Part shown: positions 1 through 64,000 of the stretch, in pieces | How the letters are laid out: the number at the start of each line of letters is the position of its first letter | Position numbering within the stretch: position 1 is the stretch's first letter | Virus record (IMG/VR): IMGVR_UViG_3300012953_000012 | Span: 32,001 to 96,000 of that record | From: a virus | Lineage: Duplodnaviria; Caudoviricetes | Reading direction: 5' to 3' (one strand) | DNA: 64,000 nucleotides | The notes under the pieces: generated by a model | The model's input: the letters and a program-made list of their open reading frames with translations, nothing else | Database searches by the model: none | What the model was told of the DNA's origin: nothing | Position numbers and translations under genes: made by a program

Positions 1-151
1 AGGTAGACATCGCACTGGCTGATGTGGCTGGGGTCAAGGTCATCCAGATCGTGTCGGGAGCCTATACCTCGACGGCATTGGCCAACTGGGACACAACACA
101 CCCCACCGCCTTGCTCTGATCCGCAATCAGAAGGGCGACTTCTACACGGTC

Positions 152-3100
152 GTGTTTGATGGGGTGCCGCTCAACACCTTCGCGGTCGCTTCGGCTACCG
201 GGGCAGCGGTCTACGGTGCGGGCACCGCCTTCGTGCTCTCGACGGCCCACAAGGTCTCACTGTTCCGCCTGTCGAACATGGCCTTGTCGTCCAGCCTGAC
301 CCTTTTCACTTCGGCGTGGAACTTCATCCACGGCCTTCCGGTGTCGTTCACGGGGTCCTCGGTCCTGACCAACGACAAGATCACCACTCGCTATGGACCC
401 CTCGTCCGAGGTTGGGGTGACGCCACCCCGGCTACGAAGCAAGACGTCACGGTTCGGCTCGATGGTGGTGAGATCGACATCGCTGGGGTCAACCCCTACG
501 TCGGAGAGATCTACCCGACCTTGCCCATCCCGCTCGCTGCTGCCGGGACGTTCACGGTGGACGTGGACTACATCTGGTTCGCCAACCCGGCGATGGAGAT
601 GGCGGGCCTCAACACCCGTGGCTTGACCCTCTCAACCTGGGACCGGGCTGTCGGCCACGACGCAGAATCCGTAGCCCCCCTCCCTACAGGCAGCACCGGG
701 GCGACACGGACCAACCGCTTCCCGATGGGCGTGGCTCTCGGCCCTTACCAACGACCCTCTCCGAAGCGCATCGGGCACAAGTACATCGGCTGGCAGAAGG
801 ACTACAGCGCCCTCACCAACACACCCACCACGCTGCTTTTGAACCAGGACCCTCATGCCACCTCGGTGGGGGGCCTAAGCGCAGATTCTTTGTCCGGCAG
901 CGGGGTCTTTGATGGGGTTGGCCTCCCTCCGCAAGCCCCGACTCCGTGGATGCTGGACGGCAGTGATACAGGCTCGGCGGGGCAGGCATTCTACACGTTG
1001 GTGGACGCCTCGTCCGGCCCCTACGGCATCGGCACCGCTGCTTTCTACAAGAGGTTTGAGGACCTCGCCCTGGCTACCCATGTCACGGAGAGCGCACGGT
1101 TCCGCATCGCGGAGCACGTCGCGGATGGGGTCTTCACCGGGGTGGGCCTCGGCCTCCACGATGGTGCTCACCTGGCCTTTGTGGGTGCTCTGGTCGTAGA
1201 CGGGGTCTCGCATGTGGGCATCCTGGCTGATGCCACCATCCCCCATCTGGAGGAAGGTTGGATCATCGGGCCTTCCGCCCTGGCGACCGGGGTCACTCAA
1301 TCAGTAATCCGCATCGCCTACGAGGACTTCCCCACTGGCCTCGGGGCAGGATCACGGTTCCGCATCGCGCAAGGCAACCAGGCCGGGGTGTATACCATCG
1401 CCGACTGCGGTGTTGATCTGGACGTTGACGGCAACGTCCTCCTCACACTCGACAGCCCACTACCCGCCGACATTCAGGGCCTCGGTGACCTGACCTTCGC
1501 CATTCTCTTTGAGGTCAAGTGGGTAGACGAGTTCATCTCACTGCGGATCTCCAGTGTCTTCCCCGCCGGAAGCATGAGCGTCTTCCTGGGTGGGGCTTTG
1601 TCAGGCACCGTGGGGGAGATCCCTGAAGTCGCCCCCTTCCCTGCTCAGACTTCACTGTTGCTCCCAGCCTCCGAGAAAGGAGTCATCTTCTGGGGAAGCC
1701 TCAGTCGCCGGGCGACCTCGACCTCGATCTGGGACCTGGCGCAGTACTCCTCGACCCCACAACTGTTGACCCAGACGGCGCAGGGCATCACGGCGCTGAC
1801 TGAGATGAACGTGATCCCACAGGAGGACCCCAACGACCCCTGGTTCGTCGTCGGTGGGTTCGGCACGGGGATCATCGACGCGACCGGAGACCAACTCCTC
1901 CTGCGGTCCACCTCGGACGAAAGCCCGATTGACACGCAGTTCTACTACGAGCGCGTCGAGCCGTTCATCAACCCGAAGGTCCGGGTTGATTCCGAGGCCA
2001 CATTCAGTCTGGACTCAGCGGTCCTGGGCGTGGGGTCTGCTGCTCTGCGCGTGCGGGACACGGAACGGCAAGCCGTTGTCGAGACCGTCTGGATCGCCAC
2101 CGGTAACCTGGGACAGCACGCCCTCATCCCCCGTCGCCCACAAGCCTCGCTTTCGGGTCTGCGTTCGCCACCGGATGCTGGATGGACACCAACCTCTCCA
2201 TCCCCGCCACTTGCCAGTGTTTTCGTCCGAGGACAGACCCTGGAGTTGACCAAAACCCGTGATGATGAAGGGGCCTGGACAAAGGCCGCCCAGGAGGCAG
2301 ACGGCGCTGAGGACATTGGGGTGATTCTCAATGCTCGCTTGTCCGTTCAAGAGGCTGCCGTGGGGCTAAAGGGCATCGGCATCGGCTGGGGTGCGGAGGT
2401 ACGCCTCCCCTCATCCAACTTTGAGAAGACCATCTGGGTCTCTCTGGACCAGACGCTCGCCACGAAGGAGGTGGTCCTCCTCGACCGGCTTGAAAACAAA
2501 AGAGCCACCTTCCCGTTTGACTGGTCGGACGGGGAGTACCACGACTACCGGGTGCTCTGTGATCCTGTCGCAGACCTTGTGGTTGTGGTTGTGGATGATG
2601 TGGTGCTCGGAAGCGTGGCCTTTTCGGACTTCTCGTCCGCGATGGTCAGCGACTTCGGCACCTACCTGACAGGCAAGATCGGGTACGTCGGCAAAGGGTC
2701 GTGTAAAGCAACACTCGACTCCCTTTCTGTTGTCCCCCTACGAACCGAAGCCCTCCCCCTCCGACCGGCGCTCATCAAGACCTTCGGCGTCCGTTTGCGT
2801 CTGGGGGTTGATGGGGACATCGACTCCTACCAGTTGCCTCGGACTGACGGAACGGGGGTTCCCAACAGCCACCCTACGGCCACGTTCAAGGAGATGGACT
2901 GGACGGCTCAGTGCCGGGTGAGGATGTTCCTTGATCCCACCTGGGGCGTGTCGGTCTACCGCCCGGATCTGCCGCTGCCTCCAGGGGCCACAGAGGACTT
3001 CGCCACTGAGACCACGGACCCTTCAGCGGCCTGGATCAACGTCGAGTATCGGGATCTGCCTGTCTACAGGCTCCATCACGGCTCGGTCTCCTTCGGTGCG

Positions 3101-4372
3101 ATCAATGAGGAGGCCATCAGCCAGCAACGGTGGGACTCGGTACGCTACCGCGTCCGGGGCGGGCCAGAAGGCTTCGGCATCGCACCGCAAGGCATGGTGC
3201 TCAACCGTGCCTTCACGCTGACCAGCGGCGAGTACAACCTCGACGTCACACCCGAGACAGCGACCATCACCTCTCGGACACCCTTCCTGGTCTATGTCCC
3301 CGACAGTGACGTCTACGCGGATCGTGTGTTCGTGGTTCAGGTGGACGGCGCGGTGATCCCACCAGCCGACTACACCTTTGACAAGGCCACCCAGAACCTC
3401 CAGTTCACTTCGTCGGCTCCGCTCCCCTCCAGCCAGCACGAAGTCACGGTCACATTCGCGGTCGGCAAGCCGGTCACTCAGACCTATCTGTGCGGGCAGC
3501 CCATCGACGAGACTGTCACGGTCCTCAACGAGGGCACGCCCCCCATCCCGACAGACCTGGACCAGCCTGCTGACCGCGAAATCGAGAACGGTGGGATCAT
3601 CAACGACCCCGCAGATGTGCTCGACGAAGCCGAGAGCCTGGTGCTCAATGATCCCTACCGGGTCGTCACCTTCACGGACACCGCCGAGAGCATCTACGCT
3701 GACCTCCAGTTTTGCACGACGGAGGACGGGGATTCCGTTCACATCACGCCCGTCTGCGACGGACCTGGACCTGGTCTGGGCCTCTCCCACCTTGAGGTAG
3801 ACGGCCACTTCACGACCAACGCCTTCACGGTCCCAGAGGGGCCTGGAGGACCGTGGAAGGGGTCACCCGCCATCAAGGGGTCGGCCACCCACTTCAACCC
3901 CGCTACGGTGCTCACCGCGAGCGGAGGCAACATCCTGGGGGGCAATCTCGGACCAGGCACGGCGATCCTGTACCCCAACCAGCGGGGACCATCCGGGAAG
4001 CCCCCGGCTGGAGGCATGGGGATCAATCAGGACTTTGCCCTCCGTCTGGAGGACGTGACCCCACGCACGGAAGACCTGAGCATCGACACCACGATGGGGG
4101 ACAACGTGCCCCCGACCTTTGCAGACCCGGTGCCCAGCAACCCGGACGGTGTCCCTACACCAAACGGCAACGGGGCAGTCGCCTACAAGATGGTGGACTA
4201 CGCCACGGTTACTGCATCACGGCTCGGTCCCTGGGGCGGCTTGACTGCACTGGAGACCCGGTCCTTGCTGGCCGGGGGCGCACCCCTCAACGGCTCCGAG
4301 TTCATCCTGGAGGGCGGCACCCAGATTCCAGGCCCCGTTGTCACCGAGGGGTACATCAGGGCAGCCAACTGA
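152..4372 (+). CDS. Large virion structural protein (tail/baseplate-associated, beta-sandwich rich); probably begins upstream of the window via an apparent frameshift near 110
   Basis: 1406-aa ORF rich in G/T/P/V, strong GC3 bias, upstream of other tail genes; coding-like frame 3 runs from 3 to about 110. Confidence 0.6.
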   Translation: MFDGVPLNTFAVASATGAAVYGAGTAFVLSTAHKVSLFRLSNMALSSSLTLFTSAWNFIHGLPVSFTGSSVLTNDKITTRYGPLVRGWGDATPATKQDVTVRLDGGEIDIAGVNPYVGEIYPTLPIPLAAAGTFTVDVDYIWFANPAMEMAGLNTRGLTLSTWDRAVGHDAESVAPLPTGSTGATRTNRFPMGVALGPYQRPSPKRIGHKYIGWQKDYSALTNTPTTLLLNQDPHATSVGGLSADSLSGSGVFDGVGLPPQAPTPWMLDGSDTGSAGQAFYTLVDASSGPYGIGTAAFYKRFEDLALATHVTESARFRIAEHVADGVFTGVGLGLHDGAHLAFVGALVVDGVSHVGILADATIPHLEEGWIIGPSALATGVTQSVIRIAYEDFPTGLGAGSRFRIAQGNQAGVYTIADCGVDLDVDGNVLLTLDSPLPADIQGLGDLTFAILFEVKWVDEFISLRISSVFPAGSMSVFLGGALSGTVGEIPEVAPFPAQTSLLLPASEKGVIFWGSLSRRATSTSIWDLAQYSSTPQLLTQTAQGITALTEMNVIPQEDPNDPWFVVGGFGTGIIDATGDQLLLRSTSDESPIDTQFYYERVEPFINPKVRVDSEATFSLDSAVLGVGSAALRVRDTERQAVVETVWIATGNLGQHALIPRRPQASLSGLRSPPDAGWTPTSPSPPLASVFVRGQTLELTKTRDDEGAWTKAAQEADGAEDIGVILNARLSVQEAAVGLKGIGIGWGAEVRLPSSNFEKTIWVSLDQTLATKEVVLLDRLENKRATFPFDWSDGEYHDYRVLCDPVADLVVVVVDDVVLGSVAFSDFSSAMVSDFGTYLTGKIGYVGKGSCKATLDSLSVVPLRTEALPLRPALIKTFGVRLRLGVDGDIDSYQLPRTDGTGVPNSHPTATFKEMDWTAQCRVRMFLDPTWGVSVYRPDLPLPPGATEDFATETTDPSAAWINVEYRDLPVYRLHHGSVSFGAINEEAISQQRWDSVRYRVRGGPEGFGIAPQGMVLNRAFTLTSGEYNLDVTPETATITSRTPFLVYVPDSDVYADRVFVVQVDGAVIPPADYTFDKATQNLQFTSSAPLPSSQHEVTVTFAVGKPVTQTYLCGQPIDETVTVLNEGTPPIPTDLDQPADREIENGGIINDPADVLDEAESLVLNDPYRVVTFTDTAESIYADLQFCTTEDGDSVHITPVCDGPGPGLGLSHLEVDGHFTTNAFTVPEGPGGPWKGSPAIKGSATHFNPATVLTASGGNILGGNLGPGTAILYPNQRGPSGKPPAGGMGINQDFALRLEDVTPRTEDLSIDTTMGDNVPPTFADPVPSNPDGVPTPNGNGAVAYKMVDYATVTASRLGPWGGLTALETRSLLAGGAPLNGSEFILEGGTQIPGPVVTEGYIRAAN

Positions 4373-4373
4373 C

Positions 4374-4415
4374 AATACCGCCTCTATCTCCGTGATCCTG
4401 TGAAGAGAGCGGAGA
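4374..4415 (+). promoter_or_regulatory. Class III motif (AATAC-CGCCT-CTATC) followed by TCTCCG/CGGAGA hairpin covering the SD of the next gene
   Basis: Variant of RRTAG-N5-CTAT; arms 4387-4392 and 4410-4415; GGAG 4411-4414; ATG 4423. Confidence 0.55.
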
Positions 4416-4422
4416 CTTTCAC

Positions 4423-5274
4423 ATGGCCTGGGTAGAACAGTATTGGTGGAAGTTCCGCCACCGGGTATCGACCCTATGGGGGCGCTGCATAGAGGTCGTG
4501 ATTACCTTTTTCAACTTCATCCGCACGGACAAGGTAGGGCTCGTCGCCCCTACGATTCTGTTTATGGCCATCAGCCATGGATTCTTCTGGTCCACAGTCG
4601 TATTCCTCAATGACTGGACGACCTCGTGGTACGACGAGCGGCACCCGTCTCTCACCACGTCGGTCAGCGTGTGCATCGAAAGTCTCCCCAACGGTGTCTG
4701 TGCCAGGCTCGTGGAGCACCTGACTCTGGTCCAGAGCCGGGCACACCACCACTACGAGATCAGCCGGACCTTCCAGTCCTACCAGTTCGGGTTCCTGAGC
4801 ACATCCTTTTGGGCGGGCACCCTGCTGGCTCTGGGCATCTTCACGGTGGTTCGCAAGGGTTTCGATGACCTCGGATCATGGGGCAAGGGAATGCTGATGG
4901 GTTTGCTATGTGCGGCGGCTTTCTTTGGCGGCTTCCCGGCGCTCGTGAGCATCGACGACAACATCAAGGACAACCTCGACGGCTACAACGCTTACGACGG
5001 CATCGCCGCCGAGATCAGGACGTACATGCGGACGGGTGAGAGCGTCACCGGCAACCATGTGGACGGGGCCTCGTTCCTCCACAAGATCGACATGATGATC
5101 TCGGACCTCGATGCCCCCCGGATCCAACTCGACGCGACCCAGATGGACCTCGGCAAGAGCAGATTTCTGGAGTTGAGCCAGGAGATGGAGAGTGGGGTCA
5201 CGGCCCCCGATGCTCCAACGCCTCGCGTTATCCCGCCTATACCTTCTGAAGGGGTGGACGAGAGCACCCCATGA
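4423..5274 (+). CDS. Multi-pass membrane protein (about 3 TM segments)
   Basis: Hydrophobic stretches GLVAPTILFMAISHGFFWSTVVFL, FWAGTLLALGIFTVV, GMLMGLLCAAAFFGGFPALV; SD GGAG. Confidence 0.7.
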   Translation: MAWVEQYWWKFRHRVSTLWGRCIEVVITFFNFIRTDKVGLVAPTILFMAISHGFFWSTVVFLNDWTTSWYDERHPSLTTSVSVCIESLPNGVCARLVEHLTLVQSRAHHHYEISRTFQSYQFGFLSTSFWAGTLLALGIFTVVRKGFDDLGSWGKGMLMGLLCAAAFFGGFPALVSIDDNIKDNLDGYNAYDGIAAEIRTYMRTGESVTGNHVDGASFLHKIDMMISDLDAPRIQLDATQMDLGKSRFLELSQEMESGVTAPDAPTPRVIPPIPSEGVDESTP

Positions 5275-5405
5275 ACAACGTGATCCCATTCCCGACACCC
5301 GAGACTGTCCTCACCGACGAGGACGTGCGCTGGGTGCTGGGTGACCACACACCACAGGCCGAGATCACCGCCGGGGACTCGGAAGCCTTCTGGAGTCAAA
5401 CATGA
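5271..5405 (+). CDS. Small hypothetical protein, 44 aa (MNNVIPFPTPETV...)
   Basis: ATGA overlaps with both neighbours; read manually. Confidence 0.6.
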   Translation: MNNVIPFPTPETVLTDEDVRWVLGDHTPQAEITAGDSEAFWSQT

Positions 5406-6352
5406 ACAGCACTTCTACACTTCGACGCATCATGCGCTCCGAGGGCCTGATCAAGACCGCTGGCAGCGGTGCCAGCAACGAGGCGTACCTCGACTCCATC
5501 AGCAGCCGGATGAAGGACAAGATCCTCAAGGGCATCGCCAATCACTACGGCGTCTCGACCCAGAGGATGTACAAGGAACTGATCGACCCGGACGCCGAGG
5601 CTCTGTACGAGTACATCACCGATGGCTCCCGGATGCAGGTGTACCGCGACATGAAGTCGGGACGGTTCGCCAGCACCCGCAAGGTTGCTCACCGTCCGCA
5701 CTTCGTGACCCCGAAGGAACTCCGCAACGGCCATGCGTTCATGACCTACAAGATCGACGCCGGGAAGAACAACAGCAAGTTTTACGAAGGCAAGATCACA
5801 CCAGCCGATGACGGCACCTGGTCCTACCTGAAGCGTTGGGGTGCCTTGACGGATGCTGGTGCCAACCACCCACGAGTGGATGGTGAGAAGTACGACAAGC
5901 ACGGACTCACTGAGTCCCAGGCACAGCAGATGCTCGACAAGGAGAAGAAGAAGCGCCTCGGACCCCGTGGCTACTCCGACGCCATGAAGTCACGACCGCT
6001 GGGTCAGTACCCTGTGGGCCTCCAGCGCGACGTGGGCTTTGGGTGGGGCAAGCAGGAGATCACCAACTGCGTCCCGGCGCTGCGGAACATGTCGGACCTG
6101 ATCGTCACCGCCCTGGCAGAAGTCCAGCAGGATGATCCTGGCGACCTTCTCCGTGCCCTTGAGAGCCTTGCCGTACTCGTAGGGGACCTCCCCAGGAGCA
6201 GCATGGCGAAGGAGATCGCGAAGAAGATGCGGCCTCCCGTCCAGCGCATGAAGAAGAACCCCCGCTTCATCGACGACCCCAACCGCACGACGAAGGAGTT
6301 GATGACCCTCAAGCGGTACATCGACCGCCAGACCAAGGAGTGCAACGTCTGA
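5402..6352 (+). CDS. WGR-domain-containing protein
   Basis: NNSKFYEGKI...YLKRWGAL...AQQMLDKEKKKRLGPRGYS matches the WGR pattern. Confidence 0.65.
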   Translation: MNSTSTLRRIMRSEGLIKTAGSGASNEAYLDSISSRMKDKILKGIANHYGVSTQRMYKELIDPDAEALYEYITDGSRMQVYRDMKSGRFASTRKVAHRPHFVTPKELRNGHAFMTYKIDAGKNNSKFYEGKITPADDGTWSYLKRWGALTDAGANHPRVDGEKYDKHGLTESQAQQMLDKEKKKRLGPRGYSDAMKSRPLGQYPVGLQRDVGFGWGKQEITNCVPALRNMSDLIVTALAEVQQDDPGDLLRALESLAVLVGDLPRSSMAKEIAKKMRPPVQRMKKNPRFIDDPNRTTKELMTLKRYIDRQTKECNV

Positions 6353-6368
6353 TTTCTCGGCCACCGAG

Positions 6369-6418
6369 ACGACGAAAACGCGCCCCCGCCGACCCGAAGG
6401 TCAGTGGGGGCGCGTTCG
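6369..6418 (-). terminator. Intrinsic terminator, conserved family copy T1
   Basis: AACGCGCCCCC (6377-87) pairs with GGGGGCGCGTT (6406-16); minus-strand GACC-TTCG-GGTC tetraloop followed by TTTT; lies between convergent genes. Confidence 0.8.
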
Positions 6419-6421
6419 CGT

Positions 6422-6577
6422 TTAGGCGTTTCGGAAGCGTCGTCGGTCTTCGCGGCGAAGGCGACGGCGAGCAAGGCGTCGGGTGACACGTTTGCTGGGG
6501 TGTTCGGGAATGAGGATGCAGTAGTGTCCACGTTCACCGTAGGTGTCGCGGACGTTGAGCCGTTTGAATCGGTCCAT
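6422..6577 (-). CDS. Small Arg-rich protein, 51 aa (MDRFKRLNVRDTYG...RRLRREDRRRFRNA)
   Basis: GGAGAG SD before ATG; read manually. Confidence 0.6.
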   Translation of the reverse strand: MDRFKRLNVRDTYGERGHYCILIPEHPSKRVTRRLARRRLRREDRRRFRNA

Positions 6578-6594
6578 GTCTCTCCGGGTTGGGG

Positions 6595-6795
6595 TTAGCG
6601 GCCAGTCTCGTCTACGCCAGCCTCGGCAAGCGAGGTAGCGAGGAGCATTTCGGTGGGGGTGAGGACGAGGTCGTTGCCGTCCTCGTCAAGGATGTGGGTG
6701 GGGAACCACTGTCCCCCTCGCTGGGCGAAGGCGACAGTGATGTCGATGATCCCGCCCGGCGTGGTGCGCTGGACGGTCACGGTAGTGTCGGCCAT
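6595..6795 (-). CDS. Hypothetical protein, 66 aa (MADTTVTVQRTT...)
   Basis: GGAGG SD before ATG at 6795; phage-like codon use. Confidence 0.7.
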   Translation of the reverse strand: MADTTVTVQRTTPGGIIDITVAFAQRGGQWFPTHILDEDGNDLVLTPTEMLLATSLAEAGVDETGR

Positions 6796-6824
6796 GGGGG
6801 CCTCCTGTGATGGGGTTGAAGGGA

Positions 6825-7394
6825 TCATGCGACAGTGGCCCACTGGTTCCAGTAGTCCACGCCGCGCTGGTACTCGGCGGTGTCGAGGGGTTTGCCGTTG
6901 CCGCCCTGCTCGATGCCGAGGGCGTTCCGCATCTGGGCAGCGGGGCCGAGCGGGGCCGCTTCGGGAGCGGTCGCGCTGTTGATGGAGACGATGCCCCAAT
7001 CGGCGTCGATCTCCATCCCTTCCTTCTCCAACTGCTCGCGGGAGTAGAGGACAAGGTGCAGCCACTCGCACCGCTCGACTCGCACGGAGCCAGCGGGGAA
7101 GTGCCGGGTCAGCACAGCCAACTCGCCTTCGCGGCGAGCCTTGTACTCCGTGCGGAGAAGGGCTGCGTTGTACTTGGTGATCTTGGCAACGCCCGACAAA
7201 GCGTCGGTGAAGTTGCGGACGAAGACGTGGCGGACGAAGCCCGCCGTCTCGCCCTCAATGAAGTGACCCTCGTTGAGAGTCGCGCCGTAGACGAGGGCGT
7301 CGAAGTCCTCGACGGTGTGGCTGGCGATCTTGGTGCCAGCGAAGGTGGGGTCGAAGTGCCGACCTGCGGCGAAGGAAGTGGTCTGGATGCTCAT
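6825..7394 (-). CDS. DUF3228-family protein
   Basis: Motifs HVFVRNFT, LLRTEYKARREGELAVLTRHF, LVLYSREQL, WGIVSI, MRNALGIEQGGNG, DYW recalled as the DUF3228 signature. Confidence 0.75.
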   Translation of the reverse strand: MSIQTTSFAAGRHFDPTFAGTKIASHTVEDFDALVYGATLNEGHFIEGETAGFVRHVFVRNFTDALSGVAKITKYNAALLRTEYKARREGELAVLTRHFPAGSVRVERCEWLHLVLYSREQLEKEGMEIDADWGIVSINSATAPEAAPLGPAAQMRNALGIEQGGNGKPLDTAEYQRGVDYWNQWATVA

Positions 7395-7445
7395 GTGTGT
7401 CCTTTGGCCCTGTAGGGCACTGGGGGTGGGTGAGGGTCGCTGCCC

Positions 7446-7481
7446 TCACCTACTTACGGAAGCAGGGGGAAGTTTTAACGG
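7446..7481 (-). promoter_or_regulatory. Class I promoter-like repeat P1 (leftward)
   Basis: CCGTTAAAA-CTTCCCC-CTGCTTCCGTAAGTAGGTGA on minus strand. Confidence 0.85.
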
Positions 7482-7501
7482 CGACCCCCGAAAAAAATCC
7501 C

Positions 7502-7537
7502 CCGTTAAAACCGTCTGCTGCTTCCGTAAGTAGGTGA
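7502..7537 (+). promoter_or_regulatory. Class I promoter-like repeat P2 (rightward)
   Basis: CCGTTAAAA-CCGTCTG-CTGCTTCCGTAAGTAGGTGA; A-tract 7491-7497 upstream. Confidence 0.85.
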
Positions 7538-7589
7538 GGACCCGCACCTTCGCGCCCTCAAACCCCCAGAGCCCCATAGGAGGCTGACC

Positions 7590-7988
7590 ATGACCATCGT
7601 ATCGTTCGACTTCGACGACACGCTGGCCTGGACGCGAGTGATCCGAGACGCTGACGGCGACATCGAGGACACCGTCCCTGCTGGCGTCAACCCTCACATC
7701 ATGCCGCTGCTCCATGCAGCCCTCGACCGTGGCGACGAGGTTCACATCGTCACGACCCGCCACGCCTCTCGCTGGCGCGACATCACCCTGGCCGAACTTC
7801 GTGCCTGGGGTGTGCTCGACCGCCTTGCAGGCGTTCACTTCACCGATGGTGAGTGGAAGGCGGAAACTTTGTCCACGCTTCGGGTAGAGGTACATCACGA
7901 TGACGACCAGGATGAACTGGATCGTCTGCCGCCCGGATGCAGTGGTGTCCTGGCACCTCTACACCCGTCCTGGGGAGGTGTGCGATGA
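7590..7988 (+). CDS. HAD-superfamily phosphatase
   Basis: N-terminal VSFDFDDTL (DxD), IVTTR, K and HHDDD motifs; SD GGAGG. Confidence 0.8.
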   Translation: MTIVSFDFDDTLAWTRVIRDADGDIEDTVPAGVNPHIMPLLHAALDRGDEVHIVTTRHASRWRDITLAELRAWGVLDRLAGVHFTDGEWKAETLSTLRVEVHHDDDQDELDRLPPGCSGVLAPLHPSWGGVR

Positions 7989-8665
7989 CTGAGGAAGAGG
8001 CCAAAGCCAGACTGCTCCCCCCTGTGCAGAAGGGTGCTTTGGTGGTGGTCGTCCGTGGCCGCAAGGTGCCACGCGGCACTATGGGCGTGGTGAGGTGGGA
8101 AGGTGACGGTGACTACGGCCCCCGTGTGGGCCTCGCTGTCGAAGGCGAGGACAAACTCGTCTACACCGCCTACAAGAACGTCGATGCTGTGTACCCTGGC
8201 CTGATGCCTGGCCAGGATCCCGAGGGCGGTTGGGTCGAACTCTACGAGCGTGTGCAGCGGGAGCAACGGCTTCCGATGAAAGGGCACCGAATCGAGCACC
8301 GAGGCTCAGGCATGAAAGGCAAGGTCTTCTGGGCGCAGGGGAGCCGTATCGGCTTCAAGTCCGACAAGGGGGTCACCAACTGGTCCGACGCCCACGAGGT
8401 CTGGATGTTGTCGGGACCCATGGAGTGCCGTTTGGATTACGTCACCGAGGTTCCCGCCGTGCCTGCATTACGGGTCCTCCTTGAAGTAGACGCCCGGTCG
8501 CTTCCGGCCCCTTTCAATGAGATCCAGTACCTGGACCCCCTTCCCCAGGGCGGCTACCGAGGTTTGAATGGTCGCCAAGAGTACGTCGCCACGTTGCCTG
8601 AGGAGGTGGCCCAGCAACACCTTCCGGTTGTGGGCCACCTCCAGGATTCCGGGCGTCCTCGGTAG
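7985..8665 (+). CDS. Hypothetical protein with SH3/KOW-like repeats
   Basis: KGALVVVVRGRKVPRGTMGVVRW and GMKGKVFW patterns; ATGA overlap. Confidence 0.65.
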   Translation: MTEEEAKARLLPPVQKGALVVVVRGRKVPRGTMGVVRWEGDGDYGPRVGLAVEGEDKLVYTAYKNVDAVYPGLMPGQDPEGGWVELYERVQREQRLPMKGHRIEHRGSGMKGKVFWAQGSRIGFKSDKGVTNWSDAHEVWMLSGPMECRLDYVTEVPAVPALRVLLEVDARSLPAPFNEIQYLDPLPQGGYRGLNGRQEYVATLPEEVAQQHLPVVGHLQDSGRPR

Positions 8666-8695
8666 CCCGCCTATCGCCCCTCCACAGTCGGAGGC
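8661..8695 (+). promoter_or_regulatory. Class III motif (GGTAG-CCCGC-CTATC) plus SD-covering hairpin CCTCC/GGAGG
   Basis: Motif 8661-8675; arms 8679-8683 and 8690-8694; ATG 8700. Confidence 0.7.
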
Positions 8696-8699
8696 TTTC

Positions 8700-8843
8700 A
8701 TGGGCTGTGGCTGTCGCAAGAAGAACGGGGCGAAAAACCCAACGGCAATCAAGAAATCTGCTCCCCAGATTCGGGTTGCCCGTGCGATCCCTCGTGAGCC
8801 TGTGACGAAGCGACTCCCCCGAGGGACGCGGGTGCGCCGATGA
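8700..8843 (+). CDS. Small basic protein, 47 aa, starting MGCGCRKK
   Basis: GGAGG SD; first gene after a class III motif. Confidence 0.65.
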   Translation: MGCGCRKKNGAKNPTAIKKSAPQIRVARAIPREPVTKRLPRGTRVRR

Positions 8844-8887
8844 CGTGCCTATGCAACCGGGTACTGTGGCCCTTGATGGAGACTTGA

Positions 8888-11800
8888 ATGGCAATCCGCG
8901 ACAAGTACTTTCCTGGCTCAACCGTCAGTCGATACCTTCCGCCGGGAGAACACTCCTGGTCTGAGGCTATCTACCAGTCCGGTAAGCCAGTCCTCGACGC
9001 TGAACTGAATCTCTCCCAGGAAGTAGGGAAGGAGATCCGGCGTCTGATCCAGCACCATGAGACCCCGTCTGGGTGGCTGCGCGGACCCGTTCCGCCCTCC
9101 CTGACAGATTTCTCGTTCGGCAACCCCGCTGGAGGCTACCCCGCTGACTCCTTCTACATGGTGAACCGCACCGCCATCGTGGCTCAGATGCCCGTCACCG
9201 TGGCCTACACGGAGAACACGGAACCTCAGAACCTCATTCAGTTGTCGCCTGCGACTCTGGACAACGGCACCCCCGCCAACGTCAAGCGCACCGACTTCGT
9301 GTTCCTGGAGGTGTTCCGTGCCCTGGTGAGCCCTTCACCACACGCCTCTGGGTCCATCACCGTCCTGACGTTCCCGACCGCAGGCTCCATCACCATCAAC
9401 GGTGTGGCACTGACCCCCGCTGGCGGGCCTCGTGGCGTCGGCATCGGAGCCGACAACTACGACAACACGTTGGTGTCAGCAGCGGCCATCGCGGCGGACA
9501 TTCGGGACGCCATCAACGACTCATCCAACTCCTGGGCTGGGGTCGTCACCGCAGAGATCGACATCTCGGTTGCAGAGCAGGTGAACATCAAGGCCACGGA
9601 TGCGTTCGCCGGTGCAGCCGGTAATGCCATCGGCTTCATTGAGTCCACAGGCGGTGCCGAGTTTACCCTCGACCCTCTCGTCGGCAATCTCACGGGCGGT
9701 GTAGACACCCCGAACAAGCCGACCCAGGCCACTATCTACAGGAACGGAAACATCCTGGCCCCGGCAGGTGTGAACCTGCCCGACCGCATCGCTGATCCCA
9801 CCATCGGGACCGAGAGCACGAAGCGTGTTCAGATCCAGTACAACATCCGCAAGACCAACCAGACCGAAGCCGTCAACTTTCAGGTCACCAACGGCTTCAT
9901 CGGTGCCAACTGGATCGCAGCCACTACGGTCCCCTCTACAGCAGACTCAGAAGTCCGGGCTCAGGCTACCCAGGTCGCCCCTGTAGGGCGCTACCGGTTC
10001 GTCCCTGCTGATGGGGTCACAGTCCTTGCCTACATCGAGGTCACAGGCGTCGGAGCCATCGCGCTTGGCGACACCATCGACGTGAACGGCGTGACGCTGA
10101 CCGCAGCGAACCCCGCCGTGAACCCCGACGAGTTTGACCCTACAGGTGCTCCCGGAGCCATCGCCACCAGCATCGTCACAGCCATCACGGCCTCGGTGGG
10201 GACTGTTGCGGCCTCCGCTTCGGGATCACTCATCGCCATCGTTCCTGCCGTAAGCGGCGACAACGTGACCCTGAGCAGTGTCTTGACGACAAGCACCTCG
10301 GTCATCACGGCGGTCAACTCGGCTGTGTCGTACCAGACGGTAGACAATGGCCTCTACATCTCTGGTGACGGCACGCAGAAGGCAGCGACTGATCTCGGCA
10401 CTGTGGACGGCTACTCCTATGCCATCCCCATGTGCTTCGTCTTCCGCCGCAACGATGCCAGCACAACTGGCGGCTTCGACCCGGCAAACAACACCAACGG
10501 TGCGCTGGCGCATGACCATGCCCCCTTCAACAACACCCACCTCACAGGCGGGGCGACTGCGATCCCGGCGTCTACGTCTGACAGGCCCGACCAGCGGTTC
10601 CACGATGTCATTGTCTCAGGGGATGTCCTTGACCTTCGACGTCAAGTGTCCCCCGGCGGTGTTGACCTCAAGGCAGAACTTGAATCGCAGATGACCGCTC
10701 TTCTCGATGGTTCCATGCACACATGGGCCATCGACACTGAGGACATCACTGAACTGGGCAACTCCTCAGGGGATGTCTCGTCGGTGTACCTGGTGTGCAA
10801 CGAGATCGGTGACCAGGACAACGTCAACGGCGAAACCATCGGCAAGTGGGATCACATCCGACGCCGGTTCGCCGATCAGCCTGTCGTTGAACGCCGCATC
10901 TTCCCCATCACGTCTGACGCCCCTTCCGGGACAAACCCCGGCCTGTTCATGGACCCCACGAGGGCTGGATGGGAGGCAGGCCAGGTCATCAACATCAACC
11001 TCGGCCAACTTGACGCCTCGGGTCTGGGGGACTGGGTTCCCACGGCCTCTCCGGTGGTGGTGACGAACCAGTGGCCTGCCGGAACCACCATCACCAACGT
11101 CCTCCGAGTCGTTCACGACGACGGCAACTACGCCCTGGCCATCGACCAGAACGTCGAGACGGATCTGATTACCGGCATCGGTACGGACCACGTCCAGATC
11201 ACCCTGGCCCCGAACAACGCGCAGGCCAACGGAGGCGTGAACGGCGACCCTGGCTACGACATCGTCCCAACCGTCGCCGGTACTTCGGCTCGCCGCATCT
11301 TCGTCGAGTTGGAGATTTCGTACCCTGCCGGGGTGGGCATCTCGGCCACGCCGGACGAGATCATCGGCGGCTCCCCGACCGTGACCCCGTACCATGGCTC
11401 GGCCCTGGAGTACGACACCAGCAAACGCCCGACAGACTTTGAAGACCTCCAGCCCCCGGCCTACCGGCCCGGCTACCGTGAGGTCATGATGGAGTACATC
11501 TGCAACGATGGTCTCACAGTCCCCGTGTCGGGATCACCCATCACTGAGGAAGTGGTGAGTGGCAGTGGCATCGACCTGATCATGTCCCGCCGCTTCTACG
11601 GCATCAAGGGTGGTGCTCCTGCCCTCATGTCCGTGACAGACATCGGTGGAGGGCTCGGCGCTGTGCCGATTGACGACGCAGCCACGACATGGGGCAACTC
11701 CGCACGCAAGATCGTCCTCTCAGGGGCGGGTGTGGCTCCCGGTGTCCAGAGCAAGTGCTCCGTGGAGTACTTCGCGCAAGACCCCATCCCTGATTTCTCC

Positions 11801-12478
11801 AGCCCCGGCGACCGCTACCAGATCGCAGTCTACTTCCGTAGCAACGCGCCCCAGACGGTTGGTGTCATGGGCGGGTTCCCGGCGACTTCCCCGTTGCCGG
11901 ACACCCTGAACCTTGAGCCGTTGGTCATGTCCCGCAACCTGTGGACGAACACCACCTCCGTGGGATCACTGGACCTGGCGTTCCCCTACAGCAACCCGTC
12001 TGACCAGATCGCCGTCAACGCTGACCAGCAAACCGGCATCAACCCTCCGTTCCCTGGCGAGTGGGCTCTCATGTCCCTGGCCAAGATCAGCGTCGGTGAC
12101 TTCGACGCCGAGACGGGCCTGCTCAACCTGCATCAGATGGTCCCAGTTGACCCCAACTCGGACTTCTCCTTCTCCAGCCGTGCGTGGGATCACGAGTTCC
12201 GTGGGCACTACCGGATTGCCGATGTGAACGCCTATCGGCCTACGGCGATGGCCCAGCCGCTCTCTGGGGTCGCGACCCACAAGGTCTTCTTCCCCTTCCT
12301 GGCTCAGACCTCCGCAGACAACGTCTACTTCCGCAAGGGAGAGGTCGTGCTCGTGGTAGTCAGTCGATACGCACTTCTTGATGGAGACAACGTGGTTCGG
12401 TTCACGGATAGCGGCACAGACACCTGTGCTGCGGTGTACCGGACACGCGGGCTACTCCTTTTGGCTTCGGAGCGATAA
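8888..12478 (+). CDS. Baseplate/tail-associated structural protein (paralog of 20791..26148)
   Basis: Shared blocks KPVLDAELNLSQE, RTDFVFLEVF, TKRVQIQYNIR, DLGTVDGYSYAIPMCFVFRRN, DVLDLRR. Confidence 0.75.
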   Translation: MAIRDKYFPGSTVSRYLPPGEHSWSEAIYQSGKPVLDAELNLSQEVGKEIRRLIQHHETPSGWLRGPVPPSLTDFSFGNPAGGYPADSFYMVNRTAIVAQMPVTVAYTENTEPQNLIQLSPATLDNGTPANVKRTDFVFLEVFRALVSPSPHASGSITVLTFPTAGSITINGVALTPAGGPRGVGIGADNYDNTLVSAAAIAADIRDAINDSSNSWAGVVTAEIDISVAEQVNIKATDAFAGAAGNAIGFIESTGGAEFTLDPLVGNLTGGVDTPNKPTQATIYRNGNILAPAGVNLPDRIADPTIGTESTKRVQIQYNIRKTNQTEAVNFQVTNGFIGANWIAATTVPSTADSEVRAQATQVAPVGRYRFVPADGVTVLAYIEVTGVGAIALGDTIDVNGVTLTAANPAVNPDEFDPTGAPGAIATSIVTAITASVGTVAASASGSLIAIVPAVSGDNVTLSSVLTTSTSVITAVNSAVSYQTVDNGLYISGDGTQKAATDLGTVDGYSYAIPMCFVFRRNDASTTGGFDPANNTNGALAHDHAPFNNTHLTGGATAIPASTSDRPDQRFHDVIVSGDVLDLRRQVSPGGVDLKAELESQMTALLDGSMHTWAIDTEDITELGNSSGDVSSVYLVCNEIGDQDNVNGETIGKWDHIRRRFADQPVVERRIFPITSDAPSGTNPGLFMDPTRAGWEAGQVININLGQLDASGLGDWVPTASPVVVTNQWPAGTTITNVLRVVHDDGNYALAIDQNVETDLITGIGTDHVQITLAPNNAQANGGVNGDPGYDIVPTVAGTSARRIFVELEISYPAGVGISATPDEIIGGSPTVTPYHGSALEYDTSKRPTDFEDLQPPAYRPGYREVMMEYICNDGLTVPVSGSPITEEVVSGSGIDLIMSRRFYGIKGGAPALMSVTDIGGGLGAVPIDDAATTWGNSARKIVLSGAGVAPGVQSKCSVEYFAQDPIPDFSSPGDRYQIAVYFRSNAPQTVGVMGGFPATSPLPDTLNLEPLVMSRNLWTNTTSVGSLDLAFPYSNPSDQIAVNADQQTGINPPFPGEWALMSLAKISVGDFDAETGLLNLHQMVPVDPNSDFSFSSRAWDHEFRGHYRIADVNAYRPTAMAQPLSGVATHKVFFPFLAQTSADNVYFRKGEVVLVVVSRYALLDGDNVVRFTDSGTDTCAAVYRTRGLLLLASER

Positions 12479-12481
12479 ACC

Positions 12482-15400
12482 ATGCCTCGTAATGTAGATC
12501 CTGGAACTATCCGAGTTGGCAAGGGACTCGCCCCCGAAGGGACGGTCGAAGACAACTCGCTGCGCTACCCGGAGCGGGATGCCGATCCCCTTCGTGTTCA
12601 CATCCATGACCCCAGCCGCGCCCACATGGCGTCGAGCATCGGTATCGTAGATGAACTCGACTGCTACGTCTCTGACGAGGTTGAGGGTGCCCTCCAGGAA
12701 CTCTGTGGCAACTCCGCTGCGGGTCGCCTCAACGGCCTGATCGCAGGCGGGACCTTCAGCGAGTTGGGTTGTCTCCCCAACGGCACGGCGGGTGGTGTCC
12801 ACGCCACGTTGACCCTGTGCTCTCCTACAGAAATCCTGATGAACGGCACGGTCCTGGACGCCACGGGCCTCACTGTGTCCGTCCCTGCGGCCAACACGGT
12901 CTACTTCATCTACCTGGACACCCAGGTCAGCAGCCCGACCTACCGAGAACTGGTCGCGACCACGGGGACCCCTCCTCAGGTCGAAGTCGGTGATCCCGAC
13001 ACCACCACCGGCCCCGGCAGCATTGAAAACGTCATGCTCGCCAAGGTCACGATGGACGCAGGCGGCAACGTCGTGTCCTGGCAGGACGCACGCTTCTTCG
13101 TGCGGAACCTCGACCGCAAGGTCACTTACAGCAGCCGCCAGGGCGAGAACGTGGACGCCTGGTCCGAAGGTTGCTTCGCCAACCTTCAAGCCTTCTTCTT
13201 CTGGGCTGAGTACTACGGAGACGGTGCGCTCCCCTCCAGTAACGAGGAAGAGAAGGGCATGGTGCTGATCCGAGGGACGCACACGATCCTCTCGACGCTC
13301 AATGTGCCCACCGACCACCTCCAGTTTGTCGGCGACGGCGAAGCCATCATTGAGTTGACCGGCAACGCCGCCTTTGATGCGGTCCTGGTGGACGCGAAGA
13401 AGGACATCACCTTCCGCAACATCACCTTCCTGTGCAACGTGGCGAGCACGGGGAGCAAGGGCATCCGTGCTGCTGGAGACTTCACCGACCTCACCGTCGA
13501 GGACTGTCGTTTCCTGAGTGGGGCGCAAAACTTCAGCGTGGCCCTTCACCTTGACGCAGGCGGCGCGGTCAACGAGCGGATCACAGTCCGTGACTGCGCG
13601 ATTGAGGCTGTCGATTGCGGTGTCAATGTCGATGGCTTTGGGTCCACGTCCTCCTGGGGAACGCTGATCGAGAACTGTTCCGTCGATTCTCAGGCGGTCG
13701 CTGCGGGCTCTGTGGGCATCCAGTTGGGTGACAACCAGACCAACGGCTATGGCACCGTCCGAGGGTGCTTTGTTTCGTCTTTTGAGACCGGGATCATGGT
13801 CAAGGACACCGGCGTCACCCTGGTTGAGGGGAACACCATCCGGGACACCATCAGCGGGATCATCTACCCCAGCGATAGTGCCATTGGTCATACGGTGGTG
13901 AACAACCACATCACGCTCGGTGACAACCTCACCCTCCATGGCATCTTCTTCGGGATCGGTCACCAGAGCATCGTGATCTCGGGCAACTACATCCGCAGCC
14001 TCATTGACGGAGGTCACCCTTCGGAGCCTTACGGCATCTCCGTCCAGGGTCGCGCGGCGAGTGAGAAGGTGAACGCCCGCATTGAGAACAACCACGTCAT
14101 TGGCTTCTACGACGCCACTGCGACTATCGGGCACGGCATCTGGGTCGTGGGGACTGACGGCGTCTGTGAGGGTGTGACCATCACAGGGAACACACTTTCC
14201 CGGAACAACATCGCCGTTGAGTCCTGGATGAACGGAACCATCACGGGGAACACCGTTGAGGCAGCCACGCTCGGTATGCCTCCGGGGCCTACAGTAGGCG
14301 GGGCGATTGATCTCACCAATGCTCGCTCCTTCACGGTGAGCGGAAACACGGTCAATGCGCGGGATGTCATCCGCCATGGGGTGTACGCCCGTGTCGGCAA
14401 GGACCTGACGGTCACGGGGAACACTGTGACGCAGCCTTTCGTCACCGGAGTCCTGCTCGACTCCGGTCCCAACTTTGGTGCAATATCGGGGATGGAGAAC
14501 TTCACCGTGAGTGGAAACACGGTCGATGCCCTTCCTGATCCGGCCAACCCCTCCCTGCCTACGGCAGACGGGATCGTCATCAGCAGCACTACGGACGACG
14601 GATCTCCCGAAATCGGTGTTGTCGATGGCAACTCCGTTCGGCGTTGTCGCCACGGAATCTTGCTGACCGGCTTCGCCATCAACGTCCCGATCCGGGACGT
14701 CACGGTGTCAAACAACATCGTCTCCGAGTGCGCGAAGGACCAGGACACCTGGGACATCTGGGACTTCCAGGACGCGGGCACCTACGGAATCGGCTGCCTC
14801 TACGCGAAGAACATCATCCTCTCAGGGAACAACATTGGCAGCGTCGGCCAGGTCACGCTCGACACGGGCGCACCACTCGTCCCTGCGAACAACGTCTTTG
14901 TCCAGGCACTGTTCACCCTCAACTGCTCGGGGGTGACGGCTCAGGGGAACACCATCCGCAACTCGCTCCCTTATGGGACGGGTCGGGCCAACGACATCGC
15001 CCTGCTTGTGGGCCGCCTTGCCGGTGATGTGGAGTGCATCAACACTAAGGTCGAAGGCAACAGCATCATCATCAACGACAGTGTGGACCCCGGTAGTCAC
15101 CAGGGCATCCTGGCCTGGGCGGACGGTACGTCGGGCGTTGCCACGGCTGGCTTCATTGACTTGTCCATCTCGGACAACACGATCCACACAGTGAACGGAG
15201 CCAGCGGTTCCGGCGTCGGCACTGGGATTCACATCGTCGCTCAGGATGAGGGTGCTATCGAAGGTGCCCGCATTGAGGGCAACCAGATTGGAAACTACCT
15301 GTCCAGCGGGATCTACGTCCAAACGGGTGATGGGAGCCCTCAGGGCGACAGCAGCATGTATCGCGTGGGCGTCCGGCACAACACGCTCAGGTCCATGGGT

Positions 15401-18397
15401 GTAGCCGGACCTACGGCGGCTATCTACGTCACAGCCTTCACCGACGACGACCACATCAAGCGCATCTACATGCTCACCATCGAGGGGAACACCATCTCTA
15501 ACTCGTGGGGTCAGGGGATCTACTTCACCTGTGCAGCATCGGACACGACCACGACCGGCTTTATCGGTATGGACGCCATCACCGTAACGGACAACGAGAT
15601 CGACAGGCTTCTCTGGAACCAGGCTCAGGGCGCAGTCGGAATCGGCTTTGTCCTCGACGGAGGCACGAATGAGAGGATGAATACTGGATACCCAGCGTTC
15701 ACCACGCCGGGCCTTCAGAACTTCTCGGTGCTCAGGAACCGTGTCAGCCAGGTGGGGCGGGGCTTTGACCTGGGCGGTGACGACATCTTGTCCTGGGTCA
15801 ACTTCGCCATCGAGGACAACAACTGGTCTGGGAACGGATCTGCTCACCTCACCCCGACCACCGACTACCTCAACCGGGTGTCCCTCTCCCTCACCGACAG
15901 CACCAAGGAGATGACCCTTGAAAACTGGTCCATCTCCGGGAACAACTGCGCCATCGATCTCCAGAACCGGCAGTTGGATAACTGGCGGTTCCTGACGGAG
16001 AACGCCAATGTCTCGGTCCTCCGGGTCCAGGGCAACCAGATCAACGGCTCTGGGCTCGATGCCACACCCAACGACTATGGGCGTTCATTCTACTACCTCG
16101 GAAACAACCAGAAGAATGCGTTGGTGTCCACCGACCACAAGGAGATCCACATCTCCGGGAACACCTTTGGAGGGGGCCTCTACTGGGAGGCCAGAAACTC
16201 CAGCCTCTACAGGATGGACATCCACGGGAACCAGATCTCGGTCCCTGTCGCAGATGCTGACACCCCCACCCTGTCCCCCCTGACCCTGTGGAACAACGGC
16301 TTCGACGTTGACGGCCTCAAACTCCAGACAGTCCACGTCCGGGAGAATGCCCTGACGGGAGGGACACACAGTCTTCTCTTCATGGTTGATGACACCCAGG
16401 AGATCGAGGAGATCGCGATCTGCGGGAACGCCTTTCAGGACGCCCGTCTTCACGCGGTGTGGTTCGGCGTAGACCAGACATCCGGGGTGTCGTACCACTC
16501 AGACGTCGTCAGGAACCTCCTGATCGACGGCAACATCATCGGCAACCACGGCGCAAACTCAAGCAACCAAGCCACCGGCATCCGCTTCGCAGCGGGGCAG
16601 GCGGCCACACAGACGCTCGGGATCACGAACAACCAGGTGTACAACCAGGACCTCCAGGCGATCACCTGCTTCTTCGGCGGCTCGGTTCCGGCCTTTGGGG
16701 GAGCCTACGACAGGAACATCACCATCGAGGACAACAAGATAGACCTGTGTGGGTACACCGACGCCGCTCTCCCCTTGATCTCCCTGGAGGTGGACCCTGC
16801 GGCCAGCCTCGGGGTCAACGACGACATCAGTTCGGTCTCTGTCAGCGGCAACCAGATCAGCAACAGCGGGTGGTCCGATGGCAGTGTTGGCATCTACGCT
16901 GACTTCGCTGACTACGGAATCTGCTACGACATGCGAGTGGACGACAACACCCTGACCCAACCCTCGGGCAGCATCATCAACCCGAGTCGTTTCGGTTCGG
17001 GTGTCGAGTTGGACCTCCCCTCCGCACAGCGGCTCTCCGTGTCCCGCAACCAACTGCGGTGCAGCGGGTTCGCCGGGGGTGTGACTAAGGGCTTTGGGGT
17101 CTTCCTCCAGTTTTACCGGGGCGTGGATCCGGGATCCTCTGAACCTGGCATCTCTGGGATCGCCCTGGACGACAACATCATCAGCCTTGACGACGATTCT
17201 GATGGGGGCATCAACTGGGCGGTACTGGCGACCGAGGACATGCAGATTCGGGACTTCAGTGTCTGCCGCAACCAGATCCGCGCCAGGACCGCCAACATAG
17301 TCAGCACCGGGATTCGGTTCGTCGGTGAGGACGGAGCAGGGGACTACTCAGGCTACTTGCAGAACGTCCACATCAACGACAACCTCATCTCAAACTTGCG
17401 GACGGCGGTGGAGTTGCGCCAGTCCGAGTTGGACATGCTCCATGACGGACTTCTTCTGCGGAACTGCGGGATGGACGGCAACAACGTCTATGAGTGCTCC
17501 ATCCAGGGACTCGTCTGGAAGACAGGGGCGGTGAACGCCAACTCGGGCAACATTCATGGTTTCTCGGCAAGCCGGAATCAGGTGACGACGACTCGCCGTG
17601 GAGACCAGAGCAGTGCGGCCAACCCCCTGCTCGGCGTTTACTTCGGTCGAGGGTTTTTGTCGGGCGTCGGCTCGGTCAACATGCACTCGATCTCTGTCGA
17701 TGACAACCAGATTTACCTGGCCAACCCCGACGACCAGGGCACTGAATGGACGGGTATTCATCTGCAACTGTCTGCGGTCAACAATGACGGCGGGGGGCCT
17801 GTCCCCAGCGCCATGACCACCATCAGTTGTGACAGGAACCACATCCGAAACACAGGCTACAACGCCATTGACTTTGAGATGATGGGCTATACCGAGCAGA
17901 ACGCTCAGGGTGACCTGACCAATGTCACCAAGGTCAAGAACGCCTCCTGCTCGGGCAACCTGATCATTGGCGGGACGGAGATGGTAACCACTATTCACCG
18001 GGGCCTTCTCCGAATCGATCTCCAGAACGCCGTCCTTCAACAGTTCACCCTCCAGGGGAACAACGTCGAAACCGTCTTTGCAGACGGTCTGGGCGAGGCT
18101 TTGGTGGTCGCCACCTTGTACCTCCCCCCCAACCCTCCCGTGAACAATAACGACGACAACCAGTACTGGTCAGTGCAAAGCAACGTCATCACCCATGGCT
18201 CAGACGGCAACGAGCATGTCATCGCAGTCATGGACGGAGGGTCAGGTGTCACGGGCTGGCACTATGGACCTCCAGTGCAGGGAATCGTCACGGGGAACCT
18301 CAACACCTCCGACACGAATGCTTCCGACGACTTCAATGGCGCGTACTGGACCTTCGGGGGGACCAGCATCCAGTCCAACAACCTCGTGATCCCGTAG
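12482..18397 (+). CDS. Giant tail spike/fibre with long right-handed parallel beta-helix (pectin-lyase-like repeats)
   Basis: N-terminal HIHDPSRAHMASSI...VEGALQEL fibre-anchor motif; dozens of I/V-x-G/D-N-x-I/V repeats. Confidence 0.85.
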   Translation: MPRNVDPGTIRVGKGLAPEGTVEDNSLRYPERDADPLRVHIHDPSRAHMASSIGIVDELDCYVSDEVEGALQELCGNSAAGRLNGLIAGGTFSELGCLPNGTAGGVHATLTLCSPTEILMNGTVLDATGLTVSVPAANTVYFIYLDTQVSSPTYRELVATTGTPPQVEVGDPDTTTGPGSIENVMLAKVTMDAGGNVVSWQDARFFVRNLDRKVTYSSRQGENVDAWSEGCFANLQAFFFWAEYYGDGALPSSNEEEKGMVLIRGTHTILSTLNVPTDHLQFVGDGEAIIELTGNAAFDAVLVDAKKDITFRNITFLCNVASTGSKGIRAAGDFTDLTVEDCRFLSGAQNFSVALHLDAGGAVNERITVRDCAIEAVDCGVNVDGFGSTSSWGTLIENCSVDSQAVAAGSVGIQLGDNQTNGYGTVRGCFVSSFETGIMVKDTGVTLVEGNTIRDTISGIIYPSDSAIGHTVVNNHITLGDNLTLHGIFFGIGHQSIVISGNYIRSLIDGGHPSEPYGISVQGRAASEKVNARIENNHVIGFYDATATIGHGIWVVGTDGVCEGVTITGNTLSRNNIAVESWMNGTITGNTVEAATLGMPPGPTVGGAIDLTNARSFTVSGNTVNARDVIRHGVYARVGKDLTVTGNTVTQPFVTGVLLDSGPNFGAISGMENFTVSGNTVDALPDPANPSLPTADGIVISSTTDDGSPEIGVVDGNSVRRCRHGILLTGFAINVPIRDVTVSNNIVSECAKDQDTWDIWDFQDAGTYGIGCLYAKNIILSGNNIGSVGQVTLDTGAPLVPANNVFVQALFTLNCSGVTAQGNTIRNSLPYGTGRANDIALLVGRLAGDVECINTKVEGNSIIINDSVDPGSHQGILAWADGTSGVATAGFIDLSISDNTIHTVNGASGSGVGTGIHIVAQDEGAIEGARIEGNQIGNYLSSGIYVQTGDGSPQGDSSMYRVGVRHNTLRSMGVAGPTAAIYVTAFTDDDHIKRIYMLTIEGNTISNSWGQGIYFTCAASDTTTTGFIGMDAITVTDNEIDRLLWNQAQGAVGIGFVLDGGTNERMNTGYPAFTTPGLQNFSVLRNRVSQVGRGFDLGGDDILSWVNFAIEDNNWSGNGSAHLTPTTDYLNRVSLSLTDSTKEMTLENWSISGNNCAIDLQNRQLDNWRFLTENANVSVLRVQGNQINGSGLDATPNDYGRSFYYLGNNQKNALVSTDHKEIHISGNTFGGGLYWEARNSSLYRMDIHGNQISVPVADADTPTLSPLTLWNNGFDVDGLKLQTVHVRENALTGGTHSLLFMVDDTQEIEEIAICGNAFQDARLHAVWFGVDQTSGVSYHSDVVRNLLIDGNIIGNHGANSSNQATGIRFAAGQAATQTLGITNNQVYNQDLQAITCFFGGSVPAFGGAYDRNITIEDNKIDLCGYTDAALPLISLEVDPAASLGVNDDISSVSVSGNQISNSGWSDGSVGIYADFADYGICYDMRVDDNTLTQPSGSIINPSRFGSGVELDLPSAQRLSVSRNQLRCSGFAGGVTKGFGVFLQFYRGVDPGSSEPGISGIALDDNIISLDDDSDGGINWAVLATEDMQIRDFSVCRNQIRARTANIVSTGIRFVGEDGAGDYSGYLQNVHINDNLISNLRTAVELRQSELDMLHDGLLLRNCGMDGNNVYECSIQGLVWKTGAVNANSGNIHGFSASRNQVTTTRRGDQSSAANPLLGVYFGRGFLSGVGSVNMHSISVDDNQIYLANPDDQGTEWTGIHLQLSAVNNDGGGPVPSAMTTISCDRNHIRNTGYNAIDFEMMGYTEQNAQGDLTNVTKVKNASCSGNLIIGGTEMVTTIHRGLLRIDLQNAVLQQFTLQGNNVETVFADGLGEALVVATLYLPPNPPVNNNDDNQYWSVQSNVITHGSDGNEHVIAVMDGGSGVTGWHYGPPVQGIVTGNLNTSDTNASDDFNGAYWTFGGTSIQSNNLVIP

Positions 18398-18405
18398 GAG
18401 GACCC

Positions 18406-19371
18406 ATGCTGAACACACCCATCATCACATACGTTGGCAGATACGAGGATGCCGCCTCCATGGCGGCCCCAGCATCTGTGCTGTCCGCCCAGGGGTGGTT
18501 GTCCCACCGCGCGGGACCGGAGCACGCAGAGGTGGAGATCACTCCCGCCGACGCCCAGAACCGCCGGAATGCGGTGCTTGCTGCCATCGTGGCGAAGATC
18601 CCCGCTGGGATCACGCGGGTGCTGGACATTGGTTGCGGCAACGGTGACCTCGCCGAGGCCCTTCACGCGACCCGTCCTGAGGTGAACTACCGGGGCATAG
18701 ACATCTCCATGGAGGCCATCGCCGCAGCCAACACCAACCTGGAGTCCTCCCCCGGAAACCTTCCTGCAAACGTCGAGTTGCAGACGGCAAACCTCACGGA
18801 GTACCTGCTTGCAGGGGTGGATGACTGGGACTTCATTGTCTCCTCTCGCTGTGTCTTTCGGGAGACTCGCAGATCTGGCGACCGCGCCCTTCTCCGACTC
18901 ATCGACAGCAAGGCTCCCAAGGGGTGGTTCATCTACGGAACCCACTGGCGTATGCTCCGTCCCGATCTTCAGTACGTCATGCAGGAAGCGTTGACCAACA
19001 GCACCGACCCCACCGAGCACTACTTCAAAGGTGCTCAGTCCTTTCTGAATGTCGCTGCGGCGTTCGTCGGGTACGAGAAAGAGCACCCGGCCTACATCAT
19101 CAGGGGGGCCTCCGTGGCTCCTGCGCCTGATCCCGGCAAGTACCAGAAGTTCGATGTGATGAAGAACGGCAAGTTTGAGGAGGCCCGCGCACAAGGGACC
19201 CTCAAGTACGACTCAGGCATGACGGAGTACAAGAGTGCTACGTTCGACGCCCAGGGGCAGTTCACGGGAGAGGTGGTTGTGAGCAAAGCGTCCGCCCCCG
19301 CGAAGGCCAACCTTGCGGACGTGGAGTCACAGAAGACCAACCTTCAGAACCTCAAACAGATCGCGGGGTAG
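18406..19371 (+). CDS. Class I SAM-dependent methyltransferase domain protein in the tail operon
   Basis: RVLDIGCGNGDL (motif I), YRGIDIS (motif II), WDFIVS. Confidence 0.8.
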   Translation: MLNTPIITYVGRYEDAASMAAPASVLSAQGWLSHRAGPEHAEVEITPADAQNRRNAVLAAIVAKIPAGITRVLDIGCGNGDLAEALHATRPEVNYRGIDISMEAIAAANTNLESSPGNLPANVELQTANLTEYLLAGVDDWDFIVSSRCVFRETRRSGDRALLRLIDSKAPKGWFIYGTHWRMLRPDLQYVMQEALTNSTDPTEHYFKGAQSFLNVAAAFVGYEKEHPAYIIRGASVAPAPDPGKYQKFDVMKNGKFEEARAQGTLKYDSGMTEYKSATFDAQGQFTGEVVVSKASAPAKANLADVESQKTNLQNLKQIAG

Positions 19372-19380
19372 GACACCAAC

Positions 19381-20556
19381 ATGAGAATCTTCACCGACAT
19401 CGCCAGCCATGACACGACAGGGGTCGCTCCGGGCGGGCGTATCGTTCGTACCGACTCCACCCCCGTGCAAGGGGAGGAGACCCCGATCAACGGTCAGTGG
19501 GTCTTCCCCGTCCCCGAAGGCGCAGCACTGACGGTGGATTCGACCTCCTTCTGGTTCCCCCAGGAGGACCTCAACTCGATCCCCTCACGAACGGCATCCG
19601 AGTTGCTGATCCGCTACCCGATGTACGACCACATCATCTACAACTTCTACCTCGACAACGGGGACACGGACGCCTTCGATCTGACCAACCCCACGCCGAT
19701 GCCAACAGTTGCGACCACTACCCCGCCGATGCCTACCATCCTGGGGGCCAGCACGGTGCCGCGCTGCCAGTTGGGAGGCCCTACAGGCGCTCCCTCAGTC
19801 GGCATGGTCCCCAACTCCCTGGGAGTCCTGCCTCGGACGGAGGGCCGCCCCAACAACCTTTTCGGCTCGCTCGTCACGGCGATGATCGATCTGTGGTACT
19901 TCAACCCCTGCTACATCGAGGTCAATGATCCGGTCACCCTCAACCCCGGTGACATTGTATCCCTCGACGCCCTCCCTCTTGAGGCGATAGCAGGTGTTCG
20001 CGTCTCTGGCGACGACAACTTCTCTCTGAGCAGCGGAACCGCTGCGGGCATCGCGGCGGACATCGTGGCTGCGATCAACGACCCGCTCAACTCCTTCTCG
20101 ACACTGGTGCTGGCGACGATTGACCCCACGGTCCCGAGCCGCATCCAACTGCGTCCCGTGCCTCCGACCAACACCCAGATCACTGTCGCCGCTGCTGGTG
20201 GGGTCACCGGGTTCACTCTCGTCGAGTCCCATCCTGGCACCGACGAAGTGATGATGTGGTGGAAGATCAACCGCATGACGGTGACCGAGGACCAGGGCAA
20301 CACTCAGGCTACGACCCCGATTGGCAACACCCCAGCCATCAAGAGCCTTGTCGAGATCAATGAGGAAGACCCCGACCTGCTGGTTTACGCCAGCGTGGAT
20401 GACGGAAACTCCTGGTATCGCATCCCCTACCTTGAGCCGATTGACTTGATCAACGCGGGCACCGAGTTGCGGGTAGCATTCATCAACCTCGGCACTGACA
20501 AGATCTATGTCGAGGGCTTCTGCGTCCTGTTCCCTGACCTCTTGCCTCCGCTGTAG
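19381..20556 (+). CDS. Tail/baseplate-associated structural protein
   Basis: In tail operon; shares the GIAADIVAAINDPLNSF module with 8888..12478. Confidence 0.6.
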   Translation: MRIFTDIASHDTTGVAPGGRIVRTDSTPVQGEETPINGQWVFPVPEGAALTVDSTSFWFPQEDLNSIPSRTASELLIRYPMYDHIIYNFYLDNGDTDAFDLTNPTPMPTVATTTPPMPTILGASTVPRCQLGGPTGAPSVGMVPNSLGVLPRTEGRPNNLFGSLVTAMIDLWYFNPCYIEVNDPVTLNPGDIVSLDALPLEAIAGVRVSGDDNFSLSSGTAAGIAADIVAAINDPLNSFSTLVLATIDPTVPSRIQLRPVPPTNTQITVAAAGGVTGFTLVESHPGTDEVMMWWKINRMTVTEDQGNTQATTPIGNTPAIKSLVEINEEDPDLLVYASVDDGNSWYRIPYLEPIDLINAGTELRVAFINLGTDKIYVEGFCVLFPDLLPPL

Positions 20557-20558
20557 CC

Positions 20559-20723
20559 ATGCACCACATCTCCATCCACGACCTGAAAGGCGATGAGCGC
20601 CGCCGCTGGGCAGAGGCCCGCAAGGCCGCCTATCGCAAGGTATTGCGGGATCGGGGGGCGTCTGACCAGCAGCGCAGGGAAGCCCGAGCCAAGTTGAACG
20701 CCATCGACCGCCCTTCCCGGTAG
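20559..20723 (+). CDS. Small basic helical protein, 54 aa (MHHISIHDLKGDERRRW...)
   Basis: Fills the gap between structural genes; read manually. Confidence 0.55.
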   Translation: MHHISIHDLKGDERRRWAEARKAAYRKVLRDRGASDQQRREARAKLNAIDRPSR

Positions 20724-20733
20724 TCCGGCTATC
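20719..20733 (+). promoter_or_regulatory. Class III motif (GGTAG-TCCGG-CTATC)
   Basis: Exact spacing match; 58 nt upstream of the 1785-aa structural gene. Confidence 0.7.
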
Positions 20734-20790
20734 AGGTCCACCGGGGTAAGGGTGAGGCTTGCCTGATCCATCGCTTACGGAGACATAGAC

Positions 20791-23700
20791 ATGGCCCAAG
20801 ACTTCGGAAACGGCGTGAGCCGCACACTGTCGGCCATCCAGCGTCAGTTTCAGACGGTGGTTTGGCAGGCATCAAAGCCCCCGCTCGACTCCGAACTGAA
20901 CCTGATGTCGCAGATGGAGATGAACCGCCTGGCTGAGGTGGTGCGTTCCCAGATGCACTCAGGGTTCCTGTTGGACCCGATGAACGCGGATGCGGACTTC
21001 GTGACCGGCAAGGACTGGTCAAACTGGTTCAAGTTGGGGCGTCCCTCCACCAACGAGGTTGCGCCCATGATGTGGGCCAACGTCAATGGTTGGCTCGTGC
21101 CTGTCACGGGAACTGGGGTGAGCGACGGTGATCCCAGCAACCGGGTCAACCTGTTCCAACCCCCGGCGACCGAAGCGCGGGTGGACTTTGTGTTCCTGGA
21201 GGTCTGGCAGGCCCAGATCGCTCCGAACCCCAGCACGGCAGGCAAGCCCTCAGCCAGCACCATCTACAAGTACGGCAACACTCAGTTTGGCGGGACCAAC
21301 TTCCCGGACGAGATGAAAGACCCCACCATGGGGTTTGAGACCACTGAGCGTGTCCAGATTCAGTACCGCATCCGCACCTACGGCTCGGGAACCGGACTCG
21401 GGGACGCTGTGGACCTCGCACAGTACCCGGACGGCCTCGATGATCCCAACGTGCTCGCACAAGGGGCGATGGCCTCTCCTGTGGTTGGCTACGTCTGGTC
21501 CAACATGGGTGACGAGTTGGGCGACCGTGGACTCTGGCGTTCCGGGACCGGCGACAGCAACAGCCGGACAGACCTCGGCACAGTGGACGGCTACGTCTAC
21601 GCCATTCCGATCTGTGCAGTCTTCCGCCGCAACAGCAGCGCCTTCGTTGCTCGCACTGCTTCGGGGAATGCCAACCAGAACGGCGGCCTCGACAGAAACC
21701 CAGTTTCCGGGACCATCACGGATCCCCTGCAAGCCACCCGGACGTTCACTCCGGTCACCCTGACCAACGCCCTGGCGGCAGACACGACAGGCGTGATCTC
21801 AGTCACCGGGCTGCCCAACTCGGGCCTCGACAACGTGAACATCAACTGGTCCTCCATGGCTCTGGAGATCGGTGGCGAGATCATGGTCATCCAGGCAGTC
21901 AACGCCGCGACGGGCCAGATCCAGATCGCCTCGACCACAGACACCACGAACCCGTGGACCGGCGCACTCCTCACGCCCACGCCAGGTCGGGGGCGCTTCG
22001 GCACCCAGGCCGCGCCTCATGTGGCAGGCAGCCAGATTCACTTCTTCAACTTCCGCCCCGACGCACGCTTCTCAGACGAAATCGCAGCGAGCGACATCCT
22101 GGATCTCCGACGCGGGGTCACAGGTGGCGAGTGGTCTTACGAAGACCTCCTGAAGCACAACCTCGGTCGAGTCCTTGATGGCTCCCTCAAGTCCTCCTAC
22201 AAGCAGGGCAGTGGGACGAACACACAAGGCACTGAGATCATCGAAGTGGACTCCTACATCGGCAAGTACGCCTCCCCCATCCCGAACCAGACGGAGCACC
22301 TGGACGGCTTCGACAGCATCCGTGAGGTCTTCTCGGACAGTGCGGTCGTCCAGAACGATGTCAGCATCTTGCTGAACGTCGTCGGAAACACCCCCACGCT
22401 CTCAACGAACAGTTGGGGCGCTGGCGCACCCTTCACGGTGAGCGGGAGCGTCCCGGCAGGCACGGGATCATCGTGGGAGAACGGTTCGATCATCGAGATC
22501 GACATGGGCAGGGCACGCGAAACCTCCGACACCGAAGCCCCCTTCATGCGCTTCGTGGCCCCTCAGGAGTACTGGCTGTCTCGTGACGAGATGATCGTGC
22601 TCGGGGGAGCACTTCACGGAAGCCAGTCTCCCTTCCTCATGCGCTTCGTTGGTGAGGATGCGGCAACCGGAGCCACGGAACCCTATGCGTGGGCACTTCC
22701 CTCCCCTGCCTATGGGTCGGCGGCGGTGAACCACCCCGGCCCCATGTTCCCGATGGTGGATGGGGGCTTTGAGTACCCTTACATCGTGCTCGGGGGTCTG
22801 GCCAACGGCACAACCCTCCCGGCTGATTCGGCTGCTGTGGTCACGAGCGCCCTACCTGCGGCGGTGGTTGCTCTCGGCATCCCGGCTCTCGACTTCGACT
22901 CCTCTGCCCCTGGTAGCAACTGGTACAACACCAGTGTCGATGATCTCAGCACTGAGGGGATCACGAACCTGCTTCTGCATGGCACCCGGAACCTCTACGA
23001 CCTGCTCACCAACGGCGGGCGTGATCCGTCCGGGGCGTCATCTGAGTTGTACATCACCATGGCCGACTCTACGAACCCAGGCAACAACGGTTGCTTCCGG
23101 GTCATTGGAGCCGGAACCGCAGGCTACACCTGGCACAACGCGCCGGACGGGCAGAGCATTGTCGTCGAGCGTGTGGGAGTCCTCCCAGACGCGATGGTCC
23201 CCACTGCCCAGGTGACGGTGAAGTTCCGCACGCAGTACACGAACACGGCGGACACTGGCATGGCCATTGTCCTCACGGACCTCGCAGGCACTCTGGGAGG
23301 CGCGGCGAACCCATGGGGCGCTGCACCATCCATCTCCGACTCGTACAACGGAGACATGGTGCTCGACACCAGCCTCCTCTACGGCCCTTCACGAGGGGCG
23401 ATGGCTCGGGTTGCTACGCGCCTCGACCGCTTCGCGGCGGTCGCTCCTGCCAGCACGGTCCTTCGTGAAGCCCCTGAGAATATCGACCCCGACAGCGTGG
23501 AGTTCCGCACCCGGACAGGCGTGCCGCAGGACGAGTACTACTATCCAGCGCAGCCCGTCCCCACCTGGAACCGTCTGCCCAGCCTGGGAGCACATGCCCC
23601 CAACGCACCCGCCTACGGTGAGGGTCGCTACAACTTTGAGTCCCGTCGTGAAGCAGAACTCTTCGCAGACGAGGGTTCCAAGTCGGTCATCTTCCGCCCC

Positions 23701-26148
23701 TTCCAACAGTTGGACATGTCCTGGGCGTTGAAGGTCACGGGGACCGATCAGTTGCCTTCCAACTACGACGCTTCCGGCGGCAGCGGCCCTGTGATGGGTG
23801 GCGCTGGTCTGTTCCAGTGGGGGTCCATTATCGGACTGCCTCCTGAGTACATGCCTCGCTTTGGCCGCCAGGACATCCCTGTGCGGGCCACGGCGGGAAC
23901 GAGCGGCCCTTACATCGGCATCAACCACCTGTTTGGAGACTCCGAGACCGCCACCGACGTGGTCCGGGATGTCATCGGTGGAGCCAACACCACGGCCCCT
24001 GCGGTGACCAACTCGATCCTGCGGATCAGCACTGCCCTGGGCATCGACTACGGCGGTTGGAGCGTGGCCGACTCATCCTTCCAAGGACGGCTCTACGAGG
24101 ACGTGAACGCACGGTCTTCGGACATCAACAAACCTCTCCGTGGCATCCAGTTGCCTCCTTACGTCGGCATCGCTCGGGTCTACGGCGTCTACGAGGCTGC
24201 GGACTACGCAGCCAACGGTGGCGCGTGGGAGGACGAAGGCTTCACCTTGAAGACCTCGGGATCCATCGGGACCAACCTGCTCCGCACGGATGCGGACAAG
24301 CAGACGATGTACATCATCAAGGACGGTGCAGCCGATGTCCTCGCAGGACACGACGCGCATACCTACCTGGTCCCTGAGGAAGCCATCGACATCCAGAAGA
24401 TCGCCGGATGGACCTCGGCCTCCACCTTCGCGACCTACGACTACGTCGTCGAGGTCGCCGTCTTCGCGTTCGCAGAAGGCTTCATCAACAAGAACAACTA
24501 CGTCCTGCTCCGCTCGGACGCTGCTGCTGGCCTGGCAGCCAACCTGCTTTCAGGCGGGCGCATGATCATCCCAGCAGCGATGCAGTCCTCTGTGTCGAGC
24601 GGAACAGACGGCTACTCGGCCTTCACCCGGACGGTGTACCAGGGTGACCCCTACATGACCCGCAACGGCCCGACCTTGCAGACGGCGGACTACCAGAACC
24701 GCTATGGCAAGGTCCCCGTGACGGATGCCAACGCGGTCAACGCACCGCTCCAGCAGTACGACACGGACAATGGCCAGATCCCTGAGATCCCCAACGCCCG
24801 CGCTCTGGAAGTGCTGGCCACGGTGGATTTCTGGACCACGCTGGGCACCGGCAAGATGGGCGGTCCTGTCTACACGAGCACCCCCACTGATCCCGGCTAC
24901 CTGACCGCTTCCGGGACTCGCCTCCCGGAGTCTGCGACCCAGAACCCGTGGCAGCCCCACGCCCGAGCATTCTCGACCCCCCAGCCCGCCAGTGCAGGCT
25001 ACGCCTCGATGGGTGTGGTCATGGACAACCGCGCGGTGATGGTTGACCAGGCTGTCGTGATCCGGCGCGGCGACAGTGTGGCTACCTTCGCCTACGCCTC
25101 GTTTACGGGAGCAACCGTCCAGGAAGACATGTCTCTTCTGGCGGCCCTCATCAACTCGTCCGACATCGCGTGGGCGGAAATCGGGGTCTGGGCAGCCGCC
25201 GCAGGACCGACCTGCCGCATCTACGCTCGGATGCCCGGCAAGGAGGGAAGCGAGACCGTCGTGTCGCTGACTCCCGCGACGGGCACCCCGACTGTCATGA
25301 CCGGGCTCCGGTTGACCGTCAACACCACCTACGGTGCGTTGCCAGTCACAGGGTCGGTCCAGACTGTTGCAGCCCTTACCGGCTACACAGAGGTCCCTGC
25401 CAACGCCAAGCAGACGCACAGTGCCCCGACCCCAATGCGCCTCACCGGCATGACTGACCGACTCCCGCTCGGCATCCTGGTGAACGATTCTGACTTCATT
25501 GGCGAAGACCCGCTCCGCAAGGGAATGGCCTACGAGGTCCGCAGCGGTGGTGGTGACCAGTCCACGCAGGCTGTGACCACCTTCTCGGCAGAAGGCCAGG
25601 AGAACACCCGCCTCAGTGGTCCGGGTGGGATCATGGGCATGGCTGATGGGGCAATCCTTCAATACACCGCCTACAACGCTGCCTCAGCCCCCGATGGGGT
25701 CAAGCAGTTCCGCCTCTACCGTGGTGGTGGCTCGGCCTACGTCGTGTCGCCCCAAGCCGCTGGCGGCCCTGTGGACATCATCTCGGGCGGTTTCAGTGAG
25801 GGTGATGATCCTGTGCTGAAAGGTGCTGCTCTGGTCGGTCGGGCCTACCTGGTCCGCAACGGCTACGAGGAAGCGTTCACCGGCAACGTCACTCGGTCCT
25901 ACGGGGACGAGGTACAGATGGTCATTGTGACCAACGCGGTGTACGGCGAGGGTCTCGACTGCGACAGCGGCTACACCCTCGATGGGATCATCAGCCCCAC
26001 CGACTACGGCAAGGGCTACGCGGCATCTGACCGATACCGTCTGGAAGGCAAGCCCCTGGTCAAGAGCCGGGCTGCTCTCCCTGACCCCAACATCCCGCTG
26101 GCTCCGTACCCGCCGGAAGACCCCGCAGACGACGATCCGTGCCCGTGA
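20791..26148 (+). CDS. Large baseplate/tail structural protein (paralog of 8888..12478)
   Basis: KPPLDSELNLMSQ, RVDFVFLEVW, TERVQIQYRIR, DLGTVDGYVYAIPICAVFRRN, DILDLRR blocks. Confidence 0.75.
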   Translation: MAQDFGNGVSRTLSAIQRQFQTVVWQASKPPLDSELNLMSQMEMNRLAEVVRSQMHSGFLLDPMNADADFVTGKDWSNWFKLGRPSTNEVAPMMWANVNGWLVPVTGTGVSDGDPSNRVNLFQPPATEARVDFVFLEVWQAQIAPNPSTAGKPSASTIYKYGNTQFGGTNFPDEMKDPTMGFETTERVQIQYRIRTYGSGTGLGDAVDLAQYPDGLDDPNVLAQGAMASPVVGYVWSNMGDELGDRGLWRSGTGDSNSRTDLGTVDGYVYAIPICAVFRRNSSAFVARTASGNANQNGGLDRNPVSGTITDPLQATRTFTPVTLTNALAADTTGVISVTGLPNSGLDNVNINWSSMALEIGGEIMVIQAVNAATGQIQIASTTDTTNPWTGALLTPTPGRGRFGTQAAPHVAGSQIHFFNFRPDARFSDEIAASDILDLRRGVTGGEWSYEDLLKHNLGRVLDGSLKSSYKQGSGTNTQGTEIIEVDSYIGKYASPIPNQTEHLDGFDSIREVFSDSAVVQNDVSILLNVVGNTPTLSTNSWGAGAPFTVSGSVPAGTGSSWENGSIIEIDMGRARETSDTEAPFMRFVAPQEYWLSRDEMIVLGGALHGSQSPFLMRFVGEDAATGATEPYAWALPSPAYGSAAVNHPGPMFPMVDGGFEYPYIVLGGLANGTTLPADSAAVVTSALPAAVVALGIPALDFDSSAPGSNWYNTSVDDLSTEGITNLLLHGTRNLYDLLTNGGRDPSGASSELYITMADSTNPGNNGCFRVIGAGTAGYTWHNAPDGQSIVVERVGVLPDAMVPTAQVTVKFRTQYTNTADTGMAIVLTDLAGTLGGAANPWGAAPSISDSYNGDMVLDTSLLYGPSRGAMARVATRLDRFAAVAPASTVLREAPENIDPDSVEFRTRTGVPQDEYYYPAQPVPTWNRLPSLGAHAPNAPAYGEGRYNFESRREAELFADEGSKSVIFRPFQQLDMSWALKVTGTDQLPSNYDASGGSGPVMGGAGLFQWGSIIGLPPEYMPRFGRQDIPVRATAGTSGPYIGINHLFGDSETATDVVRDVIGGANTTAPAVTNSILRISTALGIDYGGWSVADSSFQGRLYEDVNARSSDINKPLRGIQLPPYVGIARVYGVYEAADYAANGGAWEDEGFTLKTSGSIGTNLLRTDADKQTMYIIKDGAADVLAGHDAHTYLVPEEAIDIQKIAGWTSASTFATYDYVVEVAVFAFAEGFINKNNYVLLRSDAAAGLAANLLSGGRMIIPAAMQSSVSSGTDGYSAFTRTVYQGDPYMTRNGPTLQTADYQNRYGKVPVTDANAVNAPLQQYDTDNGQIPEIPNARALEVLATVDFWTTLGTGKMGGPVYTSTPTDPGYLTASGTRLPESATQNPWQPHARAFSTPQPASAGYASMGVVMDNRAVMVDQAVVIRRGDSVATFAYASFTGATVQEDMSLLAALINSSDIAWAEIGVWAAAAGPTCRIYARMPGKEGSETVVSLTPATGTPTVMTGLRLTVNTTYGALPVTGSVQTVAALTGYTEVPANAKQTHSAPTPMRLTGMTDRLPLGILVNDSDFIGEDPLRKGMAYEVRSGGGDQSTQAVTTFSAEGQENTRLSGPGGIMGMADGAILQYTAYNAASAPDGVKQFRLYRGGGSAYVVSPQAAGGPVDIISGGFSEGDDPVLKGAALVGRAYLVRNGYEEAFTGNVTRSYGDEVQMVIVTNAVYGEGLDCDSGYTLDGIISPTDYGKGYAASDRYRLEGKPLVKSRAALPDPNIPLAPYPPEDPADDDPCP

Positions 26149-26162
26149 TCGAGGAGTGAGCC

Positions 26163-26696
26163 TTGACCCCACTACAATCACTTGAGCATCTGACAGACAA
26201 GGTTTGGGACTCCTGGTCCGGCGAACGCCTCTCTGGCGGCGTGGGGGAGTTCGACTCCTTCCACGCTCTCGCGTATGACCTCGGGATGGCGATGAACCTC
26301 TCCGACGACATCCCCCTGAGCAACGCTGGCGCGAAGATCTCGCGTTCCGTCCAGTCGTTGGAGAAGCAGACCCGCTCGTGGCGCATGGCTGTGAACCTCT
26401 CTCAAGAGGGGCACGAGATGGACATCGGCAGGTGGGTTGGCGATCTGGAGAAGACGAAGGGCAAGATCATCGCCATCCAGACCGCTCTGGAGAGAGCGGA
26501 GCGGAAGATGCCTTCTGCTCGGGCATCCGGCGAGTACATGAGTTCCGGCCTGGATGCCGACGACTTCAAGAAGGCGTATCTGGCAGGAGAGCACACCAAG
26601 AAGTTGATCGACGAGGCCGTCAAGGCGGCCAGGAAGGTGCCGCGCACCGCCTCGGTGAGCCGCGTTGCCTTTCGCTACGCCTCCAAGAGCATGTGA
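26163..26696 (+). CDS. Helical hypothetical protein with C-terminal RTASVSRVAFRY motif (candidate internal virion protein)
   Basis: Coiled-coil-like; follows the structural gene in the same unit. Confidence 0.6.
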   Translation: MTPLQSLEHLTDKVWDSWSGERLSGGVGEFDSFHALAYDLGMAMNLSDDIPLSNAGAKISRSVQSLEKQTRSWRMAVNLSQEGHEMDIGRWVGDLEKTKGKIIAIQTALERAERKMPSARASGEYMSSGLDADDFKKAYLAGEHTKKLIDEAVKAARKVPRTASVSRVAFRYASKSM

Positions 26697-26723
26697 GTGA
26701 CCCCAAACGGGTACAGGTAGGGC

Positions 26724-27512
26724 ATGACTACACTTCAGCCCTACCGTAGAACTCTCGTCACCAAGGACACCTATGACGCCATGCGTCGGGTGGAGTTGGC
26801 TGCGAAGGAGTACGGCAGCATCCAGGTCGAGTACGACGGGGTGTCTGCCGAGCACGCCTCCTGGGATGGGGTCAAGCAAGACCCTGGCCCTCTGGACCTG
26901 CCTCCTCACTTGTCCATGCGGCCCACGGGCCGTGAGGTCTACTTGAGCCTGGCGGGCCTGGATGATCCCATGCAGCGCCTGGCTGTGCTCTGGAGCATCG
27001 TGGTGCCTCTGGGGTTCATGCCCTGGGACCGCTACCCGGTGCCCTCGGACACGAGCCATGTGTTCCACTACGCCGGGCCATGGTCCACGGTCGCTGATTT
27101 CTTGCACGGGGAGGGGCGTGGTGATCTCGCGTGGCCGTCCATGTGCTGCGCGGCACAGATCGAGGTCGGCAGGTGGGGCGGCAACCACACTACGGAACGC
27201 ACCATCCAGACGCACATGCACCGGCTGGGCATCCACTGTGGGCCTGTGGACGGCAACATTGGCCCGGTCACCATCTCAGCGATGAAGGCCCTCGGCCTCA
27301 GCGGCCTGGAGAGCCTGAAGGCTGCGGAGGCCCTGGTGAACATGAGCACCCCGCCTGTGCGCCCACAAGCACGCCAACAGGGTCATGTCGTCCTCGGTGG
27401 TGTGTCTATGCAAGCCTTCACATCAGGAGGCGTCCACACGGTGGAAACCCGCAACGGCTACGCTCTGACAGTAGACGGGCCGGGACGCTTGATTCTGACT
27501 GTAGGTGAGTGA
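26724..27512 (+). CDS. Peptidoglycan-binding-domain protein with degenerate M15 peptidase-like N-terminus (endolysin-like)
   Basis: IQTHMHRLGIHCGPVDGNIGPVTISAM fits PG_binding_1; SMRPTGREV and SHVFHY lie where M15 SxHxxGxAxD and ExWH motifs would be. Confidence 0.55.
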   Translation: MTTLQPYRRTLVTKDTYDAMRRVELAAKEYGSIQVEYDGVSAEHASWDGVKQDPGPLDLPPHLSMRPTGREVYLSLAGLDDPMQRLAVLWSIVVPLGFMPWDRYPVPSDTSHVFHYAGPWSTVADFLHGEGRGDLAWPSMCCAAQIEVGRWGGNHTTERTIQTHMHRLGIHCGPVDGNIGPVTISAMKALGLSGLESLKAAEALVNMSTPPVRPQARQQGHVVLGGVSMQAFTSGGVHTVETRNGYALTVDGPGRLILTVGE

Positions 27513-28162
27513 TGAAGACCAGCAGCGTCCCCTTGTACTTCCCGGACGGCATCCCCGAGTCGGTGCAGCGCATTGTGGACCCGGACCAGATCCACAAGTT
27601 GGTCGCAGTAGGTCTGAAAGGCATGGAGGACGACTGGTCGAGGCTGGGCAAGAAGGCAGACGAGGTGACACGGGGAGTCCGACCCTGGTGGAAGCGTCTG
27701 TTCGGAGACTCCCTGGAAGTGGATGTCGCCCATGTGATGAACGCGCTCTACAGGCCGATGAAAACGTGGCCCGGCAATCTCACCGCCGAGCAAAAGGACG
27801 ACCTCAACATCATCCGCTACCTGCGGCAGTACGTCGCGGCGGACAACTACCGCCTCACCTCCGTGCAACGCGCCCACCCACCGGGCGAAGACGAGATGGC
27901 TAAGGCATTCAAGATGCTCGCCAAGGACGCCCGCCCCGTCGCGGATCGGGTTGAGGACGTCTTCCAGAGGATGATCACCGATGTGGGGGAGGACATTGAA
28001 CCTCTCTGTGAGGCTGTCTACGGAGAGGAGTGCCCGCCTGGTGAAGGTGAGCGCGTGGCGATGGCGGATGTCCGTGATCTGGTCCGCATCGGCAGGTTCC
28101 CTTCGATGACCCCCACAGGGACCAGAGTCATGAAAGCCCTCTGGACTGCTATCCACCGCTGA
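27512..28162 (+). CDS. Hypothetical protein
   Basis: Long ORF with phage codon bias, overlapping upstream stop. Confidence 0.7.
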   Translation: MKTSSVPLYFPDGIPESVQRIVDPDQIHKLVAVGLKGMEDDWSRLGKKADEVTRGVRPWWKRLFGDSLEVDVAHVMNALYRPMKTWPGNLTAEQKDDLNIIRYLRQYVAADNYRLTSVQRAHPPGEDEMAKAFKMLAKDARPVADRVEDVFQRMITDVGEDIEPLCEAVYGEECPPGEGERVAMADVRDLVRIGRFPSMTPTGTRVMKALWTAIHR

Positions 28163-28164
28163 AC

Positions 28165-28193
28165 GGGGGGCAGCGGCGACACCTTGTCGGGTA
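28165..28193 (+). promoter_or_regulatory. Class II promoter-like motif GGGGGG-N17-CGGGTA
   Basis: 21 nt between end of G-run and TA; upstream of SNF2 helicase. Confidence 0.65.
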
Positions 28194-28208
28194 CTCCTAC
28201 TCACAGGA

Positions 28209-29801
28209 GTGATCCCGATGCCTACCGTCCATGAACGACTGAAGGAAGTCCGCGAGCGACAAGACCTCGCCCTTCCCTGCCCGCCAAACTTCCGAGAGAC
28301 CTTCCTCAAACGCGATGGGAGCGAAGCACCGCTGGTGTTGCGTCCCTACCAGCAGCAGATGGTCGTCCACCTCATGGCGATGAAGCGGTTCGTGGTCGGT
28401 GACGACTGCGGACTGGGGAAGACCATCGAGAGCATCGCTGCGTTGTGCCAGTTGTGGAAGCGTGATCCCGACATGAAGGTGATCGTCCTCACGAAGAAAT
28501 CCAGCGTGCCTCAGTGGGAGTCCGAGTTTGAGCGGTTCACGACTGGGGTCAATGTGTTCATGGCGGTGGGGACTCCGAAGAAGCGGGCGAAGGCACACGA
28601 CGCCTGGGAGCAATCCACAGGCCCGACTGTGCTGATCCAGGGCTACTCGTCCGCGTGCAACGACTTCGGCACCCTCCAGCACTGGGAGGGCTACACCTTG
28701 ATCATGGACGAGGTGACGGTGGTGAAGACCCCAACCACCCGCGTCCACAAGATCTGTCGCCACTATGGTGGTCAGGCAGACCGGGTGTGGGGGCTCACGG
28801 CGACGTTGATCAAGAACAACCTCATGGAGGGCTACGGCATCTACAAGGTCGTGGTCCCGACGCTGTTCCCCATGTCGAAGAACGGCTTCATGAACAACTA
28901 CTGCATCACCCGGATGCAGCGGGTCGCGAACGGACGCCAGGTGCCGATGATCGTCGGCTACAACGCACGAGACATCGAACGGTTCCGGGATGAGATCGAC
29001 CACTACTACCTGGGCCGCCCGAAGCACCTGGTCGCCAAGGACCTTCCGGTGCTGACCACGAAGACCGTGCGTGTCGGCCTCACGAAGTTTCAACACGAGA
29101 AGTACCAGGAAGCCCTGTCCGGGCTGCTGGAGTTGGGCGACGGGGACGAGCGGGAGACGACCCAGTTGACCGCGTTGATCTACTGCCAGGAGATCGTGAA
29201 CCACCCCGCGCTGATCGAGTACCCCGACTACACCTCCGAGAAACTGGACGCCCTGCTGGACATGGTGACCGAGGGTGGCGACCTGCATGATCAGAAGGTC
29301 ATCGTGTTCACCCGGTTCAAGGAGATGGTCAACACGGCGATGCCCGTGCTGGAGAGGGCCAAGATCAAGTGCGTCCGGGTCACGGGTGACGAGAACGAAG
29401 CCCAGCGCAAGGCGGCCATGAACGCCTTCCAGGACCCCAACGACGACACGCGAGTGATCTTCATCACCATGGCTGGCGGCGATGCCATCAACCTCCAGGC
29501 TGCGAAGGCGATGGTCTTCTACGACAGCCCCTGGTCGGCTGGCGACTACCTCCAGATCGTGGGGCGCATGATCCGCATCGGGTCGGATCACGACGCCTGC
29601 TACGCCATCCACCTGGTGTGCAGGGACACCATCGACGAGCGGGTGCAACAGGTCGTCCGCAAGAAGATGGGCCTGATTGAACAGGTGCTCGGTGAACGGG
29701 TCAAGGGAAACAAGGGCGAGGACGTGGTATTCAAGGCCGGGTCCGAGGTCCGGGACATCTTTGACGCCATGGTGCAGGACGCTCGACCGGGAGGGGGGTG
29801 A
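28209..29801 (+). CDS. SNF2-family (SF2) helicase/ATPase
   Basis: LRPYQ, GDDCGLGKT (Walker A), IMDE (Walker B), GLTAT, GGDAINLQAA, QIVGRMIRIG. Confidence 0.92.
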   Translation: MIPMPTVHERLKEVRERQDLALPCPPNFRETFLKRDGSEAPLVLRPYQQQMVVHLMAMKRFVVGDDCGLGKTIESIAALCQLWKRDPDMKVIVLTKKSSVPQWESEFERFTTGVNVFMAVGTPKKRAKAHDAWEQSTGPTVLIQGYSSACNDFGTLQHWEGYTLIMDEVTVVKTPTTRVHKICRHYGGQADRVWGLTATLIKNNLMEGYGIYKVVVPTLFPMSKNGFMNNYCITRMQRVANGRQVPMIVGYNARDIERFRDEIDHYYLGRPKHLVAKDLPVLTTKTVRVGLTKFQHEKYQEALSGLLELGDGDERETTQLTALIYCQEIVNHPALIEYPDYTSEKLDALLDMVTEGGDLHDQKVIVFTRFKEMVNTAMPVLERAKIKCVRVTGDENEAQRKAAMNAFQDPNDDTRVIFITMAGGDAINLQAAKAMVFYDSPWSAGDYLQIVGRMIRIGSDHDACYAIHLVCRDTIDERVQQVVRKKMGLIEQVLGERVKGNKGEDVVFKAGSEVRDIFDAMVQDARPGGG

Positions 29802-29805
29802 TGGA

Positions 29806-29833
29806 GGGGGTAGGGAGGCCCCTCAGTCCGGTA
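29806..29833 (+). promoter_or_regulatory. Class II promoter-like motif GGGGG-N18-CGGTA
   Basis: 21 nt spacing to TA; heads the loader/DnaB/primase-ZBD operon. Confidence 0.65.
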
Positions 29834-29856
29834 AGACAATGAAACAGGAGAGCCCT

Positions 29857-30195
29857 ATGGATGACCCCAACACAACCCTCGATGCCCTTAGGCGAAGCGC
29901 CGATAAAGCCGCTGTTCAGCGTGTGGTCGTCGTGATCCGCGCCGAGACTGACGGTACGACTGAACTCCTCAACTCCTACGATGGGGTGCGCGTCTATGAC
30001 AACGGCGCAGTGGACCCCCGTGTCACGATGGGTGGCCCACTGCCCGTGTTCGCCCGATGGTCGGACTGCGAGTCCTATCTGTTGGAGGACCCCGGCAAGC
30101 GGAGACCGTGCCTCCTTTCCTATGACGAGGCCCAGAGGGTCTTCAAGACCTCCTTCGCGGACTACACCGACTACATCACGGAGCACACCGAATGA
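29857..30195 (+). CDS. Hypothetical protein
   Basis: GGAG SD before ATG 29857; coupled to next gene. Confidence 0.65.
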   Translation: MDDPNTTLDALRRSADKAAVQRVVVVIRAETDGTTELLNSYDGVRVYDNGAVDPRVTMGGPLPVFARWSDCESYLLEDPGKRRPCLLSYDEAQRVFKTSFADYTDYITEHTE

Positions 30196-30917
30196 GTGCC
30201 CCCAGCCCAGAGTGCAGGATCTGTGGGGGGAGTGGGATGGTCGAAGCACCGCCTGACCCACCCCACCCCCCATCGTTCGACAGGTGTGAGTGTACGCTCC
30301 GTAAGGACATCCTCACCAACGTCGAGCGCGGATACCCCGGCCTCTCGGTGGCACCTGTCATTGAGAAGACCCCGCTTCTCGGCCACCACGCCGAGAACGT
30401 CTGGGTCACGACCGGGCAGACCTTCTTCTCCCACCTTCGGCATGTGGCGGTGCGTCAACCGGCAACGTGGTCATTCAAAGTGATCTCGGACGCGGAGTTG
30501 GTCACCGCATGGCTCGCCACGGCGGGTCTGGGGAGCGGTGAGATCATCGACCCGGATGCCTACAAGGTGAGCACAAAGTACATGACCATCCCAGACCTGG
30601 TGTCACCGCCGGACCTGGTGGTGATCCGCATGGGGATCAAGGTGGCCCGCAACGTCGCTGCCCCAGAAGTATTGGCCGAGGCTCTCAACACCCGGCTCCA
30701 CGCCCGTAAGCCCACCTGGGTGTGGGACACCAAGGCTTCCCCTTTGGATGCCGGGAGCCTGTTTTGGTCTACTGAGGTTGCTTCGACCCTGTCCTCATTC
30801 AAGCGCCTCGGGGGCAACGGTGGCGGCGGGATGCCCCCCGGCGGCCCGAAACCCGCTACGAAGAAGCCAAAGCGAGGGGGTATGTCCCGCAAGAAGACTC
30901 TGCGAGGTGGGGGATGA
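30192..30917 (+). CDS. DnaC/IstB-like helicase-loader homolog with N-terminal Cys cluster and no intact P-loop
   Basis: CRICGGSG...CEC; PDLVVIRMG at the Walker B position; EALNTRLHARKPTWV as in DnaC; immediately upstream of DnaB. Confidence 0.6.
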   Translation: MSAPSPECRICGGSGMVEAPPDPPHPPSFDRCECTLRKDILTNVERGYPGLSVAPVIEKTPLLGHHAENVWVTTGQTFFSHLRHVAVRQPATWSFKVISDAELVTAWLATAGLGSGEIIDPDAYKVSTKYMTIPDLVSPPDLVVIRMGIKVARNVAAPEVLAEALNTRLHARKPTWVWDTKASPLDAGSLFWSTEVASTLSSFKRLGGNGGGGMPPGGPKPATKKPKRGGMSRKKTLRGGG

Positions 30918-32395
30918 AGGTACTCCTGCGATCCTCGTTCCGTGATGGGACGAAGGACAACCCGACGCTGTTCCTGCGGAACGCACAGTCACTCCGGGAC
31001 TCCGGGCTCGGGTTCGACCTCCCCGAAGACGGGGCCATCTGGGCCTACGTCACAGACTTCATCGACCAGCATCATCACGTCCCGGACGCTTCGACGATCC
31101 GAGGGCACTTTGACCGGGTCAACCAGGTCCCTGTGGTGGACCGGCTGGACATGCTCTGCGTCGAGAAACCGCGCACTCAGGGCGACTTCCTGCAACTGCT
31201 GGAGTCCCGCGTCCAGGACCGTCGCATCCGTGTGGTCACGGAGGTACTGCGGGAAGCCGCACGCATCGTAGACACTGGGGTCACCATCAAGGAAGGCTAC
31301 GAGGAGCGCATCCTCCGTGGTCCGGCCCACGCTGTCCGCTACGTCCTCGACAACAGCCACCGGGTCATCACCCCGGTCAACGGTGTCCGGCTCACCGGTG
31401 ACGTGACCTCGGACGGCGATGCCTTCCTCAAGGAGTACGAGCGGGTGGAGAACGACCCGCTCGCAGGCATCGGTCAGTTTAGCGGCCTGCGCCAGATGGA
31501 CGTGGCCTTGAAGGGCGCGAAGCGCGGCGAGTTGTGGACCCATGCGGCGTTCACGGGCGGGCTCAAGTCCACGCTGTCGATGAACTGGCACTACAACCAG
31601 GCGGTCTACTACCAGCACAGCAGCGTCCTATTCTCGCTGGAGATGCCCTACCAACAGGTGCGGCGCATCATCTACGCCATCCACTCCAGCCACGAGAAGT
31701 TTGCCCAGGCCCGCAAGGATCTGGGCATCAGCAAGAGCCTCGACTACAGCAAGATCAGGGACGGAGAACTCAGCGCCAACGAGAAGAAGTTCATGGCCGA
31801 GCACGTCGTCCCAGACTTCAATGACCCCACGAACAACTACGGCCACATCCACATCGAGGTCGCTGACCCGGACAAGAGCGACTTCAACGTGAATGACCTC
31901 CGCTCGCGGTGCGAACTGCTGTACTCCAAGGACCCTGCGATCCGCATGGTCACGGTGGACCACGCCGGGCTGATGCAGAGCCGTGGAAAGTACCGGAGCA
32001 CCACCGAGAAACTGAACGAGGTCCTTCGTGATCTCAAGCGTCTCGCTATGTCGTTCAACCGAGGGGCGGGCATCGCGGTCATCGCTCTGTTCCAGATCAG
32101 CCGAGAAGGCTACAAGGCCGCCGAGAAGAACGGCGGTCGGTACAACCTGACTCACCTGTCCTATGCAAACGAGGCCGAGCGTTCGTCTGACATCGTGACG
32201 GCAGGGTGGGTGGACACCGAGTTGCGGGAGTCGAACCTGGTCAAGATCCAGTGCCTCAAGTCCCGTGACAACGCACCGTTCCAGGACTTCTACGCCGGGG
32301 TGTTGTGGCCCTGCCGCCGGTTGATCACCACCAACGATGTCACGCCGCAGACCGCACAGCGTGTAGGACAGGACATCGACCTGGGAGACCTGTAA
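30914..32395 (+). CDS. dnaB: Replicative DNA helicase, DnaB family
   Basis: AFTGGLKST (Walker A variant), LFSLEM, MVTVDHAGL, IALFQISR, NEAERSSDIV, IQCLKSRD. Confidence 0.88.
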   Translation: MKVLLRSSFRDGTKDNPTLFLRNAQSLRDSGLGFDLPEDGAIWAYVTDFIDQHHHVPDASTIRGHFDRVNQVPVVDRLDMLCVEKPRTQGDFLQLLESRVQDRRIRVVTEVLREAARIVDTGVTIKEGYEERILRGPAHAVRYVLDNSHRVITPVNGVRLTGDVTSDGDAFLKEYERVENDPLAGIGQFSGLRQMDVALKGAKRGELWTHAAFTGGLKSTLSMNWHYNQAVYYQHSSVLFSLEMPYQQVRRIIYAIHSSHEKFAQARKDLGISKSLDYSKIRDGELSANEKKFMAEHVVPDFNDPTNNYGHIHIEVADPDKSDFNVNDLRSRCELLYSKDPAIRMVTVDHAGLMQSRGKYRSTTEKLNEVLRDLKRLAMSFNRGAGIAVIALFQISREGYKAAEKNGGRYNLTHLSYANEAERSSDIVTAGWVDTELRESNLVKIQCLKSRDNAPFQDFYAGVLWPCRRLITTNDVTPQTAQRVGQDIDLGDL

Positions 32396-33036
32396 TGCGT
32401 ATGGTCCACGTCCTGCGGAAGCCCTTGTCCGAAGGGACAGTCGCCTCCAACGTCCTCAAGCACGGTTGTGGTGGTTTGAACATCGACGCTTCCCGTATCT
32501 CCAGCACCGGAGATCACATGCGTCCCTTCCAGCCCACGAACAACGACCGTGAGGTCTACGGGGTTCAGGCTGGGTTTCAGCCTACCAACCACAAGGGAGG
32601 CCGTTGGCCTGCCAATGTGATCCTCCAGCACCTCGACGGTTGTCGGTGCGATGGGGTCAAGAGGGTGAAGGCGTGTGGCGGGACGAGGACGTTCACGCGG
32701 TCCACAGCAAAGGATAGAAACGGGCAGACTGGGGCTGCTTACGGTGCGGAGTCGCGCCCCGAAGGAACCGAGCACGTCAACTACGCCGACGCAGAAGGCA
32801 AGGAAACCATCGCCAACTGGATCTGTGAACCCGGCTGTCCCGTTGCTCGGCTGGATGAACAGACAAAACTCTCGCAAAGCAGCAGACCCAACCGGGTCTC
32901 TGGGCAGTTCACTCAGCCCGGTCAGAAGGGTCTTATCTACGGCAACGGCTTCGGCGGTGTGTTGTCTCCCACTTACAACGACAAGGGGGGAGCCAGTCGC
33001 TTCTACAAGCAGGTAGGCGGCAAGGCCGATGGGTAG
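32395..33036 (+). CDS. Stand-alone internal (variable) region of a phage N6/N4 DNA methyltransferase, no catalytic motifs
   Basis: RKPLSEGTVASNVLKHGCGGLNIDASRI, GRWPANVIL, GGASRFY; no DPPY and no FxGxG. Confidence 0.65.
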   Translation: MRMVHVLRKPLSEGTVASNVLKHGCGGLNIDASRISSTGDHMRPFQPTNNDREVYGVQAGFQPTNHKGGRWPANVILQHLDGCRCDGVKRVKACGGTRTFTRSTAKDRNGQTGAAYGAESRPEGTEHVNYADAEGKETIANWICEPGCPVARLDEQTKLSQSSRPNRVSGQFTQPGQKGLIYGNGFGGVLSPTYNDKGGASRFYKQVGGKADG

Positions 33037-33661
33037 GGCAAAGGCGGCAGCAGACCGCATCCGAGCCGAAGTACCCATCGTGGACGTGCTCTATGAGTAC
33101 GGCTACCACGTCCACCCAGACGGAGACGACCGGGAGCAGCAGTTTTCGTGTGATCTCCACGGCGACGGGGCTGACACGAAGCCCTCGGCCCGCGTGTACC
33201 CGGAGTCGGCCTCGTTCCACTGCTTCGCTTGCGGTAGATCACGGGACGCCATCACCCTCGTCCGAGAAAAGGAAGGCATCGACTTCTGGCCTGCCGTGAA
33301 GGCGCTGGAGGGCCGCTACGGTCTTGACCCCCTGCCATGGGAAGGACCCGAAGAGCCCCGCAAGGACAAGGCCGTCCACAAGATCAATGAGGCTCTGGAA
33401 CACACCGCCGAGACCCCGGAACAGTTGCTCAACAGGATCTCCCGGATCATCGACTCGTGTTGCCGAGAGCGCAGCATTCCGGCTGAGAGGTGCGCGGCCT
33501 TCTGGGAGGCACACGACAAGGTAGACACGGCCTGGCGTGAAAACGCGGCCCCCGAAGCCACTGTGAAGGCGGCTGCGAGCAAGGTCCTTCGCACCGTTCG
33601 TGAATACCTGGGGGTAGCCTCCGCTCAGACATCGGTACATCCCTCTGAGGAGAGCACATGA
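33029..33661 (+). CDS. Primase-type CHC2 zinc-finger domain protein without TOPRIM
   Basis: FSCDLHGD...KPSARVY...FHCFACGRSRDAITLV...DFWPAVKAL. Confidence 0.8.
   Translation: MGRAKAAADRIRAEVPIVDVLYEYGYHVHPDGDDREQQFSCDLHGDGADTKPSARVYPESASFHCFACGRSRDAITLVREKEGIDFWPAVKALEGRYGLDPLPWEGPEEPRKDKAVHKINEALEHTAETPEQLLNRISRIIDSCCRERSIPAERCAAFWEAHDKVDTAWRENAAPEATVKAAASKVLRTVREYLGVASAQTSVHPSEEST
33610..33637 (+). promoter_or_regulatory. Class II promoter-like motif GGGGG-N18-CGGTA
   Basis: 21 nt spacing to TA; inside the 3' end of the ZBD gene, upstream of polA. Confidence 0.65.
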
Positions 33662-36417
33662 ACATTCTGGAAAGCCTCAAAGAGATCAGCCGCCCAAAGG
33701 TCGCCAAAAAGCCGTGGATGGAGGCCGTAGATCTACGGCTCGCCACTGTGGATGACCTGGACACCATCGCACAGGAGTGCATCGACGCAGGCATCTACGC
33801 CCTGGACCTGGAAACGACGGGTCTGGACCAGCGAGCCTTTGCGGGCGGGTCTGGACGCAAAGAGACGGTGGACAAGATCGTCGGCTACTGCATCGCCCCC
33901 AGCCCGGAGAAGGGTTGGTACATCCCCGTCCGGCACAGGGCTGAAGGGGCAGCAGCAAACGTCCCGCCACGCCTTGCGGTGGACCTGGTCAACCGCATCC
34001 AGGAGACCGGGGCGCAGGTCGTCTTCCACAACGCCAAGTTCGACCAGAAGTTCCTCGACTACGAGCCCTCAGGCCGGGCCGGGGATTGGGATGACAACAC
34101 AACGTGGCACGACACCATGATTCTGGCCTACCTGCGGAACACCCGCACACGGGCGAAGGGTCTCAAGCCCCTGTCGAAGAATGAACTCGACCGGGAGATG
34201 ATCGAGATCAAGGAGTTGTTCCCACCCGAGGCCGTCAAGGCGAAGAAACTCGACTTCTCGACCCTGGACCCCACCTGGGAGCCTGTCGTCTGGTACGCAG
34301 CGGCAGACGCCGTGAACACCCTGGCGCTGTTCCACATCCTCCACCCCTCGGTCGTGGAGAAAGACAATCAGGGCCGCCACCAGAAGGGCATCTACAAGTT
34401 GGAGAAGGCGTGCCTGCGAGCAACCATGTGGATGGAACAGAACCGCATCAACATCGACCGTGACCGTCTGGAAGGGTTGATGCGCCTGGGCCAAGATGAG
34501 TGGTGGGGGTGCATCAACGAGGTCTACGACGAAGCCTCCACCATGCTGGAGCGCGACGTCCGCCCCTCGTGGGTCAAGGAGATGCAGACCGGCTACGACC
34601 CCAACACTCTGGACCCCAACTACATGGAGGTCCGAGAGCGGGCGATGGTGGGGTCACAGGACAAGGCGTTGGAGCCTATCGAGAGGTCTGTGCCTCGGCT
34701 CGATGACCCCCGCAGGCAGGAGAGCGTCGAGTTCCCAGCGGTCTACGACGTGACCATCCCCGCCAACCTCGGGATCATGCTGCGGGAGATGGGGGTTAAG
34801 GGCCTGGCGGTGACCGAAAAATCCGGCCAGGTCAAGACGAGCAAGGACGAGTTGGACCGCGTGATCTCGGAGGCTGGTGACCAGTTCCCGTTCATGGCGA
34901 AGGTCAAGCGGTTCCGTGAGGTCAGCAAAGGGTTGGGCACGTTCCTGTTCCCGATCTGGTGGGACACGACGCCCGAGCGCAGTCCGGGGGGCTGTGTGTG
35001 GGCCAACTTCAACGGGCAGAAGGTAGACACGGGCCGTTTCAGCACCCCGACCCCACGAGACAAGCACAAGGATCGCTTCATGGGTCAGGTTCGGTGGGGC
35101 GTCCACATGACCCCAGCGACCTACGACAAGTCCAAGCCCGAGTGCGTCCGGCGCATCCGGGAGGTCGTCACAGCGCGTCCTGGGCACGTCCTGTTCGCCA
35201 TCGACTACAGCGGCGTCGAGTTGCGGATCGTCACCAACCTGAGCGGCGAGCCGAAGTGGATCAACGAGTTTTTCCGGTGCTCCAGTTGCGAGCACACCTT
35301 CCCACGGGACGCCCGCCCGCCTCCCTTCTGCCCCGAGTGTGGGTCCGACAAGATCGGTGATCTCCACAGCCTCACGGCCATCGGTGTCTTCGGGGACGAG
35401 ATCAAGGGCACGGGTGAGTTCAAGCAGCGCCGCCAGGAGGCAAAGGCCCTCAACTTCGCCATGGCCTACGGTGGGGGTGGTTCCGCTGCCCAGCGTGCTG
35501 TCGGTGTGGACCGGGAGGAAGGCTGGCGCATCAAGAACCAGTACGACAAGACCTACAAGGTGCTGCGGAAGTGGTGGAAGAAGCAGCACCTGACTGCCCG
35601 CAAGCAGAAGTACGTCACGACCGCCTACGGTCGGAAGTACCCCCTTCCCGACATCGACCACGAGATGGGTGGCTTCCGGTCGAAGGCCGAGCGCAACAGC
35701 GTCAACGGACCTGTCCAGGGCACTTCTGCCGACATCATGAAGTTGGCGATGGCGAAGTTGTACCGGGCCTTCAAGAACCGAGACTGGCTCGACCTGGTGC
35801 TCATGACCATCACCATCCACGATGAGTTGGTCTTTGAGATTGACGAGCGGATCGCTGGTGAGGCCGTTGAGGTCATCGAGAAGATCATGGTGGACGATGC
35901 CGCGAAGGGTCTCCAGTGGCTCGTACCGCTCAAGGTGGATGTGGAGTTTGGCGACAACTGGACCGTGCCCTTCAACCTGACCGAGATGACCTGGAACCAG
36001 GGCGGCGGGAAGTGGACGGAGCACTGGGCCAAGGTGTTCCCGAAGCACTACCAGCACTACCTCTCGTGTGGTGGGGATCCCGTCAGCGGGGTGGAGGCCC
36101 CCACGGATGATCTCGCGACAACCACAGAGAAGGGTGTCCCTCTCCGAGATGTCAGCGAGGCCGAGATTGGAATCCGGTCACCTGACCGAACCAGCCCAGC
36201 CCGGAAGCCTGAAAAGGAAGGCACGTCCTACGTCTACCGTTTGCGGTCCTTGGACGCCCGGAATGCTGAGTGCCTGGCCCGCGTGATCCTGCGTTGTGAG
36301 GGTCGAGGCACCGATACCTTGTTTGTACGAGACAACAGAGGGAACGACCTCCTGGAGCGGCCCGTGCGGGTCGCTTACGAGGAGTTTCGTGTGATCGCCG
36401 ACTACGAGGGCCTGTGA
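33658..36417 (+). CDS. polA: DNA polymerase family A with 3'-5' exonuclease
   Basis: ALDLETTGL, FHNAKFD, YAAADA; motif A AIDYSGVELR, motif B RQEAKALNFAMAYG, motif C TIHDELVFE. Confidence 0.95.
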   Translation: MNILESLKEISRPKVAKKPWMEAVDLRLATVDDLDTIAQECIDAGIYALDLETTGLDQRAFAGGSGRKETVDKIVGYCIAPSPEKGWYIPVRHRAEGAAANVPPRLAVDLVNRIQETGAQVVFHNAKFDQKFLDYEPSGRAGDWDDNTTWHDTMILAYLRNTRTRAKGLKPLSKNELDREMIEIKELFPPEAVKAKKLDFSTLDPTWEPVVWYAAADAVNTLALFHILHPSVVEKDNQGRHQKGIYKLEKACLRATMWMEQNRINIDRDRLEGLMRLGQDEWWGCINEVYDEASTMLERDVRPSWVKEMQTGYDPNTLDPNYMEVRERAMVGSQDKALEPIERSVPRLDDPRRQESVEFPAVYDVTIPANLGIMLREMGVKGLAVTEKSGQVKTSKDELDRVISEAGDQFPFMAKVKRFREVSKGLGTFLFPIWWDTTPERSPGGCVWANFNGQKVDTGRFSTPTPRDKHKDRFMGQVRWGVHMTPATYDKSKPECVRRIREVVTARPGHVLFAIDYSGVELRIVTNLSGEPKWINEFFRCSSCEHTFPRDARPPPFCPECGSDKIGDLHSLTAIGVFGDEIKGTGEFKQRRQEAKALNFAMAYGGGGSAAQRAVGVDREEGWRIKNQYDKTYKVLRKWWKKQHLTARKQKYVTTAYGRKYPLPDIDHEMGGFRSKAERNSVNGPVQGTSADIMKLAMAKLYRAFKNRDWLDLVLMTITIHDELVFEIDERIAGEAVEVIEKIMVDDAAKGLQWLVPLKVDVEFGDNWTVPFNLTEMTWNQGGGKWTEHWAKVFPKHYQHYLSCGGDPVSGVEAPTDDLATTTEKGVPLRDVSEAEIGIRSPDRTSPARKPEKEGTSYVYRLRSLDARNAECLARVILRCEGRGTDTLFVRDNRGNDLLERPVRVAYEEFRVIADYEGL

Positions 36418-36713
36418 TGGACAACGAAGAACTCACCCAACAACTGACCCGGCTGACGCATACCGTCACGGAGTTACTTCTGTGGGTTCAGGAGGCCGAG
36501 TCGAAGGAGGTGTTGCCCCCAGGCACCCTCCGGGAAGCCCATCGCGTTGCTGAACGGGGGCGCGTCGTGAGTAGGATCAAGACCATGCGCGAGACGCTGG
36601 ACATGATCGACCAGGCCGATGATCTGACCAGCCTCCGGGTATCTTTGAGGGACTCCCTGAAACAACTGGAGGGTCGTGTGGATTCTATGAGAGGGGCACA
36701 TGGGAAGACGTAA
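36417..36713 (+). CDS. Hypothetical helical protein
   Basis: TGATG overlap with polA stop. Confidence 0.65.
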   Translation: MDNEELTQQLTRLTHTVTELLLWVQEAESKEVLPPGTLREAHRVAERGRVVSRIKTMRETLDMIDQADDLTSLRVSLRDSLKQLEGRVDSMRGAHGKT

Positions 36714-37044
36714 ACCCCTGGAACCACTACAGGCTGACGGGGCCGTCTACGAGTGCGCCCACAAGGACAGGTGGCCTCCGATTGAGGTCATCGCGTACCA
36801 GGCAGAACTGATCGACCCTCTTCCTCCTGGTGTTCCCATCGCTGAAGCCTTCCGAGGGGTCCTCTCGGACGTGACTCACCAACGCATCCGCACCTGGGAG
36901 CAGGTGTGCGGTCAGCGCGAAATGTCCCTACAGAAGTGCCCCGGCTGCCGATTCAGCCTCAAGGACGGGACCTCCACTACCGTTGTAGGGACGGGGTTGA
37001 CCCACACGATCCACACCCCACACCCCAAGAAGAAGCGACAGTAG
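36700..37044 (+). CDS. Hypothetical protein with Cys cluster
   Basis: GAGGGG SD; C-x7-C-x2-C. Confidence 0.6.
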   Translation: MGRRKPLEPLQADGAVYECAHKDRWPPIEVIAYQAELIDPLPPGVPIAEAFRGVLSDVTHQRIRTWEQVCGQREMSLQKCPGCRFSLKDGTSTTVVGTGLTHTIHTPHPKKKRQ

Positions 37045-37071
37045 GGGGAGGGGGAGAGTATCTTTCGGGTA
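37044..37071 (+). promoter_or_regulatory. Class II promoter-like motif GGGGG-N17-CGGGTA
   Basis: 21 nt spacing to TA. Confidence 0.65.
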
Positions 37072-37097
37072 TTACAGGGCTCACCAGAGGTAGCATT

Positions 37098-37661
37098 ATG
37101 ACCCCCATGACTGACATCTTCTTCGTGGACGAGGACCCCACCCTGTGCGCTCAAGTGCTTTCAGACCAGCATGTTCGGACGCAGGTGGCACAAGTCGGAG
37201 CGGTTTTGGCCGCTTCTTTGTCCCACAGAGGGGTCGCAGGTGGACCGATCCTCAGCAAAGCCACCCGCCGATCCGGCGTGCGTGCGAACACCGCTGCAAT
37301 CGCCTGGGCCAACGAGAACTGGGATCACTTCATGTGGCTCGTCTTCTTCGGCATGGCCGTCATGGAGGAGCACGACCACCGATTCGGGGTCATGCACCCC
37401 TCAAGCGCAGTTGTCCTCGCAGCAGGCAACGTCGGCCATCTGTTGCATGAGGGGGATCCGCTCATCCCTGCGACCTGGCCGACAACTCAGGCGTCCCGCG
37501 AGTACATCAACCGCTACGACTTCACCCCGTTCAACGCCTACCAGAACGTCCTCCGTGACCTCTACGAGGTCTGGGCTGAGGGCGATGACTGCGCGACCTG
37601 GACCAACACCTACCCGCCCAACTGGTTGTCGGATGTAGGGGAAGTGCTGCACACCGACTGA
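37098..37661 (+). CDS. Pyrimidine-dimer DNA glycosylase (T4 endonuclease V-like) homolog
   Basis: IFFVDEDPTLCAQVLSDQHV resembles the family N-terminus; WANE..HFMWL and FGVMHPS also fit. Confidence 0.7.
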   Translation: MTPMTDIFFVDEDPTLCAQVLSDQHVRTQVAQVGAVLAASLSHRGVAGGPILSKATRRSGVRANTAAIAWANENWDHFMWLVFFGMAVMEEHDHRFGVMHPSSAVVLAAGNVGHLLHEGDPLIPATWPTTQASREYINRYDFTPFNAYQNVLRDLYEVWAEGDDCATWTNTYPPNWLSDVGEVLHTD

Positions 37662-37664
37662 CGC

Positions 37665-37679
37665 GGTAGTCCTACTATA
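37665..37679 (+). promoter_or_regulatory. Class III motif (GGTAG-TCCTA-CTATA)
   Basis: Exact spacing match in an intergenic gap; TAG here is not a stop codon. Confidence 0.65.
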
Positions 37680-37730
37680 GGACCGGGAGGGTGGAGTCTC
37701 CATGTCGCCAACCCTTCGCAGAGCCGTCTG

Positions 37731-38063
37731 ATGCCCCGCATCTACACAAAGGTCATCCCAGTGAGGACCGTGGTCGATGTAGTGAAGCGCGACCCGCAGT
37801 GGTCGAACGCTGAGGACGCCCCCACGATCTCAATCAAGGTCAAGGTGACCTTTGAGACAGTCTTCACGGAGCACAAAGAAGCCCTGTGGTTGGAGGGTGA
37901 TGTGCAGGTGTGGCCCGACCGTGGGGTGGACATCCTCGCACTGGAGCCGCAGTACGGCACCGTCATCGGCCCCCGCGTGGCTACGGTCCTGGACATTTAT
38001 GAGGACGCGCTTCGACAGGCGTTCAAGGACACCAATCTGAACATCCTGGGGGTGGCACCGTGA
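37731..38063 (+). CDS. Hypothetical protein
   Basis: Preceded by 9-codon ORF 37702..37731 with TGATG overlap. Confidence 0.65.
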   Translation: MPRIYTKVIPVRTVVDVVKRDPQWSNAEDAPTISIKVKVTFETVFTEHKEALWLEGDVQVWPDRGVDILALEPQYGTVIGPRVATVLDIYEDALRQAFKDTNLNILGVAP

Positions 38064-39142
38064 GCACAAGGAAGCGCCTGACCCGACAAGCCGCCTCCCT
38101 CTCGCTCGGCGGGCGGGATCTGCCCCTGGAAGCAGACCTGAAAGCGGATGTGGCCTACGACCATGAGTTGGTCGGCAAGGACGTTGAGGTCTCCAGCATC
38201 GCTGGGGGAACCTTGCACCCTTACAGGGACAGGAAGGCTGTGATCCAGGGGGTCATCACTCGCTTCGGTGAGATCGTCGGATACCAGGTCACTGTGGGCG
38301 GGAAAGTGCATCATGGTCCCGCCAAGGACTTCTATGTGGACCGTTCGGTGGTGGAGGGCGTCCAGCCGCCGACCGCAACCTCAGTTGCCCTTCGTGAAGG
38401 GTTGTCGCACTGGGGTCAGCAACGCACCTACTGGCACACGCAAGCCGCCGGGCTGGAGTCGATGGCTTTCGCCGTGGCTTCCGTGACCCCACAGGCGGTG
38501 GCCCAACATTACGAGTGGGGTTGGGACTTCGCTGTTCCTGATCTCATGCCGGGGGGCTGCACAACAGTCCGGTGCCCGGCGTTCCAGCACAACGACTTCT
38601 GGACTGTGACCACATCGGTCTTCCCTCTCCGTGGGGGCCTGCAACCCAAAGCCCCGCTGATCGAAGACCACTGGCAGCGCACCTTCATGTGGACATTAGC
38701 CATCGCGGACGGCATGTCGAACCTCGACACCGACCCCTGGCCCTGGAAGAGGGCTGTGGCCAGCATCAAGGCCCGAATGTTGGCCACGGAGCAGGTGCTG
38801 GTGCCCTTGTTGAACGAGTGCTTGAACGAGTGCCTGGAAGCCCGGCGAGAAATCTCAGGGTCAGCGCCCGACCTCGTGCCGGGATCAGTCTCGGTGGGCT
38901 TCTCGTCGGTGCGCCTGAAACCCAACACCATCGGCCTGACGGAACCGCCGACAGATCGCCGTCCCTACACGGTGATCTCCATCGCCCCCCAGGCTGCCAG
39001 GTCACGCCACTACTTGCGGCAGGTGGTCTTGCACGAGTGCATCCACATCGCTGTAAACAACGGAAGCGGGGAGAAGCCTCACAACGACCTGTTTGACGCT
39101 ATTGCGGAGCGTGTGGGGTTGGAGCCAAAGCACAGGGACTAA
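38060..39142 (+). CDS. Protein with C-terminal SprT-like zinc metalloprotease domain
   Basis: VVLHECIHIAV...KPHNDLF (HExxH plus downstream His). Confidence 0.75.
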   Translation: MSTRKRLTRQAASLSLGGRDLPLEADLKADVAYDHELVGKDVEVSSIAGGTLHPYRDRKAVIQGVITRFGEIVGYQVTVGGKVHHGPAKDFYVDRSVVEGVQPPTATSVALREGLSHWGQQRTYWHTQAAGLESMAFAVASVTPQAVAQHYEWGWDFAVPDLMPGGCTTVRCPAFQHNDFWTVTTSVFPLRGGLQPKAPLIEDHWQRTFMWTLAIADGMSNLDTDPWPWKRAVASIKARMLATEQVLVPLLNECLNECLEARREISGSAPDLVPGSVSVGFSSVRLKPNTIGLTEPPTDRRPYTVISIAPQAARSRHYLRQVVLHECIHIAVNNGSGEKPHNDLFDAIAERVGLEPKHRD

Positions 39143-39157
39143 GGGGATTTTCTGCGA

Positions 39158-39187
39158 GGGGGGTGGGATCACTGCGCCGGTTCGGTA
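39158..39187 (+). promoter_or_regulatory. Class II promoter-like motif GGGGGG-N19-CGGTA
   Basis: 22 nt spacing to TA (one longer than the other copies). Confidence 0.55.
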
Positions 39188-39225
39188 GTACCAAGCACCT
39201 GCTTGAACCCGTTCCCGGCAAGACC

Positions 39226-40803
39226 ATGAAGATCGGCATCGTCTCCGCACAGAAACACTGCAAGACCCACCTTCGCCAGTTGGCTTCGGATGGTCACGAG
39301 GTCTACTGCCTGGGCGCAAAACCCAAGCAGATACCTCCTTCCTACGATGTGCTCATCGTCCGCATCGCCTCGATGCGGCACTGTGACTCCTACAAGGAGT
39401 GGGCGAAGACCACGGGGCGTCCAGTGATCTACGAGGATGGCCTATCGGGTGCGCGGCGTGAACTGGCGAAGATCCAGTCCCAGGCCACGACGCCGCAGTT
39501 GGCCACCGCAACGATCTCCGTTCAGGATGTCCTGGACCAGATGGTGGAGTGGGGCAGTGTCCTGCTTGACGCCCGCCCTCTCTCCAACAACCGCGACATA
39601 TCACGCCACCTGAGTACCTTGCTGCGAGAGCAGTTTCCTTCAATGGCTTCCAACTCAAAGGCACTGGTCGCCAGCGTAGTGGCTCGGTTGAGCAACCCGT
39701 CCACGGGCGGTGCTGTGCTGACCGAAGCACCGCCAGAGCCCTACACCACCCCCTACACCGCTACCGTTACCGAATCCGAGGCCCAGGAGCCCCCTGTGAT
39801 TGAACCTACCCAGAACACCCCCTACCCCGCCGGTCTTGAGGGTTGGTGCAAGGTCTACACCCAATCAAAGTTGAAGGTTGCCTACAAGCAGGCGGTTGAG
39901 GGCCTGGACCTCATGGAGAAGGGGAAGCAAGGTCTTCCGTCGAGGGATGACCTCTGCCGCGAGTTCAAGAAGGCGGAAAAGGGGCGTCGGATGACGAACA
40001 CTGTCGCCAAGAAGATGGTCTCTCTCGTCAAGGGCAAGCCGTTGGCCTATGTGATGCTCGTGTACCTGGCGATGCCCGAAGACCACCTCTTCGTGAAGCA
40101 GGCATTCTGCGCCACCTACAAGCAGATCACCGGCAAGGGATCGGACACGCGCCTCTGGCGGGCCGTGGAGTGGTATCTGGGCCGCACCGAGCCGGTCCAC
40201 GAACCTACGATCATCACGCCCCCGGCAGCGAAGACGGAGCCACAAGGCATCCAGCCCGGAAAGGTGTTGCCCCCTCTTCCACCAGGCTTCCTGGTCCTTC
40301 GACCAGGCACGGCGAGCCAGCCGTTCCCCCCGCCTCCCACTGTGGGAGATCCTGGCTCCCGACCGGCGGTGGAAGCCCGTGTGCTCTCGGATTCGGACAG
40401 GAACACCGAGGACATCCTGGGGATCATCGAAGACTTCGCAGACTTCAAGAATCAGTTCCAGAAGTGGAAGGGCCACATGATCTCTCAGGCGGACACCACA
40501 GAGCAGAATCTGGAAGAGGCCATCAAAGCGGGGCTCGACCCTCGCACCAACGCCAAGTTGGCTCAGATGGAGAAGCGGATCGGCGACCTGTTCGCCACCC
40601 AGTTGAAAAACTTCAAGCATGAGATCAACCGCACCCTTGAACCCCGAGTCAAAGCACTGGAGGACAGTTCGGGTCTCGCGCTCGATGCGGAGCGGCAGCC
40701 GTCCGGTGACTTGTCCTCCAACCCGTTCGACGCGCTGGAGCAGGTGAAGGCTGCGCTCAAGGCGGCTGGATTCAAGGGCACCCTCACCCTCACCATCGAG
40801 TAA
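39226..40803 (+). CDS. Large hypothetical protein; N-terminal flavodoxin-like/DUF2325-like domain, C-terminal coiled coil
   Basis: MKIGIVSAQ...YDVLIVRIAS...GRPVIY pattern; likely start ATG 39226. Confidence 0.55.
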   Translation: MKIGIVSAQKHCKTHLRQLASDGHEVYCLGAKPKQIPPSYDVLIVRIASMRHCDSYKEWAKTTGRPVIYEDGLSGARRELAKIQSQATTPQLATATISVQDVLDQMVEWGSVLLDARPLSNNRDISRHLSTLLREQFPSMASNSKALVASVVARLSNPSTGGAVLTEAPPEPYTTPYTATVTESEAQEPPVIEPTQNTPYPAGLEGWCKVYTQSKLKVAYKQAVEGLDLMEKGKQGLPSRDDLCREFKKAEKGRRMTNTVAKKMVSLVKGKPLAYVMLVYLAMPEDHLFVKQAFCATYKQITGKGSDTRLWRAVEWYLGRTEPVHEPTIITPPAAKTEPQGIQPGKVLPPLPPGFLVLRPGTASQPFPPPPTVGDPGSRPAVEARVLSDSDRNTEDILGIIEDFADFKNQFQKWKGHMISQADTTEQNLEEAIKAGLDPRTNAKLAQMEKRIGDLFATQLKNFKHEINRTLEPRVKALEDSSGLALDAERQPSGDLSSNPFDALEQVKAALKAAGFKGTLTLTIE

Positions 40804-40809
40804 ACCCGC

Positions 40810-41244
40810 ATGAACCGATCCTACATCGAAGGGATGATTAGCGAGATCATCATCAACGCTCCCAGTCCGAATGTATGGAGCGAAGGCGAGTACGAGGTCA
40901 GGGACTACCGGGGAACCGTCGAAGTACGCTTCTCTGGCTTCTCGGACCTCTGCGAGTTCGTCAACGCCGTTGAGAGGCGGGGTTGGGTAGCGACCATCAA
41001 GTCCGACGCCCGACGCCTTCTGTTCGGCGTGACCTTCGACATCCCGGCAGGCGAGGACCACGAGGGTTTGGCCTTGTTCGTGAGTGTGCGAGCCATGAAC
41101 ACCACCCTCCGAGCCTTGAAGAAGACGTACCCGGAAGTCACCCAAGAGTTCAACGCCCTTCTCGCCGCAGACGGCAAGACTTGGCAATCCGCCGCCCCTC
41201 CCCGCTGGATTCAAGGGCACCCTCACCATCGAGTAAACCCATGA
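40810..41244 (+). CDS. Hypothetical protein
   Basis: Co-directional operon, codon bias. Confidence 0.65.
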   Translation: MNRSYIEGMISEIIINAPSPNVWSEGEYEVRDYRGTVEVRFSGFSDLCEFVNAVERRGWVATIKSDARRLLFGVTFDIPAGEDHEGLALFVSVRAMNTTLRALKKTYPEVTQEFNALLAADGKTWQSAAPPRWIQGHPHHRVNP

Positions 41245-41567
41245 CCCCCACCTATGCCGTCAAGGACGGCAGGTACTCCTACACGCACATCACGGGCGAG
41301 GTCTTCGACACCGGACCCGAGATGGCGATGGTCTTCGACGTGCATGACGATCCAAGCCGCTCGATCCGCGTGACCTTGCACAAACATGGCCCTGTGGACA
41401 AGGTGACGCACTGGTACGAGGCCGCCATGGCCGCTTACAAGGAAAGCGGGCACCTTGAATGGGCTGAGGGCTTCATTCTCGTCACCGGGAAACTCGACGT
41501 GGACGAGGTGAACAAGGCCCTTGCGATCACAGGCTACTGCCCGTCGTTCCTGCCGGAAGGTGCGTGA
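41241..41567 (+). CDS. Hypothetical protein (MTPTYAVKDG...)
   Basis: ATGA overlap with upstream gene. Confidence 0.65.
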   Translation: MTPTYAVKDGRYSYTHITGEVFDTGPEMAMVFDVHDDPSRSIRVTLHKHGPVDKVTHWYEAAMAAYKESGHLEWAEGFILVTGKLDVDEVNKALAITGYCPSFLPEGA

Positions 41568-41608
41568 TGGGACTCTCTCTCCGTGTCTACCTCTACTGGA
41601 CGTGACCC

Positions 41609-42427
41609 GTGTACATTCCGAACAAGGTCCACCACTTCCTTCGCCCTCCCACCAAGGCGAACGGGGTTCCGTGCTCCCCCTCTTTCCCTGTGTCGGCGGC
41701 GTTGAAGTCTTCGGCAGCGACGTGGAACAACGCTCGCAAGTGGGCAGAGAAGGGGGCGGGTGAGCCCGACCAGCCCGAGGTCGTCTGCGAGAACCCCCCG
41801 CGAGGTGGCTACCGTATCGTCGGAGCCGAGCAGCGTGGTCAGGGTGGTCGAGCGTGGCAGGTTGTCACCCCTGACTACTTCCTCGTGGATCTCCGCGAAG
41901 ATGTGTTCCTCCCCATCCTTCTGGAGAAGGGCTTGCCCGCAACGGGGGTCATCGACGCCGAGTTTCAGTGGTGCGTGAACGGCTCCCAACTGCGATTGGA
42001 GCAGGTCGGTTCCAAGTCCCACGCGAAGTACGTCTCCGAAGACGAGTGGCATGGCCGAAAGAAGGCTCGTCCGAAGAAGAAGTACGTCGGCGTCCGTGAT
42101 CTCGTGGTCGGACAGGCGTATGCGTTTGAGGGTCACGGCGTCCCCTCACACAAGAGGTATCTCGGTCGAGTCCGCATCAAGGGCAAGATCAAGACCCTGT
42201 GGACCAGAGACGCAGCCGTGGACTTCGCCTCCCGCTCCGGTATCTGTTGGGGCCATTATCTTATGGTGATGACCGGATCCAAGGCTATCCGCAAAGCCCC
42301 CGTGACGCGGGGATGTATCAACTGCATCGACCCCTCCAAGTTCGATGTGGAGCGCATCCTTGATGGCAGTGCTCTCTTTGATGGCATCGGGCAGCAGTTT
42401 GCGCCCGAACAAGTGGAAGTGCTGTGA
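41609..42427 (+). CDS. Hypothetical protein
   Basis: Long ORF in operon. Confidence 0.65.
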   Translation: MYIPNKVHHFLRPPTKANGVPCSPSFPVSAALKSSAATWNNARKWAEKGAGEPDQPEVVCENPPRGGYRIVGAEQRGQGGRAWQVVTPDYFLVDLREDVFLPILLEKGLPATGVIDAEFQWCVNGSQLRLEQVGSKSHAKYVSEDEWHGRKKARPKKKYVGVRDLVVGQAYAFEGHGVPSHKRYLGRVRIKGKIKTLWTRDAAVDFASRSGICWGHYLMVMTGSKAIRKAPVTRGCINCIDPSKFDVERILDGSALFDGIGQQFAPEQVEVL

Positions 42428-42795
42428 GTCTTTCCAATCTGATTCAGCAGAGCGGCATCGGCGGCTCTCCGACCTGCACCTGCATGGTCTGTGGCAAGCA
42501 GGCCAAGGCGGTGACGGAGAACTGGGAGCACCCCACGGCCTTCTCCCCGCCTGACGGGTGGCACTGGATCGAGAAGGAAATGTGGGTCGAGGAAGGATAC
42601 TGCTGCGGCTGTATCCCCGCAGGCTGGAGGAAGCACTGTAGCGGCCAGTGGATCAAGCCCGGTTTCACTGGGGTTCAACAGATCAACGAGGGGCGATGGC
42701 TCACAGGCGTTGGGGTCTACGACGATCTGGTCGTCGCCATCAACGCCTGTGAAGAACGAGCCGACGAGATCCGCTCGTTCAAGGGGGTACTGTGA
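42424..42795 (+). CDS. Cys/Trp-rich hypothetical protein
   Basis: CTCMVC, YCCGC; GTGA overlap. Confidence 0.6.
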   Translation: MSLSNLIQQSGIGGSPTCTCMVCGKQAKAVTENWEHPTAFSPPDGWHWIEKEMWVEEGYCCGCIPAGWRKHCSGQWIKPGFTGVQQINEGRWLTGVGVYDDLVVAINACEERADEIRSFKGVL

Positions 42796-43115
42796 CTGAG
42801 AAGAACACACCACCATGGCAGCAGGAGCACCCCAACTACGCGGGCTGGTTCGCTGAGTACGGCGGAGACAACTGGGGAGAAGTGGGCGAGATCGTTCACC
42901 CACCGACCGCCGAAGGCCGACATGCTGCCCAAGAAGAGGCCCAAGAGTTTCAGGACTACTACGCATCCAAGACCGACGACGAGGGCTACATCGCGGAGTT
43001 GTACTCGACGGCGGCTCCGCTCGCGTTGAGCGCGGGCGGCTTCTTCGCCATGTGTGACTGCTGCGACTGGGGCTACACCGAACTCGACAGCGTCGGCTGG
43101 ATGGGTGGTGTGTAG
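42792..43115 (+). CDS. Acidic hypothetical protein
   Basis: GTGA overlap; MCDCC. Confidence 0.6.
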   Translation: MTEKNTPPWQQEHPNYAGWFAEYGGDNWGEVGEIVHPPTAEGRHAAQEEAQEFQDYYASKTDDEGYIAELYSTAAPLALSAGGFFAMCDCCDWGYTELDSVGWMGGV

Positions 43116-43316
43116 ATGGGATGGAAGATTCGACCAGACTGTGTGATCGAGGGGTGTGACTCCGAACAGGCCGTAGGGCGACAGTGGTGTCGGGATCATG
43201 ATCCCGAACGCTGCCAGGCGGCGGTGAGCATCACCACGCACTCCCACACCCAGGACCGCTGCCGCAACCGCGCCAAGCCAGGTCAACGCTTCTGCAAGAC
43301 CCACTTGAAGGGTTGA
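43116..43316 (+). CDS. Small zinc-finger-like protein
   Basis: Two C-x4-C...C-x2-H type clusters. Confidence 0.6.
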   Translation: MGWKIRPDCVIEGCDSEQAVGRQWCRDHDPERCQAAVSITTHSHTQDRCRNRAKPGQRFCKTHLKG

Positions 43317-43349
43317 GGGTAGGGTGAACCCTACCCATCGGAGGACACA

Positions 43350-43751
43350 ATGGCAAAAGGCAAGATCAAGCGCGTAGCGAACCTCGACCCCCAGAAATGG
43401 GAGAACGAGTCGTACCTGTTCGTGAAGGTGGAGGGCTCCTGGTCAGCACAGGCCGAGGAATACCTGCTGCTCACGGACCACGAGGTCACCGAGGCCAGCG
43501 ACCGGGCCAGCAAGAACACCGAGGACGTGCCTGACCTCAAGCGTGGGGTCTTCACCCGCGTGGACAACCGAGACAAGCACGCCGCCGCAGACGACTACTA
43601 CATCGCCTTCCAGGTGCGGGACGCGGACGGCAACGACGTGGACCTGATGTTCACCGAGGAGGCGATGGACCGCATCCGCAAGCGGGTCGAAGCCAACGCC
43701 GAAGACGTGGAGGCAAACAAGACTGGCTGGCTGGCAGACCTGTTCGACTAA
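43350..43751 (+). CDS. Acidic protein with internal tandem duplication
   Basis: Two similar ~55-aa halves; GGAGG SD. Confidence 0.7.
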   Translation: MAKGKIKRVANLDPQKWENESYLFVKVEGSWSAQAEEYLLLTDHEVTEASDRASKNTEDVPDLKRGVFTRVDNRDKHAAADDYYIAFQVRDADGNDVDLMFTEEAMDRIRKRVEANAEDVEANKTGWLADLFD

Positions 43752-43760
43752 GGAGCGACC

Positions 43761-43982
43761 GTGAGCAAGAACATCAAGATCATCGAGGGCAAGGACGGCA
43801 ACGACGTCGAGGTCGTGACCCGATCCGCTTCAAAGAAGCGATTGGCGCGACACCCAGACAAAGACAAGCGCCCGCTGTTCGGCGGTCCCGAGTCCGTCCT
43901 CGGTGGGCGGGTCCAGAAGGATCTGGACAACGCGCTGATGTACGCCTCGCTCGACGCGCTCATGAACCCGCAGGGGGAGTGA
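43761..43982 (+). CDS. Hypothetical protein
   Basis: AAGGAG SD before GTG. Confidence 0.65.
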   Translation: MSKNIKIIEGKDGNDVEVVTRSASKKRLARHPDKDKRPLFGGPESVLGGRVQKDLDNALMYASLDALMNPQGE

Positions 43983-44428
43983 TGTCCGACGACAAGCCCC
44001 ACACCACTATGTTCCCCATCGACCACGGCGGTGTGCTCACTGCCGCAGCCAAGGCGGCGGGATTCGTAGAGATCGCCTCGACGCCCGCCATCAACCACGG
44101 CGAGATCAAGGGGAGAAGGGGGGTCACGATGACTCACCCATGGGAAGACCCCAACCTCATGCCGCTGTACCAAGTCCAGTTGGAGACGCGGGACTTGCTC
44201 GTGTCCTACGAGATCGCCACCCCGGACTTCGACTATGTGGAGATCGCCATGGCCCACCTGCGAGAGCGGCTGCGTGATCCCCACGTCCCCATCCACTACG
44301 GCGGTGGTGGCGACATTGGCTACCACCCCATCGGTGACGGCAAGCCTGTGGTCATCGAGTGGAAGGTGACGACGGGCACCCTGAGCAAGAAGTCCAACAA
44401 CGACGAAAACGCGCCCCCCAGACCGTGA
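43982..44428 (+). CDS. Hypothetical protein
   Basis: GGGGAG SD; 3' end runs into terminator T2. Confidence 0.6.
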   Translation: MSDDKPHTTMFPIDHGGVLTAAAKAAGFVEIASTPAINHGEIKGRRGVTMTHPWEDPNLMPLYQVQLETRDLLVSYEIATPDFDYVEIAMAHLRERLRDPHVPIHYGGGGDIGYHPIGDGKPVVIEWKVTTGTLSKKSNNDENAPPRP

Positions 44429-44449
44429 GGTCCAGGGGGCGCGTTCGTC
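44400..44449 (-). terminator. Intrinsic terminator, conserved family copy T2
   Basis: ACGACGAAAACGCGCCCCC identical to T1 over 19 nt; GACC-GTGA-GGTC loop; GGGGGCGCGTTCG arm. Confidence 0.8.
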
Positions 44450-44455
44450 ATGGGA

Positions 44456-44653
44456 TTAGCGGGGGCGCAGCATCGCCACGCACTCGGCGTGGTGTTGGCG
44501 GGAGTCAGGCCCACGAAGGTCACCCTTCTCAGCCATGCACGCCATGATGGCGTACCGGGCTTCGTCGTTGGGCTTCACTACCTTCTGGTAGTAGACGCCC
44601 ACTCCGACGAGGAGGGCAAAGATGGTGGCAGCAGCAGCAATACGATCAGTCAT
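44456..44653 (-). CDS. Small membrane-anchored protein with two Cys (65 aa)
   Basis: N-terminal TM IAAAATIFALLVGVGVYY; sole gene between P3 and T2. Confidence 0.7.
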   Translation of the reverse strand: MTDRIAAAATIFALLVGVGVYYQKVVKPNDEARYAIMACMAEKGDLRGPDSRQHHAECVAMLRPR

Positions 44654-44692
44654 GTGATCTCCGTTTCAGCAGTGGTGGAGGGGAACCCCCTC

Positions 44693-44727
44693 CACCTACT
44701 TACGGAAGCAGCACCCCCTTTTAACGG
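44693..44727 (-). promoter_or_regulatory. Class I promoter-like repeat P3 (leftward, unpaired)
   Basis: CCGTTAAAA-GGGGGTG-CTGCTTCCGTAAGTAGGTG. Confidence 0.85.
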
Positions 44728-44739
44728 GGCGGGATCAAA

Positions 44740-45135
44740 CTACTTGCCCAGAGCGCCCGACACCGCTGCCTTGAAGAACAAGGCACCGAAGGTGCCGAGG
44801 AGATGCCCGGCCTTCTTGACTGCCTGACGGGCCGACTTCTTTTCGGCTCGTTCGGCATTCTGGAGGGCAGCCACAGCATCACTCGCGACACGAGGGCTGG
44901 CCCAATCGATCTTCGGGGTCTCGCCTCGCAGCATCTTGTTGATCTCACGCTTCGCGATCTTGACGCCCTCAGGGCCGAGATTCTCAACGGCGTCAGCCAT
45001 CAAGGAGAGCACGAGCGCCTTCGTGGGGTCATCGGCATCGGAAGCCAGTGCGTCCAGTTCCTCCTGAGCCTTCGCGACGGCAGCGTTGCCGACCAGTGGG
45101 ATCAGGGACTCCAGGGTGCTTGAAAAGTCAGACAT
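44740..45135 (-). CDS. Helical Ala-rich protein with hydrophobic C-terminus
   Basis: GAGGA SD; C-terminal LLGTFGALFFKAAV. Confidence 0.65.
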   Translation of the reverse strand: MSDFSSTLESLIPLVGNAAVAKAQEELDALASDADDPTKALVLSLMADAVENLGPEGVKIAKREINKMLRGETPKIDWASPRVASDAVAALQNAERAEKKSARQAVKKAGHLLGTFGALFFKAAVSGALGK

Positions 45136-45138
45136 GGC

Positions 45139-45537
45139 TCAGTCCTCCTCGGCGGGTTCGGGTGAGGCGGCAGGTGCAGCGGGGAGCGGGCAAGACAAGG
45201 GAGCGATTTCTGGCGGTTGCTCAGACGGCTCTGCCTCGATCATCCCAGCGTTCCACAGGCTCATGGACTTGTGCCACTCATGGCGAGCCTCGATGGTCAG
45301 CACGAAGTCCGCAGCCTTCTCGCACTCGGGGTCAGAGAACTGGGGTCCCTCGGCATCCGACTCGCAGGAGCAGTGCTCTTCGATGAAGGTCCGAAGGTAC
45401 TTGGCCTGCTGGGTAGCCCAGTTGTCGTACTGGTCGAGTTCGGCCTGATAGACACGGGCGTCCCGCAGGACGGTCTTGTGGGCGCACCCGGCTGTCAGAC
45501 TGACAGCGACGAGAAGCGCGGTGATTTCTGCTTTCAT
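45139..45537 (-). CDS. Lipoprotein (possible spanin-like lysis component)
   Basis: MKAEITALLVAVSLTAG-C lipobox; Cys pairs; Pro-rich tail. Confidence 0.7.
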   Translation of the reverse strand: MKAEITALLVAVSLTAGCAHKTVLRDARVYQAELDQYDNWATQQAKYLRTFIEEHCSCESDAEGPQFSDPECEKAADFVLTIEARHEWHKSMSLWNAGMIEAEPSEQPPEIAPLSCPLPAAPAASPEPAEED

Positions 45538-45541
45538 GGCG

Positions 45542-45611
45542 ATTCGCCTCCAACGATGGTTCACCGGACTATACCGGCGACACATCGTTGGAGGCGAATA
45601 GAGGGGCTACC
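45542..45611 (-). promoter_or_regulatory. Class III motif (GGTAG-CCCCT-CTATT) plus 17-bp hairpin covering the SD of the lipoprotein gene
   Basis: Motif 45611-45597; arms 45583-45599 and 45542-45558 perfectly complementary; GGAGG 45551-45547. Confidence 0.8.
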
Positions 45612-45918
45612 ACCAGTGGTGGTCAGGGTGGGAATCCAACTCGGCAACGTAGGCGGCCACGGCGGCAGCATCCCGAGCAGCCTCGATGGCTCCCACAGCC
45701 CGCTCCAGGGCAGCGTAGCGAGCGGGGTGCTCCAGGATCATGTCGGGGTCGAGGTCGATGCCGAAGGCGTCCTTGAGGGACACCGTTTCAATCTCGGCCT
45801 CTTCGCCGGGTTGGTCCCAGGTCGCAGCGCAACCAGGGGAGTAGGTCAGGGAGCCGGTCACGATGCCCATTCCGGGCAGGGTCACAGCGTCTTCGGTGGT
45901 CAGGGTCACAGTAGGCAT
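45607..45918 (-). CDS. Hypothetical protein (MPTVTLTTEDAV...)
   Basis: GGAG SD before ATG 45918. Confidence 0.65.
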   Translation of the reverse strand: MPTVTLTTEDAVTLPGMGIVTGSLTYSPGCAATWDQPGEEAEIETVSLKDAFGIDLDPDMILEHPARYAALERAVGAIEAARDAAAVAAYVAELDSHPDHHWW

Positions 45919-45943
45919 GGGGTCTCCAGGGTGGGGGTCAACA

Positions 45944-45994
45944 ACGCCGAAAATGCCCCCCGCCAACGTCGCTACTGTCGCGGGGGGGTCGCAT
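45944..45994 (-). terminator. Diverged copy T3 of the terminator family
   Basis: ACGCCGAAAATGCCCCCC...GGGGGGG.CGCAT; downstream of the P4-driven gene. Confidence 0.5.
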
Positions 45995-46017
45995 GAACAC
46001 GGTCGCTGCGGGACGCA

Positions 46018-46275
46018 CTACAGTAGTGCTGCCAGCCCAGCGAACGGGTTGTAGGTGAGGTCACTCCAGGTGTCGGCAGGGGGAAGCGGTCCTTGATACG
46101 GAGGCCGGGTCATGTCCGCGATCTCTTCGTAGAGGAAGTCCGCCAGAGCCACCATGCCAGCCTCGTCGTCCGACGCGGGGAAGATGACTCTGCCCCGAGG
46201 TCGGATGCCGTAGGTATCCTTGTAGACGTCGGAGTAGAGGGAGTACGCCTGGTCAAGGCGGGTTTGGGGGGTGAT
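46018..46275 (-). CDS. Small phage protein (YSDVYKDTYGIRPR family); start codon uncertain, possibly ATC
   Basis: Recognisable phage motif; GGAG is 5 nt before ATC at 46275. Confidence 0.55.
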   Translation of the reverse strand: MTPQTRLDQAYSLYSDVYKDTYGIRPRGRVIFPASDDEAGMVALADFLYEEIADMTRPPYQGPLPPADTWSDLTYNPFAGLAALL

Positions 46276-46479
46276 GAAAACTCCAGTTGGGGTTGATGGG
46301 GAAGGGGAACAGGAAGGGAATGTCGGACCGCCCAAGGATACGAACCTCGGACCACGACTCACTCGTTGGAGCGAGCGTCAACACATCGCCCTGCTGCTCC
46401 AACAGCAAGGATCAACGTCGGTTGTCGTGGTGACCGTCACGGCCATAAGGGAGGCAGCATCGTCGTCGCTGCCTCCTTG

Positions 46480-46514
46480 CATCTACTTACGGAAGCAGAC
46501 GAGAGTTTTAACGA
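46480..46514 (-). promoter_or_regulatory. Class I promoter-like repeat P4 (leftward)
   Basis: TCGTTAAAA-CTCTCGT-CTGCTTCCGTAAGTAGATG; A-tract 46525-46531. Confidence 0.85.
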
Positions 46515-46600
46515 GAAGGAGGCCAAAAAAAGATTCGGGTGCCTGTGAATGCCCATGGTCCCTCGGTTTTCGGGAGGTAGGGAAAAAACTCGGAGGGTGG

Positions 46601-46636
46601 CCGTTAAAAGTGCCTCCTGCTTCCGTAAGTACATGA
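46601..46636 (+). promoter_or_regulatory. Class I promoter-like repeat P5 (rightward)
   Basis: CCGTTAAAA-GTGCCTC-CTGCTTCCGTAAGTACATGA; A-tract about 46583-46588. Confidence 0.85.
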
Positions 46637-46685
46637 CACCCCCTCTCCCCTTCCCCGTGCCGCCCAGCGGCCAACCGGAGCACCC

Positions 46686-47279
46686 ATGACTTACAACCCC
46701 AACAGCCTGACTGACCGCCGCAACCTGGCGACCGCTCTCTGCGCTCGCCTCACCGAGTGCGGCTTCACCCCCGTCACCCGCAAGGGGACGAAGGAAGCCA
46801 TCTACTCCCGTCCTGTGGATGGCACGGACGGCACCATCAAGGTGCTGGTCTACACCAGCGTCGTCCCTGTCCGGGGCGGCTTCGCCGTCCGCAAGGAAGG
46901 CAAGGACGCCATCCGCGTCTGCGCCGTCTACACCGGCAAGGGCGGCAAGGAACGCGGCATCGCCCGTGCCGACAAGCGGGTCAACCGCACTGGCACCATC
47001 GAGGCCACTGTCGAGCGCACCTACCAGCGGATGCGCGACGTCTACAAGACCGCCGCAACCTGCGAGCGGTGCCGCTGTGGCGCTCCGAAGTTCGTGAGCA
47101 AGAAGGGCAACGAGGTCTGTGCTGACCTGTGCTTCCTCTCGGACAGCGAGCGCAACCGCCCGGCCCCGCGCCATCCTCGTCGGTCCTACGGTCGGGGCTA
47201 CCGGCCTCGTCGGCGTCGGTCGTCCTACGTTTCGACGTCCTACGACATCGAGTGCGCTCTCAACGGGGTGGCCCCATGA
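46686..47279 (+). CDS. Basic hypothetical protein with C-terminal Cys4 cluster and Arg-rich tail
   Basis: CERCRCGAP...CADLC; GGAG SD. Confidence 0.7.
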   Translation: MTYNPNSLTDRRNLATALCARLTECGFTPVTRKGTKEAIYSRPVDGTDGTIKVLVYTSVVPVRGGFAVRKEGKDAIRVCAVYTGKGGKERGIARADKRVNRTGTIEATVERTYQRMRDVYKTAATCERCRCGAPKFVSKKGNEVCADLCFLSDSERNRPAPRHPRRSYGRGYRPRRRRSSYVSTSYDIECALNGVAP

Positions 47280-47458
47280 TCCGCCACCTGACCGCCCTGT
47301 TCCATCGGGCACGCTGCGACCGTGCCGTGTTGATCCCGATGCTCGACAAACTCACCCCCCTGGAGCAGCAAGCCTTGTGGCGACTGCTCCAGTCCGTTCA
47401 AGACGACGCCCAGCGCGACGGTGCCCGCAAGGGTGCCCGCCAGCCGTGGCGTCGATGA
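47276..47458 (+). CDS. Small hypothetical protein (MIRHLTALF...)
   Basis: ATGA overlap. Confidence 0.6.
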   Translation: MIRHLTALFHRARCDRAVLIPMLDKLTPLEQQALWRLLQSVQDDAQRDGARKGARQPWRR

Positions 47459-47488
47459 TCCCCCACCCCACACGCCAGGAGGTATCCC

Positions 47489-48352
47489 ATGGCTGACATC
47501 AACAAACTCATTGAGCAGTTCGCTGCCGGGGTCAAGTCCTCTACTCGTGAGGACGTGACCAGCGGCAACCTGGAAGGCTTCAAGGACTTCAACCTGTCCG
47601 CGAAGCCCGCAACCCCCCGCAAGACCACCACGCCCACTGTGACCCCGCTGGAAGCCGCCCAGGCAGTCCGCGAGGCTGTGGCCGCGAAGGGCGGTCGCCG
47701 TCCGAAGGTCACCTACTGGAAGCCCGTCGCCGCGAAGACCCTGGGCATCAGCAAGTTGTTCGCCAAGCGATGGCAGGCTGTCCTGGACGCCGGGATCGAC
47801 GCGGGCCTGTTCCGCATCGACACCGAGACCCTGGCTCACCCCATCCTCGTCGCGCTCGACCCTGAGCCGGAACCCGAGGTCGAGGAGCCGGTTGCCGTGA
47901 CCCGCCCCCGCGTGGTCGAGGACAACGACGACTTCGACTACGACCGCTCCTGGCCTCCCGAAGGCTGGGTCGCCCCTGTGACACTCCCTTGTGGCCACAT
48001 GAACCACAAGGGCCACGGAGTCACCGAGGACGACCCGAAGCAGGTCGCCGCCCGTGCGGAAGGCTTCTGCTGCGCTGCTGCGAAGCAGAACGCGCAGCAG
48101 GTCGCCCGGCTGAACCCCGGCACGTCTGGACGGAACGTCCACCTTCACGTCAACTGGCGTGTCCGTGGGCTGACCCATCCGGTCCCCAAGGCTTTGCGCC
48201 GCTCCCCTGAGCGGGAAGCCAGCGGTGGCTTCCCCGGCCTCTGCTGTGATCCCGAGTCCGGCCTCTACATCGGAGGTCTGGGCAACAACTGTCGCCACTA
48301 CCACACCGGCTCTGAACGCTGTGTGATCCATGCACCGAAGGAGGTCAAGTGA
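47489..48352 (+). CDS. Hypothetical protein with Cys/His-rich C-terminus
   Basis: AGGAGG SD. Confidence 0.7.
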   Translation: MADINKLIEQFAAGVKSSTREDVTSGNLEGFKDFNLSAKPATPRKTTTPTVTPLEAAQAVREAVAAKGGRRPKVTYWKPVAAKTLGISKLFAKRWQAVLDAGIDAGLFRIDTETLAHPILVALDPEPEPEVEEPVAVTRPRVVEDNDDFDYDRSWPPEGWVAPVTLPCGHMNHKGHGVTEDDPKQVAARAEGFCCAAAKQNAQQVARLNPGTSGRNVHLHVNWRVRGLTHPVPKALRRSPEREASGGFPGLCCDPESGLYIGGLGNNCRHYHTGSERCVIHAPKEVK

Positions 48353-48624
48353 TGTCTGCTGTTCAACCCCTCGTGGCTGTAGCCACGATCCCCGTCCCGA
48401 CCGGCTGGCGGTTCGTCCTGGAGGACGACATGCCCAGCATCGAGCGTGACGTGGGAGACTTCACCCTCACCGTTGGTTTGGACGACGGCAAGTGGCGCTG
48501 GTGGCTCTGCCCCCGTGGCCACAGCGGTGCCGTCCCAAGCCCCGGCAGCGGTGCGGACATGGTGGACGCCATCTGGCAGGTCTTCGACGCCCTCGCCCGC
48601 CGCCTTGATGGAGGTGGAGCATGA
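48349..48624 (+). CDS. Hypothetical protein
   Basis: GGAGG SD, GTGA overlap. Confidence 0.6.
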   Translation: MMSAVQPLVAVATIPVPTGWRFVLEDDMPSIERDVGDFTLTVGLDDGKWRWWLCPRGHSGAVPSPGSGADMVDAIWQVFDALARRLDGGGA

Positions 48625-48839
48625 CCCGCTGTGACCGCTGCCCGAAGCCCCTCGGCGTCCATCGGGTGTCGTGGTTCAACCTCGACACCATCTGCACTCG
48701 CTGTCAGGCCCAGGAAGAAGCCCACCCCGACTACGCCTATGCCCGCGATGTAGAACGCAAGCGGGTACAGGTTGGTGACTACAACTTCGTTGGAGTCGGC
48801 TGGCCTGGAGTCAACGGCAGGGTGCTCCGCACCCGGTAG
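48621..48839 (+). CDS. Conserved small phage zinc-binding protein (CDRC...FNLDTICTRC...GDYNF.G.G)
   Basis: Recognisable phage family pattern. Confidence 0.65.
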   Translation: MTRCDRCPKPLGVHRVSWFNLDTICTRCQAQEEAHPDYAYARDVERKRVQVGDYNFVGVGWPGVNGRVLRTR

Positions 48840-48872
48840 ACGGGCTATCGCCTCCGACTGTTCGGAGGCGAT
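48835..48872 (+). promoter_or_regulatory. Class III motif (GGTAG-ACGGG-CTATC) plus 11-bp hairpin covering the SD
   Basis: ATCGCCTCCGA-CTGT-TCGGAGGCGAT (48847-48872); GGAGG 48864-48868. Confidence 0.8.
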
Positions 48873-48876
48873 GCTC

Positions 48877-50046
48877 GTGAGCCGTGAGATCCAGATAGGA
48901 CACCCGTGCCCGCACCTCATCATTGAGGAGGTGGTCGCGTTAGGGGCGGATAAGAAATCACTGTCCACCCGTGCGCCTGTGTCATCAGCCAACAGCGTCA
49001 GGATCCTGGTCAACAATCAGGTCTATGTGCCGCCTGGGGGCCTCTACTCCAAAGCCATTCTTTCGGGAAGCGTGGGTCCTTACCGCATTGAGAAATGCGT
49101 GGGGTTCGCAGGACCGGAAGGCAACACTCTCACCGTGACGGCCTCGCAAGGGACTGTGACCGTTGACCTCCCCCTGTCGCAACGCCTCAGCGTGGATCGG
49201 CTGGTCCGCGCCTTGAAGTTGACGCCTCTGGATGGTCTGGTTGGGATCACCAGCGTCAACGGCTCGGTGACGTTCACGGACAACCACGCCACAGGCTCGG
49301 AGTCCGTGGTCAAGGTCAGCGGCGACGGTGCCGATTCTTTGGGTTTCGTTCAACGGGGGGCTCGCGGGCGAGAAATCTATCCGGGGTGGACCCTGGTTTC
49401 GCGACCGGACGTGCTTCCGAGTGCTGATCTGCGCGGGCTGTTCCCTGTTCCTGCCCGGTATCCTCGCTTCAAGAAGCCGGTTCCCAACGGGTCGGACTTC
49501 AAGGTCACCTACACCGCGATGCCCGAGAGGTGTCCCCGGTGCCAGGCCACCTACATCGAGAACGACTACCGCTTCAACCAGATGGGCGAGGTACGGACCA
49601 TCATCAACGAAGACCTCCTCTATCAGGCGTGCTTGAAAGCGATCCTGACGAGGAAGGGGTCGAACCCGTACCACACAGGCTATGGATCCTCCATCATGAC
49701 CCGTGTCGGGCGCAAGCGGATGGCAGCAGCCGCTGGAGCCATCCGGCAGGACATTATCCAGGCACTCCGAGGGGTCCAGGGCATTCAAGGAGGTCAGCGG
49801 AAGTTCCAGCAGGTGACTGACCGAGAGAGGCTGTACCGCGTCGAGGATGTGTCCGTGACCCCCACGGATGATCCCACGGTCGTGCGTGTCGGTGTGGTCG
49901 TCGTCAACGGCAGCAACCAACCTGTATCGCTGAACATCGTCTACTCGGCTCCGGGGGCGATAGCCCTCGCTGGGTCCAACGGTCAGTCCCTCGGGGTCTC
50001 GGGTCTGTCGCAATCCCAAACACGACGCTTCCTGATGGACGGGTAG
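48877..50046 (+). CDS. Baseplate wedge protein with C-terminal gp25/W-like domain
   Basis: LYQACLKAILTRKGSNPYHTGYGSSI...IIQAL...RVEDVSV...VVRVGVVV is gp25-like; precedes baseplate J. Confidence 0.75.
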   Translation: MSREIQIGHPCPHLIIEEVVALGADKKSLSTRAPVSSANSVRILVNNQVYVPPGGLYSKAILSGSVGPYRIEKCVGFAGPEGNTLTVTASQGTVTVDLPLSQRLSVDRLVRALKLTPLDGLVGITSVNGSVTFTDNHATGSESVVKVSGDGADSLGFVQRGARGREIYPGWTLVSRPDVLPSADLRGLFPVPARYPRFKKPVPNGSDFKVTYTAMPERCPRCQATYIENDYRFNQMGEVRTIINEDLLYQACLKAILTRKGSNPYHTGYGSSIMTRVGRKRMAAAAGAIRQDIIQALRGVQGIQGGQRKFQQVTDRERLYRVEDVSVTPTDDPTVVRVGVVVVNGSNQPVSLNIVYSAPGAIALAGSNGQSLGVSGLSQSQTRRFLMDG

Positions 50047-50055
50047 AGGTAAGGC

Positions 50056-53000
50056 ATGTCAGACACATTGATCTACAGCCCGGACGGCAAACTCACGCAA
50101 ACGGTCAACTTCAGCACCACGCGGCAGACCCGATTCTTTGAGGGGGTCCTCCCTCAGGACGCTGCGGAAGTGCTGGTCTCCATCAACGGGAGTGGGTTTT
50201 CCAGTGATGAGAGCCTGGTCCAGTGGGGGGACGGGGTGTGGACCATCCCCAGCCCGCTCTATGAGCCGGACGGGTTGGTCCTCCTGGAGGGAGTCAACAC
50301 GGTCGAGATCAAAGCCATCCTCGGCAACGGCTCCGCGACCCCGACAGCCAGCGCGACGGTTCGCCTCACCACTGACCAGGATGTGCTCCTGACCGTGGGG
50401 TCACCGACCAACATTTCCATGACGCAGGAGAACGACACCGTCACCGTGCGGGCCGAAGCCCCTGAGACAGCAGACGGGTTCCAGGGCATGAACTACTACG
50501 CCTCGGCAAACGCCGGGGGAGGGGTCAGCGGCTACACCCGGATCAACGTGTCGCTGGTGGCCGATGGCCTCGCCCGGCAGGAGGTCCAGCAGTTTGCCGC
50601 ACAAGCGGTGGACCTCCCCGTGCAAGTGGATGCTGACGGCAACCCGACAGCCGATCCGATGTACTACCGCCTCACAGGCCGACAGGAGGACGAAGACGAA
50701 GGGGTGCTCGTCACCGACTACAATGAGCGGTACGAGGTCCCTGAGACAGCCCGGACCATCCGCTTGAACATGACCTTGGACCAGGTGCGGGACGTGGTCT
50801 CCTACGACTTCACCCACAACCGCTCAGGCTCCCCGCAGTCCACCCCGGCGACCGTCCGGGTGAGTGAGTTTGTCAACCTGAGCCCCTCTTCGCCCCTCTA
50901 CTACGTCGTCACAGCAGTCTTCTACGACCGGGTGACGGACACTGAGTACGAGTCGGCATACTCAGCCGAGGTTGTAGGCCAGCCTATGCAGGTGACGACG
51001 GCCATCGGATCGATCCCAACGGTCTCTCGTCAGAACATCGTCACGCAGTTCGTCAGGGCCATCTTCCGATCCAACCCTCAGATCAAGGTCGAGGCCGGGT
51101 CAGTGCTCCGGGACACGGTGATCGATCCGTACTCCTCCGAGAGTGAGCGGCTGCGGTTCCTGCTGGATTTCTACCAGCGTGCGAGAACCCCGACACTACT
51201 CCTCCAGATCGATGACCCCACCGCCAGTGGGACCAGCATCCCTGTGGCACAGTCCTCCTACAAGCAAGCACTCCAGTCGGCGCTGTACCTGGACAATGCC
51301 CTCGCCACACAAGGGCTGATTGACTCGGCCTTTGAGTCGTATGCCAGCAACTTCGGCCTTCAGCGGAAGTCCGGGATCGGTGCGCGTGGTGAGGTGCTGT
51401 TTTTCACCCGCACCAAACCACAGTCCTCCCTCGTGATCCCGTTGGGGACGATTGTGTCTGGCGGGGGTTCCAACTTCGCCACCTCAAGGGCCGCATCCAT
51501 CTCGTCGGCCCAGATCGCTTCCTACTACAACCCGGTCAACGGCTACTATCAGATCTCAGTGCCGGTCCAGGCCACGACAACAGGGTCGAACACCAACGTC
51601 GGCACCGGCCAGATCACGAGCGTGATCTCCACCCTCGGTGTCTCCCTGTCCGTCACCAACCTGGCAGCGATGATTGGGGGGCGGGATGGGGAGTCGAACC
51701 TCTCATTGACGGCGCGAGTCCAGAACCGCCTGGCCTCTGTGGACTCGGGAACGGAGCGTGGGTACTTGCAGACAGCAGCGGACGTTCCGGGCGTGGTCAA
51801 GGCCAATGTCGTGGCAGCGGGCAACCCCCTCATGCAGCGCGATCTCAATGCAGACGGGCAACACATGGGCGGCAAGGTGGACATCTGGGTGCAAGGCACC
51901 AATCTGGCATCGTTGACTGACAACTTCGCCTTCACCTTTGAGATCGCCCAGGACATCCAGTTTCAGATCCTCAGTGTGCCGGACCTGACGTTCCGGGCGT
52001 TGGACCCTGACCTGTCATCGGCTGACCCCATCGTTGAGATGCTGGATGACCCGGACATCGGGTATGAGATGAGAAACGCATCCACGGGCGAGGTCTTTGA
52101 TCTCGCTGGGGTCAAGGTGCTTTCCTATGACACCATCCAGTTGGACACCTCGGTCTCTCAGCCAGCCGTGGACCTCACCGACGTGGTCCTGGCCTCGTAC
52201 CGGCGGCGAACAGGAAGTAAGTTTGTCCTCCTGCGGCAGCCTGCTGAGGAGATCGTCTCTGTCGTGGGGTCGGTCAGCGGGACTCTCCCTACTGATTCCT
52301 ATCTCCTGAACCACCCCGATGCCCCCCTCGCTTACGGGCGCTCCACCCTGGCCGAGGACTCCCTTCAGATCGACGGTTACAGGGACGCGAATGGCAACAC
52401 CATTCCCAGCGGGGACAGCATCACGGTGACGGACGAGCCTCATGTCATGGTCGGCCAGTACGCTGAGTTCCTGGACAGCCTGGGGGCCAACTACTTGACC
52501 ATCGTGGTCAAGAGCGCGGACGGACTCATCACCTACAACGGACCCAACGACCCTTCCGGTGCGCCGGACTACCAGGTGACCCTGGGGACGCAGACCGTAG
52601 CAGTGAGCATCACCCGGACAGACGCGAGCACGATCCCCAACGGGGCTTCCGTGCTGGTCTCCTACGAGCACGACGAGAACTTCACCGTCACCTACACTAC
52701 GAATCTCATTGTCTCCACCACCCAGAACGCGGTTGACTTGCAGAAGCACGCGACCGCTGATGTAGTGGTGAAGGACGCCATCCCGGCCCCTCTCGACATT
52801 GAGGCAACGGTGGTCGTGCGGCAGGGGCGTGAGACCTCAAAGGTGGACGCGGACCTGCGAACCAACATGGCCACCTTCTTCACCAATCTGCGCCTGGGTG
52901 ATCCCGTCCGGCAGTCGGACATCATCGACGTCATCGAGCAGACCAGTGGAGTCTCGTATGTGGTGGTCCCCCTGAACCTGTTGGCCCGCTCGACTGGAAG

Positions 53001-53517
53001 CACAGTCGTTCGGGAAGACATTTCCACGGACACCGTGTCGGAGAGCGTCCTGCTGACGTCCCTCTCGTCCAACCAAAGCATCGTCTACATCCTCACTGAG
53101 AACCTCTCAGCGGCTACCGTCAACGGTGGTGGGGGAGCCGGTGAGTTCCGGGCCGTCTTCCAGGACGAGGTCGAGATGAACCTGCTTCCGGCAGCCGCCA
53201 CACTGGTGACACTGGGCACGGAACCCGGCTCATCCTACATCGTCGGAAGTGATGGTGTGGTGATCGAAGGGTACTCGGATGACGAGACCTTGAAGACGCA
53301 AGGCTACGTTACGGACAAGGCCATCACCCAGCAGCGCAGGGCACTGACCGCGAACCGGGTGTTGGTATCTGTCACCCCTGGTGATGCTCCCACAGAGCAC
53401 CAGTACGCTACCACCTATGTGGTGGGGGAGGGCGCTGGAGCCAGGAACGTCGAGCCTGGTGGTGCGGAGTACTGCACCGAAGGCTTCCTCACATTCACCT
53501 ACGACGAGGATCGGTGA
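50056..53517 (+). CDS. Baseplate J-like (gp6/gp47-type) protein with N-terminal Ig/Fn-like extension
   Basis: GSVLRDTVIDP, ARGEVLFF, VIPLGTIV, VPVQATTTGSNTNVGTGQI, GGRDGESNLSLTARV...SGTERGY. Confidence 0.88.
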   Translation: MSDTLIYSPDGKLTQTVNFSTTRQTRFFEGVLPQDAAEVLVSINGSGFSSDESLVQWGDGVWTIPSPLYEPDGLVLLEGVNTVEIKAILGNGSATPTASATVRLTTDQDVLLTVGSPTNISMTQENDTVTVRAEAPETADGFQGMNYYASANAGGGVSGYTRINVSLVADGLARQEVQQFAAQAVDLPVQVDADGNPTADPMYYRLTGRQEDEDEGVLVTDYNERYEVPETARTIRLNMTLDQVRDVVSYDFTHNRSGSPQSTPATVRVSEFVNLSPSSPLYYVVTAVFYDRVTDTEYESAYSAEVVGQPMQVTTAIGSIPTVSRQNIVTQFVRAIFRSNPQIKVEAGSVLRDTVIDPYSSESERLRFLLDFYQRARTPTLLLQIDDPTASGTSIPVAQSSYKQALQSALYLDNALATQGLIDSAFESYASNFGLQRKSGIGARGEVLFFTRTKPQSSLVIPLGTIVSGGGSNFATSRAASISSAQIASYYNPVNGYYQISVPVQATTTGSNTNVGTGQITSVISTLGVSLSVTNLAAMIGGRDGESNLSLTARVQNRLASVDSGTERGYLQTAADVPGVVKANVVAAGNPLMQRDLNADGQHMGGKVDIWVQGTNLASLTDNFAFTFEIAQDIQFQILSVPDLTFRALDPDLSSADPIVEMLDDPDIGYEMRNASTGEVFDLAGVKVLSYDTIQLDTSVSQPAVDLTDVVLASYRRRTGSKFVLLRQPAEEIVSVVGSVSGTLPTDSYLLNHPDAPLAYGRSTLAEDSLQIDGYRDANGNTIPSGDSITVTDEPHVMVGQYAEFLDSLGANYLTIVVKSADGLITYNGPNDPSGAPDYQVTLGTQTVAVSITRTDASTIPNGASVLVSYEHDENFTVTYTTNLIVSTTQNAVDLQKHATADVVVKDAIPAPLDIEATVVVRQGRETSKVDADLRTNMATFFTNLRLGDPVRQSDIIDVIEQTSGVSYVVVPLNLLARSTGSTVVREDISTDTVSESVLLTSLSSNQSIVYILTENLSAATVNGGGGAGEFRAVFQDEVEMNLLPAAATLVTLGTEPGSSYIVGSDGVVIEGYSDDETLKTQGYVTDKAITQQRRALTANRVLVSVTPGDAPTEHQYATTYVVGEGAGARNVEPGGAEYCTEGFLTFTYDEDR

Positions 53518-54482
53518 TGGGCGACGAACTTCATGTCTACGACTTCGACGGGACTCTGTTCCGCAGTCCCCACGCCCCAGCGGTGTGGGACGGCGATTGG
53601 TGGAGTGATCCCGCGAGCCTGCTGCCTCCGTGCGTACCTGAGAAGCCTGGCCCAGCCTGGTGGATTTCTCCGACCGTGGGATCAGCCAAACAGTCGATCT
53701 CCAACTCGGATGTCTTCGCCATTATGATGACCGGACGCCGGGACGCATCTGCCTTCCGCTACCGGGTGCCGGAACTGCTGAAGCAAAAGGGACTCAACTT
53801 CGACGCGGTGCATCTGGCGCAAGGGTCAGGCGACTCGCTGATGGGCAAGATCAAGACCATCAGCAAGTACCTCGCCCGTTACCCGAACATCGACACGGTG
53901 CGGATCTGGGACGACCGGGGGAGCCACCTCCGCAAGTTCAAGAGCCTCCTGGAGCGTGAGGGCTACACTGTCCACATCGACCATGTCCGGGCGAAGTCAG
54001 CCGATCCGCTGTGCAGCGAGATGGACTTCGCTCAGAAGGACACTCCGAAGCAGAAGCCTTCCTACATCGGGGTCTTCCTGGACGCCCGAAGCAAGGCTGC
54101 TCTCGTGAATGAATACAACCTGGCCCACGACAAGGTGAAGACCGACCATGTGACCCTGGGGTTCAAGTTGACCCCAGACCTGGAAGCCATGATCGGGCAG
54201 CCCGTCAAGATGCAGGTGGTCGGCTACGCTGACGATGATCTCGGACAGGCGGTCGCCGTGGACCTTCCGGGCGATGTCCCCTTCGCGAAGAAGGGCATCC
54301 CGCATGTGACCCTGACGCACGACAGGTCAGTGGGGCCGAAGTACAGCAACCAACTACTGGCGGGTGGTCACGACGGAAAGCGCGGACCTGCCTTGACTGG
54401 GATCATCGACACGTTCCCACGGAGGCTCACTCGCAGAACGGCATCGGCGGCTCGGGTGGCTGCACTGCATAAGCGTCGTTGA
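53517..54482 (+). CDS. HAD phosphatase (Swiss-army-knife RNA-repair type) fused to 2H phosphoesterase
   Basis: VYDFDGTLFRSP, MTGR, IWDDR; two HxT motifs DHVTLGF and PHVTLTH. Confidence 0.8.
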   Translation: MGDELHVYDFDGTLFRSPHAPAVWDGDWWSDPASLLPPCVPEKPGPAWWISPTVGSAKQSISNSDVFAIMMTGRRDASAFRYRVPELLKQKGLNFDAVHLAQGSGDSLMGKIKTISKYLARYPNIDTVRIWDDRGSHLRKFKSLLEREGYTVHIDHVRAKSADPLCSEMDFAQKDTPKQKPSYIGVFLDARSKAALVNEYNLAHDKVKTDHVTLGFKLTPDLEAMIGQPVKMQVVGYADDDLGQAVAVDLPGDVPFAKKGIPHVTLTHDRSVGPKYSNQLLAGGHDGKRGPALTGIIDTFPRRLTRRTASAARVAALHKRR

Positions 54483-54843
54483 TCTCTGCCACGCGAGGAT
54501 CATCGACCCCCAGACCCCGGCACCACGACACTCCCTTGTAGGTGTCAGTCGGTGTCCAGTGGCAACGAGCCTCACCACGCTTGCCCTTCTTCAAGGCTCG
54601 CTCTGCTTTGAGGGCTTCGGAGCGGTCAGCGTAGGGTCCGTAGATGGCCTTCAGTTTCCATGGGCGGTGCTTGCTCGTGTAGCGGCCTCCCCCGACGATC
54701 TCCCCGTTGTGCTGCCGTAGGCGGCGCTTCGGGTCGGTGGTCATGCCGACGTAGTGGAACCCTGGCAGGGGTTTGCCTCGCTTGCCAACGCGAACCTGCT
54801 GGCTCTGGATGACGTAGACGAAGTACGGCTTGGGGTCACCCAT
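54427..54843 (-). CDS. GIY-YIG nuclease, SLX1-like
   Basis: YFVYVIQS...HYVGMTTDPKRRLRQHNGEIVGGGRYTSKHRPW...EALKAE. Confidence 0.88.
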   Translation of the reverse strand: MGDPKPYFVYVIQSQQVRVGKRGKPLPGFHYVGMTTDPKRRLRQHNGEIVGGGRYTSKHRPWKLKAIYGPYADRSEALKAERALKKGKRGEARCHWTPTDTYKGVSWCRGLGVDDPRVAEINDAYAVQPPEPPMPFCE

Positions 54844-55198
54844 CGTCCTTCCCTGTTGCTGGTCGAGGCACCGCGCTCTCTACGTCCACGACAGCACGAG
54901 CAGTCTTCGCTGCACGGCCTCGCCTGACAGACGCAGCACGAATCTGAGACCCCACAGGGCCAGCGTCGATCTCACAAGCCACGGAGCAGAAGTGCTGTGG
55001 CTTGACATCGTAGTGGGCGTAAGGCCGACCACAGACGAGACAGTCAGAGGTCGCCATAGCCATCAGTAGACGCAACGCACGACAGCAAGCGTCACAAGGC
55101 CACCCACCACCATCGGAAACACCGTACCGAGACGGGTGAGGAAACCGGGGGTGAACAGGTCTGGGGGGAGGTGGGGGGACATCAGAGGCAGGCTCCAT
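54836..55198 (-). CDS. Cys-rich hypothetical protein
   Basis: CDACC, CLVCG, FCSVAC; start uncertain. Confidence 0.45.
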   Translation of the reverse strand: MEPASDVPPPPPRPVHPRFPHPSRYGVSDGGGWPCDACCRALRLLMAMATSDCLVCGRPYAHYDVKPQHFCSVACEIDAGPVGSQIRAASVRRGRAAKTARAVVDVESAVPRPATGKDDG

Positions 55199-56090
55199 CT
55201 CGCCACACCGCCGCGACCTCACGGATCATGCGGAGCATCCGGGCGACCAATGCAGGGGTCTCGCCAATCTCAGCAGCGATTTCTGACTTCCGGTAGCCGT
55301 TCACCATCAACCTGGTGCAGAGTGCGGCTACGTTGGGGTCATAGTCCCTCACCCATGCTTCGTGTCGGACCCGGTCGGTCAGACGCTGGGTAGCGGAAGC
55401 CATCTCCGAGAAGTCGTGCTGTCCCGCATCCACGGTCGCCAGATCGGCACAGGACACATCCTCCATGACCCCTTCGACATTCAGCACTCCAAACTGCTCG
55501 TTTCGGCTGAGACGGGAGTACCGGCGTCGGTAGTTGCTCACGATGCAACCGCAGACCATGTGGACGTAGTGGCCGAAGGAAGACTTGCTGGGGTCGAACG
55601 GGCACTTGCCGTTGTTTCGTACCAGCAGCCCTTTGTAGATCTCCTGGAGGACATCCTCGGGGTCGTAGCCGTACTTGATCACCCGCCTACCGTAGCCTGC
55701 GTAAAACAACTTGCGGACCTCGTGGCCCCGCTTCGCCAGGTCGATACCAGGTGCTTTGGCGATACTCAGTGCCGGGCTGGTCCTGATCTTTGGGACCGTC
55801 TTCTCGACGGTGATCTGCGGGCCGAACATCGTCAGGGTGTCCAGCGTCAAGGCAGGTTCAGGGCGTCGATGGCCCCCACGGCGGAAGTACCTGTCGAATG
55901 TGATCTTCGGATCACGGTGGTGGGGACCTGGTCGGGGGTCGCGGTTGACCAGTGCCATGATGGTCTTCCGGGCGCTCGGGTAACGGACGGAACCACTCGG
56001 CCACTGCACCAGAAATCCATTGGGGTCAGCCACAACCGGGTGGCCTCCGTGTTCAGTGCGGGCGTAGTAAGTTCCTTCCGTTCTCAGCAT
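55182..56090 (-). CDS. Phage sigma-70/ECF-like RNA polymerase sigma factor with N-terminal extension
   Basis: Region 2-like DPEDVLQEIYKGLL...FDPSKSSFGHYVHMV...NYRRR; region 4-like GYRKSEIAAEIGETPALVARML. Confidence 0.75.
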   Translation of the reverse strand: MLRTEGTYYARTEHGGHPVVADPNGFLVQWPSGSVRYPSARKTIMALVNRDPRPGPHHRDPKITFDRYFRRGGHRRPEPALTLDTLTMFGPQITVEKTVPKIRTSPALSIAKAPGIDLAKRGHEVRKLFYAGYGRRVIKYGYDPEDVLQEIYKGLLVRNNGKCPFDPSKSSFGHYVHMVCGCIVSNYRRRYSRLSRNEQFGVLNVEGVMEDVSCADLATVDAGQHDFSEMASATQRLTDRVRHEAWVRDYDPNVAALCTRLMVNGYRKSEIAAEIGETPALVARMLRMIREVAAVWRDGACL

Positions 56091-56154
56091 TGGCGATCTC
56101 CAGCGATGTCAAAGGGTGGGGCAAAATCACTCAGGGTGGTTGGTTATCCCACAA

Positions 56155-56183
56155 TACCGACACCAAGTGAAGCGTGACCCCCC
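56155..56183 (-). promoter_or_regulatory. Class II promoter-like motif GGGGGG-N18-CGGTA upstream of the sigma gene
   Basis: 21 nt spacing to TA on minus strand. Confidence 0.65.
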
Positions 56184-56209
56184 ACTATCAAGTCTTGACG
56201 GTGGGGTCG

Positions 56210-56224
56210 AATAGTTGCCCTATA
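56210..56224 (+). promoter_or_regulatory. Class III motif (AATAG-TTGCC-CTATA)
   Basis: Perfect ATAG-N5-CTAT palindrome in a divergent intergenic region. Confidence 0.6.
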
Positions 56225-56329
56225 CGCCCTCTCCCGGAGAGAGGTTTTGCCCACAAAAACCGTTGCACCTTCACCCGAGGGCGTGGCTCTGCGGCGCATC
56301 GACCGAAAACATCAGCCCGGAGCCTTTTC

Positions 56330-57577
56330 ATGCCTGACCCCACTCCGAGTCAGATCCAGCAAGCCCAGTCCAACATCAGCAACCTGATGGACTGGATCAA
56401 CCATCTGCACAACTACGAGCAGGACGTGATCAACGAGGTCTACGACCAACTGACCGTGTCCTCGCAGCACGATCCGGGGCAGGACTTCATCACCGCGATG
56501 ATGGAGGGAACGCTCAAGAGCATCGGGGCACTCCCTTTCCCAGGTGCGGGGGTGATCGCAGGGTTCACCAGCGCCTTCTTCAGCGTCTACTCCAAGACCA
56601 CGCCGCCCAGCCTCAAGGCTCAGTTTGCCTCGGTGTGGGCACGCTTCAACGCGACTTTTCTCCAGGCCAACCAGGACCTGTCGGACATCTACGCCGACGT
56701 AGCGGGGCACTGGAACGACACCTACACCGACCCTTCGGGCACCGAGTACACCATCTCCCAGATGGGGACAGGCGTGATCAGCGTCCCAGCGGACACGGCA
56801 CCTGAGTACCAGACCATGACAGACACGGCTGTGGCTGCGTACCGGGTCAGCCTCACCAGGTCCCAGATCGGAGGCAAGTGGAAGGTCCTTCAAGACACCT
56901 GCGGCATGAACATGCCTGGCTGGGACGACACGGACGCGAAGAACTGGATCCCAGGCTTCGTGAAGGACCACCCCGCCTTCTACATCCGCTACAGCAGCAT
57001 CCCCGGTGCGTGTTGCACCCCAGGGTCCGAGCAGGTCTACGAGGACCTCATCGGGCAGAGCCAACCCAACGTCTTCAATGACGGAAGCCCTGCCCCTGCC
57101 TCCTTGATGGACTGGCTCTGCAAGACGGACCAGTTTGGCAACGTCACCAACGCCAATGGCCTGGTGACCCGAGATGAGTTGTTCAACGGATGGGACGGTG
57201 CCCTCAAGACAGAAGGCTACTGCATCCCTTCCCCTGCCCCTCCGGTCCCGGTGGCTGACCCCAGCGAGCAGGACCTACGGGACGCGAAGCGTTGGCACAG
57301 GTTGTTCAAGCGCCACAAGAGACGCCGCCTGGAGTGGGGTGTCGTGAAGCGAGCCTACTCGGACGGTGACTTCTTCCATGCGCTGATGCGTGACCCCAGG
57401 GACGCGCTGGCCGACCACCTGGGAGTACCTTTCCCGGCGGGAGCCACCGTCGAGATCATCCGGGAAGAGCCCGGTCAGTACAAGTTGGTCCTGCCCCTGG
57501 CGGGTATTGACTTCAAGAAGTTCAAGAAGCACAAGAAGGGCTGGCTCCAGCGCCTGTTGGGATGGATAAAGAGATGA
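56330..57577 (+). CDS. Helical giant-virus-like/Cry-like domain fused to a C-terminal NHLP-leader (nitrile hydratase-like) domain
   Basis: IGALPFPGAGVIAGFTSAFF helix; C-terminal RRLEWGVVKRAYSDGDFFHALMRDPRDAL...GVPFPAGATVEIIREEPGQYKLVLP. Confidence 0.6.
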   Translation: MPDPTPSQIQQAQSNISNLMDWINHLHNYEQDVINEVYDQLTVSSQHDPGQDFITAMMEGTLKSIGALPFPGAGVIAGFTSAFFSVYSKTTPPSLKAQFASVWARFNATFLQANQDLSDIYADVAGHWNDTYTDPSGTEYTISQMGTGVISVPADTAPEYQTMTDTAVAAYRVSLTRSQIGGKWKVLQDTCGMNMPGWDDTDAKNWIPGFVKDHPAFYIRYSSIPGACCTPGSEQVYEDLIGQSQPNVFNDGSPAPASLMDWLCKTDQFGNVTNANGLVTRDELFNGWDGALKTEGYCIPSPAPPVPVADPSEQDLRDAKRWHRLFKRHKRRRLEWGVVKRAYSDGDFFHALMRDPRDALADHLGVPFPAGATVEIIREEPGQYKLVLPLAGIDFKKFKKHKKGWLQRLLGWIKR

Positions 57578-58584
57578 AGATTGGAATCTGGCACGAAGCA
57601 ATCGTTGGCAAACCCGCCACGGACGAGGACACCTTCAAGGACTACGCCGGGAAGTACGTCCAGTTCATCAAGGACAACGGCCTCAAGCGAGCCTTCTTCA
57701 TCCTGATGTGCCCAGACACCCCGGCAGGCACCTACGCGAAGCAGGGCTGGCTCCAGAAGTACTGGCTTGAGCAACTGCCTGCCGACTGCGAGGCCGGACT
57801 GGTGATGGACACCGAGGCTCAGTGGCCGTGGCCCGGAGCCGCGAAGACCTTTGATCCCGGCGACACGATGGAGATGGCCTTCCGGTTCGTCGATGCGATG
57901 AACAAGTCGTCGAGTGGCAAGCAGATCACCTGCCTGGCCTTCGACTACGAGAACGTCAACGTCTACTACGGCGCACAAGGCGAGGCGTGGATCGAGAAAC
58001 TGTGGAAGCAGTACTGGCCCAACGTGCCTCTCGACTACGGCTACGCACCGAAGGGTCCGCCTCCCAACGACCAGGGCAACCACTCCTACCCGGAGATCTA
58101 CTGGGTGGGTGAGATGGCTGACTGCGGTTGCACGGGCGACGAAGGCCCCAACTGCCGGTGCCCCAACACCCCCTACTGCAAGTACAACGGCGACCCCGAT
58201 GCTCTGTTGGCAGGGCCTCTGGGCGAGTACATCGAGAACCACAAGGCGTGGCTCTCCCAGGACAACGTGTGGCCCATGTTCAGCCTGGAGTCACTGTCGA
58301 AGCCCGCGTGCATCGCCGCTCCGTACACGTCCCACAACGCTTGTGGGATCATGGACGCTTTCGGCACCTGGTCGAAGGCGGACTTCCTGAAGTTCCTGGA
58401 TGCCGTGGAAGCGAAGTACGGGATCAAGCAGGCCATGATGTACGAGTGGCAGTACGTTCCCGAGAAATGGCTCACTGAGGCTGAGGTCACGGAGTACCAG
58501 GACGCCGAAGAGGTCGGTTTCTGGGGTCTGCTCAAGATGCTGTGGGGCCTGTTCACCGGCTGTTTCAAGAGAGGCAACGGGTGA
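57574..58584 (+). CDS. Putative TIM-barrel glycoside hydrolase-like (GH18-like) protein
   Basis: TCLAFDYE resembles DxDxE; Trp/Tyr/Cys-rich; ATGA overlap. Confidence 0.4.
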   Translation: MKIGIWHEAIVGKPATDEDTFKDYAGKYVQFIKDNGLKRAFFILMCPDTPAGTYAKQGWLQKYWLEQLPADCEAGLVMDTEAQWPWPGAAKTFDPGDTMEMAFRFVDAMNKSSSGKQITCLAFDYENVNVYYGAQGEAWIEKLWKQYWPNVPLDYGYAPKGPPPNDQGNHSYPEIYWVGEMADCGCTGDEGPNCRCPNTPYCKYNGDPDALLAGPLGEYIENHKAWLSQDNVWPMFSLESLSKPACIAAPYTSHNACGIMDAFGTWSKADFLKFLDAVEAKYGIKQAMMYEWQYVPEKWLTEAEVTEYQDAEEVGFWGLLKMLWGLFTGCFKRGNG

Positions 58585-58585
58585 C

Positions 58586-58720
58586 GTGGATGACTTCTGG
58601 GACGCACTGCTGAGAGGGTTGGCTGGAGATAGCAACGACCGAGAGGTCACGAAGTACTTCGTGTGGGCCGGGTCGGTCGTGATCCTCGGCCTCGTAGGGC
58701 TGCTGCTGTACACGTCCTGA
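58586..58720 (+). CDS. Small protein with C-terminal TM helix (44 aa)
   Basis: MDDFWDALL...YFVWAGSVVILGLVGLLLYTS; read manually. Confidence 0.55.
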   Translation: MDDFWDALLRGLAGDSNDREVTKYFVWAGSVVILGLVGLLLYTS

Positions 58721-58721
58721 G

Positions 58722-59486
58722 TCAGACCTGGATCTGACTGCCGCGCTCCTGCTCTCGGATGATGGCGGCCTCGATGCGTGACCAGTCGTCCTTGTGGATG
58801 ATGGTGACGCGGTGGAACATCGGGTAGCCGTTGACGCCACGAGGGAAGGAATCTTCCATGCGGCCCATGATCTCGCCAATGTCATGCCCCCACTCTGCGA
58901 AAACCTCGTCGTGGCGGGCGATCCAGTCCTTGATGGCGGTCTTGCGGGCCTCGACAGCCTCGGCGTGTTGGGGGAGGCTGGCCTTCCACGCTTCGACCGC
59001 AGCGTCGTGCGCCTCGTCAATCTCGTGACGAGTGCGGGTCTCCTCGTCCAGCGCCACCTGCCACGCCATTGAGTCGTCCTCCCATGCACGGATGCGGGCG
59101 TCGTTCGCAGCCTTGATCTCGGCGCGAATCTCGGCGATCTCGTCCTCGGTGATGTCGCCGTACTCGTAGTCGCTGACCGTCTGGTCGGGGACCTTCACCA
59201 GGACGGGCTTCTCGGGAGGGTCACCCACGGGGTCCGGGTAGCCGGGATGGGCAGGCTTGTCGGGCTCGTCGGGCAGCGACTCAGGAGGCTCGGCTGATCC
59301 CAGCACGGCCTCCCGGATTTCTCGCGGAACCTCACAGGCCCCCATCGCCACCGGCAGCATACACATGTTGCGGGTGGTGACGGGGATCTCCTGGCTGAAC
59401 ATGACCTTGCACGCGAGACGGTCCAGGACGATCTCGCGCATCTCGTCCCCGGTCAGTCGAGGGATGGGCATCCGAAGTTTGGTCAT
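58722..59486 (-). CDS. Hypothetical protein with acidic coiled-coil insert
   Basis: C-terminal PRGVNGYPMF phage motif; start ATG 59486. Confidence 0.65.
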   Translation of the reverse strand: MTKLRMPIPRLTGDEMREIVLDRLACKVMFSQEIPVTTRNMCMLPVAMGACEVPREIREAVLGSAEPPESLPDEPDKPAHPGYPDPVGDPPEKPVLVKVPDQTVSDYEYGDITEDEIAEIRAEIKAANDARIRAWEDDSMAWQVALDEETRTRHEIDEAHDAAVEAWKASLPQHAEAVEARKTAIKDWIARHDEVFAEWGHDIGEIMGRMEDSFPRGVNGYPMFHRVTIIHKDDWSRIEAAIIREQERGSQIQV

Positions 59487-60232
59487 GGGGCCACCACCTC
59501 TACGCCAGTGCGGTCTGCGGCGACCGTGCGAAGGCGCTCTGCTTGATCCCGGAAGGTCGAGGCCATCCGACGCAACTCGGGAGGGAGTGTGTCGTACTGA
59601 GCCAGGAGCGGGGCCGCACCAGCAGGCATGAACGCGGCAAGATCGACCTCGTCGCCCATGAGCCACTTCATCAGGCCCTGGTACTTGCCCTGGCAGATCC
59701 GGTAGTTCATCAGGGTGATGCAGGGGTCCGACGCCATGAGGGCCATGCTCGGGTTCCCCTTCGGGTCCACGAACGAGACACGGGTGACGGCTTCGGGCGG
59801 GATCACGCCCCCGTGGGCGCAGTTGCCCAACCCCTCGATGCTGTCTTCCCAGTGGTGCCCGAACCGCCACAGGTTCTCGCGGAACCATGCCGTGCGGATC
59901 GCCATCGGAGCCCCGTTGACGCCCCATTCCTCGGGGAGATCTTGTCCACGGGTGACCTGCTCCAGCCAGTCCTCGTCGGGGTACAGGTGGTCACACCCGG
60001 TCCCGTCGTCGGGCAAGAGGTCGGTGTCGATCTCGATGATCGCCCACCGCTCACCGTCCAGGGTCGCGTTCATGGCGAAGTACCCGGCGTATGCCGTGGT
60101 GAGGTAGACGTAGTGTTCGCTGGAAGGGTGGTCCTCCCAGGTGCTCTCGACCCCCGACTCAAAGCGGGGGGACAGTCCTTCGGTCATGGCGAGCCTTGCG
60201 ACCCGCTCCGATGTTCCGTGGTAAAGTTTCAT
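59483..60232 (-). CDS. ADP-ribosyltransferase-fold protein (Tpt1/KptA NAD-lobe or DarT-like)
   Basis: MKLYHGTS...GLSPR...YVYLT...AIIEIDT...VIPPEAV. Confidence 0.7.
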   Translation of the reverse strand: MKLYHGTSERVARLAMTEGLSPRFESGVESTWEDHPSSEHYVYLTTAYAGYFAMNATLDGERWAIIEIDTDLLPDDGTGCDHLYPDEDWLEQVTRGQDLPEEWGVNGAPMAIRTAWFRENLWRFGHHWEDSIEGLGNCAHGGVIPPEAVTRVSFVDPKGNPSMALMASDPCITLMNYRICQGKYQGLMKWLMGDEVDLAAFMPAGAAPLLAQYDTLPPELRRMASTFRDQAERLRTVAADRTGVEVVAP

Positions 60233-60744
60233 CAGATCAACTCCATGGCGTGTTCACGAAGACCGTGAGGTAGAGCGTCCCGGTTGTCCTCGATGGCCGA
60301 GGCTTCAAGCAACCGGATGCTGTCGTCGGGGCGGCTGGTGAGCCACGACTTCACGGTCTCGACCCGCTCAAGGTCCGGCTCCATCAAGTCCTCGTCCGAG
60401 AGGTCAACCTTCCCTCCGAGTCGAGCGGCAAGATTGTGCAGGAGCCACCACTGGACCCACCAGTCGAAGGTGCCGCAGAAGACCCCAAGGTCCATGCTGT
60501 TCCCACCCCACAGGGTCGGTTCATAGCCCCACTCCCACAGGATCATGCAGAAGCGGTCCTCCGACCAACCGGGAGGGGGGGACGTGTAGGTGATCCCCAC
60601 ACCCCACTCGCCGTTCTCGGCTCGGAAGCATTGAACAAAGAAGACGCCGGGGAACTTGCGAGCGATCAGATCCGAGACAGCACCAGCCACCTCATGCGTT
60701 CTCGCCTTCACAGGCGTGCGGATTCCGTATGTGTTTCCCATCAC
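60232..60744 (-). CDS. Hypothetical protein (Trp-rich)
   Basis: Coupled operon. Confidence 0.6.
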   Translation of the reverse strand: MMGNTYGIRTPVKARTHEVAGAVSDLIARKFPGVFFVQCFRAENGEWGVGITYTSPPPGWSEDRFCMILWEWGYEPTLWGGNSMDLGVFCGTFDWWVQWWLLHNLAARLGGKVDLSDEDLMEPDLERVETVKSWLTSRPDDSIRLLEASAIEDNRDALPHGLREHAMELI

Positions 60745-60956
60745 GCACCCCCTTCGGCGACAGGAGCCATCTCAGATACATGCACAGACGAGATCCCTGC
60801 GACCGGAGAGCCGGAGGGGAAGCGAACGCTGTAGCAATCTCGGTGGCTTGGGTAGCGGTTACCGTCAATCACTTTCGTGACGACCCCGGCGACATCCAAC
60901 CCGAGTACGTCGGAGACAATGACTCTGTCTCCGACCTTGTACTTCTTTTCAGGCAT
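60741..60956 (-). CDS. Small SH3/KOW-like protein
   Basis: KYKVGDRVIV...GVVTKV...YSVRF. Confidence 0.65.
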   Translation of the reverse strand: MPEKKYKVGDRVIVSDVLGLDVAGVVTKVIDGNRYPSHRDCYSVRFPSGSPVAGISSVHVSEMAPVAEGGA

Positions 60957-61564
60957 TACTCACCCCCTTCCGTGACAGCGTTGGCCAGGGCGGGGCCACT
61001 TTCCGTGACAGCGGAGACTTGAGCGATCCACTCGCGGCGGCGCTTGGTCAGGTTGCGGTAGTGGTCCGTGGCCATGAGGGCTTCGTCGTGATCCCAGCGG
61101 ACCCACGCCTTGTAGAGCCAGATGCGGGACACCCACCAGCCATCGGTTCGGTCCTCCAGCGGCTGGCGGCGGATCTCGTCAACCCACTCGTCCTTGGCGG
61201 CTTCAAGGGGCAAGCCCAGCCGATGCCATGCGGTGATGACGGTGAAAAGGAGGCCAGCGAGCAGCCCGTAGAGCGCCCACAGGCCGATCATGTAGATGAA
61301 GTCCGCCGCCTGGACGACGAACATGCCGCGCCAGCCCTTCTCGCGGATGGCGTTGACCTCGTACTTGATGATCTTGTACGAGAGGGCGATCACGATGTAG
61401 CCCCAGAGTACAGGTCGGCAGTACGTCTCCCAGATGCCAGCGGCGATAGGGGAGTTGGCCAACAGGTGGAACGATGCGCCGAACACCAGCGCGTAGAGGG
61501 GGACCTTCCACGCGGCCTCAATCAGGAGGCCACGGATGGTGGGTTCTTGTTTGGAGTCAGACAC
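60956..61564 (-). CDS. Membrane protein (about 3 TM)
   Basis: Hydrophobic segments; GGAG SD before GTG. Confidence 0.65.
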   Translation of the reverse strand: MSDSKQEPTIRGLLIEAAWKVPLYALVFGASFHLLANSPIAAGIWETYCRPVLWGYIVIALSYKIIKYEVNAIREKGWRGMFVVQAADFIYMIGLWALYGLLAGLLFTVITAWHRLGLPLEAAKDEWVDEIRRQPLEDRTDGWWVSRIWLYKAWVRWDHDEALMATDHYRNLTKRRREWIAQVSAVTESGPALANAVTEGGE

Positions 61565-61697
61565 TTTGGTCTCCAGCAGAGGGGCGAGGGGAGCGGGTGA
61601 GGACAGAGCGGAGCCACACCCCGACGAGCGGGGTGTGGGCCAGGATCACGGCGAGTGCAGCCCACTCGCCGTGGCAGTTGGTCAGGTGCATGTGCAT
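61557..61697 (-). CDS. Small hydrophobic protein, 46 aa (MHMHLTNCHGEWAALAVIL...)
   Basis: TGATG overlap with upstream gene; read manually. Confidence 0.55.
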   Translation of the reverse strand: MHMHLTNCHGEWAALAVILAHTPLVGVWLRSVLTRSPRPSAGDQSV

Positions 61698-62110
61698 CAC
61701 AGATCCCACAGTTCGTTGAAGGTGGGCTGACGACCCAACTCCGCGAGTAGGCGGCGCTTTTCAGCGTTGAGCCGACGCGCAGCAGCACGGACCTGGGAAG
61801 CGGAACGCTCGCCATCCCACGACAGGTTTTCGGGGGACAGGCGGGACTCGACCCGGCGCAGGTCCTGGATGATGAGGACATCGGGGCGCTTCGCCTTCGG
61901 GGCGGGAGCCGCGCCGTTGGCAGGGCGGACCAGGGACGGGTGGACACGCCACTTCGTTCCGGCCTTGCGGATGCGGGACTGACCTCGCTCACCCATCTGC
62001 TCGATGCTGATGGACTTGCGGTTGACACGCTTGACGATGCCTCGGGTCTGCTCGCCGTTGGGGCGACCGAAGATCACTTCGTCGCCAATGTTGAAAGAGG
62101 GGGTGGACAT
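61697..62110 (-). CDS. SH3-like N-terminus plus LSPENLSWDGE phage domain
   Basis: FNIGDEVIF...GIVKRVNRKSISI; first gene after P6. Confidence 0.7.
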   Translation of the reverse strand: MSTPSFNIGDEVIFGRPNGEQTRGIVKRVNRKSISIEQMGERGQSRIRKAGTKWRVHPSLVRPANGAAPAPKAKRPDVLIIQDLRRVESRLSPENLSWDGERSASQVRAAARRLNAEKRRLLAELGRQPTFNELWDL

Positions 62111-62150
62111 GGGACTCTCCAGGGTTGGCCGCTCAGTGCGGCACACGGGT

Positions 62151-62186
62151 TCACCTACTTACGGAAGCAGCCGCAGGTTTTAACGG
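62151..62186 (-). promoter_or_regulatory. Class I promoter-like repeat P6 (leftward)
   Basis: CCGTTAAAA-CCTGCGG-CTGCTTCCGTAAGTAGGTGA. Confidence 0.85.
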
Positions 62187-62218
62187 GCAGGGCTGGACTT
62201 TCTTTTTTTCGGAGGTGC

Positions 62219-62254
62219 CCGTTAAAAGTGCCCCCCGCTTCCGTAAGTAGGTGA
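62219..62254 (+). promoter_or_regulatory. Class I promoter-like repeat P7 (rightward)
   Basis: CCGTTAAAA-GTGCCCC-CCGCTTCCGTAAGTAGGTGA; T-tract between P6 and P7. Confidence 0.85.
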
Positions 62255-62298
62255 ACCCCCTTCCACTCAGTGCCCCACAGGGGCCAACAGGAGATCCC

Positions 62299-62931
62299 GT
62301 GACTACCATTCGACCCTTTGACCGCGCTGCTGACCACGTCGCCGCTACCGCTCGTCGCCTTCCAGCGAACTTCGGCTGGCGGCGTGTGACCGTTTCCCTG
62401 GAGGACCGCGAAGCCGTGGTCCGCTTCATGGCCAACGCCGTCACCTGGCGCGAACTCAACTCGTGGCAGGGTGAGCGGGTCGGCAACGACGCTGCCCCCT
62501 GGCACATGGTCCAGGACGCCGAGCGAGGCTGGCGCGACTTTGGCGACTTCCTCTCCGGGATCGCTTTCCGCGACGTCCTCGGTCGCTGCCTTGAACTGGG
62601 CGGCAGCCAGGGCTGGGCTGACTGTGTGCCCAGTTGCTCCAGGGACGCGACTGCCGAAGAGATCATCGAGGCCACGAAGGCTGCGATCATCGAGGCCAAC
62701 GAAGAGGGCGAGATCGACGAGGACGACCTTGCGGTCCTGTCCCTCCCTCCCGCCGTCCTGGTGGCCGTCCACATTCGGATGGAAGCCCGCTTCATGGAGG
62801 CCATCCGTGAGGACCCCGAGTTGATCATCGACGGCTCCGTGGGGAGCATCCAGCGCGACATCCAGGCCCGTTGGGGTCGGATGCTTGAGTGGCTCACGGC
62901 TTCGGAGGCACAGGAGGCCGTCAGTGCTTGA
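62299..62931 (+). CDS. Acidic hypothetical protein
   Basis: AGGAG SD before GTG 62299. Confidence 0.65.
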   Translation: MTTIRPFDRAADHVAATARRLPANFGWRRVTVSLEDREAVVRFMANAVTWRELNSWQGERVGNDAAPWHMVQDAERGWRDFGDFLSGIAFRDVLGRCLELGGSQGWADCVPSCSRDATAEEIIEATKAAIIEANEEGEIDEDDLAVLSLPPAVLVAVHIRMEARFMEAIREDPELIIDGSVGSIQRDIQARWGRMLEWLTASEAQEAVSA

Positions 62932-63217
62932 CCCCACCACCGCCGGGGTCGTGTCCCTGTTCCTTCCGGGGCTGGGGCAACTGCTCACAGGCAAGCCGGG
63001 CCGAGCCCTCTACTTCGGGTTCCTGGCCCTGTTCGTCTGGACGGTGACCTTCGCCGTCTTCGGCTGGGTCATCAACGTCCTGGCCGCGCTCGATGCGTGG
63101 CACCGCGCCCAGCCTGAGATTGAGCCGGTGCCCGTTAAAAGTGCCCCCTGCTTCCGTAAGTATGTGGAGGCCCCTGCTTCCAACGTCATCCCCTTTCCAC
63201 ACCCCGACACGCACTGA
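62924..63217 (+). CDS. TM2-domain-like membrane protein
   Basis: AGVVSLFLPGLGQLLTGKPGRALYF pattern; AGGAGG SD. Confidence 0.65.
   Translation: MLDPTTAGVVSLFLPGLGQLLTGKPGRALYFGFLALFVWTVTFAVFGWVINVLAALDAWHRAQPEIEPVPVKSAPCFRKYVEAPASNVIPFPHPDTH
63132..63167 (+). promoter_or_regulatory. Class I promoter-like repeat P8 (inside a coding sequence)
   Basis: CCGTTAAAA-GTGCCCC-CTGCTTCCGTAAGTATGTGG. Confidence 0.85.
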
Positions 63218-63237
63218 GCGTGCAAGGAGACACCCCT

Positions 63238-63735
63238 ATGACTATGCAAACCACAACCCGAATGGCTGACATCCGCTCTGCCAACGGTGACGGACGCGCC
63301 TTCTGCGTCCGCTACGAGTACAGCGGCTACAACGGAGCGAACGCCAGCGGTCGCTCCAGCAAGTTTTGGTGCTACGAGCGCCCGTCCCAGGGAGCACCGA
63401 TCCAGGTGCGCTACGGCAAGATCGGCTCCCACGGTCAGGTCCGCAACCGAGGCATCGACCTCTGGGACGCCCGTGAACGCGCCGACAAGAAGGCGAACAA
63501 GGGCTACGCGCTGACCTCGATGCAGGCCGAGCCTGCGCCCCCTCCCCGTCCGATCCAGGAGTGGGTTGCGAAGCCGCCCTTCTCCGAGTGGGCTGCCGCC
63601 ATGCCCGCCCCCTTCAACGCCATCGCCCACATCGACAGCGACGGCTTTGCTGTGGACAACCGTGGTCGTCTGGTCTGCCAGATGGACCTCAAGGAAGCCA
63701 CCCGTATCCGCACGTCCTACGACATGTGCGAGTAG
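63238..63735 (+). CDS. WGR-domain protein
   Basis: SSKFWCY...VRYGKIGSHGQ...ARERADKKANKGY. Confidence 0.75.
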   Translation: MTMQTTTRMADIRSANGDGRAFCVRYEYSGYNGANASGRSSKFWCYERPSQGAPIQVRYGKIGSHGQVRNRGIDLWDARERADKKANKGYALTSMQAEPAPPPRPIQEWVAKPPFSEWAAAMPAPFNAIAHIDSDGFAVDNRGRLVCQMDLKEATRIRTSYDMCE

Positions 63736-63746
63736 GAGACACCACC

Positions 63747-63980
63747 ATGGACACCATCTACACCGACCACGACCAGTGCGTGGCCTTCGGGGTCAAGTAC
63801 TTCGGCCCCGCCACCCTCACCGTCGCCGCCGACGCCCTGCTCCGCAGCAAGGGCAACGGCTACGACGAGCAGCACACCACCTTCCTGCGTGGGCTGGGTG
63901 AGAGCACCCTCTCCCTCGTCCGCATGAGCAACGACCCCATCGGCCCCGGCTGGTGGCGGGTGGTGGGGGTGCTGGCATGA
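63747..63980 (+). CDS. Small hypothetical protein
   Basis: AGGAG SD before ATG 63747. Confidence 0.65.
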   Translation: MDTIYTDHDQCVAFGVKYFGPATLTVAADALLRSKGNGYDEQHTTFLRGLGESTLSLVRMSNDPIGPGWWRVVGVLA

Positions 63981-64000
63981 TCACCATCCACCAACGTGAG

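Follow-up and report, generated by a model that had tools for sequence, protein, structure and literature searches.

In phage T4, the late promoters of e (lysozyme), soc, 49 and I-TevI are embedded in hairpins that sequester the ribosome-binding site (PMC3014915, PMC2988022). Hairpins also guard homing endonuclease genes, namely mobE of phage Aeh1 and I-TevII, I-TevIII and segB of T4 (PMC2988022). We analyzed a stretch of 64,000 nucleotides (the window; positions 32,001 to 96,000 of IMG/VR record IMGVR_UViG_3300012953_000012) from an uncultured marine jumbo phage. The initial annotation had proposed that, at four sites, an arm following the tetranucleotide CTAT pairs with the Shine-Dalgarno (SD) sequence of the next gene, as in the T4 hairpins that hide the ribosome-binding site in long early transcripts. 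The two papers confirm this precedent, and all four stems are present in the sequence. On balance, we read two of them, upstream of a baseplate gene (site 2) and a lipoprotein gene (site 3), as a switch of the T4 e/soc/I-TevI type.

Like T4 e, soc, 49 and I-TevI, the two genes have an SD buried in a helix that would be confined to RNAs begun at early or middle promoters further upstream, a late promoter that overlaps the DNA of the 5′ arm, and a structure conserved among relatives; in both phages, the device would allow late genes to sit inside early units. Unlike T4, the phage, uncultured and with 62% GC, belongs to an unrelated lineage. Its late promoter is GGTAG-N5-CTAT rather than TATAAATA, its presumed sigma factor is also different, and the guarded genes encode a baseplate protein and a lipoprotein behind GC-rich, perfect stems of 12 to 17 bp. 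Reuse of one logic within a single phage group is shared with Aeh1 mobE and with T4 I-TevII, I-TevIII and segB, whereas the genes guarded here are not homing endonucleases.

The CTAT sequence is part of a 14-nt motif, GGTAG-N5-CTAT, present in about 30 copies in the 205-kb contig. A motif scan of the contig found 33 exact copies of TAG-N5-CTAT against approximately 9 expected. The copies are co-oriented with genes, 23 to 36 nt upstream of the start codon, and divergent junctions hold them back to back (e.g., 14006(-)/14055(+) in genome coordinates), leaving no space for another promoter. The motif is also conserved before orthologues throughout a large clade of uncultured huge phages, and it reads CTATAAT in AT-richer relatives. 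Because of the copy excess, the orientation, the divergent pairs and the conservation, our motif analysis identifies GGTAG-N5-CTAT as the late promoter of this clade. The motif is partly dyad-symmetric (TAG-N5-CTA), and its 6-N5-4 layout is the same as the -24/-12 layout of sigma-54 promoters. Leader length after the motif has a hard floor at 23 to 24 nt, and the frequency of A climbs at +9/+10 after CTAT. A second promoter class, CGGTATAGTCC in the loop of site 3, was discarded on account of its single occurrence in the genome.

We consider it probable that the host RNA polymerase, together with a phage sigma-like factor, recognizes the late motif as an element of the extended -10 type. Judged from its profile matches, ORF 55182-56090(-) is a divergent sigma factor: its profile matches PDB 3mzy_A (E 2e-4), and 9 of its 26 homologues match Sigma70_r2. 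A 756-aa ORF considered as an ECF sigma was rejected, having no sigma match in Pfam. Single-element promoters are used by other phage sigma factors, TATAAATA by T4 gp55 and TAATGTATA by phiEco32 gp36. As with these, the promoter is compact (approximately 9 to 14 nt), lacks a -35 element, precedes middle or late genes and goes with a divergent sigma encoded by the phage; unlike them, it has another, partly dyad-symmetric sequence, and the pairing of sigma and promoter is presumed. Profile searches of the contig detected neither T7-like nor multisubunit RNA polymerase domains; a phage polymerase may nevertheless lie outside the contig, whose completeness is estimated at only 46%. PF00940 gave nothing in the 205 kb, and the control genomes were also without this family. 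Megablast of 12 kb against GenBank phages returned no match, and the sole tblastn match was one unannotated 485-kb uncultured phage. Pfam and PHROG searches with the giant ORFs and the hairpin-adjacent genes were mostly without matches. A GIY-YIG gene lies nearby, at 54427-54843, and is not among the guarded genes.

Early transcription is attributed to a separate, sigma-70-like promoter class (class I). Same-strand copies located 0.9 to 2.2 kb upstream of sites 1 to 3 bear out the claim that a short class I unit ends at each of these sites. The copy at 7504-7532(+), GTTAAAAC-N8-GCTTCCGTAAGTA, drives 7590-8665 towards site 1. Two others are arranged back to back, that at 46603-46631(+) driving 46686-48839 towards site 2 and that at 46484-46512(-) driving 46408-45607 towards site 3. 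No terminator-like hairpins were found between the early promoters and site 2 or site 3.

At site 2, the late motif GGTAG-ACGGG-CTAT (48835-48848, plus strand) is conserved before orthologues down to approximately 40% amino acid identity, and its TAG (48837-48839) also serves as the stop codon for a 72-aa ORF upstream (48621-48839). The hairpin (48847-48872) consists of ATCGCCTCCGA (48847-48857), the loop CTGT and TCGGAGGCGAT (48862-48872), a perfect helix of about 11 to 12 bp whose 3′ arm includes the SD GGAGG (48864-48868). Its predicted folding energy is -20.8 kcal/mol (z -5.0), none of 200 shuffled sequences was as stable, and the probability of the SD being paired in a 95-nt context is 1.00. 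Against a switch, a start at CTAT+2 would leave 8 bp of this stem in the late RNA. The gene behind it (48877-50046, plus strand) has a PHROG baseplate match and is gp25/W-like, its homologues being assigned to PF10934 or named "baseplate assembly protein W." We moved its start from ATG 48871 to GTG 48877, 8 nt 3′ of the SD. Relatives start at an aligned GTG, TTG or ATG, and in one of them (L005) an in-frame TAG immediately precedes the aligned start.

At site 3, on the minus strand, the TAG (45609-45607) of the late motif GGTAG-CCCCT-CTAT (45598-45611) is likewise a stop codon, that of ORF 45966-45607. The stem (45542-45599) pairs ATTCGCCTCCAACGATG (45599-45583) with CATCGTTGGAGGCGAAT (45558-45542) over 17 bp, includes the SD (45551-45547) in its 3′ arm and encloses a conserved inner hairpin, CCGG-TATAGT-CCGG. 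The predicted energy is -43.7 kcal/mol (z -8.3), and the SD is paired with a probability of 1.00. A short RNA starting near CTAT+12 is predicted to release most of the SD. The guarded gene (45139-45537) encodes a predicted lipoprotein of 132 aa with the lipobox LTAGC and a proline-rich C terminus, for which family searches gave no match.

We propose the following scheme for these two sites. A minority of late promoters have a segment, starting with the AT of CTAT and ending near +10, that is complementary to the SD region of the following gene; the window has two such genes, for the baseplate protein (48877) and, on the minus strand, the lipoprotein (45537). Long RNAs begun at the early promoters would carry both arms and fold into the 12-bp or 17-bp helix, blocking ribosome loading. 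RNAs from the late promoters would begin inside or beyond the 5′ arm, approximately 6 to 11 nt after CTAT, and leave the SD free. Translation of the guarded genes would thus depend on their own promoters and come late in infection, as for T4 e, soc, 49 and I-TevI. We infer the position of the late start, the read-through of early transcription and the translational effect. Indirect hints of the start position are the scarcity of SDs before CTAT+15, the A peak at +9/+10 and the end of the arms by +10; the leader floor and the pyrimidine-rich positions +4 to +8 also fit it. A search with 8 kb turned up no RNA run, and two metatranscriptomes yielded a single 151-nt contig (49953-50099), inside late genes.

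Both strong stems are kept in relatives, where the loops differ nearly everywhere while the arms pair through G-U variants or compensatory swaps. The site-2 stem is conserved in five of them (L004, L091, L095, L099 and L107), where the loops vary and one A-U pair has become U-A, and is weak or absent at the baseplate junction in several related clades (L006, L092-94 and L103). At site 3, L086 shows a compensatory change from CCAAC/GTTGG to CCAAG/CTTGG, a G-U variant occurs in L002, and the lock is gone from L003. Covariation, a check named in the initial annotation, is sparse, with one swapped pair per site, probably reflecting few independent events, and RNAalifold on a MAFFT alignment found no both-sided changes.

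The placement of the arms bears on when the stems would act. Late promoters overlap the DNA encoding the 5′ arms of sites 2 and 3, which span CTAT-2 to +10, with the SD within the 3′ arm. Opposite C+1 and the AT of CTAT, the 3′ arm has GAT; this trinucleotide is conserved in 10 of 12 orthologues, and the next 4 to 5 nt vary. As the AT of CTAT is itself paired in the stems, we argue that they act in read-through RNA. The relative G001 has a 15-bp lock (z -6.2) whose 5′ arm runs from CTAT-10 to +4, within the promoter, and is hence absent from the transcript of that same promoter. These features weigh against a constitutive leader hairpin, for which late transcripts would start approximately 2 nt past CTAT and all transcripts would contain the stem, with no temporal switch; the stem would then serve to stabilize the mRNA, to limit how much of a low-copy protein is made, or both. 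Phage T7 offers a model for it, as CTAT-N-G resembles the -5 to +1 segment of T7 promoters, the commonest base at CTAT+2 is G (16 of 28 late promoters), and T7 phi10 RNA begins with a stem-loop that, like the stems here, starts beside a CTATA-type promoter end. Baseplate gp25/W-like proteins, moreover, are needed in small numbers. However, the phi10 stem excludes the SD and belongs to its promoter's own transcript, whereas the phage stems include the SD and extend back into the promoter. The SD almost never starts before CTAT+15 and is never closer than about +13 to +15, and the lack of a T7-like RNA polymerase domain in the contig, at its 46% completeness, also counts against a constitutive stem, which we consider quite improbable.

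We regard as unlikely that the hairpins primarily stop read-through, i.e., that they terminate or pause transcription or protect the 3′ end of early mRNA, with SD occlusion being secondary. They do begin 9 nt past the stop codon of the last early gene, the phage uses strong terminators elsewhere, and the 15-bp lock of G001 is followed by TTTCTTGT, a possible intrinsic terminator. However, no T-run follows the stems at sites 2 and 3 or at a further lock at genome position 103997, whereas real terminators in the genome end with TTTTG or TTCGTTTTG; the combination of a GC-rich stem and a U-tract that defines an intrinsic terminator is thus absent from sites 2 and 3. Most matches in a relaxed terminator scan were false positives, and only those with long stems were used. 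Furthermore, at site 3, where the leader is 60 nt long, the 3′ arm still lies on the SD and not upstream of it. Cleavage by an RNase III-type enzyme, separating the early from the late parts of long transcripts, can be conceived for site 3, with approximately 24 stacked bp (17 outer and 7 inner), and T7 has RNase III sites between genes. The stems at site 2 (12 bp) and at genome position 103997 (10 bp) are short for the enzyme, however, and none is linked to cleavage, making such processing a very remote prospect.

Short SD helices are frequent in this genome: a helix of at least 5 bp covers the SD in 46% of genes without a promoter motif, and the predicted pairing of the SD is no different in promoter-proximal genes (0.73) than in controls (0.68; p 0.14). 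Helices of at least 8 bp were found in 4 of 28 promoter-linked genes versus 3 of 105 control genes, one of which conceals a variant promoter. Only long SD helices are therefore associated with late promoters. In this genome and one relative, strong locks occur at 3 of 9 early-to-late junctions versus 1 of 61 elsewhere (p 0.006), with thresholds chosen post hoc and small counts. The three strongest locks in both genomes all sit at early-to-late junctions. Nevertheless, the claim that locks mark "exactly" the points where class I read-through meets class III genes was too strong, as 6 of the 9 junctions have no strong lock and some locks follow late-promoter-driven genes. The latter is the case for the lock at genome position 103997 (10 bp; z -3.8, and -3.4 in the junction test, just below the cut-off) and for one lock above the cut-off in G001. 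One junction without a lock, at late promoter w66711, carries a canonical terminator. For the gene behind a lock at genome position 103157, a search for orthologues found none.

Against this background, sites 2 and 3 are exceptional, and the 5- to 7-bp stems of sites 1 and 4 are not. At site 1, the late motif GGTAG-CCCGC-CTAT (8661-8674, plus strand), whose TAG (8663-8665) is the stop that ends ORF 7937-8665, is followed by a weak 5-bp stem (8679-8694) between CCTCC (8679-8683) and GGAGG (8690-8694), ahead of a conserved 47-aa CxC ORF (8700-8843). The fold has -7.9 kcal/mol and z -2.2, or z -0.5 when the window of folding includes the promoter, and orthologues retain 4 bp (L167) or none (L171). 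Site 4 (4384-4415, plus strand) is marginal, with a degenerate motif, ATAC-CGCCT-CTAT, that has TAC instead of TAG and a PWM score below 8. Its 6- to 7-bp stem, TCTCCG/CGGAGA, pairs 4387-4392 with 4410-4415 across a 17-nt loop (-12.4 kcal/mol, z -1.9).

The most likely origin of the stems at 8679 and 4387 is incidental: a pyrimidine-rich stretch follows CTAT and faces a purine-rich SD approximately 10 nt away, so that short stems form without selection. C or T occupies +4 to +8 in 19 to 24 of 28 late promoters, and CCTC or CTCC occurs within +1 to +12 in 11 of 28, versus 5.3 expected. The frequency of short helices in control genes, the z values of both sites and the decay of site 1 in relatives agree with this explanation, which is the best one for sites 1 and 4 only. 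As an account of the hairpins in general it is very unlikely, because it fails for the perfect 12- and 17-bp stems (z -5 to -8), for their additional pairs outside the SD core and for their persistence, with swaps, in relatives. The proposal that T4-like logic is used repeatedly thus stays plausible for sites 2 and 3, with sites 1 and 4 indistinguishable from background.

A broader version of the switch, which we put forward as doubtful, would make the late promoter a module of the huge-phage clade, the spacer and post-CTAT bases doubling as anti-SD sequence and thereby restricting the translation of selected late genes to transcripts of their own promoter. Sometimes the lock element carries a U-tail, in which case it may act as a terminator as well as an SD lock. 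If true, anti-SD locks would replace terminators as insulation of late genes within early units.

As the mechanism is already textbook knowledge, what the two-site switch would add is annotation and generality, not a new principle. If confirmed, it would predict late transcript starts (approximately CTAT+6 to +11) in phages that still resist cultivation, and would aid the sorting of early from late genes in huge-phage contigs. It would also mean that the start-site-dependent translational switch of T4 arose or persisted in an unrelated, uncultivated jumbo-phage lineage with a different late promoter.

The late (class III) promoter is a 14-nt element, (c)GGTAG-N5-CTAT, whose 3′ end is formed by CTAT. 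The exact form TAG-N5-CTAT occurs 33 times in the contig (~9 expected), and downstream of 28 high-scoring copies, at a distance of 23-73 nt (mostly 23-36 nt), lie a Shine-Dalgarno sequence (SD) and a start codon. Since back-to-back copies fill divergent junctions, e.g., genome 14006(-)/14055(+), the element itself must be the promoter. It is kept upstream of the orthologous baseplate gene down to ~40% amino-acid identity, is spelled CTATA(AT) in AT-richer relatives, and has 43 copies with SD and start codon in G001, a 297-kb relative. Its 6-N5-4 layout is that of sigma-54 -24/-12 promoters, by analogy only. The motif is partly dyad-symmetric (TAG-N5-CTA), so that the opposite strand scores too at all copies. 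At one late promoter (37667, +; region 37667-37735), a 9-codon mini-ORF (ATG at 37702) ends in a stop overlapping the ATG of gene 37731 (TGATG), which lacks its own SD; this arrangement looks like leader-peptide translational coupling.

The early (class I) promoter consists of a T-run followed by CGTTAAAAC-N6-7-CTGCTTCCGTAAGTA-nGTGA and resembles the sigma-70 type (TTAAAA-N17-TAAGTA); G001 spells it GGTTCAAC-N8-TATCTCCGTATA. The contig has ~20 copies, frequently as back-to-back divergent pairs, including 7453-7481(-), 44699-44727(-), 62158(-), 62247(+) and 63160(+). The initial annotation correctly placed early promoters ahead of three stems thought to lock the SD of the next gene: 7504-7532(+) precedes site 1, 46603-46631(+) site 2 and 46484-46512(-) site 3. 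Early leaders, e.g., 7563-7590 and 46655-46685, carry a small hairpin right before the SD (GCCnC-ACWG-GnGGC-CAA-n-GGAG), which is clade-conserved and also present in G001. One contig of marine metagenome run X2 fuses 44712 to 46595 and lacks the 1882 nt that separate two early promoters; this suggests cassette gain or loss via recombination at early-promoter repeats.

SD-locking stems had been proposed at four sites after CTAT, but only two lay far outside the range of shuffled sequences: site 2 (48847-48872, +; -20.8 kcal/mol, z -5.0) and site 3 (45599-45542, minus strand; -43.7 kcal/mol, z -8.3). Site 1 (8679-8694, +) yielded -7.9 kcal/mol and z -2.2 (-0.5 with the promoter included), and site 4 (4387-4415, +), preceded by a degenerate motif, -12.4 kcal/mol and z -1.9. 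This genome is GC-rich (62%) and its background level of pairing is high: 46% of control genes have an SD helix of 5 bp or longer. The predicted SD pairing of promoter-proximal genes was 0.73, against 0.68 in 105 controls (p 0.14). Helices of 8 bp or more were found in 4 of 28 promoter genes versus 3 of 105 controls, one of the latter concealing a variant promoter, GCTAC-N5-CTAT (genome 103157). Positions +4 to +8 after CTAT are pyrimidine-rich, with CCTC or CTCC in 11 of 28 leaders (5.3 expected), and weak stems such as those at sites 1 and 4 are most likely by-products of this stretch. A 47-aa ORF beside site 1 (8700-8843, +; N terminus MGCGCRKK), kept in L167, L171 and L168-170, precedes a series of giant ORFs (1196, 1971 and 1785 aa) without family matches.

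A nucleotide search with 12 kb against GenBank phages and a translated search found no cultured relative; relatives came from marine and other metagenomes, including one TARA sample. Site 2 was compared across orthologous baseplate leaders (19 distinct sequences, down to ~53-60% amino-acid identity). In the 12 sequences of the nearest clade, the 5′ arm is invariably flush with CTAT and finished by +10, and GAT, the 3′ partner of C+1 and the AT of CTAT, is kept in 10, the next 4-5 nt being variable. Loops vary in nearly all sequences (CTGT, CCTT, AGCATG, CAGTTGT, CTG, AGGA). The inner pair is A-U in the window, L089 and L090 and U-A in L004, L091, L095, L099 and L107, four of which have an extra C-G pair; G-U variants occur at three positions. 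In other clades, some sequences retain only a weak wobble form (CCTTT/GGAGG), L132 has a different stem (AGGCACC/GGTGCCT), and L103 and L109 have none. At site 3, a compensatory change turns C-G into G-C in L086, a G-U variant occurs in L002, and L003 has lost the lock. At site 1, 4 bp are kept in L167 and none in L171. At site 2, RNAalifold returned nine conserved pairs but no both-sided change, owing to misalignment of the inner pair by MAFFT. Within the 17-bp lock of site 3, the loop contains an inner hairpin, CCGG-TATAGT-CCGG (45564-45577, -), present once in the genome yet kept in relatives, including L003 and L101, which lack the outer lock.

Among 65 distinct late leaders, the distance from CTAT to the start codon has an abrupt lower limit of 23-24 nt, SD windows beginning before +15 are very rare, and the frequency of A increases at +9/+10, downstream of the pyrimidine stretch. 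Searches revealed no T7-like or multisubunit RNA polymerase domain in the contig (from IMG/VR; linear, 205,564 bp, the window being its bases 32001-96000; 46% complete by CheckV), whose identifiable genes encode a SNF2 helicase, DnaB, PolA, and baseplate J and W-like proteins. The 302-aa ORF 55182-56090(-), a candidate late sigma adjoining the baseplate genes, resembles a divergent member of the sigma-70 family: its family profile matches sigma-H (PDB 3mzy_A, E 2e-4), 9 of 26 family members match Pfam Sigma70_r2, and JGI labels several homologues "sigma24 family." Together, leader floor, SD position, A rise, lack of a detected polymerase domain and the sigma-like ORF favor a sigma-type geometry, in which late transcripts would start ~6-11 nt after CTAT, where the 5′ arm ends or farther downstream. 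Two observations are independent of this geometry: the stems pair with promoter bases, and a 15-bp lock at G001:139252 (-32.5 kcal/mol, z -6.2) has its 5′ arm at CTAT-10 to +4. Structures of this kind could arise only in RNA reading through the promoter. The G001:139252 lock may also terminate transcription, given its T-rich tail.

Each late promoter of this contig and of G001 was assigned a class according to the closest promoter upstream on the same strand. All three of the strongest locks (z -7.4, -7.3 and -9.0) lie at early-to-late junctions, and strong locks occur at 3 of 9 such junctions versus 1 of 61 others (Fisher p 0.006, with post hoc thresholds and small numbers). The locks are not, however, "exactly" where the two classes meet, as had been proposed: a strong lock is missing from six of the nine junctions, and locks also follow late-promoter-driven genes, at genome 103997 (z -3.8, or -3.4 in the junction test, just below the cut-off) and, passing the cut-off, once in G001. 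The lock-less junction at late promoter w66711 has a canonical terminator instead, at genome 98638-98668, beyond the end of the window (window coordinate 66638), between the early unit and the promoter. Canonical intrinsic terminators, in which TTTTG or TTCGTTTTG follows a 14-17-bp GC stem, also occur at genome 7868, 16886 and 194721.

Documented cases of the T4 mechanism are e, soc, 49, I-TevI, I-TevII, I-TevIII, segB and Aeh1 mobE (PMC3014915, PMC2988022). By sequence and predicted folds, sites 2 and 3 share its structural features. The observation of SD-locking stems is partly confirmed and its reading as a T4-like timing switch partly supported: this already known mechanism would plausibly operate at two of the four proposed sites only, ahead of the baseplate gp25/W-like gene (site 2) and the predicted lipoprotein gene (site 3).

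Follow-up and report, generated by a model that had tools for sequence, protein, structure and literature searches.

Middle promoters of the Bacillus phage SPO1 have the form AGGAGA-N17/18-TTTnTTT and are read by the sigma factor gp28, from which a cascade leads on to gp33/34. In phage T4, a middle promoter consists of a MotA box at -30 and the -10 element of host sigma70, an arrangement known as sigma appropriation. ECF (group 4) sigma factors read promoters such as GGAAC-N16/17-CGT, and their genes are often autoregulated; SigB/SigF-type promoters follow the pattern GTTT-N12-15-GGGTAT. In phiEco32 (gp36) and phage 7-11, a divergent two-domain sigma factor encoded by the phage directs host RNA polymerase to a consensus specific to the phage (PMC8948821, PMC12276001).

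We analyzed a window of 64,000 nucleotides (positions prefixed W) from an uncultured marine giant phage, in which a first-pass annotation had noticed a repeated two-box motif termed class II. The contig holding the window (G000) is 205,564 bp long and represents about 46% of the phage genome; 9.2% of its DNA is intergenic. Relatives included G001 (297 kb, 8% intergenic). GenBank held no phage records near-identical to the contig, and the sequencing runs containing this DNA were DNA only (marine and sponge metagenomes), with no RNA run among them. Judged from the sequences, class II is very probably the promoter class of some reader; the whole explanation proposed below, including a separate reader made earlier by the phage, has about an even chance of being right.

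Sequence and placement of the class II motif

All six copies described in the first-pass annotation were recovered, at W28165, W29806, W33610, W37044 and W39158 on the plus strand and at W56183 on the minus strand. The TA followed the last G of the run at a distance of 21 nt in five of them and 22 nt at W39158, exactly as had been reported. The downstream box, originally written CGG(G)TA, retained its GGTA core but was better described as Y-S-GGTA: the base ahead of GGTA was G in 17 and C in 13 of 30 sites, and the one further upstream was C or T. The refined consensus reads R-GGGGG-T, 16 free bases, t-Y-S-GGTA, with a free spacer of 18 nt (19 in some copies) from the G run plus T to GGTA. The T directly after the G run was near-invariant (26/30), a T next to the A of GGTA occurred in just 8/30 sites, and a T at the sixth hexamer position (TAnnnT; -7) in 3/30. 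About half of the sites had the form GGGTA. A logo of the 30 sites showed two conserved boxes, an unconserved spacer and no conservation 3' of the boxes. Spacing tolerance was +1, and a gap of 20 was common in G001; the low matrix score of the W39158 copy (10.8 bits) was due to its +1 spacing. A C run able to pair with the G run was read by eye in about 30% of the spacers.

The motif was far more frequent than expected. GGGGG-N19-GGTA matched five times in the window against 0.66 expected, a count reached by none of 100 dinucleotide shuffles. In the whole contig, a gap of 19 gave 16 matches, whereas other gaps averaged 1.5 (Poisson P ~6e-12). Equal frequency of the motif within genes on both strands had been named as a finding that would speak against a promoter class; 12 of the 16 gap-19 matches were intergenic, in the 9.2% of the contig that is so (binomial P ~5e-10). 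A weight-matrix scan of the contig returned 13 sites of at least 19.9 bits, the next best scoring 14.9. The pattern was replicated in G001, with 21 gap-19 sites (17 of them in the 8% of intergenic DNA) and 9 gap-20 sites. Class II was always co-oriented with the next gene and lay some 20-50 nt ahead of the start codon, at a median of 26 nt (10-76 nt for most of the strong sites). One divergent gap held a back-to-back pair. Three of the 13 strong sites were partly or wholly within coding sequence, and several sites trailed a preceding gene without a terminator between. The motif thus has several features of a bipartite promoter of the sigma70-family type, namely two short boxes, a fixed spacer length (+-1), a free spacer sequence and a position upstream of, and co-oriented with, transcription units. 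The units headed by class II encode an SNF2 helicase, DnaB/primase, PolA, an RNase_T exonuclease, a clamp-loader-like protein, RecD2, RecA and a sigma factor.

Site 1 (W28165-28193, plus strand; GGGGGG-N-CGGGTA) has its A 25 nt before the start of the SNF2 helicase gene (W28218-29801; Pfam SNF2-rel_dom, E 7e-29), and orthologous sites were present in the relatives L001, L002 and G001. Site 2 (W29806-29833, plus strand) heads the operon W29857-33661, whose genes include those for a DnaB-like helicase and a primase Zn-ribbon protein (Pfam DnaB_C and Zn_ribbon_DnaG); its orthologs in L001 and L002 both had a gap of 20. Site 3 (W33610-33637, plus strand) is situated 21 nt before the PolA start (W33658-36417; Pfam DNA_pol_A, E 9e-61), within the 3' end of the primase-like gene, where there is no intergenic gap. 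Its orthologs showed a gap of 20 in L001 and G001 and four G's in L002. Site 4 (W37044-37071, plus strand) precedes the gene W37098-37661 by 27 nt and has orthologous sites in L001 and G001. This gene had been called a glycosylase gene, a label for which we found a weak pyrimidine-dimer glycosylase match, below the cut-off (Pfam Pyr_excise, E 0.008). Site 5 (W39158-39187, plus strand), the copy with +1 spacing, precedes a hypothetical gene ending at W40803, the true start of which is likely the in-frame ATG at W39226 and not the GTG at W39163; the L001 ortholog of this site had the canonical spacing and an identical GGTAGTACC continuation. Site 6 (W56155-56183, minus strand) has its A 65 nt ahead of the sigma ATG and was kept before the sigma ortholog in L062, G001/L063, L064, L073 and L059, being degenerate in L066. 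A TTGATA stands immediately ahead of the G run of site 6, but a sigma70-type reading that makes use of it would entail a spacing of 28 nt and was therefore rejected.

At least six related phage contigs, with GC contents of 51-65% and probably from phages with different hosts, carried class II sites at orthologous positions. In G001, 9-10 of the 13 strong sites were matched by a site in front of the orthologous gene. Between orthologs the boxes were 95-100% identical and the spacers 25-40%, which is near random. Counts against a backwards control were 12:1 in G002, 4:1 in G003, 3:0 in G004 and 6:2 in G005. The presence of class II shifted together with phage lineage, and its retention across phages of such different GC content argues for a phage-borne reader. 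Four class II-like matches in L081/G010 belonged to a different repeat (GGGGGTGTTACCCCC...) and were discarded.

In one orthologous gene, the ATG followed the A of GGTA by 10-11 nt in three lineages, with no Shine-Dalgarno sequence and with unrelated intervening bases. This suggests a leaderless message and a TA near -11. A transcription start about 10 nt after the A thus appears more likely than one 5-8 nt after the TA, where starts had been anticipated. With TA at -12/-11, the upstream box would be displaced by about 3 bp from the usual position of a -35 hexamer, in the direction away from the start.

The sigma gene and the other motif classes

The gene behind site 6 (W55182-56090, minus strand, 302 aa), which is predicted to be transcribed from that site, had been annotated as sigma-like. 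Profile and structural matches established it as a divergent member of the Sigma70 family. An extension of about 110 aa at the N-terminus is followed by a sigma2 domain (residues ~112-200) and a sigma4 domain (~222-302). Pfam Sigma70_r2 matched below the cut-off (E 0.04), and the profile of the family, which comprises 915 proteins, matched sigma-H in the PDB (3mzy, E 1.7e-4, residues 146-301). The AlphaFold model had a mean pLDDT of 82, and its top Foldseek and VIA matches were all sigma factors (Z 8-9.4). In VIA, the sigma2 domain matched 5uxx_A (Z 8.8, rmsd 2.5, 80 aa) and the sigma4 domain matched 3mzy (Z 9.4) and 3vfz (Z 8.6, rmsd 1.7). Thus, the only clear sigma factor within the contig is itself encoded behind a class II site. 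Inspection of the surroundings of the gene revealed no second recognizable promoter and no co-directional upstream gene. In 4 of 6 sigma-gene promoters GG was followed by TAnnnT, an arrangement that few other class II sites have (3/30).

Two further strong motif classes make a temporal programme very likely. The late class (class III) is CGGTAG-N5-CTAT, the upstream half of which contains GGTA, and the early class (class I) contains a GTA core. In both class II and class III, a C or G stands directly before GGTA. This core is not exclusive to class II, and GGGTA was present in about 50 of 212 upstream regions. Because GGTA is shared by class II and the late class and a GTA core occurs in the early class, the classes may lack fully separate readers. 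Class II was absent in relatives with a sigma factor 33-50% identical, in some of which the late motif persisted; the late motif extended further along the sigma family (G006 8:0, G008 6:0) than class II.

Elsewhere in the genome a canonical promoter, TTGACC-N17-TAnnAn, was found that is quite unlike class II. It precedes a regulator gene (G000 188076-189365); no other gene has a host-type promoter that is conserved. This gene is a second sigma candidate: its sigma rows in Foldseek were weak only (E 0.1-1), its profile found nothing in the PDB, and its VIA matches were filled by a C-terminal winged helix. Its homologues also occurred in genomes without class II, so that co-occurrence did not assign it as the reader. 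A Pfam search of 20 class I-driven genes detected no transcription factor. Since the contig covers only about half of the genome, the class II reader may lie outside it.

Candidate readers of class II

We propose that class II would be a phage-specific sigma-type promoter, in which R-GGGGG-T takes the place of a -35 element and Y-S-GGTA forms the downstream box, with TA at about -12/-11 and the start some 10 nt after the A. It would turn on a regulon for replication, recombination and repair together with the phage ECF-like sigma gene, and so would be active in the middle of infection. Gene content lends good support to the designation as a "middle" class and is the one line of evidence behind it. 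Searches of G000, G001 and G002 for beta/beta' domains of a phage-encoded RNA polymerase detected none. The reader would most likely be host core RNA polymerase with a specificity factor specified earlier by the phage, not the host primary sigma, against which we counted the lack of T at -7 and the very different appearance of the canonical promoter present elsewhere in the genome. The sigma factor W55182-56090 would most likely read the late class; that the late motif follows the sigma family further than class II does was counted for this role.

A different assignment is that W55182-56090 itself reads class II in a positive autoregulatory loop, and reads the late GGTA as well, a cofactor switching it from middle to late promoters. 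A sigma factor with both sigma2 and sigma4 would fit a two-box promoter better than the compact late motif without a -35 box, ECF sigma genes usually carry their own promoter upstream, and the two classes share GGTA after C or G. However, with no other promoter and no co-directional gene upstream, the loop would have no clear primer, unless the TAnnnT of the sigma-gene promoters let the host sigma prime it. Replication genes dependent on a sigma factor from their own class would also start slowly, and class II is absent where the sigma factor is 33-50% identical, while the late motif survives in some of these relatives. We regard this loop as possible but doubtful. Reading by an alternative host sigma factor, for example a SigB/SigF-like or ECF one, appears distinctly unlikely. 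The GGGTA in about half of the sites is the core of the SigB/SigF-type -10, and no phage reader was found on the contig, but the upstream box and its spacing are unlike those of SigB/F (GTTT, 12-15 nt), no T follows the A, and the motif tracks phage lineage across 51-65% GC, that is, probably across different hosts. For a lytic phage, moreover, entrusting replication genes to a stress sigma factor would be risky.

It is highly improbable that class II is not a promoter at all and serves as an operator for a DNA-binding regulator of the phage, or as an RNA or DNA structure, such as a hairpin of G run and C run, with an effect on read-through transcripts in the long co-directional replication cluster. 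Such a role would suit the sites that follow a preceding gene without a terminator, the one inside a gene, and the spacers in which a C run could pair with the G run. Two asymmetric short boxes with a free spacer and a tolerance of +1 are nevertheless typical of sigma recognition, unlike a hairpin or dimeric operator. Strict orientation, the tight distance to start codons and the back-to-back copies in a divergent gap speak against it too, as do the leaderless gene 10-11 nt downstream in three lineages and the fact that class II is the sole candidate signal before the divergently placed sigma gene. We further considered, as an unlikely elaboration, that one GGTA-specific phage sigma factor might read both the replication promoters (with the G5T box) and the late promoters (with CTAT at the start site and lacking an upstream box), with accessory proteins timing the switch and the regulator gene at G000 188076-189365 launching the programme. 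If this is true, the promoter grammar of uncultured megaphages would rest on a single core box that the temporal classes have in common.

Most genes of such giant marine phages are without known function. A validated promoter grammar, in which G5T-N18-GGTA stands for replication, CGGTAG-N5-CTAT for late and the class I motif for early genes, would assign hundreds of them to temporal classes on sequence alone. It also directs attention to the regulators behind the programme, and offers orthogonal promoter and sigma parts to try.

Comparison with known systems

The resemblance to the GGGTA element of SigB/SigF-type promoters that had been pointed out extends to about half of the sites and no further: T is missing after the A, the upstream box is G5T and not GTTT, the spacing is 18 nt and not 12-15 nt, and either C or G stands before GGTA. 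With ECF promoters class II shares two short boxes, a rigid spacer, a small sigma2/sigma4 sigma factor and a sigma gene preceded by the motif. It differs in having no AAC upstream, GGTA in place of a CGT-type box, a spacing other than 16-17 nt, a start predicted about 10 nt on and a regulon of phage DNA metabolism. Class II is like the T4 promoters in that a phage-specific box stands in for the host -35 ahead of early-middle replication genes. Small sigma4-like proteins exist in these phages, among them candidates at G000 175750-175983 and G001 271749-272357. Unlike the T4 promoters, class II has no TAnnnT in its downstream box, and host sigma70 with an appropriator is therefore unlikely.

The model of W55182-56090 matched gp36 of phiEco32 (PDB 9m7y chain F) with Z 7.8 over 173 residues, among many sigma factors. 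In contrast to class II, phiEco32 promoters have essentially one box, of the -10 type, and no conserved element upstream of it, and the sigma factor of the window has at its N-terminus a further domain of about 110 aa. The likeness to SPO1 consists in phage-specific two-box promoters that differ from the host consensus, in their position at the head of middle/replication genes and of the next sigma gene(s), and in the re-use, presumed here, of the host core polymerase. The boxes themselves, poly-G and GGTA, are of entirely other sequence, the downstream one recurs in the late class, and neither the host nor the phage lineage is related to that of SPO1. The first-pass annotation had suggested a three-tier cascade reminiscent of SPO1. 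The two other strong motif classes and the true sigma factor behind class II agree with this proposal, but the fourth, host-type promoter before a different regulator gene hints at tiers beyond the third; the cascade is best taken as a plausible model. Class II would be a new instance of a familiar type of phage gene timing, and a poly-G upstream box is not what a sigma4-type domain usually recognizes.

Distribution and anatomy of the class II motif

The window spans bases 32,001-96,000 of a single virus contig of 205,564 bp (G000; 62% GC, 212 genes and 91% coding in our own gene call), whose completeness was put at about 46% by CheckV. No near relative was found among deposited phages; a search of sequencing runs located its DNA in marine and sponge metagenomes. 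Within the window, very large structural genes are followed by a replication block (W28218-36417, W denoting window coordinates) encoding an SNF2 helicase, a DnaB-like helicase, a primase zinc ribbon, and a family A DNA polymerase.

All six class II copies listed in the first-pass annotation were found, at W28165, W29806, W33610, W37044, and W39158 on the plus strand and at W56183 on the minus strand. As claimed, the distance between the final G of the run and TA was 21 nt in all copies but W39158, where it was 22 nt. When a single spacing was imposed, the pattern GGGGG-N19-GGTA matched the window five times versus 0.66 expected, a number reached by none of 100 dinucleotide shuffles. GGGGG...GGTA pairs were tallied at each gap from 5 to 39 across the whole of G000. 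Gap 19 held 16 pairs versus a mean of 1.5 at the other gaps (Poisson P about 6e-12), and 12 of the 16 were intergenic, although intergenic DNA makes up 9.2% of the contig (P about 5e-10). An equal frequency within genes, on both strands, had been named as evidence against a promoter class and was not what the counts showed. A weight matrix made from the clear sites returned 13 sites at 19.9-26.3 bits; the best other place scored 14.9.

A logo of 30 gap-19 sites from G000 and its 297-kb relative G001 read R-GGGGG-T, 16 unconstrained positions, t-Y-S-GGTA. T directly 3' of the G run was present in 26 sites, the base preceding GG was G in 17 and C in 13, and the second base upstream of GG was C in 17 and T in 13. 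No conservation was seen downstream of the A in this logo; T four bases past the A, which a primary-sigma -10 hexamer would need, occurred in only 3 of the 30. The second half of the spacer tended to be C-rich. Class II pointed in the same direction as the next gene, with a median of 26 nt (range 10-126) from the A to the start codon, and in the divergent gap at G000 107,940-108,085 two copies stood back to back, one facing each gene. The copy at W39158 overlapped an automatic gene call owing to the caller's choice of an upstream GTG; with the in-frame ATG at W39226 taken as the start, it is intergenic. At the W56183 copy, the G run forms the 3' arm of an inverted repeat (W56176-56208; GACCCCAC ... 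GTGGGGTC) placed between the divergent sigma gene and the W56330 gene.

The 13 strong sites precede genes for the SNF2 helicase, the DnaB/primase operon, PolA, a weak glycosylase-like protein, an RNase_T-type exonuclease, a zinc-ribbon and clamp-loader-like pair, a small gene followed by RecD2, RecA, the sigma factor at W55182-56090, and several genes without assigned function. This set is a DNA-metabolism regulon. Large lytic phages usually carry such genes in their middle (delayed-early) class, and on this gene content class II is likely the middle class, as had been proposed. The motif very likely represents a promoter class, as predicted.

Conservation among relatives and the probable start site

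Relatives were gathered by PolA and sigma searches in IMG/VR. PolA identity to G000 was 88% in contig L001 and 71% in both L002 and G001, and in all three the SNF2, DnaB-operon, PolA, and glycosylase orthologs had class II upstream with unrelated spacers. When the gap analysis was redone on the whole of G001, gap 19 held 21 pairs (17 intergenic) and gap 20 held 9 (6 intergenic), intergenic DNA being 8% (P about 5e-9 and 1e-15). An exact-pattern counterpart stood upstream of the G001 ortholog for 9 of the 13 G000 sites. In four genomes, the boxes at the SNF2 and sigma sites were 95-100% identical and the spacers 25-40%. Ahead of the sigma gene, class II was kept to about 52-56% sigma identity (L062, L063, L064, L073, and L059) and was degenerate in L066. 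With the same pattern read backwards as control, GGGGGT-N18/19-GGTA gave 12:1 in G002, 4:1 in G003, 3:0 in G004, and 6:2 in G005; no enrichment was found in five more distant genomes with sigmas 33-50% identical. The class II observation is confirmed and extended.

A tenth G001 counterpart precedes a small conserved gene (G000 195,022-195,547, equal to L056 9022-9547; G001 252,564-253,080; L117 about 1450-1950), which the automatic gene call overlooked. Its product of 159-162 aa has a conserved N-terminus, MS.P...EGIF, and the motif GGGSCLWG..CPHGH. The ATG lies 10 nt past the class II A in G000/L113 and G001/L115 and 11 nt past it in L117; no Shine-Dalgarno sequence precedes it in the three lineages, among which the intervening bases are unrelated. 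The message is probably leaderless, most simply read as starting at or beside the ATG. TA would then sit near -12/-11 and the G run near -38 to -34, the geometry of a sigma70-family promoter whose upstream box lies slightly farther out. By this indirect clue, the start would be a little farther downstream than the predicted 5-8 nt after TA.

The sigma factor and the other motif classes

For the protein encoded by W55182-56090 (minus strand), Pfam gave nothing above cut-off (region 2, E 0.04). Large phage contigs encode the 915 members of its family, which are about 300 aa long, and a 29-member family profile matched the sigma-H structure 3mzy across regions 2-4 (E 1.7e-4). All of the best Foldseek and VIA matches of its AlphaFold model (mean pLDDT 82) were sigma factors. 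The sigma2 domain (about 112-200) matched 5uxx_A with Z 8.8 and rmsd 2.5, and the sigma4 domain (about 222-302) matched 3mzy with Z 9.4 and 3vfz with Z 8.6 and rmsd 1.7; the phiEco32 phage sigma gp36 was also among the matches (PDB 9m7y; PMC12276001). Profile, model, and structural matches thus identify the gene, formerly labeled sigma-like, as encoding a true, highly divergent sigma factor with both domains. About 110 aa at its N-terminus form an additional domain.

The early class in G000 consists of a T-tract, CGTTAAAA, N12, and CTTCCGTAAGTA, in about 20 near-identical copies preceding small genes without assigned function. Its G001 counterpart, GGGGGGTTCAACTC...ATCTCCGTATAG, has about 27 copies. 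These repeats lie at W7453-7530, W44699-44740, W46486-46630, W62158-62250, and W63134-63160, at 160-171 kb of G000, and throughout G001. Because they differ between the two contigs, the early class has diverged between relatives, with GTTmAA and TCCGTA kept. In the G001 repeats, the G run and the following C run are able to form a hairpin.

The late class, CGGTAG-N5-CTAT, is rigidly spaced, lacks an upstream box, and precedes structural genes (e.g. W4464-4477, W8661-8674, W20719-20732, W37665-37678, and W48835-48848). G000 had 24 copies, of which 23 were intergenic, and G001 had 41, of which 38 were. More distant relatives were enriched as well, with 9:1 over the backwards control in G002, 8:0 in G006, and 6:0 in G008. 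GGTA after C or G is therefore common to the downstream box of class II and the upstream half of class III, the late class. GGGTA alone was present in 50 of 212 upstream regions versus 9 expected, part of the surplus being a GGGTA-S-N-GT box 10-13 nt past CTAT. GGGTA or GGTA, taken on first reading as the -10 element of class II, is therefore not private to it, and recognition of class II and the other classes may rely on some common machinery. The GGGTA-S-N-GT box (often GGGTACAGTCCCC) stands 17-30 nt ahead of start codons, commonly at that distance from the late CTAT, and is sometimes followed by a hairpin containing the Shine-Dalgarno sequence (e.g. G000 9994 on the minus strand, 18606, 112915, and 192555; W8859).

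A canonical host-type promoter, gggTTGACC-N17-TAnnAn, is nearly unique in G000 (189,440-189,480; L055 about 13440-13480, minus strand). It lies ahead of gene G000 188076-189365 and is conserved upstream of the orthologs (G001 248,498; L110 about 2740-2780); the G002 form is TTGGCT/TACGAT. The 429-aa product carries a winged helix at its C-terminus, gave only weak fold matches of sigma-like type, and is a candidate for the first regulator of the programme.

Candidate readers of class II and known phage systems

The host primary sigma is an unlikely reader, because the downstream box lacks TAnnnT and the host-type promoter of the same genome looks different. A phage RNA polymerase also appears unlikely: no beta/beta' domains were detected in three contigs, which are incomplete and where a divergent enzyme might have been missed, and the free spacer is unfit for a single-subunit enzyme.

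We give about even weight to class II being read by a separate phage factor made earlier. The 240-bp gap upstream of the sigma gene contains a class II site alone, and there is no co-directional upstream gene, so that something else must fire class II first. In addition, the late motif extends farther along the sigma family than class II does (8:0 in G006 and 6:0 in G008 over the backwards control), which would fit this sigma reading class III. Pfam Sigma70_r4 was found above cut-off in two small proteins, one of 77 aa (G000 175,750-175,983) and one of 202 aa that contains a pair of helix-turn-helix units resembling region 4 (G001 271,749-272,357). Both are further candidates for the class II reader, and either might serve as an appropriator or as an accessory factor that reads the -35 box. 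That the sigma factor reads the class that drives it appears distinctly less probable than a separate factor. Its sigma4 domain is well matched to a promoter of two boxes, autoregulation is common among ECF sigma genes, and GGTA is common to class II and the late class. Moreover, TAnnnT follows GG at the sigma-gene sites (W56155-56160, L062, L063, L064, and L059) in four of six lineages, as TATTGT, TACTGT, TATAGT, and TACTAT, versus T in 3 of 30 sites elsewhere; this site may be doubly recognized, host sigma included, and the host sigma might prime the loop. A host alternative sigma is an improbable reader: contigs retaining class II at the sigma gene span 51-65% GC, suggesting a reader carried along with the phage and not tied to a single host. 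Least probable is a function other than that of a promoter; a share of probability as small as that of the host alternative sigma was assigned to none of these readings.

When tested for membership, class II did not fall among SigB/F-type, ECF-type, or T4-middle-type promoters. Neither its consensus nor its presence in an uncultured marine giant-phage clade was described in the literature searched; in a study of phage G, promoters were predicted with generic software alone (PMC12484599). The proposed three-tier cascade reminiscent of SPO1 is plausible and probably incomplete. In SPO1 (gp28, then gp33/34), T4 (MotA/AsiA, then gp55), and phiEco32/7-11 (gp36), the timing of replication genes and of the regulator that follows is set by a promoter consensus found only in the phage. 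Class II resembles these systems in kind, as a phage-only consensus ahead of replication genes and the next regulator.

Follow-up and report, generated by a model that had tools for sequence, protein, structure and literature searches.

The question raised by this locus is why a phage operon for baseplate proteins should end in a gene for a fused phosphatase and phosphoesterase, and on what substrate such an enzyme would act. The gene lies in a 64-kb stretch of DNA (the window) from an uncultured giant ocean phage, which belongs to a 205-kb source record with a CheckV completeness of only 46%. The preliminary description of this stretch took the reading frame for a HAD-2H fusion appended to the baseplate operon and translationally coupled to baseplate J. 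That it is a real, conserved gene is confirmed by 125 homologs, ~90 of which share its roughly 320-aa architecture. The coupling is also borne out, the ATG (53517-53519) having one base in common with the TGA (53515-53517) of the upstream 1153-aa gene, with GAGGA 6 nt 5' of the ATG. The HAD-2H gene is indeed the last of a three-gene unit, behind the gp25-like and baseplate J genes and with GGTAG-N5-CTAT at the head. As a clue to function, the adjacency to baseplate J is weakened, because it is found only in this phage and in one 86%-identical relative; orthologs at 52-73% identity adjoin other genes, such as those for a polyvalent protein, UvrD, Fe-SOD, Acb5 and ribonucleotide reductase. A GIY-YIG gene converges on the HAD-2H gene from the opposite strand, and its last 56 nt lie over the part of the latter that codes for the tag. 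No tRNA gene is found in the 64-kb window.

Table 1. Coordinates of the features discussed in the text (positions in the 64-kb window)
Feature	Position	Strand	Remarks
Stand-alone minimal HAD phosphatase, 132 aa	7590..7988	+	DFDDT, IVTTR, Lys, HHDDD; phrog_415 polynucleotide kinase E 1e-6
Unrelated 177-aa protein with the same tag, its end being RTASVSRVAFRYASKSM	26163..26696	+	Lies second in the unit that follows the motif at 20721
Promoter-like motif TAGACGGGCTAT	48837..48848	+	Extended consensus cGG-TAG-N5-CTAT; heads the three-gene unit
gp25-like baseplate / sheath-initiator gene	48871..50046	+	Pfam Sheath_initiator E 9e-4, below the Pfam curated cut-off; phrog_975 E 1e-6; start as read here, 22 nt past the motif (mechanical ORF start 48772)
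Baseplate_J / gp6-like wedge protein, 1153 aa	50056..53517	+	Pfam E 4e-22; phrog_6 E 3e-33
HAD-2H gene, 321 aa	53517..54482	+	Open ORF; ATG overlaps the baseplate J stop (TGATG)
HAD phosphatase domain, residues 1-160	53517..53996	+	HAD_SAK_1 profile and fold match
Mini 2H phosphoesterase domain, residues 176-302	54042..54422	+	Two HxT motifs; CNPase-like fold
Portable tag RTAS-AA-RVAALH, residues 307-318	54435..54470	+	Predicted helix 311-320
Convergent GIY-YIG gene	54427..54843	-	Pfam GIY-YIG E 4e-11

The N-terminal domain is a member of HAD_SAK_1 by profile, by its four motifs and by its Rossmann-like fold. The PF10307 profile matches residues 24-147 at 73.4 bits (gathering cut-off 25.6; E 2.7e-20), and the HAD-2H gene is the only such gene in the 205-kb record. 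Motif I, D9xD11xT13, is formed by D9-F-D11-G-T13 at 53541-53555, and is followed by T72 (motif II), K111 (motif III) and D133-D134 (motif IV); residues 20-50 form a cap insert rich in Trp and Pro. In an alignment of 74 orthologs, T72, G73, R74 and K111 are invariant, and D9, D11, T13 and D133 are at least 90% conserved. The closest structures are the phosphatase of T4 Pnkp (5uj0; Z 15.4, rmsd 2.6, 134 residues aligned) and Pnkp1 (4xrp; Z 15.1), beyond which the next HAD scores Z 12.3 and many others Z 9-12. The domain is predicted to be a phosphatase for RNA 2'/3'-phosphate ends.

Two HxT motifs are found in the C-terminal mini 2H domain, H211-V-T213 at 54147-54155 and H263-V-T265 at 54303-54311; H211, T213 and H263 are invariant in the same alignment, and T265 is at least 90% conserved. 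In these orthologs, the motifs of both domains are conserved far beyond what chance would give. When modelled separately (pLDDT 95.2), the 2H domain is nearest to CNPase (2xmi; Z 13.4, rmsd 2.5, 127 of 131 residues aligned), and other 2H families such as LigT (Z 6.4) reach Z 7.0 at most. The Pfam model tRNA_lig_CPD (PF08302) matches 63 of the 74 orthologs at E values up to 1 (best E 5e-10), and the protein of this phage scores 13.7-15.4 bits with it, against a cut-off of 23. By its predicted fold, the domain lies nearest to the CNPase / Trl1-CPD branch of the 2H superfamily.

The AlphaFold2 model of the whole protein has a pLDDT of 93.5. Residues 3-305 match the fungal proteins YMR265C (E 4e-13) and S. 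pombe C4.02c (E 6e-13), followed by Trl1 tRNA ligases; among viral proteins, those that match best in fold are multidomain, Trl1-like proteins from giant viruses of eukaryotes. With its HAD_SAK_1 profile, its T4 Pnkp and CNPase folds and its matches to the tRNA-ligase CPD model, the protein is a HAD phosphatase-2H fusion of the RNA-end-healing kind, as had been recognized at the outset. A nucleotide search of cultured-phage records with positions 50000-56000 gave no match, a protein search found the HAD half only, in four uncultured huge-phage records, and the family profile found no relative among PDB sequences. In GTDB species genomes there were only 2 matches, both on MAG contigs and to the HAD half only, so that the family looks restricted to phages.

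Both domains are also met in other combinations. The mini-2H domain is fused to HAD_SAK_1 or to the head domain of PolyA_pol (CCA-adding enzymes), and in a eukaryote-type protein it is combined with MJ1316, an AKAP7-type 2H domain, an AAA_33 kinase and R3H, of which MJ1316 is a cyclic-end-recognition domain. A relative of this phage (G002) encodes a 919-aa protein composed of a PolyA_pol head, PolyA_pol_RNAbd, HAD_SAK_1 and 2H, and when this protein is used as a query, PF01743 is joined with PF10307 in 15 of 32 matches. The 2H part of this 919-aa fusion was considered as a member of the present subfamily and rejected, being of the LigT type (hhalign E 0.2; Pfam 2_5_RNA_ligase2). In addition to its CCA-HAD-2H fusion, that phage encodes a HAD-2H ortholog as a protein of its own, and the two proteins may have different jobs. 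In another relative (G001), an 874-aa PolyA_pol protein has no detectable HAD or 2H part. RVA tags, which are described below, flank the HAD domains in many fusions, and the multidomain HAD fusions may be cleavable polyproteins instead of functional fusions.

The reading preferred here, which can be given about an even chance, is that the HAD-2H protein is a two-step enzyme for healing of 2',3'-cyclic-phosphate ends, in which the 2H domain acts first and the HAD domain second. In the first step, the C-terminal 2H domain would open the 2',3'-cyclic phosphate to leave a 2'-phosphate, by analogy with CNPase and Trl1 CPD, and in the second, the N-terminal HAD_SAK_1 phosphatase would remove the monoester to produce a 2',3'-diol. 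This reading is favoured because the HAD domain is nearest to RNA-repair phosphatases, the 2H domain is nearest to CNPase and the fusion partners are RNA-end enzymes. The same order of events has been outlined for RNA repair by jumbo phages, in which 2H opens cyclic ends and a HAD of the SAK type removes the linear phosphate (Iyer et al., 2021; PMC7824862). The preferred substrate would most likely be an RNA 3' end, that of tRNA above all, cut by metal-independent ribonucleases, presumably from toxin systems or from the defences of the host. Once healed, the end might be handed over to a CCA-adding enzyme, and such a ligase-independent repair of tRNA 3' ends by giant phages is suggested by the repeated joining of HAD_SAK_1, with or without 2H, to CCA-adding enzymes in related phages. 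Alternatively, it might be taken over by a kinase and a ligase, possibly encoded in the unsequenced half of the genome.

Against end healing stands the fact that ligase, kinase and CCA-adding enzyme are all unfound in the sequenced part of this genome. No RNA ligase had been noticed in the window, and this is extended by a search of the whole 205-kb record (46% complete), in which PF09414, PF01139 and PF09511 are unmatched, although PF09511 also matched 0 of 14 control genomes, so that its result says nothing on the absence of that family. A polynucleotide kinase is likewise missing from this 46%-complete record: a weak AAA_33 match turned out to be a deoxynucleoside kinase (dNK, E 3e-47), and the HAD-2H protein itself has no P-loop domain in a Pfam search. 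Nor is an RNA ligase found in G001 and G002, the two most complete relatives; a PF09414 match in the former is an NAD-dependent DNA ligase, and an RtcB match in the latter covers profile positions 1-46 only, in a 198-aa ORF, even with an E-value limit of 10. The second small HAD that had been pointed out in the window is present, as judged from its HAD motifs and its phrog_415 match, and aligns with the HAD-2H family only at motif I.

The tail of the HAD-2H protein, RTASAARVAALHKRR, whose C-terminal end reads ...RRTASAARVAALHKRR, had been suspected to be a packaging tag. It proves to be a genuine portable tag: the bipartite pattern [RK]xA[SGAM]-xx-R[VI]A-xx-[YFWH] occurs four times in coding-like ORFs of the 205-kb genome, against 0.017 times expected from 300 residue shuffles, is absent from non-coding-like ORFs, and is common to unrelated proteins, one of which is the 177-aa protein in Table 1, which has no match in Pfam or PHROG. 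Further proteins encoded by the genome carry the tag at their ends or junctions, and all six tag-bearing ORFs sit in units headed by GGTAG-N5-CTAT. The tag-bearing proteins match no Pfam or PHROG family, except for a SWIM finger in one of them (19.6 bits, E 6.5e-4, at the curated cut-off), and a giant protein adjoining one tag-bearing protein has only a marginal PHROG match; since these proteins and the giant neighbour are essentially without families, they give no clue to the role of the tag. Among the 74 orthologs, a C-terminal RVA tail is found in 29 by the strict pattern and in ~37 when loose variants read by eye are included, a variant tail occurs in 6, and the tag lies in the interdomain linker in 4. 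In 9 others, an N-terminal extension of 27-47 residues replaces the tag, with one common helix-like sequence in 7 of them; this helical extension is absent from this genome. About a quarter of the orthologs have no tag.

The motif at the head of the unit is also recurrent. Exact TAG-N5-CTAT sites number 7 in the window (0.53 expected) and 33 genome-wide, where they typically precede a ribosome binding site and ATG by 25-35 nt, and the same motif is used by G001 and G002 (29 and 18 sites, respectively, against 1 control site each). Before the orthologs, GGTAG-N5-CTAT with one mismatch is found 16-29 nt ahead of the start in three of four unrelated contexts that have an upstream intergenic region, while the background of such a motif is ~0.004 per 60-nt window. 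GGTAG-N5-CTAT is regarded here as a putative late promoter. The HAD-2H protein would be made together with the baseplate proteins, and RTAS-xx-RVAxLH, being common to unrelated proteins, might serve as a portable address or docking module.

A possibility that can be combined with end healing, or with the clearance of small nucleotides considered below, is delivery in the virion: the protein would be a late product, directed by its tag to particles under assembly, ejected with the DNA, and active before phage genes are expressed. The odds are somewhat against it. It would fit the position of the gene as the last, translationally coupled one in a unit with two baseplate genes, the retention of a near-consensus motif before orthologs in unrelated neighbourhoods (the three of four contexts mentioned above), the retention of the tag across the family while its position changes, and the common motif ahead of all six tag-bearing ORFs. 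It is weakened by the restriction of baseplate J adjacency to two closely related phages, by the tagless quarter of the orthologs and by the putative nature of the late promoter itself; moreover, a break in an anticodon loop would not be mended by a healing enzyme that is injected with neither kinase nor ligase. Should virion delivery be what the tag and the putative late promoter stand for, an RNA-repair or counter-signal enzyme would enter the cell along with the DNA.

CNPase also hydrolyses free 2',3'-cNMP, and thus, as far as the likeness in fold goes, the substrate may be either a polynucleotide or a mononucleotide. The enzyme might turn free 2',3'-cNMPs or very short oligonucleotides into nucleosides and phosphate, for removal of translation-inhibiting or signalling by-products or for recycling of nucleotides and phosphate. 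Its substrates would be products of RNase-driven RNA breakdown, or the 2',3'-cAMP and 2',3'-cGMP into which the phage nuclease Acb5 is reported to cut the CBASS signal 3'3'-cGAMP (bioRxiv 10.1101/2025.07.12.664507). In favour of such clearance or salvage, CNPase, to which the 2H domain is nearest, is a 2',3'-cyclic nucleotide 3'-phosphodiesterase, and Acb5 is encoded near the ortholog in two related lineages, as a divergent neighbour 176 bp away from one ortholog (P0008, 69% identity) and 2 kb away from the other (P0007, 72% identity). The present genome has an Acb5 homolog (G000:C1:24311-24661) and a deoxynucleoside kinase, and ribonucleotide reductase genes are found at the P0008 locus. Nevertheless, Acb5 is 61 kb away from the HAD-2H gene in this phage and absent at the other loci searched (~100 in all), the HAD domain is nearest to polynucleotide phosphatases rather than nucleotidases, and both domains are joined in their fusions to RNA-binding modules and to enzymes of RNA ends, so that clearance is considered rather improbable.

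The substrates of CNPase/Trl1-clade enzymes are 2',3'-cyclic phosphates and not 3'-5' diesters. For this reason, and because Acb1 is distant in fold (Z 7.0, rmsd 4.1, against 13.4 for CNPase) and its Pfam model (PF23474) matches 1 of 74 orthologs (E 0.017) against 63 of 74 for tRNA_lig_CPD, the analogy with Acb1 drawn in the preliminary description is not supported, and a direct nuclease of the Acb1 or ring-nuclease style, in which 2H would cut 3'-5' bonds of cGAMP, cA3, cA4 or cA6 and HAD would trim the products, is very unlikely, in spite of the 2H fold common to both, the Acb1 entries in the BFVD match list, the closeness of the gene to Acb5 in two relatives, and the fact that 2H enzymes have been listed as counter-nucleotide candidates in jumbo phages (Iyer et al., 2021).

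The enzyme class as such is one to be anticipated in jumbo phages (Iyer et al., 2021). HAD_SAK_1 proteins, YMR265C included, are predicted RNA-repair phosphatases; no functional study of either YMR265C or PF10307 came up in literature searches, and the compact 321-aa phage version, whose predicted fold is of high confidence, would be a convenient test enzyme. A broader proposal, to which little likelihood is attached, concerns a clade of giant ocean phages, in which RNA- and nucleotide-end enzymes would be made late, labelled with tags of the RVAxRY type and loaded into the particle. Such a kit, comprising HAD-2H, CCA-adding enzymes and others, would be ready before phage expression, either to heal 2',3'-cyclic-phosphate ends produced by host ribonuclease defences or to clear the 2',3'-cNMPs made by Acb5.

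Among known systems, the fungal "Swiss Army Knife" proteins YMR265C (S. cerevisiae, Q03508) and SPCC4.02c (S. pombe, Q9USS8) have the same domain order, HAD_SAK_1 followed by a 2H-like domain, although the phage protein is shorter (321 aa against 437-461 aa), is only 16-18% identical to them, and differs in its portable C-terminal tag and its place in a phage structural operon. T4 Pnkp and bacterial Pnkp1 (of the Pnkp1/Rnl/Hen1 complex) provide the nearest solved HAD structures, with a like DxDxT chemistry, and Pnkp heals 3' ends left by anticodon nucleases. Unlike T4 Pnkp, the HAD-2H protein has no 5'-kinase domain, its partner ligase is not found in the record, and a separate 2H domain is predicted to open the cyclic phosphate. 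The T4 pnk gene is an early gene, whereas the HAD-2H gene is predicted to be co-transcribed with baseplate genes. Trl1 CPD of fungi and plants and vertebrate CNPase have the closest 2H fold with two HxT motifs, from which conversion of the cyclic phosphate to a 2'-phosphate is expected, although the phage 2H domain is smaller (~130 aa against ~215 aa) and is joined to a phosphatase, not to a ligase and kinase as in Trl1, which keeps the 2'-phosphate for ligation.

The HD domain of bacterial class II CCA-adding enzymes acts as a 2',3'-cyclic phosphodiesterase, a 2'-nucleotidase and a phosphatase. A tRNA nucleotidyltransferase thus carries the same two activities, as would be the case in the related phages that fuse HAD_SAK_1, with or without 2H, to a PolyA_pol head; here, HAD and 2H folds take the place of HD, and the healing module is a separate protein. 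Acb1, the anti-CBASS protein of T4, is also a phage-encoded 2H fold with two catalytic His residues, but it is distant in fold, works without a phosphatase partner and cuts cyclic oligonucleotides at their 3'-5' bonds. The capsid targeting sequence of T4 internal proteins and Alt is likewise a short portable peptide on unrelated phage proteins that are made late, as the HAD-2H protein may be. In T4, this sequence is N-terminal and removed by the prohead protease, whereas the putative packaging tag of the HAD-2H family is mostly C-terminal or at domain junctions, and the HAD-2H gene adjoins baseplate genes, not head genes. In being a portable peptide common to unrelated proteins, the HAD-2H tag appears to resemble the peptide of capsid-targeted proteins.

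P0001, the 321-aa product of the HAD-2H gene, adds a member to a known RNA-end-healing family whose activity is predicted. Its residues 24-147 match HAD_SAK_1 (Pfam, E 2.7e-20), described in Pfam as 'HAD domain family 1 in Swiss Army Knife RNA repair proteins', and its C-terminal part gives a sub-threshold Pfam match to the fungal tRNA-ligase CPD model. Of 5.8 billion proteins searched, 125 are homologs, and about 90 of those share the ~320-aa architecture; these orthologs are all of metagenomic origin, some of them on contigs of 286-399 kb. No sequence relative of the family was found among PDB sequences, and among 80 related IMG/VR loci listed, 75 match the HAD half only and five the full length. 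Aligned orthologs, 74 in number, keep T72, G73, R74, K111, H211, T213 and H263 without exception, and D9, D11, T13, D133 and T265 at 90% conservation or more; selection therefore acts on all HAD motifs and on both 2H HxT motifs, which bears out the HAD-2H fusion of the preliminary description. Two cysteines, at residue 39 in the HAD cap insert (PPCVP) and residue 166 in the interdomain linker (PLC/PEC), also reach at least 90% conservation and are candidates for a disulfide bond or a metal site.

An AlphaFold2 model of P0001 built with the ortholog alignment has a pLDDT of 93.5. By exhaustive structural comparison, the best matches to residues 1-160 are the 3'-phosphatase of T4 Pnkp (Z 15.4, rmsd 2.6) and, from the Pnkp1/Rnl/Hen1 repair complex, Pnkp1 (Z 15.1); no other HAD exceeds 12.3. 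The C-terminal domain modelled alone (pLDDT 95.2) resembles the CNPase catalytic domain (Z 13.4, rmsd 2.5, 127 residues), with lower scores for Acb1 (7.0), a Burkholderia phage phosphodiesterase (6.7), LigT (6.4) and Appr>p CPDase (6.3). Scanned individually, 63 of the 74 C-terminal domains match tRNA_lig_CPD (best E 5e-10), 19 match LigT_PEase and one matches Acb1, at E 0.017. The analogy with Acb1 drawn at first is thus not favoured, while RNA-end healing, the other half of that interpretation, gains support. The best BFVD matches are Trl1-like multidomain proteins from giant eukaryotic viruses. Among Swiss-Prot models, S. pombe C4.02c and yeast YMR265C come first, resembling P0001 in whole-protein fold over residues 3-305, with Trl1 tRNA ligases next; a literature search found no functional work on YMR265C or PF10307.

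Going by the identity of its domains, P0001 would act in two steps, opening a 2',3'-cyclic phosphate with its 2H domain and then stripping the resulting phosphomonoester (a 2'-phosphate for CNPase and Trl1-CPD) with its HAD domain. For jumbo phages the same division of labour has been set out by Iyer et al. (2021; PMC7824862), who note that in these phages the SAK-type HAD mostly stands alone as a domain. RNA ends are favoured as the biological substrate, less certainly than the chemistry, because the nearest structures are RNA-repair enzymes, because fusion partners of mini-2H and HAD_SAK_1 include PolyA_pol (CCA-adding) domains, and because the mini-2H profile matches mostly stand-alone proteins (125-160 aa) among 4709 cluster representatives. 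Some of these representatives are fused to HAD_SAK_1 or a PolyA_pol head domain, and one, of eukaryote type, carries an MJ1316 cyclic-end-recognition domain, an AKAP7-type 2H, an AAA_33 kinase and R3H.

The gene lies in an IMG/VR virus record of 205,564 bp (62% G+C, 46% complete by CheckV). Its ATG and the TGA stop of the upstream 1153-aa gene overlap by one base (TGATG), and GAGGA is found 6 nt upstream, in agreement with the proposed translational coupling to baseplate J. The motif TAG-N5-CTAT occurs seven times in the window (0.53 expected) and at 33 exact sites genome-wide, 19 of them with a GG prefix against none in a reversed-sequence control; cGG usually precedes it, and a ribosome binding site and ATG follow 25-35 nt downstream. 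Several sites form palindromic pairs readable on both strands (e.g. window 56211/56212). The copy at 48837 heads the unit of gp25-like, J and HAD-2H genes and, as it is sited before baseplate genes, the motif is read as a putative late promoter. The unit ends at the convergent GIY-YIG gene, which overlaps the HAD-2H end with its final 56 nt; an 86%-identical relative has a different gene there, without overlap. Given the replication block, the baseplate unit is an island among non-structural modules. For the proteins of 1196-1971 aa encoded at 8888..26148 no family assignment is convincing; the one of 1785 aa gives only a marginal PHROG match (E 0.0035).

Features in the window (plain coordinates) and elsewhere in the record or its relatives
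Feature	Position	Strand	Remarks
HAD-2H gene	53517..54482	+	ORF, 321 aa
Baseplate J / gp6-like wedge protein	directly upstream of HAD-2H		1153 aa; Pfam E 4e-22, phrog_6 E 3e-33
gp25-like gene (sheath initiator / baseplate)	upstream of baseplate J gene		Pfam/PHROG matches
GIY-YIG protein	54427..54843	-	138 aa; Pfam E 4e-11
Replication block	28209..36417	+	helicase (phrog_62 E 2e-89), DnaB-like helicase, DNA polymerase (phrog_17 E 6e-99)
DUF3228 protein	6825..7394	-	adjoins second, stand-alone HAD; Pfam E 7e-49
Tag copy	26163..26696		C-terminus of unrelated ORF
Tag copy	elsewhere in same genome		N-terminus of 152-aa protein
Acb5 (anti-CBASS 5) homolog	G000:C1:24311-24661	-	outside window; 67-75% identity to Acb5 genes of L010 and L105, related contigs where these neighbour HAD-2H orthologs
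PolyA_pol head + PolyA_pol_RNAbd + HAD_SAK_1 + 2H (PF13563)	L104:733-3489	-	919 aa; relative G002 (IMGVR_UViG_3300028177_000001)

The tail of P0001, RTAS-AA-RVAALH, is a real signal and not noise, the coding-like ORFs of the genome holding four copies of the two-part motif versus 0.017 in shuffles. Over the 74 orthologs, the strict C-terminal RVA tail is present in 29 (~37 with loose variants read by eye), an RVA motif in the HAD-2H linker in four, a variant tail ending VGSMFM in six, and an N-terminal extension of 27-47 residues replacing the tag in nine, seven of which have one common helix-like sequence; 26 show no tag by these patterns (~18 allowing loose variants). The tag is thus portable and interchangeable, and suits a putative address or docking peptide better than a piece of the catalytic fold. 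Each of the six ORFs of the genome that carry a tag is in a unit headed by GGTAG-N5-CTAT.

That the protein is injected from the virion, as originally proposed, is doubtful. Its place as the last gene of a motif-headed baseplate unit stands, but adjacency to J is restricted to this genome and the 86%-identical relative. The 73% ortholog lies among small opposite-strand genes, the 72% one downstream of an unrelated gene, the 69% one next to ribonucleotide reductase and Acb5, and the 56-60% ones upstream of an Fe-SOD gene; of two examined at 52-54%, one follows UvrD and an ART-PolyVal protein and the other is among unannotated genes. On the other hand, relatives also use GGTAG-N5-CTAT genome-wide, and three of four such contexts with an upstream intergenic region carry it with one mismatch 16-29 nt before the start codon (background ~0.004 per 60-nt window). 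Judged from these upstream sequences, the expression class therefore seems conserved, and the neighbourhood not.

It is still less probable that the enzyme clears 2',3'-cAMP and 2',3'-cGMP made by Acb5, which is reported to cleave 3'3'-cGAMP into these two products (bioRxiv 10.1101/2025.07.12.664507). A CNPase-like enzyme working ahead of a phosphatase would remove just such products, and the Acb5 gene adjoins the 69%-identity ortholog and is 2 kb from the 72%-identity one. However, Acb5 of this genome is 61 kb from the HAD-2H gene, and the low rating reflects its absence from the remaining loci searched (~100 in total).

Neither an RNA ligase, which the preliminary description had likewise not seen in the window, nor a polynucleotide kinase was found in the 46%-complete record or in the two most complete relatives. 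Apparent matches proved to be a deoxynucleoside kinase, an NAD-dependent DNA ligase and, for RtcB in the relative genome G002 (288 kb, 79% complete), a fragment of 46 profile positions. The last is the C-terminal 45 residues of a 198-aa ORF (L099:1474-2067, minus strand), matching the first 46 positions of the profile; no additional RtcB piece was detected for this ORF, which may be a ligase gene that has been split or interrupted, or else a remnant. Because no ligase or kinase was found, the 919-aa fusion of G002 matters, as CCA-adding fusions would offer a route of tRNA 3'-end repair that needs no ligase. G002 also encodes a separate P0001 ortholog, and the fusion's 2H domain is LigT-type, unlike the CNPase-type domain of P0001; no CCA-adding enzyme was found in the sequenced half of this phage's genome. 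PF01743 and PF10307 occur together in 15 of 32 matches to the fusion. An identical 919-aa protein is present on a 350-kb contig, and of the contigs with the HAD-2H ortholog P0047 the longest is also 350 kb. RVA-type tags lie at both termini of the fusion and near residue 88. In many fusions such tags border HAD domains, often ~12 residues before HAD motif I and ~175 after, so that tagged HAD_SAK_1 fusions may be cleavable polyproteins of tagged cargo. Other fusion partners of HAD_SAK_1, among proteins P0263-P0293, are type IB topoisomerase (PF01028), acetyltransferases and PAP2 phosphatase; the LigT-type 2H (PF13563) associated with it is joined to NUDIX and to an RNA ligase. Bacterial CCA-adding enzymes carry an HD domain that acts both as a cyclic phosphodiesterase and as a phosphatase, and the phage PolyA_pol/HAD_SAK_1/2H fusions are parallel to it in placing both healing activities on a CCA-adding enzyme.

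Follow-up and report, generated by a model that had tools for sequence, protein, structure and literature searches.

The gene at 56330..57577 (+) of the window, the 64,000-nucleotide stretch of viral DNA analyzed here, encodes a 415-residue protein (P0001) that we read as an accessory protein of three modules, namely an N-terminal domain whose predicted fold resembles that of the Dictyostelium Cup proteins, a C-terminal domain with the fold of the nitrile-hydratase-like leaders (NHLP), and a short basic tail. In this reading, to which we assign a probability of roughly 40%, the protein would act as a dimeric accessory protein or effector at a membrane surface, and its Cup-like domain would bind or perturb the host membrane late in infection. 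We favor a dimeric membrane-surface effector because delivery appendages accompany the domain in its relatives and because the phage protein combines a cationic, Trp-rich helix with a hydrophobic helical hairpin.

The source of the window is an IMG/VR virus record of 205,564 bases with a CheckV completeness of 46%, and the GC content of the window is ~62%. A sheath initiator gene (48772-50046) and a Baseplate_J gene (50056-53517), both belonging to a contractile-tail baseplate, lie just upstream of the gene for the 415-residue protein, and thus the virus is a large myovirus-type phage. In the open reading frame list and its translation, the coding sequence includes the stop codon, and the coordinates, strand, and length given in a preliminary description of this DNA are correct. 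A Shine–Dalgarno-like GGAG, read from the sequence at 56317..56320 (+), is positioned 7 nt before the ATG, and 13 full-length homologues with 35-78% identity align from the ATG at 56330. A longer reading initiated by GTG at 56174 is unlikely because the N termini of all these homologues match the position of the ATG, which the GGAG precedes at the same 7 nt. An imperfect inverted repeat, GACCCC...GGGGTC, is present at ~56176-56206 in the divergent intergenic region upstream of the gene. A 10-mer recurrence scan of this upstream region revealed no convincing repeated motif, and a consensus scan of 55900-59000 found no promoters or terminators. Pfam, PHROGs, and PADLOC gave no family for the whole protein or for its residues 1-300. 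The AlphaFold model of the protein has a pLDDT of 86.9 and a pTM of 0.75.

The gene opens a group of three on the plus strand. The second (57574..58584, +) is translationally coupled to it through an ATGA overlap and encodes a signal-less, glycoside-hydrolase-like TIM barrel of the PgaB/Cwp19/GH18 kind with a hydrophobic C terminus. Directly after it, the ORF list and its translation place a 44-residue ORF (58586..58720, +) with a GTG start, an acidic N-terminal half, and a C-terminal hydrophobic segment; judging from these features, it may encode a small tail-anchored membrane protein, possibly holin- or spanin-like. The pairing with the TIM-barrel gene recurs in one related contig with 83% identity, and no TIM-barrel neighbor was found beside the closest homologue or in the bacterial and giant-virus contexts examined. 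In a related phage (L010, an IMG/VR contig of 180,576 bases), the gene for the 415-residue protein has been removed by a clean in-frame deletion. The remnant (L010:5986-6114) is a 42-codon ORF composed of 36 N-terminal codons, 5 C-terminal codons, and the stop codon, and it keeps the ATGA overlap with the TIM-barrel gene. The gene is therefore dispensable, which makes it an accessory gene and not an essential structural or lysis gene.

The AlphaFold model of the N-terminal domain, residues 1-300 (56330..57229, +), reveals a five-helix bundle and a β-sheet, and the net charge of residues 1-310 is −20. The family of this domain comprises 209 cluster representatives in an exhaustive HMMER search (E <= 0.001). 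In a Foldseek search against the Swiss-Prot models, nine Dictyostelium Cup paralogues matched residues 8-298 with E-values of 4e-5 to 1.4e-3 and a probability of 1.00. The region ~388-635 of the calcium up-regulated (Cup) proteins B-J of Dictyostelium discoideum superposes on these residues of the model, a comparison between predicted structures on both sides with 10-14% identity and a TM-score by query of 0.30-0.40. Judged by predicted fold, the Cup proteins are thus the closest named relatives of the domain. Cup proteins carry N-terminal lectin domains of the ricin-B type and move to the membrane under calcium stress. They are described as cytoplasmic lectins in a comparative genomics paper (PMC3188802). 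The domain is combined with lectin modules in the Cup proteins, as it is in bacterial relatives, whereas the phage protein contains no lectin or other Pfam domain and, with 415 residues, is shorter than the Cup proteins at ~634-769.

To survey the architectures of the family, HMMs were built for both the N-terminal and the NHLP domains and scanned over 161 retrieved sequences. About 50 of the ~130 representatives with the N-terminal domain carry one or two C-terminal NHLP copies, and others consist of the N-terminal domain alone. In large relatives, the domain is located after Tectonin, FG-GAP, BNR, B_lectin, and other propeller or lectin modules and before pentapeptide repeats, with PPC and a T9SS tail as further modules. 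AlphaFold-DB cluster matches add Ricin-B, VCBS, a "minor tail protein," and fungal fusions with DUF7872 and chitinases; our literature search on DUF7872 returned nothing. The appendages of the domain in its relatives are all delivery devices, that is, lectins, propellers, a secretion tag, a tail protein, or an acylation-type N terminus. The N-terminal domain hence defines a large family that has no Pfam model and that links tailed phages, bacteria, and giant viruses, and the predicted folds extend this link to the Dictyostelium Cup proteins and the fungal DUF7872 and chitinase fusions, so that amoebae and fungi probably have members as well. Establishing what any single member does would annotate hundreds of proteins, and the phage member, which is small, soluble-looking, and accompanied by a natural deletion variant, provides a convenient entry point.

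The conservation pattern of the domain bears on a different explanation of the gene. Residues N15, D48, G50, R105, W128, N274, and R281 are invariant or nearly invariant, and these conserved polar and aromatic residues could form the site of an enzyme or of a binding module for envelope glycans or lipids, which would cooperate with the neighboring TIM-barrel glycosidase in the breakdown of the cell wall or of exopolysaccharide. The co-occurrence of the domain with carbohydrate-binding modules and, in fungi, with chitinases would fit such a role, as would the coupling to the hydrolase-like barrel both here and in a related locus (L005) and the annotation of one relative as a minor tail protein. 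However, no similarity to a known enzyme fold or Pfam family was found, and the glycosidase neighbor is absent from most contexts. We consider a glycan- or lipid-directed module unlikely.

The membrane-surface reading draws on another element of the N-terminal domain. Helices α2-α3 (residues 51-89; 56480..56596, +) form its most hydrophobic hairpin, which is rich in Gly, Ala, and Ser and contains the GALPFPGAGVIAGF motif. Across 49 family members, the median Kyte–Doolittle hydropathy is 0.84 for each of α2 and α3 versus <=0 for the other helices, and the hairpin reaches a transmembrane-like value of 1.6 in only 4 of the 49. The protein could alternatively be an α-helical pore-forming toxin in which α2-α3 serves as the buried insertion hairpin, as in colicins, Cry toxins, and Bcl-2 proteins, and which oligomerizes on a membrane and kills or lyses a cell through the resulting pore. 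Besides the hairpin, which in all 49 aligned members is the domain's most hydrophobic element, this idea is consistent with lectin and propeller fusions, which are typical of targeted toxins, with the self-association predicted below, and with a faint feature-level echo of a Cry8 cluster in the Atlas (cosine of 0.75, below the lead threshold of the tool). We nevertheless regard a pore-former as doubtful. The resemblance to Cry toxin domain I that the preliminary description had suggested found no support: hmmscan run to E = 10 gave no hit to Endotoxin_N (PF03945) and listed only DUF7217 (E 0.21), and none of the PDB fold searches returned a Cry chain. These searches thus do not support an identity with Cry domain I, and the likeness between the two is only a general one, both having a hydrophobic hairpin in a bundle of helices. 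The broader suggestion of a toxin-like or membrane-active protein is compatible with the lectin fusions, the conserved, moderately hydrophobic helical hairpin, and the membrane-targeting appendages, whereas a link to Cry toxins or to a solved pore-former has neither an HMM nor a structural match.

The preliminary description had also noted a resemblance to giant-virus proteins, and for the N-terminal domain, this resemblance is borne out. In a search for related loci with a 14-row family alignment, a giant-virus MAG contig (L009, GC 23-29%) yielded a 334-residue homologue of the domain with 29% identity over 167 residues and a pairwise E-value of 9e-20, flanked by genes for a class I aminoacyl-tRNA synthetase, a tyrosinase, a kinase, and an LRR protein. 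An 80-kb contig (L011, 22-25% GC) carries a second homologue together with UvrD, dNMP kinase, Bax inhibitor, and photolyase genes. These uncharacterized proteins of the Imitervirales-type metagenomic giant viruses are true sequence homologues of the domain, although they fall into a separate clade and lack the NHLP domain and the basic tail. The BFVD fold search gave one match to an uncultured caudovirus and no confident giant-virus match. Many of the AT-rich, giant-virus-type homologues have Cys-rich or MGCC-type N termini; P0044, P0049, P0067, P0073, P0102, and P0107 start with MGCC..., MWCC..., MFCC..., or a similar Cys-rich basic stretch. On sequence grounds, these N termini resemble eukaryotic myristoylation and palmitoylation signals, which suggests membrane anchoring inside a eukaryotic host.

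In a quick maximum-likelihood tree of 111 N-terminal domains, 24 rows, 19 of them AT-rich, split off as one clade (SH-aLRT 96), and the other 87, mostly from bacteria and phages, make up a second. The phage clade has eight members (support 100) and nests among NHLP-bearing sequences, with a protein of a bacterial-type contig as its closest sister (support 85). As the phage clade is placed among bacterial NHLP-bearing sequences, bacteria are the probable source of the phage gene. If there was sharing with giant viruses, it would be ancient and not direct; the exchange between phages and giant viruses proposed earlier therefore survives at the level of the deep family only, and the separate clades argue against direct sharing.

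The second module, residues ~312-392 (57263..57505, +), is a genuine NHLP or nitrile-hydratase-alpha-like domain made up of a family-specific extra helix, a three-helix bundle, and a β-hairpin ending in LVLP, as established by TIGR03793, profile comparison, Atlas clusters, and an alignment with precursors. TIGR03793 matched residues 331-390 with an E-value of 3.2e-10 and 39.7 bits in the whole protein and with 2.2e-11 and 43.4 bits in the isolated C terminus, both scores being below the curated cut-off of 50.9 bits. Against the PDB, a profile of 49 family members gave an E-value of 1.6e-7 for 8TB1, a solved NHLP leader, and values of 1e-6 to 2e-4 for many nitrile hydratase alpha chains. In addition, Atlas clusters of NHLP precursors superpose on residues 326-397 with a TM-score of 0.56 by the hit and an rmsd of 2.7 Å over 72 residues. 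The published NHLP fold consists of a three-helix bundle, a two-strand hairpin, and a disordered tail (PMC12537861), and the helices at 331-364 and the extended segment at 365-394 of our model agree with it. The NHLP-like pattern noticed from the sequence is thus real and well beyond chance. Its unusual C-terminal position is also confirmed, but it does not occupy the last ~85 residues as first described, since a 23-residue basic, Trp-rich tail follows it.

Comparison with the known NHLP leaders of proteusin, TOMM, and lanthipeptide precursors (TIGR03793), such as the solved MprE7 (PDB 8TB1), indicates homology, as the three-helix bundle and the hairpin ending in an LVLP-type strand are shared. 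However, leaders are N-terminal, whereas the phage domain follows a 300-residue domain, has an additional N-terminal helix, and lacks the LxxxxL/Gly-Gly region, the core peptide, and the biosynthetic neighbors. The alpha subunit of nitrile hydratase (PF02979 / TIGR01323) has the same ancestral fold, and two family members pass the Pfam gathering score for NHase_alpha (PF02979), but the metal-binding insert is missing from the phage domain. The CxxCSC metal-binding motif is absent, and the Cys residues of the protein are found only at 191, 228, 229, 264, and 298. Because there is no Cys between residues 312 and 392, the domain cannot be a hydratase, and nitrile hydratase activity is ruled out. 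Stand-alone proteins of ~170-400 residues with two or four tandem NHLP-like domains were also encountered (P0047, P0104, P0119, P0120, P0130, P0132, and others); they have no N-terminal domain and are neither typical single-leader precursors nor full nitrile hydratases.

The NHLP domain is also where two copies of the protein are predicted to meet. A two-copy complex prediction passed its controls with a score of 0.56 against 0.32 for the best control. Among proteins of solved structure, this mark was attained by 20 of 30 that are pairs of one chain and by 1 of 23 that are single chains, a calibration that is only approximate here because our own alignment was used. Three complex-prediction runs shared at least 52% of their contacts, and the pLDDT of the partner was at least 63. 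All confident predicted contacts lie in residues 319-399 and mainly involve the β-hairpin 371-391 (57440..57502, +) of both copies, which forms the core of the predicted homodimer interface; in keeping with this, no strands were assigned to this hairpin in the monomer model. Speaking against the pairing, the solved leader 8TB1 is a monomer according to SAXS (PMC10858898), unlike the predicted pair of phage domains. The passing prediction is therefore not the memory of a solved dimer, and the pairing would have to be a property of the C-terminal-NHLP family. From these predictions, we infer that the domain is most likely a protein–protein module that pairs two copies via the β-hairpin. The tandem NHLP copies also fit this picture, since they could pair in cis.

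The third module, residues 393-415 (57506..57574, +), is a clade-specific tail that is basic (+8), rich in Trp and Phe, and free of Ser, Thr, and Cys. It forms an amphipathic helix at residues 395-414 of the model, with a hydrophobic moment of 0.75 on the last 11 residues. A tail of this type was found only in the eight closest homologues, including the 415-residue protein itself, where it comprises ~23 residues, is Trp/Phe-rich and amphipathic, and has a net charge of +3 to +8 with 0-2 Ser, Thr, or Cys residues.

Taken together, the modules suggest how a dimeric effector at the membrane surface might operate. The Cup-like domain of 300 residues would be the working end, a helical bundle and β-sheet with a conserved, moderately hydrophobic, Gly-rich hairpin, which in relatives appears to be brought to surfaces by lectins or β-propellers, by Cys-rich N termini of the acylation type, or by a secretion tag. 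The NHLP-fold domain would have no role as a RiPP leader and would most likely serve to pair two copies through its β-hairpin, while the basic, Trp-rich amphipathic tail would most likely hold the dimer at the host membrane, on its cytoplasmic side. At this site, the Cup-like domain would bind or perturb the membrane late in infection and might help the translationally coupled TIM-barrel glycosidase, which lacks a signal of its own, to reach the cell wall; a part in lysis is conceivable. The analysis establishes what the domains are, that RiPP features are missing, how the family is built and distributed, and that the gene is dispensable, whereas pairing (a prediction), anchoring to the membrane, activity on it, and a part in lysis are inferences.

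A bolder and improbable extension of the same idea is that the NHLP fold is primarily a self-pairing module, which dimerizes a family of membrane- or surface-directed effectors across phages, bacteria, giant viruses, amoebae, and fungi. The RiPP leaders would then be a specialized offshoot, and the Cup-like domain would represent an unrecognized membrane-attack or membrane-remodeling fold deployed by bacterial and protist viruses inside their hosts.

Genome mining takes NHLP domains as a sign of RiPP precursors. NHLP leaders occupy the N terminus, and their end is marked by a Gly-Gly cleavage site with an LxxxxL-type motif before it (PMC2887384, PMC10858898); the precursors are defined by this Gly-Gly site, a core rich in Cys, Ser, and Thr, and a neighborhood with a maturase or C39 exporter (PMC2887384). 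The genuine precursors recovered by our search follow this plan, with the LVLP strand leading into an L..D.EL..VAGG linker and then the core peptide. When aligned with them, the C-terminal-NHLP family is missing the linker and the VAGG motif, and most of its members end 2-9 residues after LVLP. The 23-residue tail of the phage protein, having no Ser, Thr, or Cys, offers no Cys/Ser/Thr core. No Radical_SAM, YcaO, Peptidase_C39, or LanC-like genes were found in the 205-kb record (CheckV 46% complete), and no maturase or C39 exporter lies within 6 kb of three bacterial homologues, which are located among housekeeping genes. The earlier remark that neither a core peptide nor a maturase is nearby is thereby confirmed in the phage record, in the bacterial contexts, and in the composition of the tail. 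Because its NHLP domain is C-terminal and no cleavage region, core, maturase, or C39 exporter was found, the 415-residue protein is not a RiPP precursor. Likewise, a decoy titrating the RiPP enzymes of the host, as proposed in the preliminary description, is unlikely, as bacterial chromosomes commonly encode this two-domain architecture without neighboring RiPP genes and the leader region recognized by enzymes and proteases is missing. Although the three-helix NHLP nucleus, which some lanthionine synthetases recognize (PMC12537861), is conserved, the C-terminal placement, the missing LxxxxL/Gly-Gly region, the composition of the tail, the family members that stop directly after the LVLP strand, and the lack of maturase or exporter genes in the record and beside the bacterial homologues make any RiPP-related role, be it an unusual precursor with a cleaved and modified tail or a decoy sequestering NHLP-recognizing maturases or exporters of the host, highly improbable.

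Our literature searches turned up neither C-terminal NHLP fusions nor NHLP proteins of phages. The NHLP fold is also a common C-terminal module of proteins of roughly 400 residues without RiPP context, where it has a second role, probably self-association; matches of this kind are therefore false positives for natural-product mining.

The surroundings of the gene contain several further features. In L010, the TIM-barrel gene is followed by genes for a 128-residue membrane protein and a PG_binding_1 protein, which together resemble a lysis cassette; the 205-kb record that contains the window yielded no match to this PG_binding endolysin or to PF01471. Between the baseplate module and the gene for the 415-residue protein lie genes for a GIY-YIG nuclease-domain protein (54427-54843, −; E 3.8e-11) and for a 302-residue protein without a family match (55182-56090, −). 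A 322-residue protein encoded at 53514-54482 (+), overlapping the end of the Baseplate_J gene, contains a HAD_SAK_1 domain (E 2.8e-20; RNA-repair "Swiss army knife" HAD), and its C-terminal half matches a PHROG of unknown function; in its relative in L005, the same HAD domain is fused to ChaC/GGACT domains. Finally, the first 26 kb of the window (152-26148) hold very large plus-strand ORFs of 1406, 1196, 1971, and 1785 residues.
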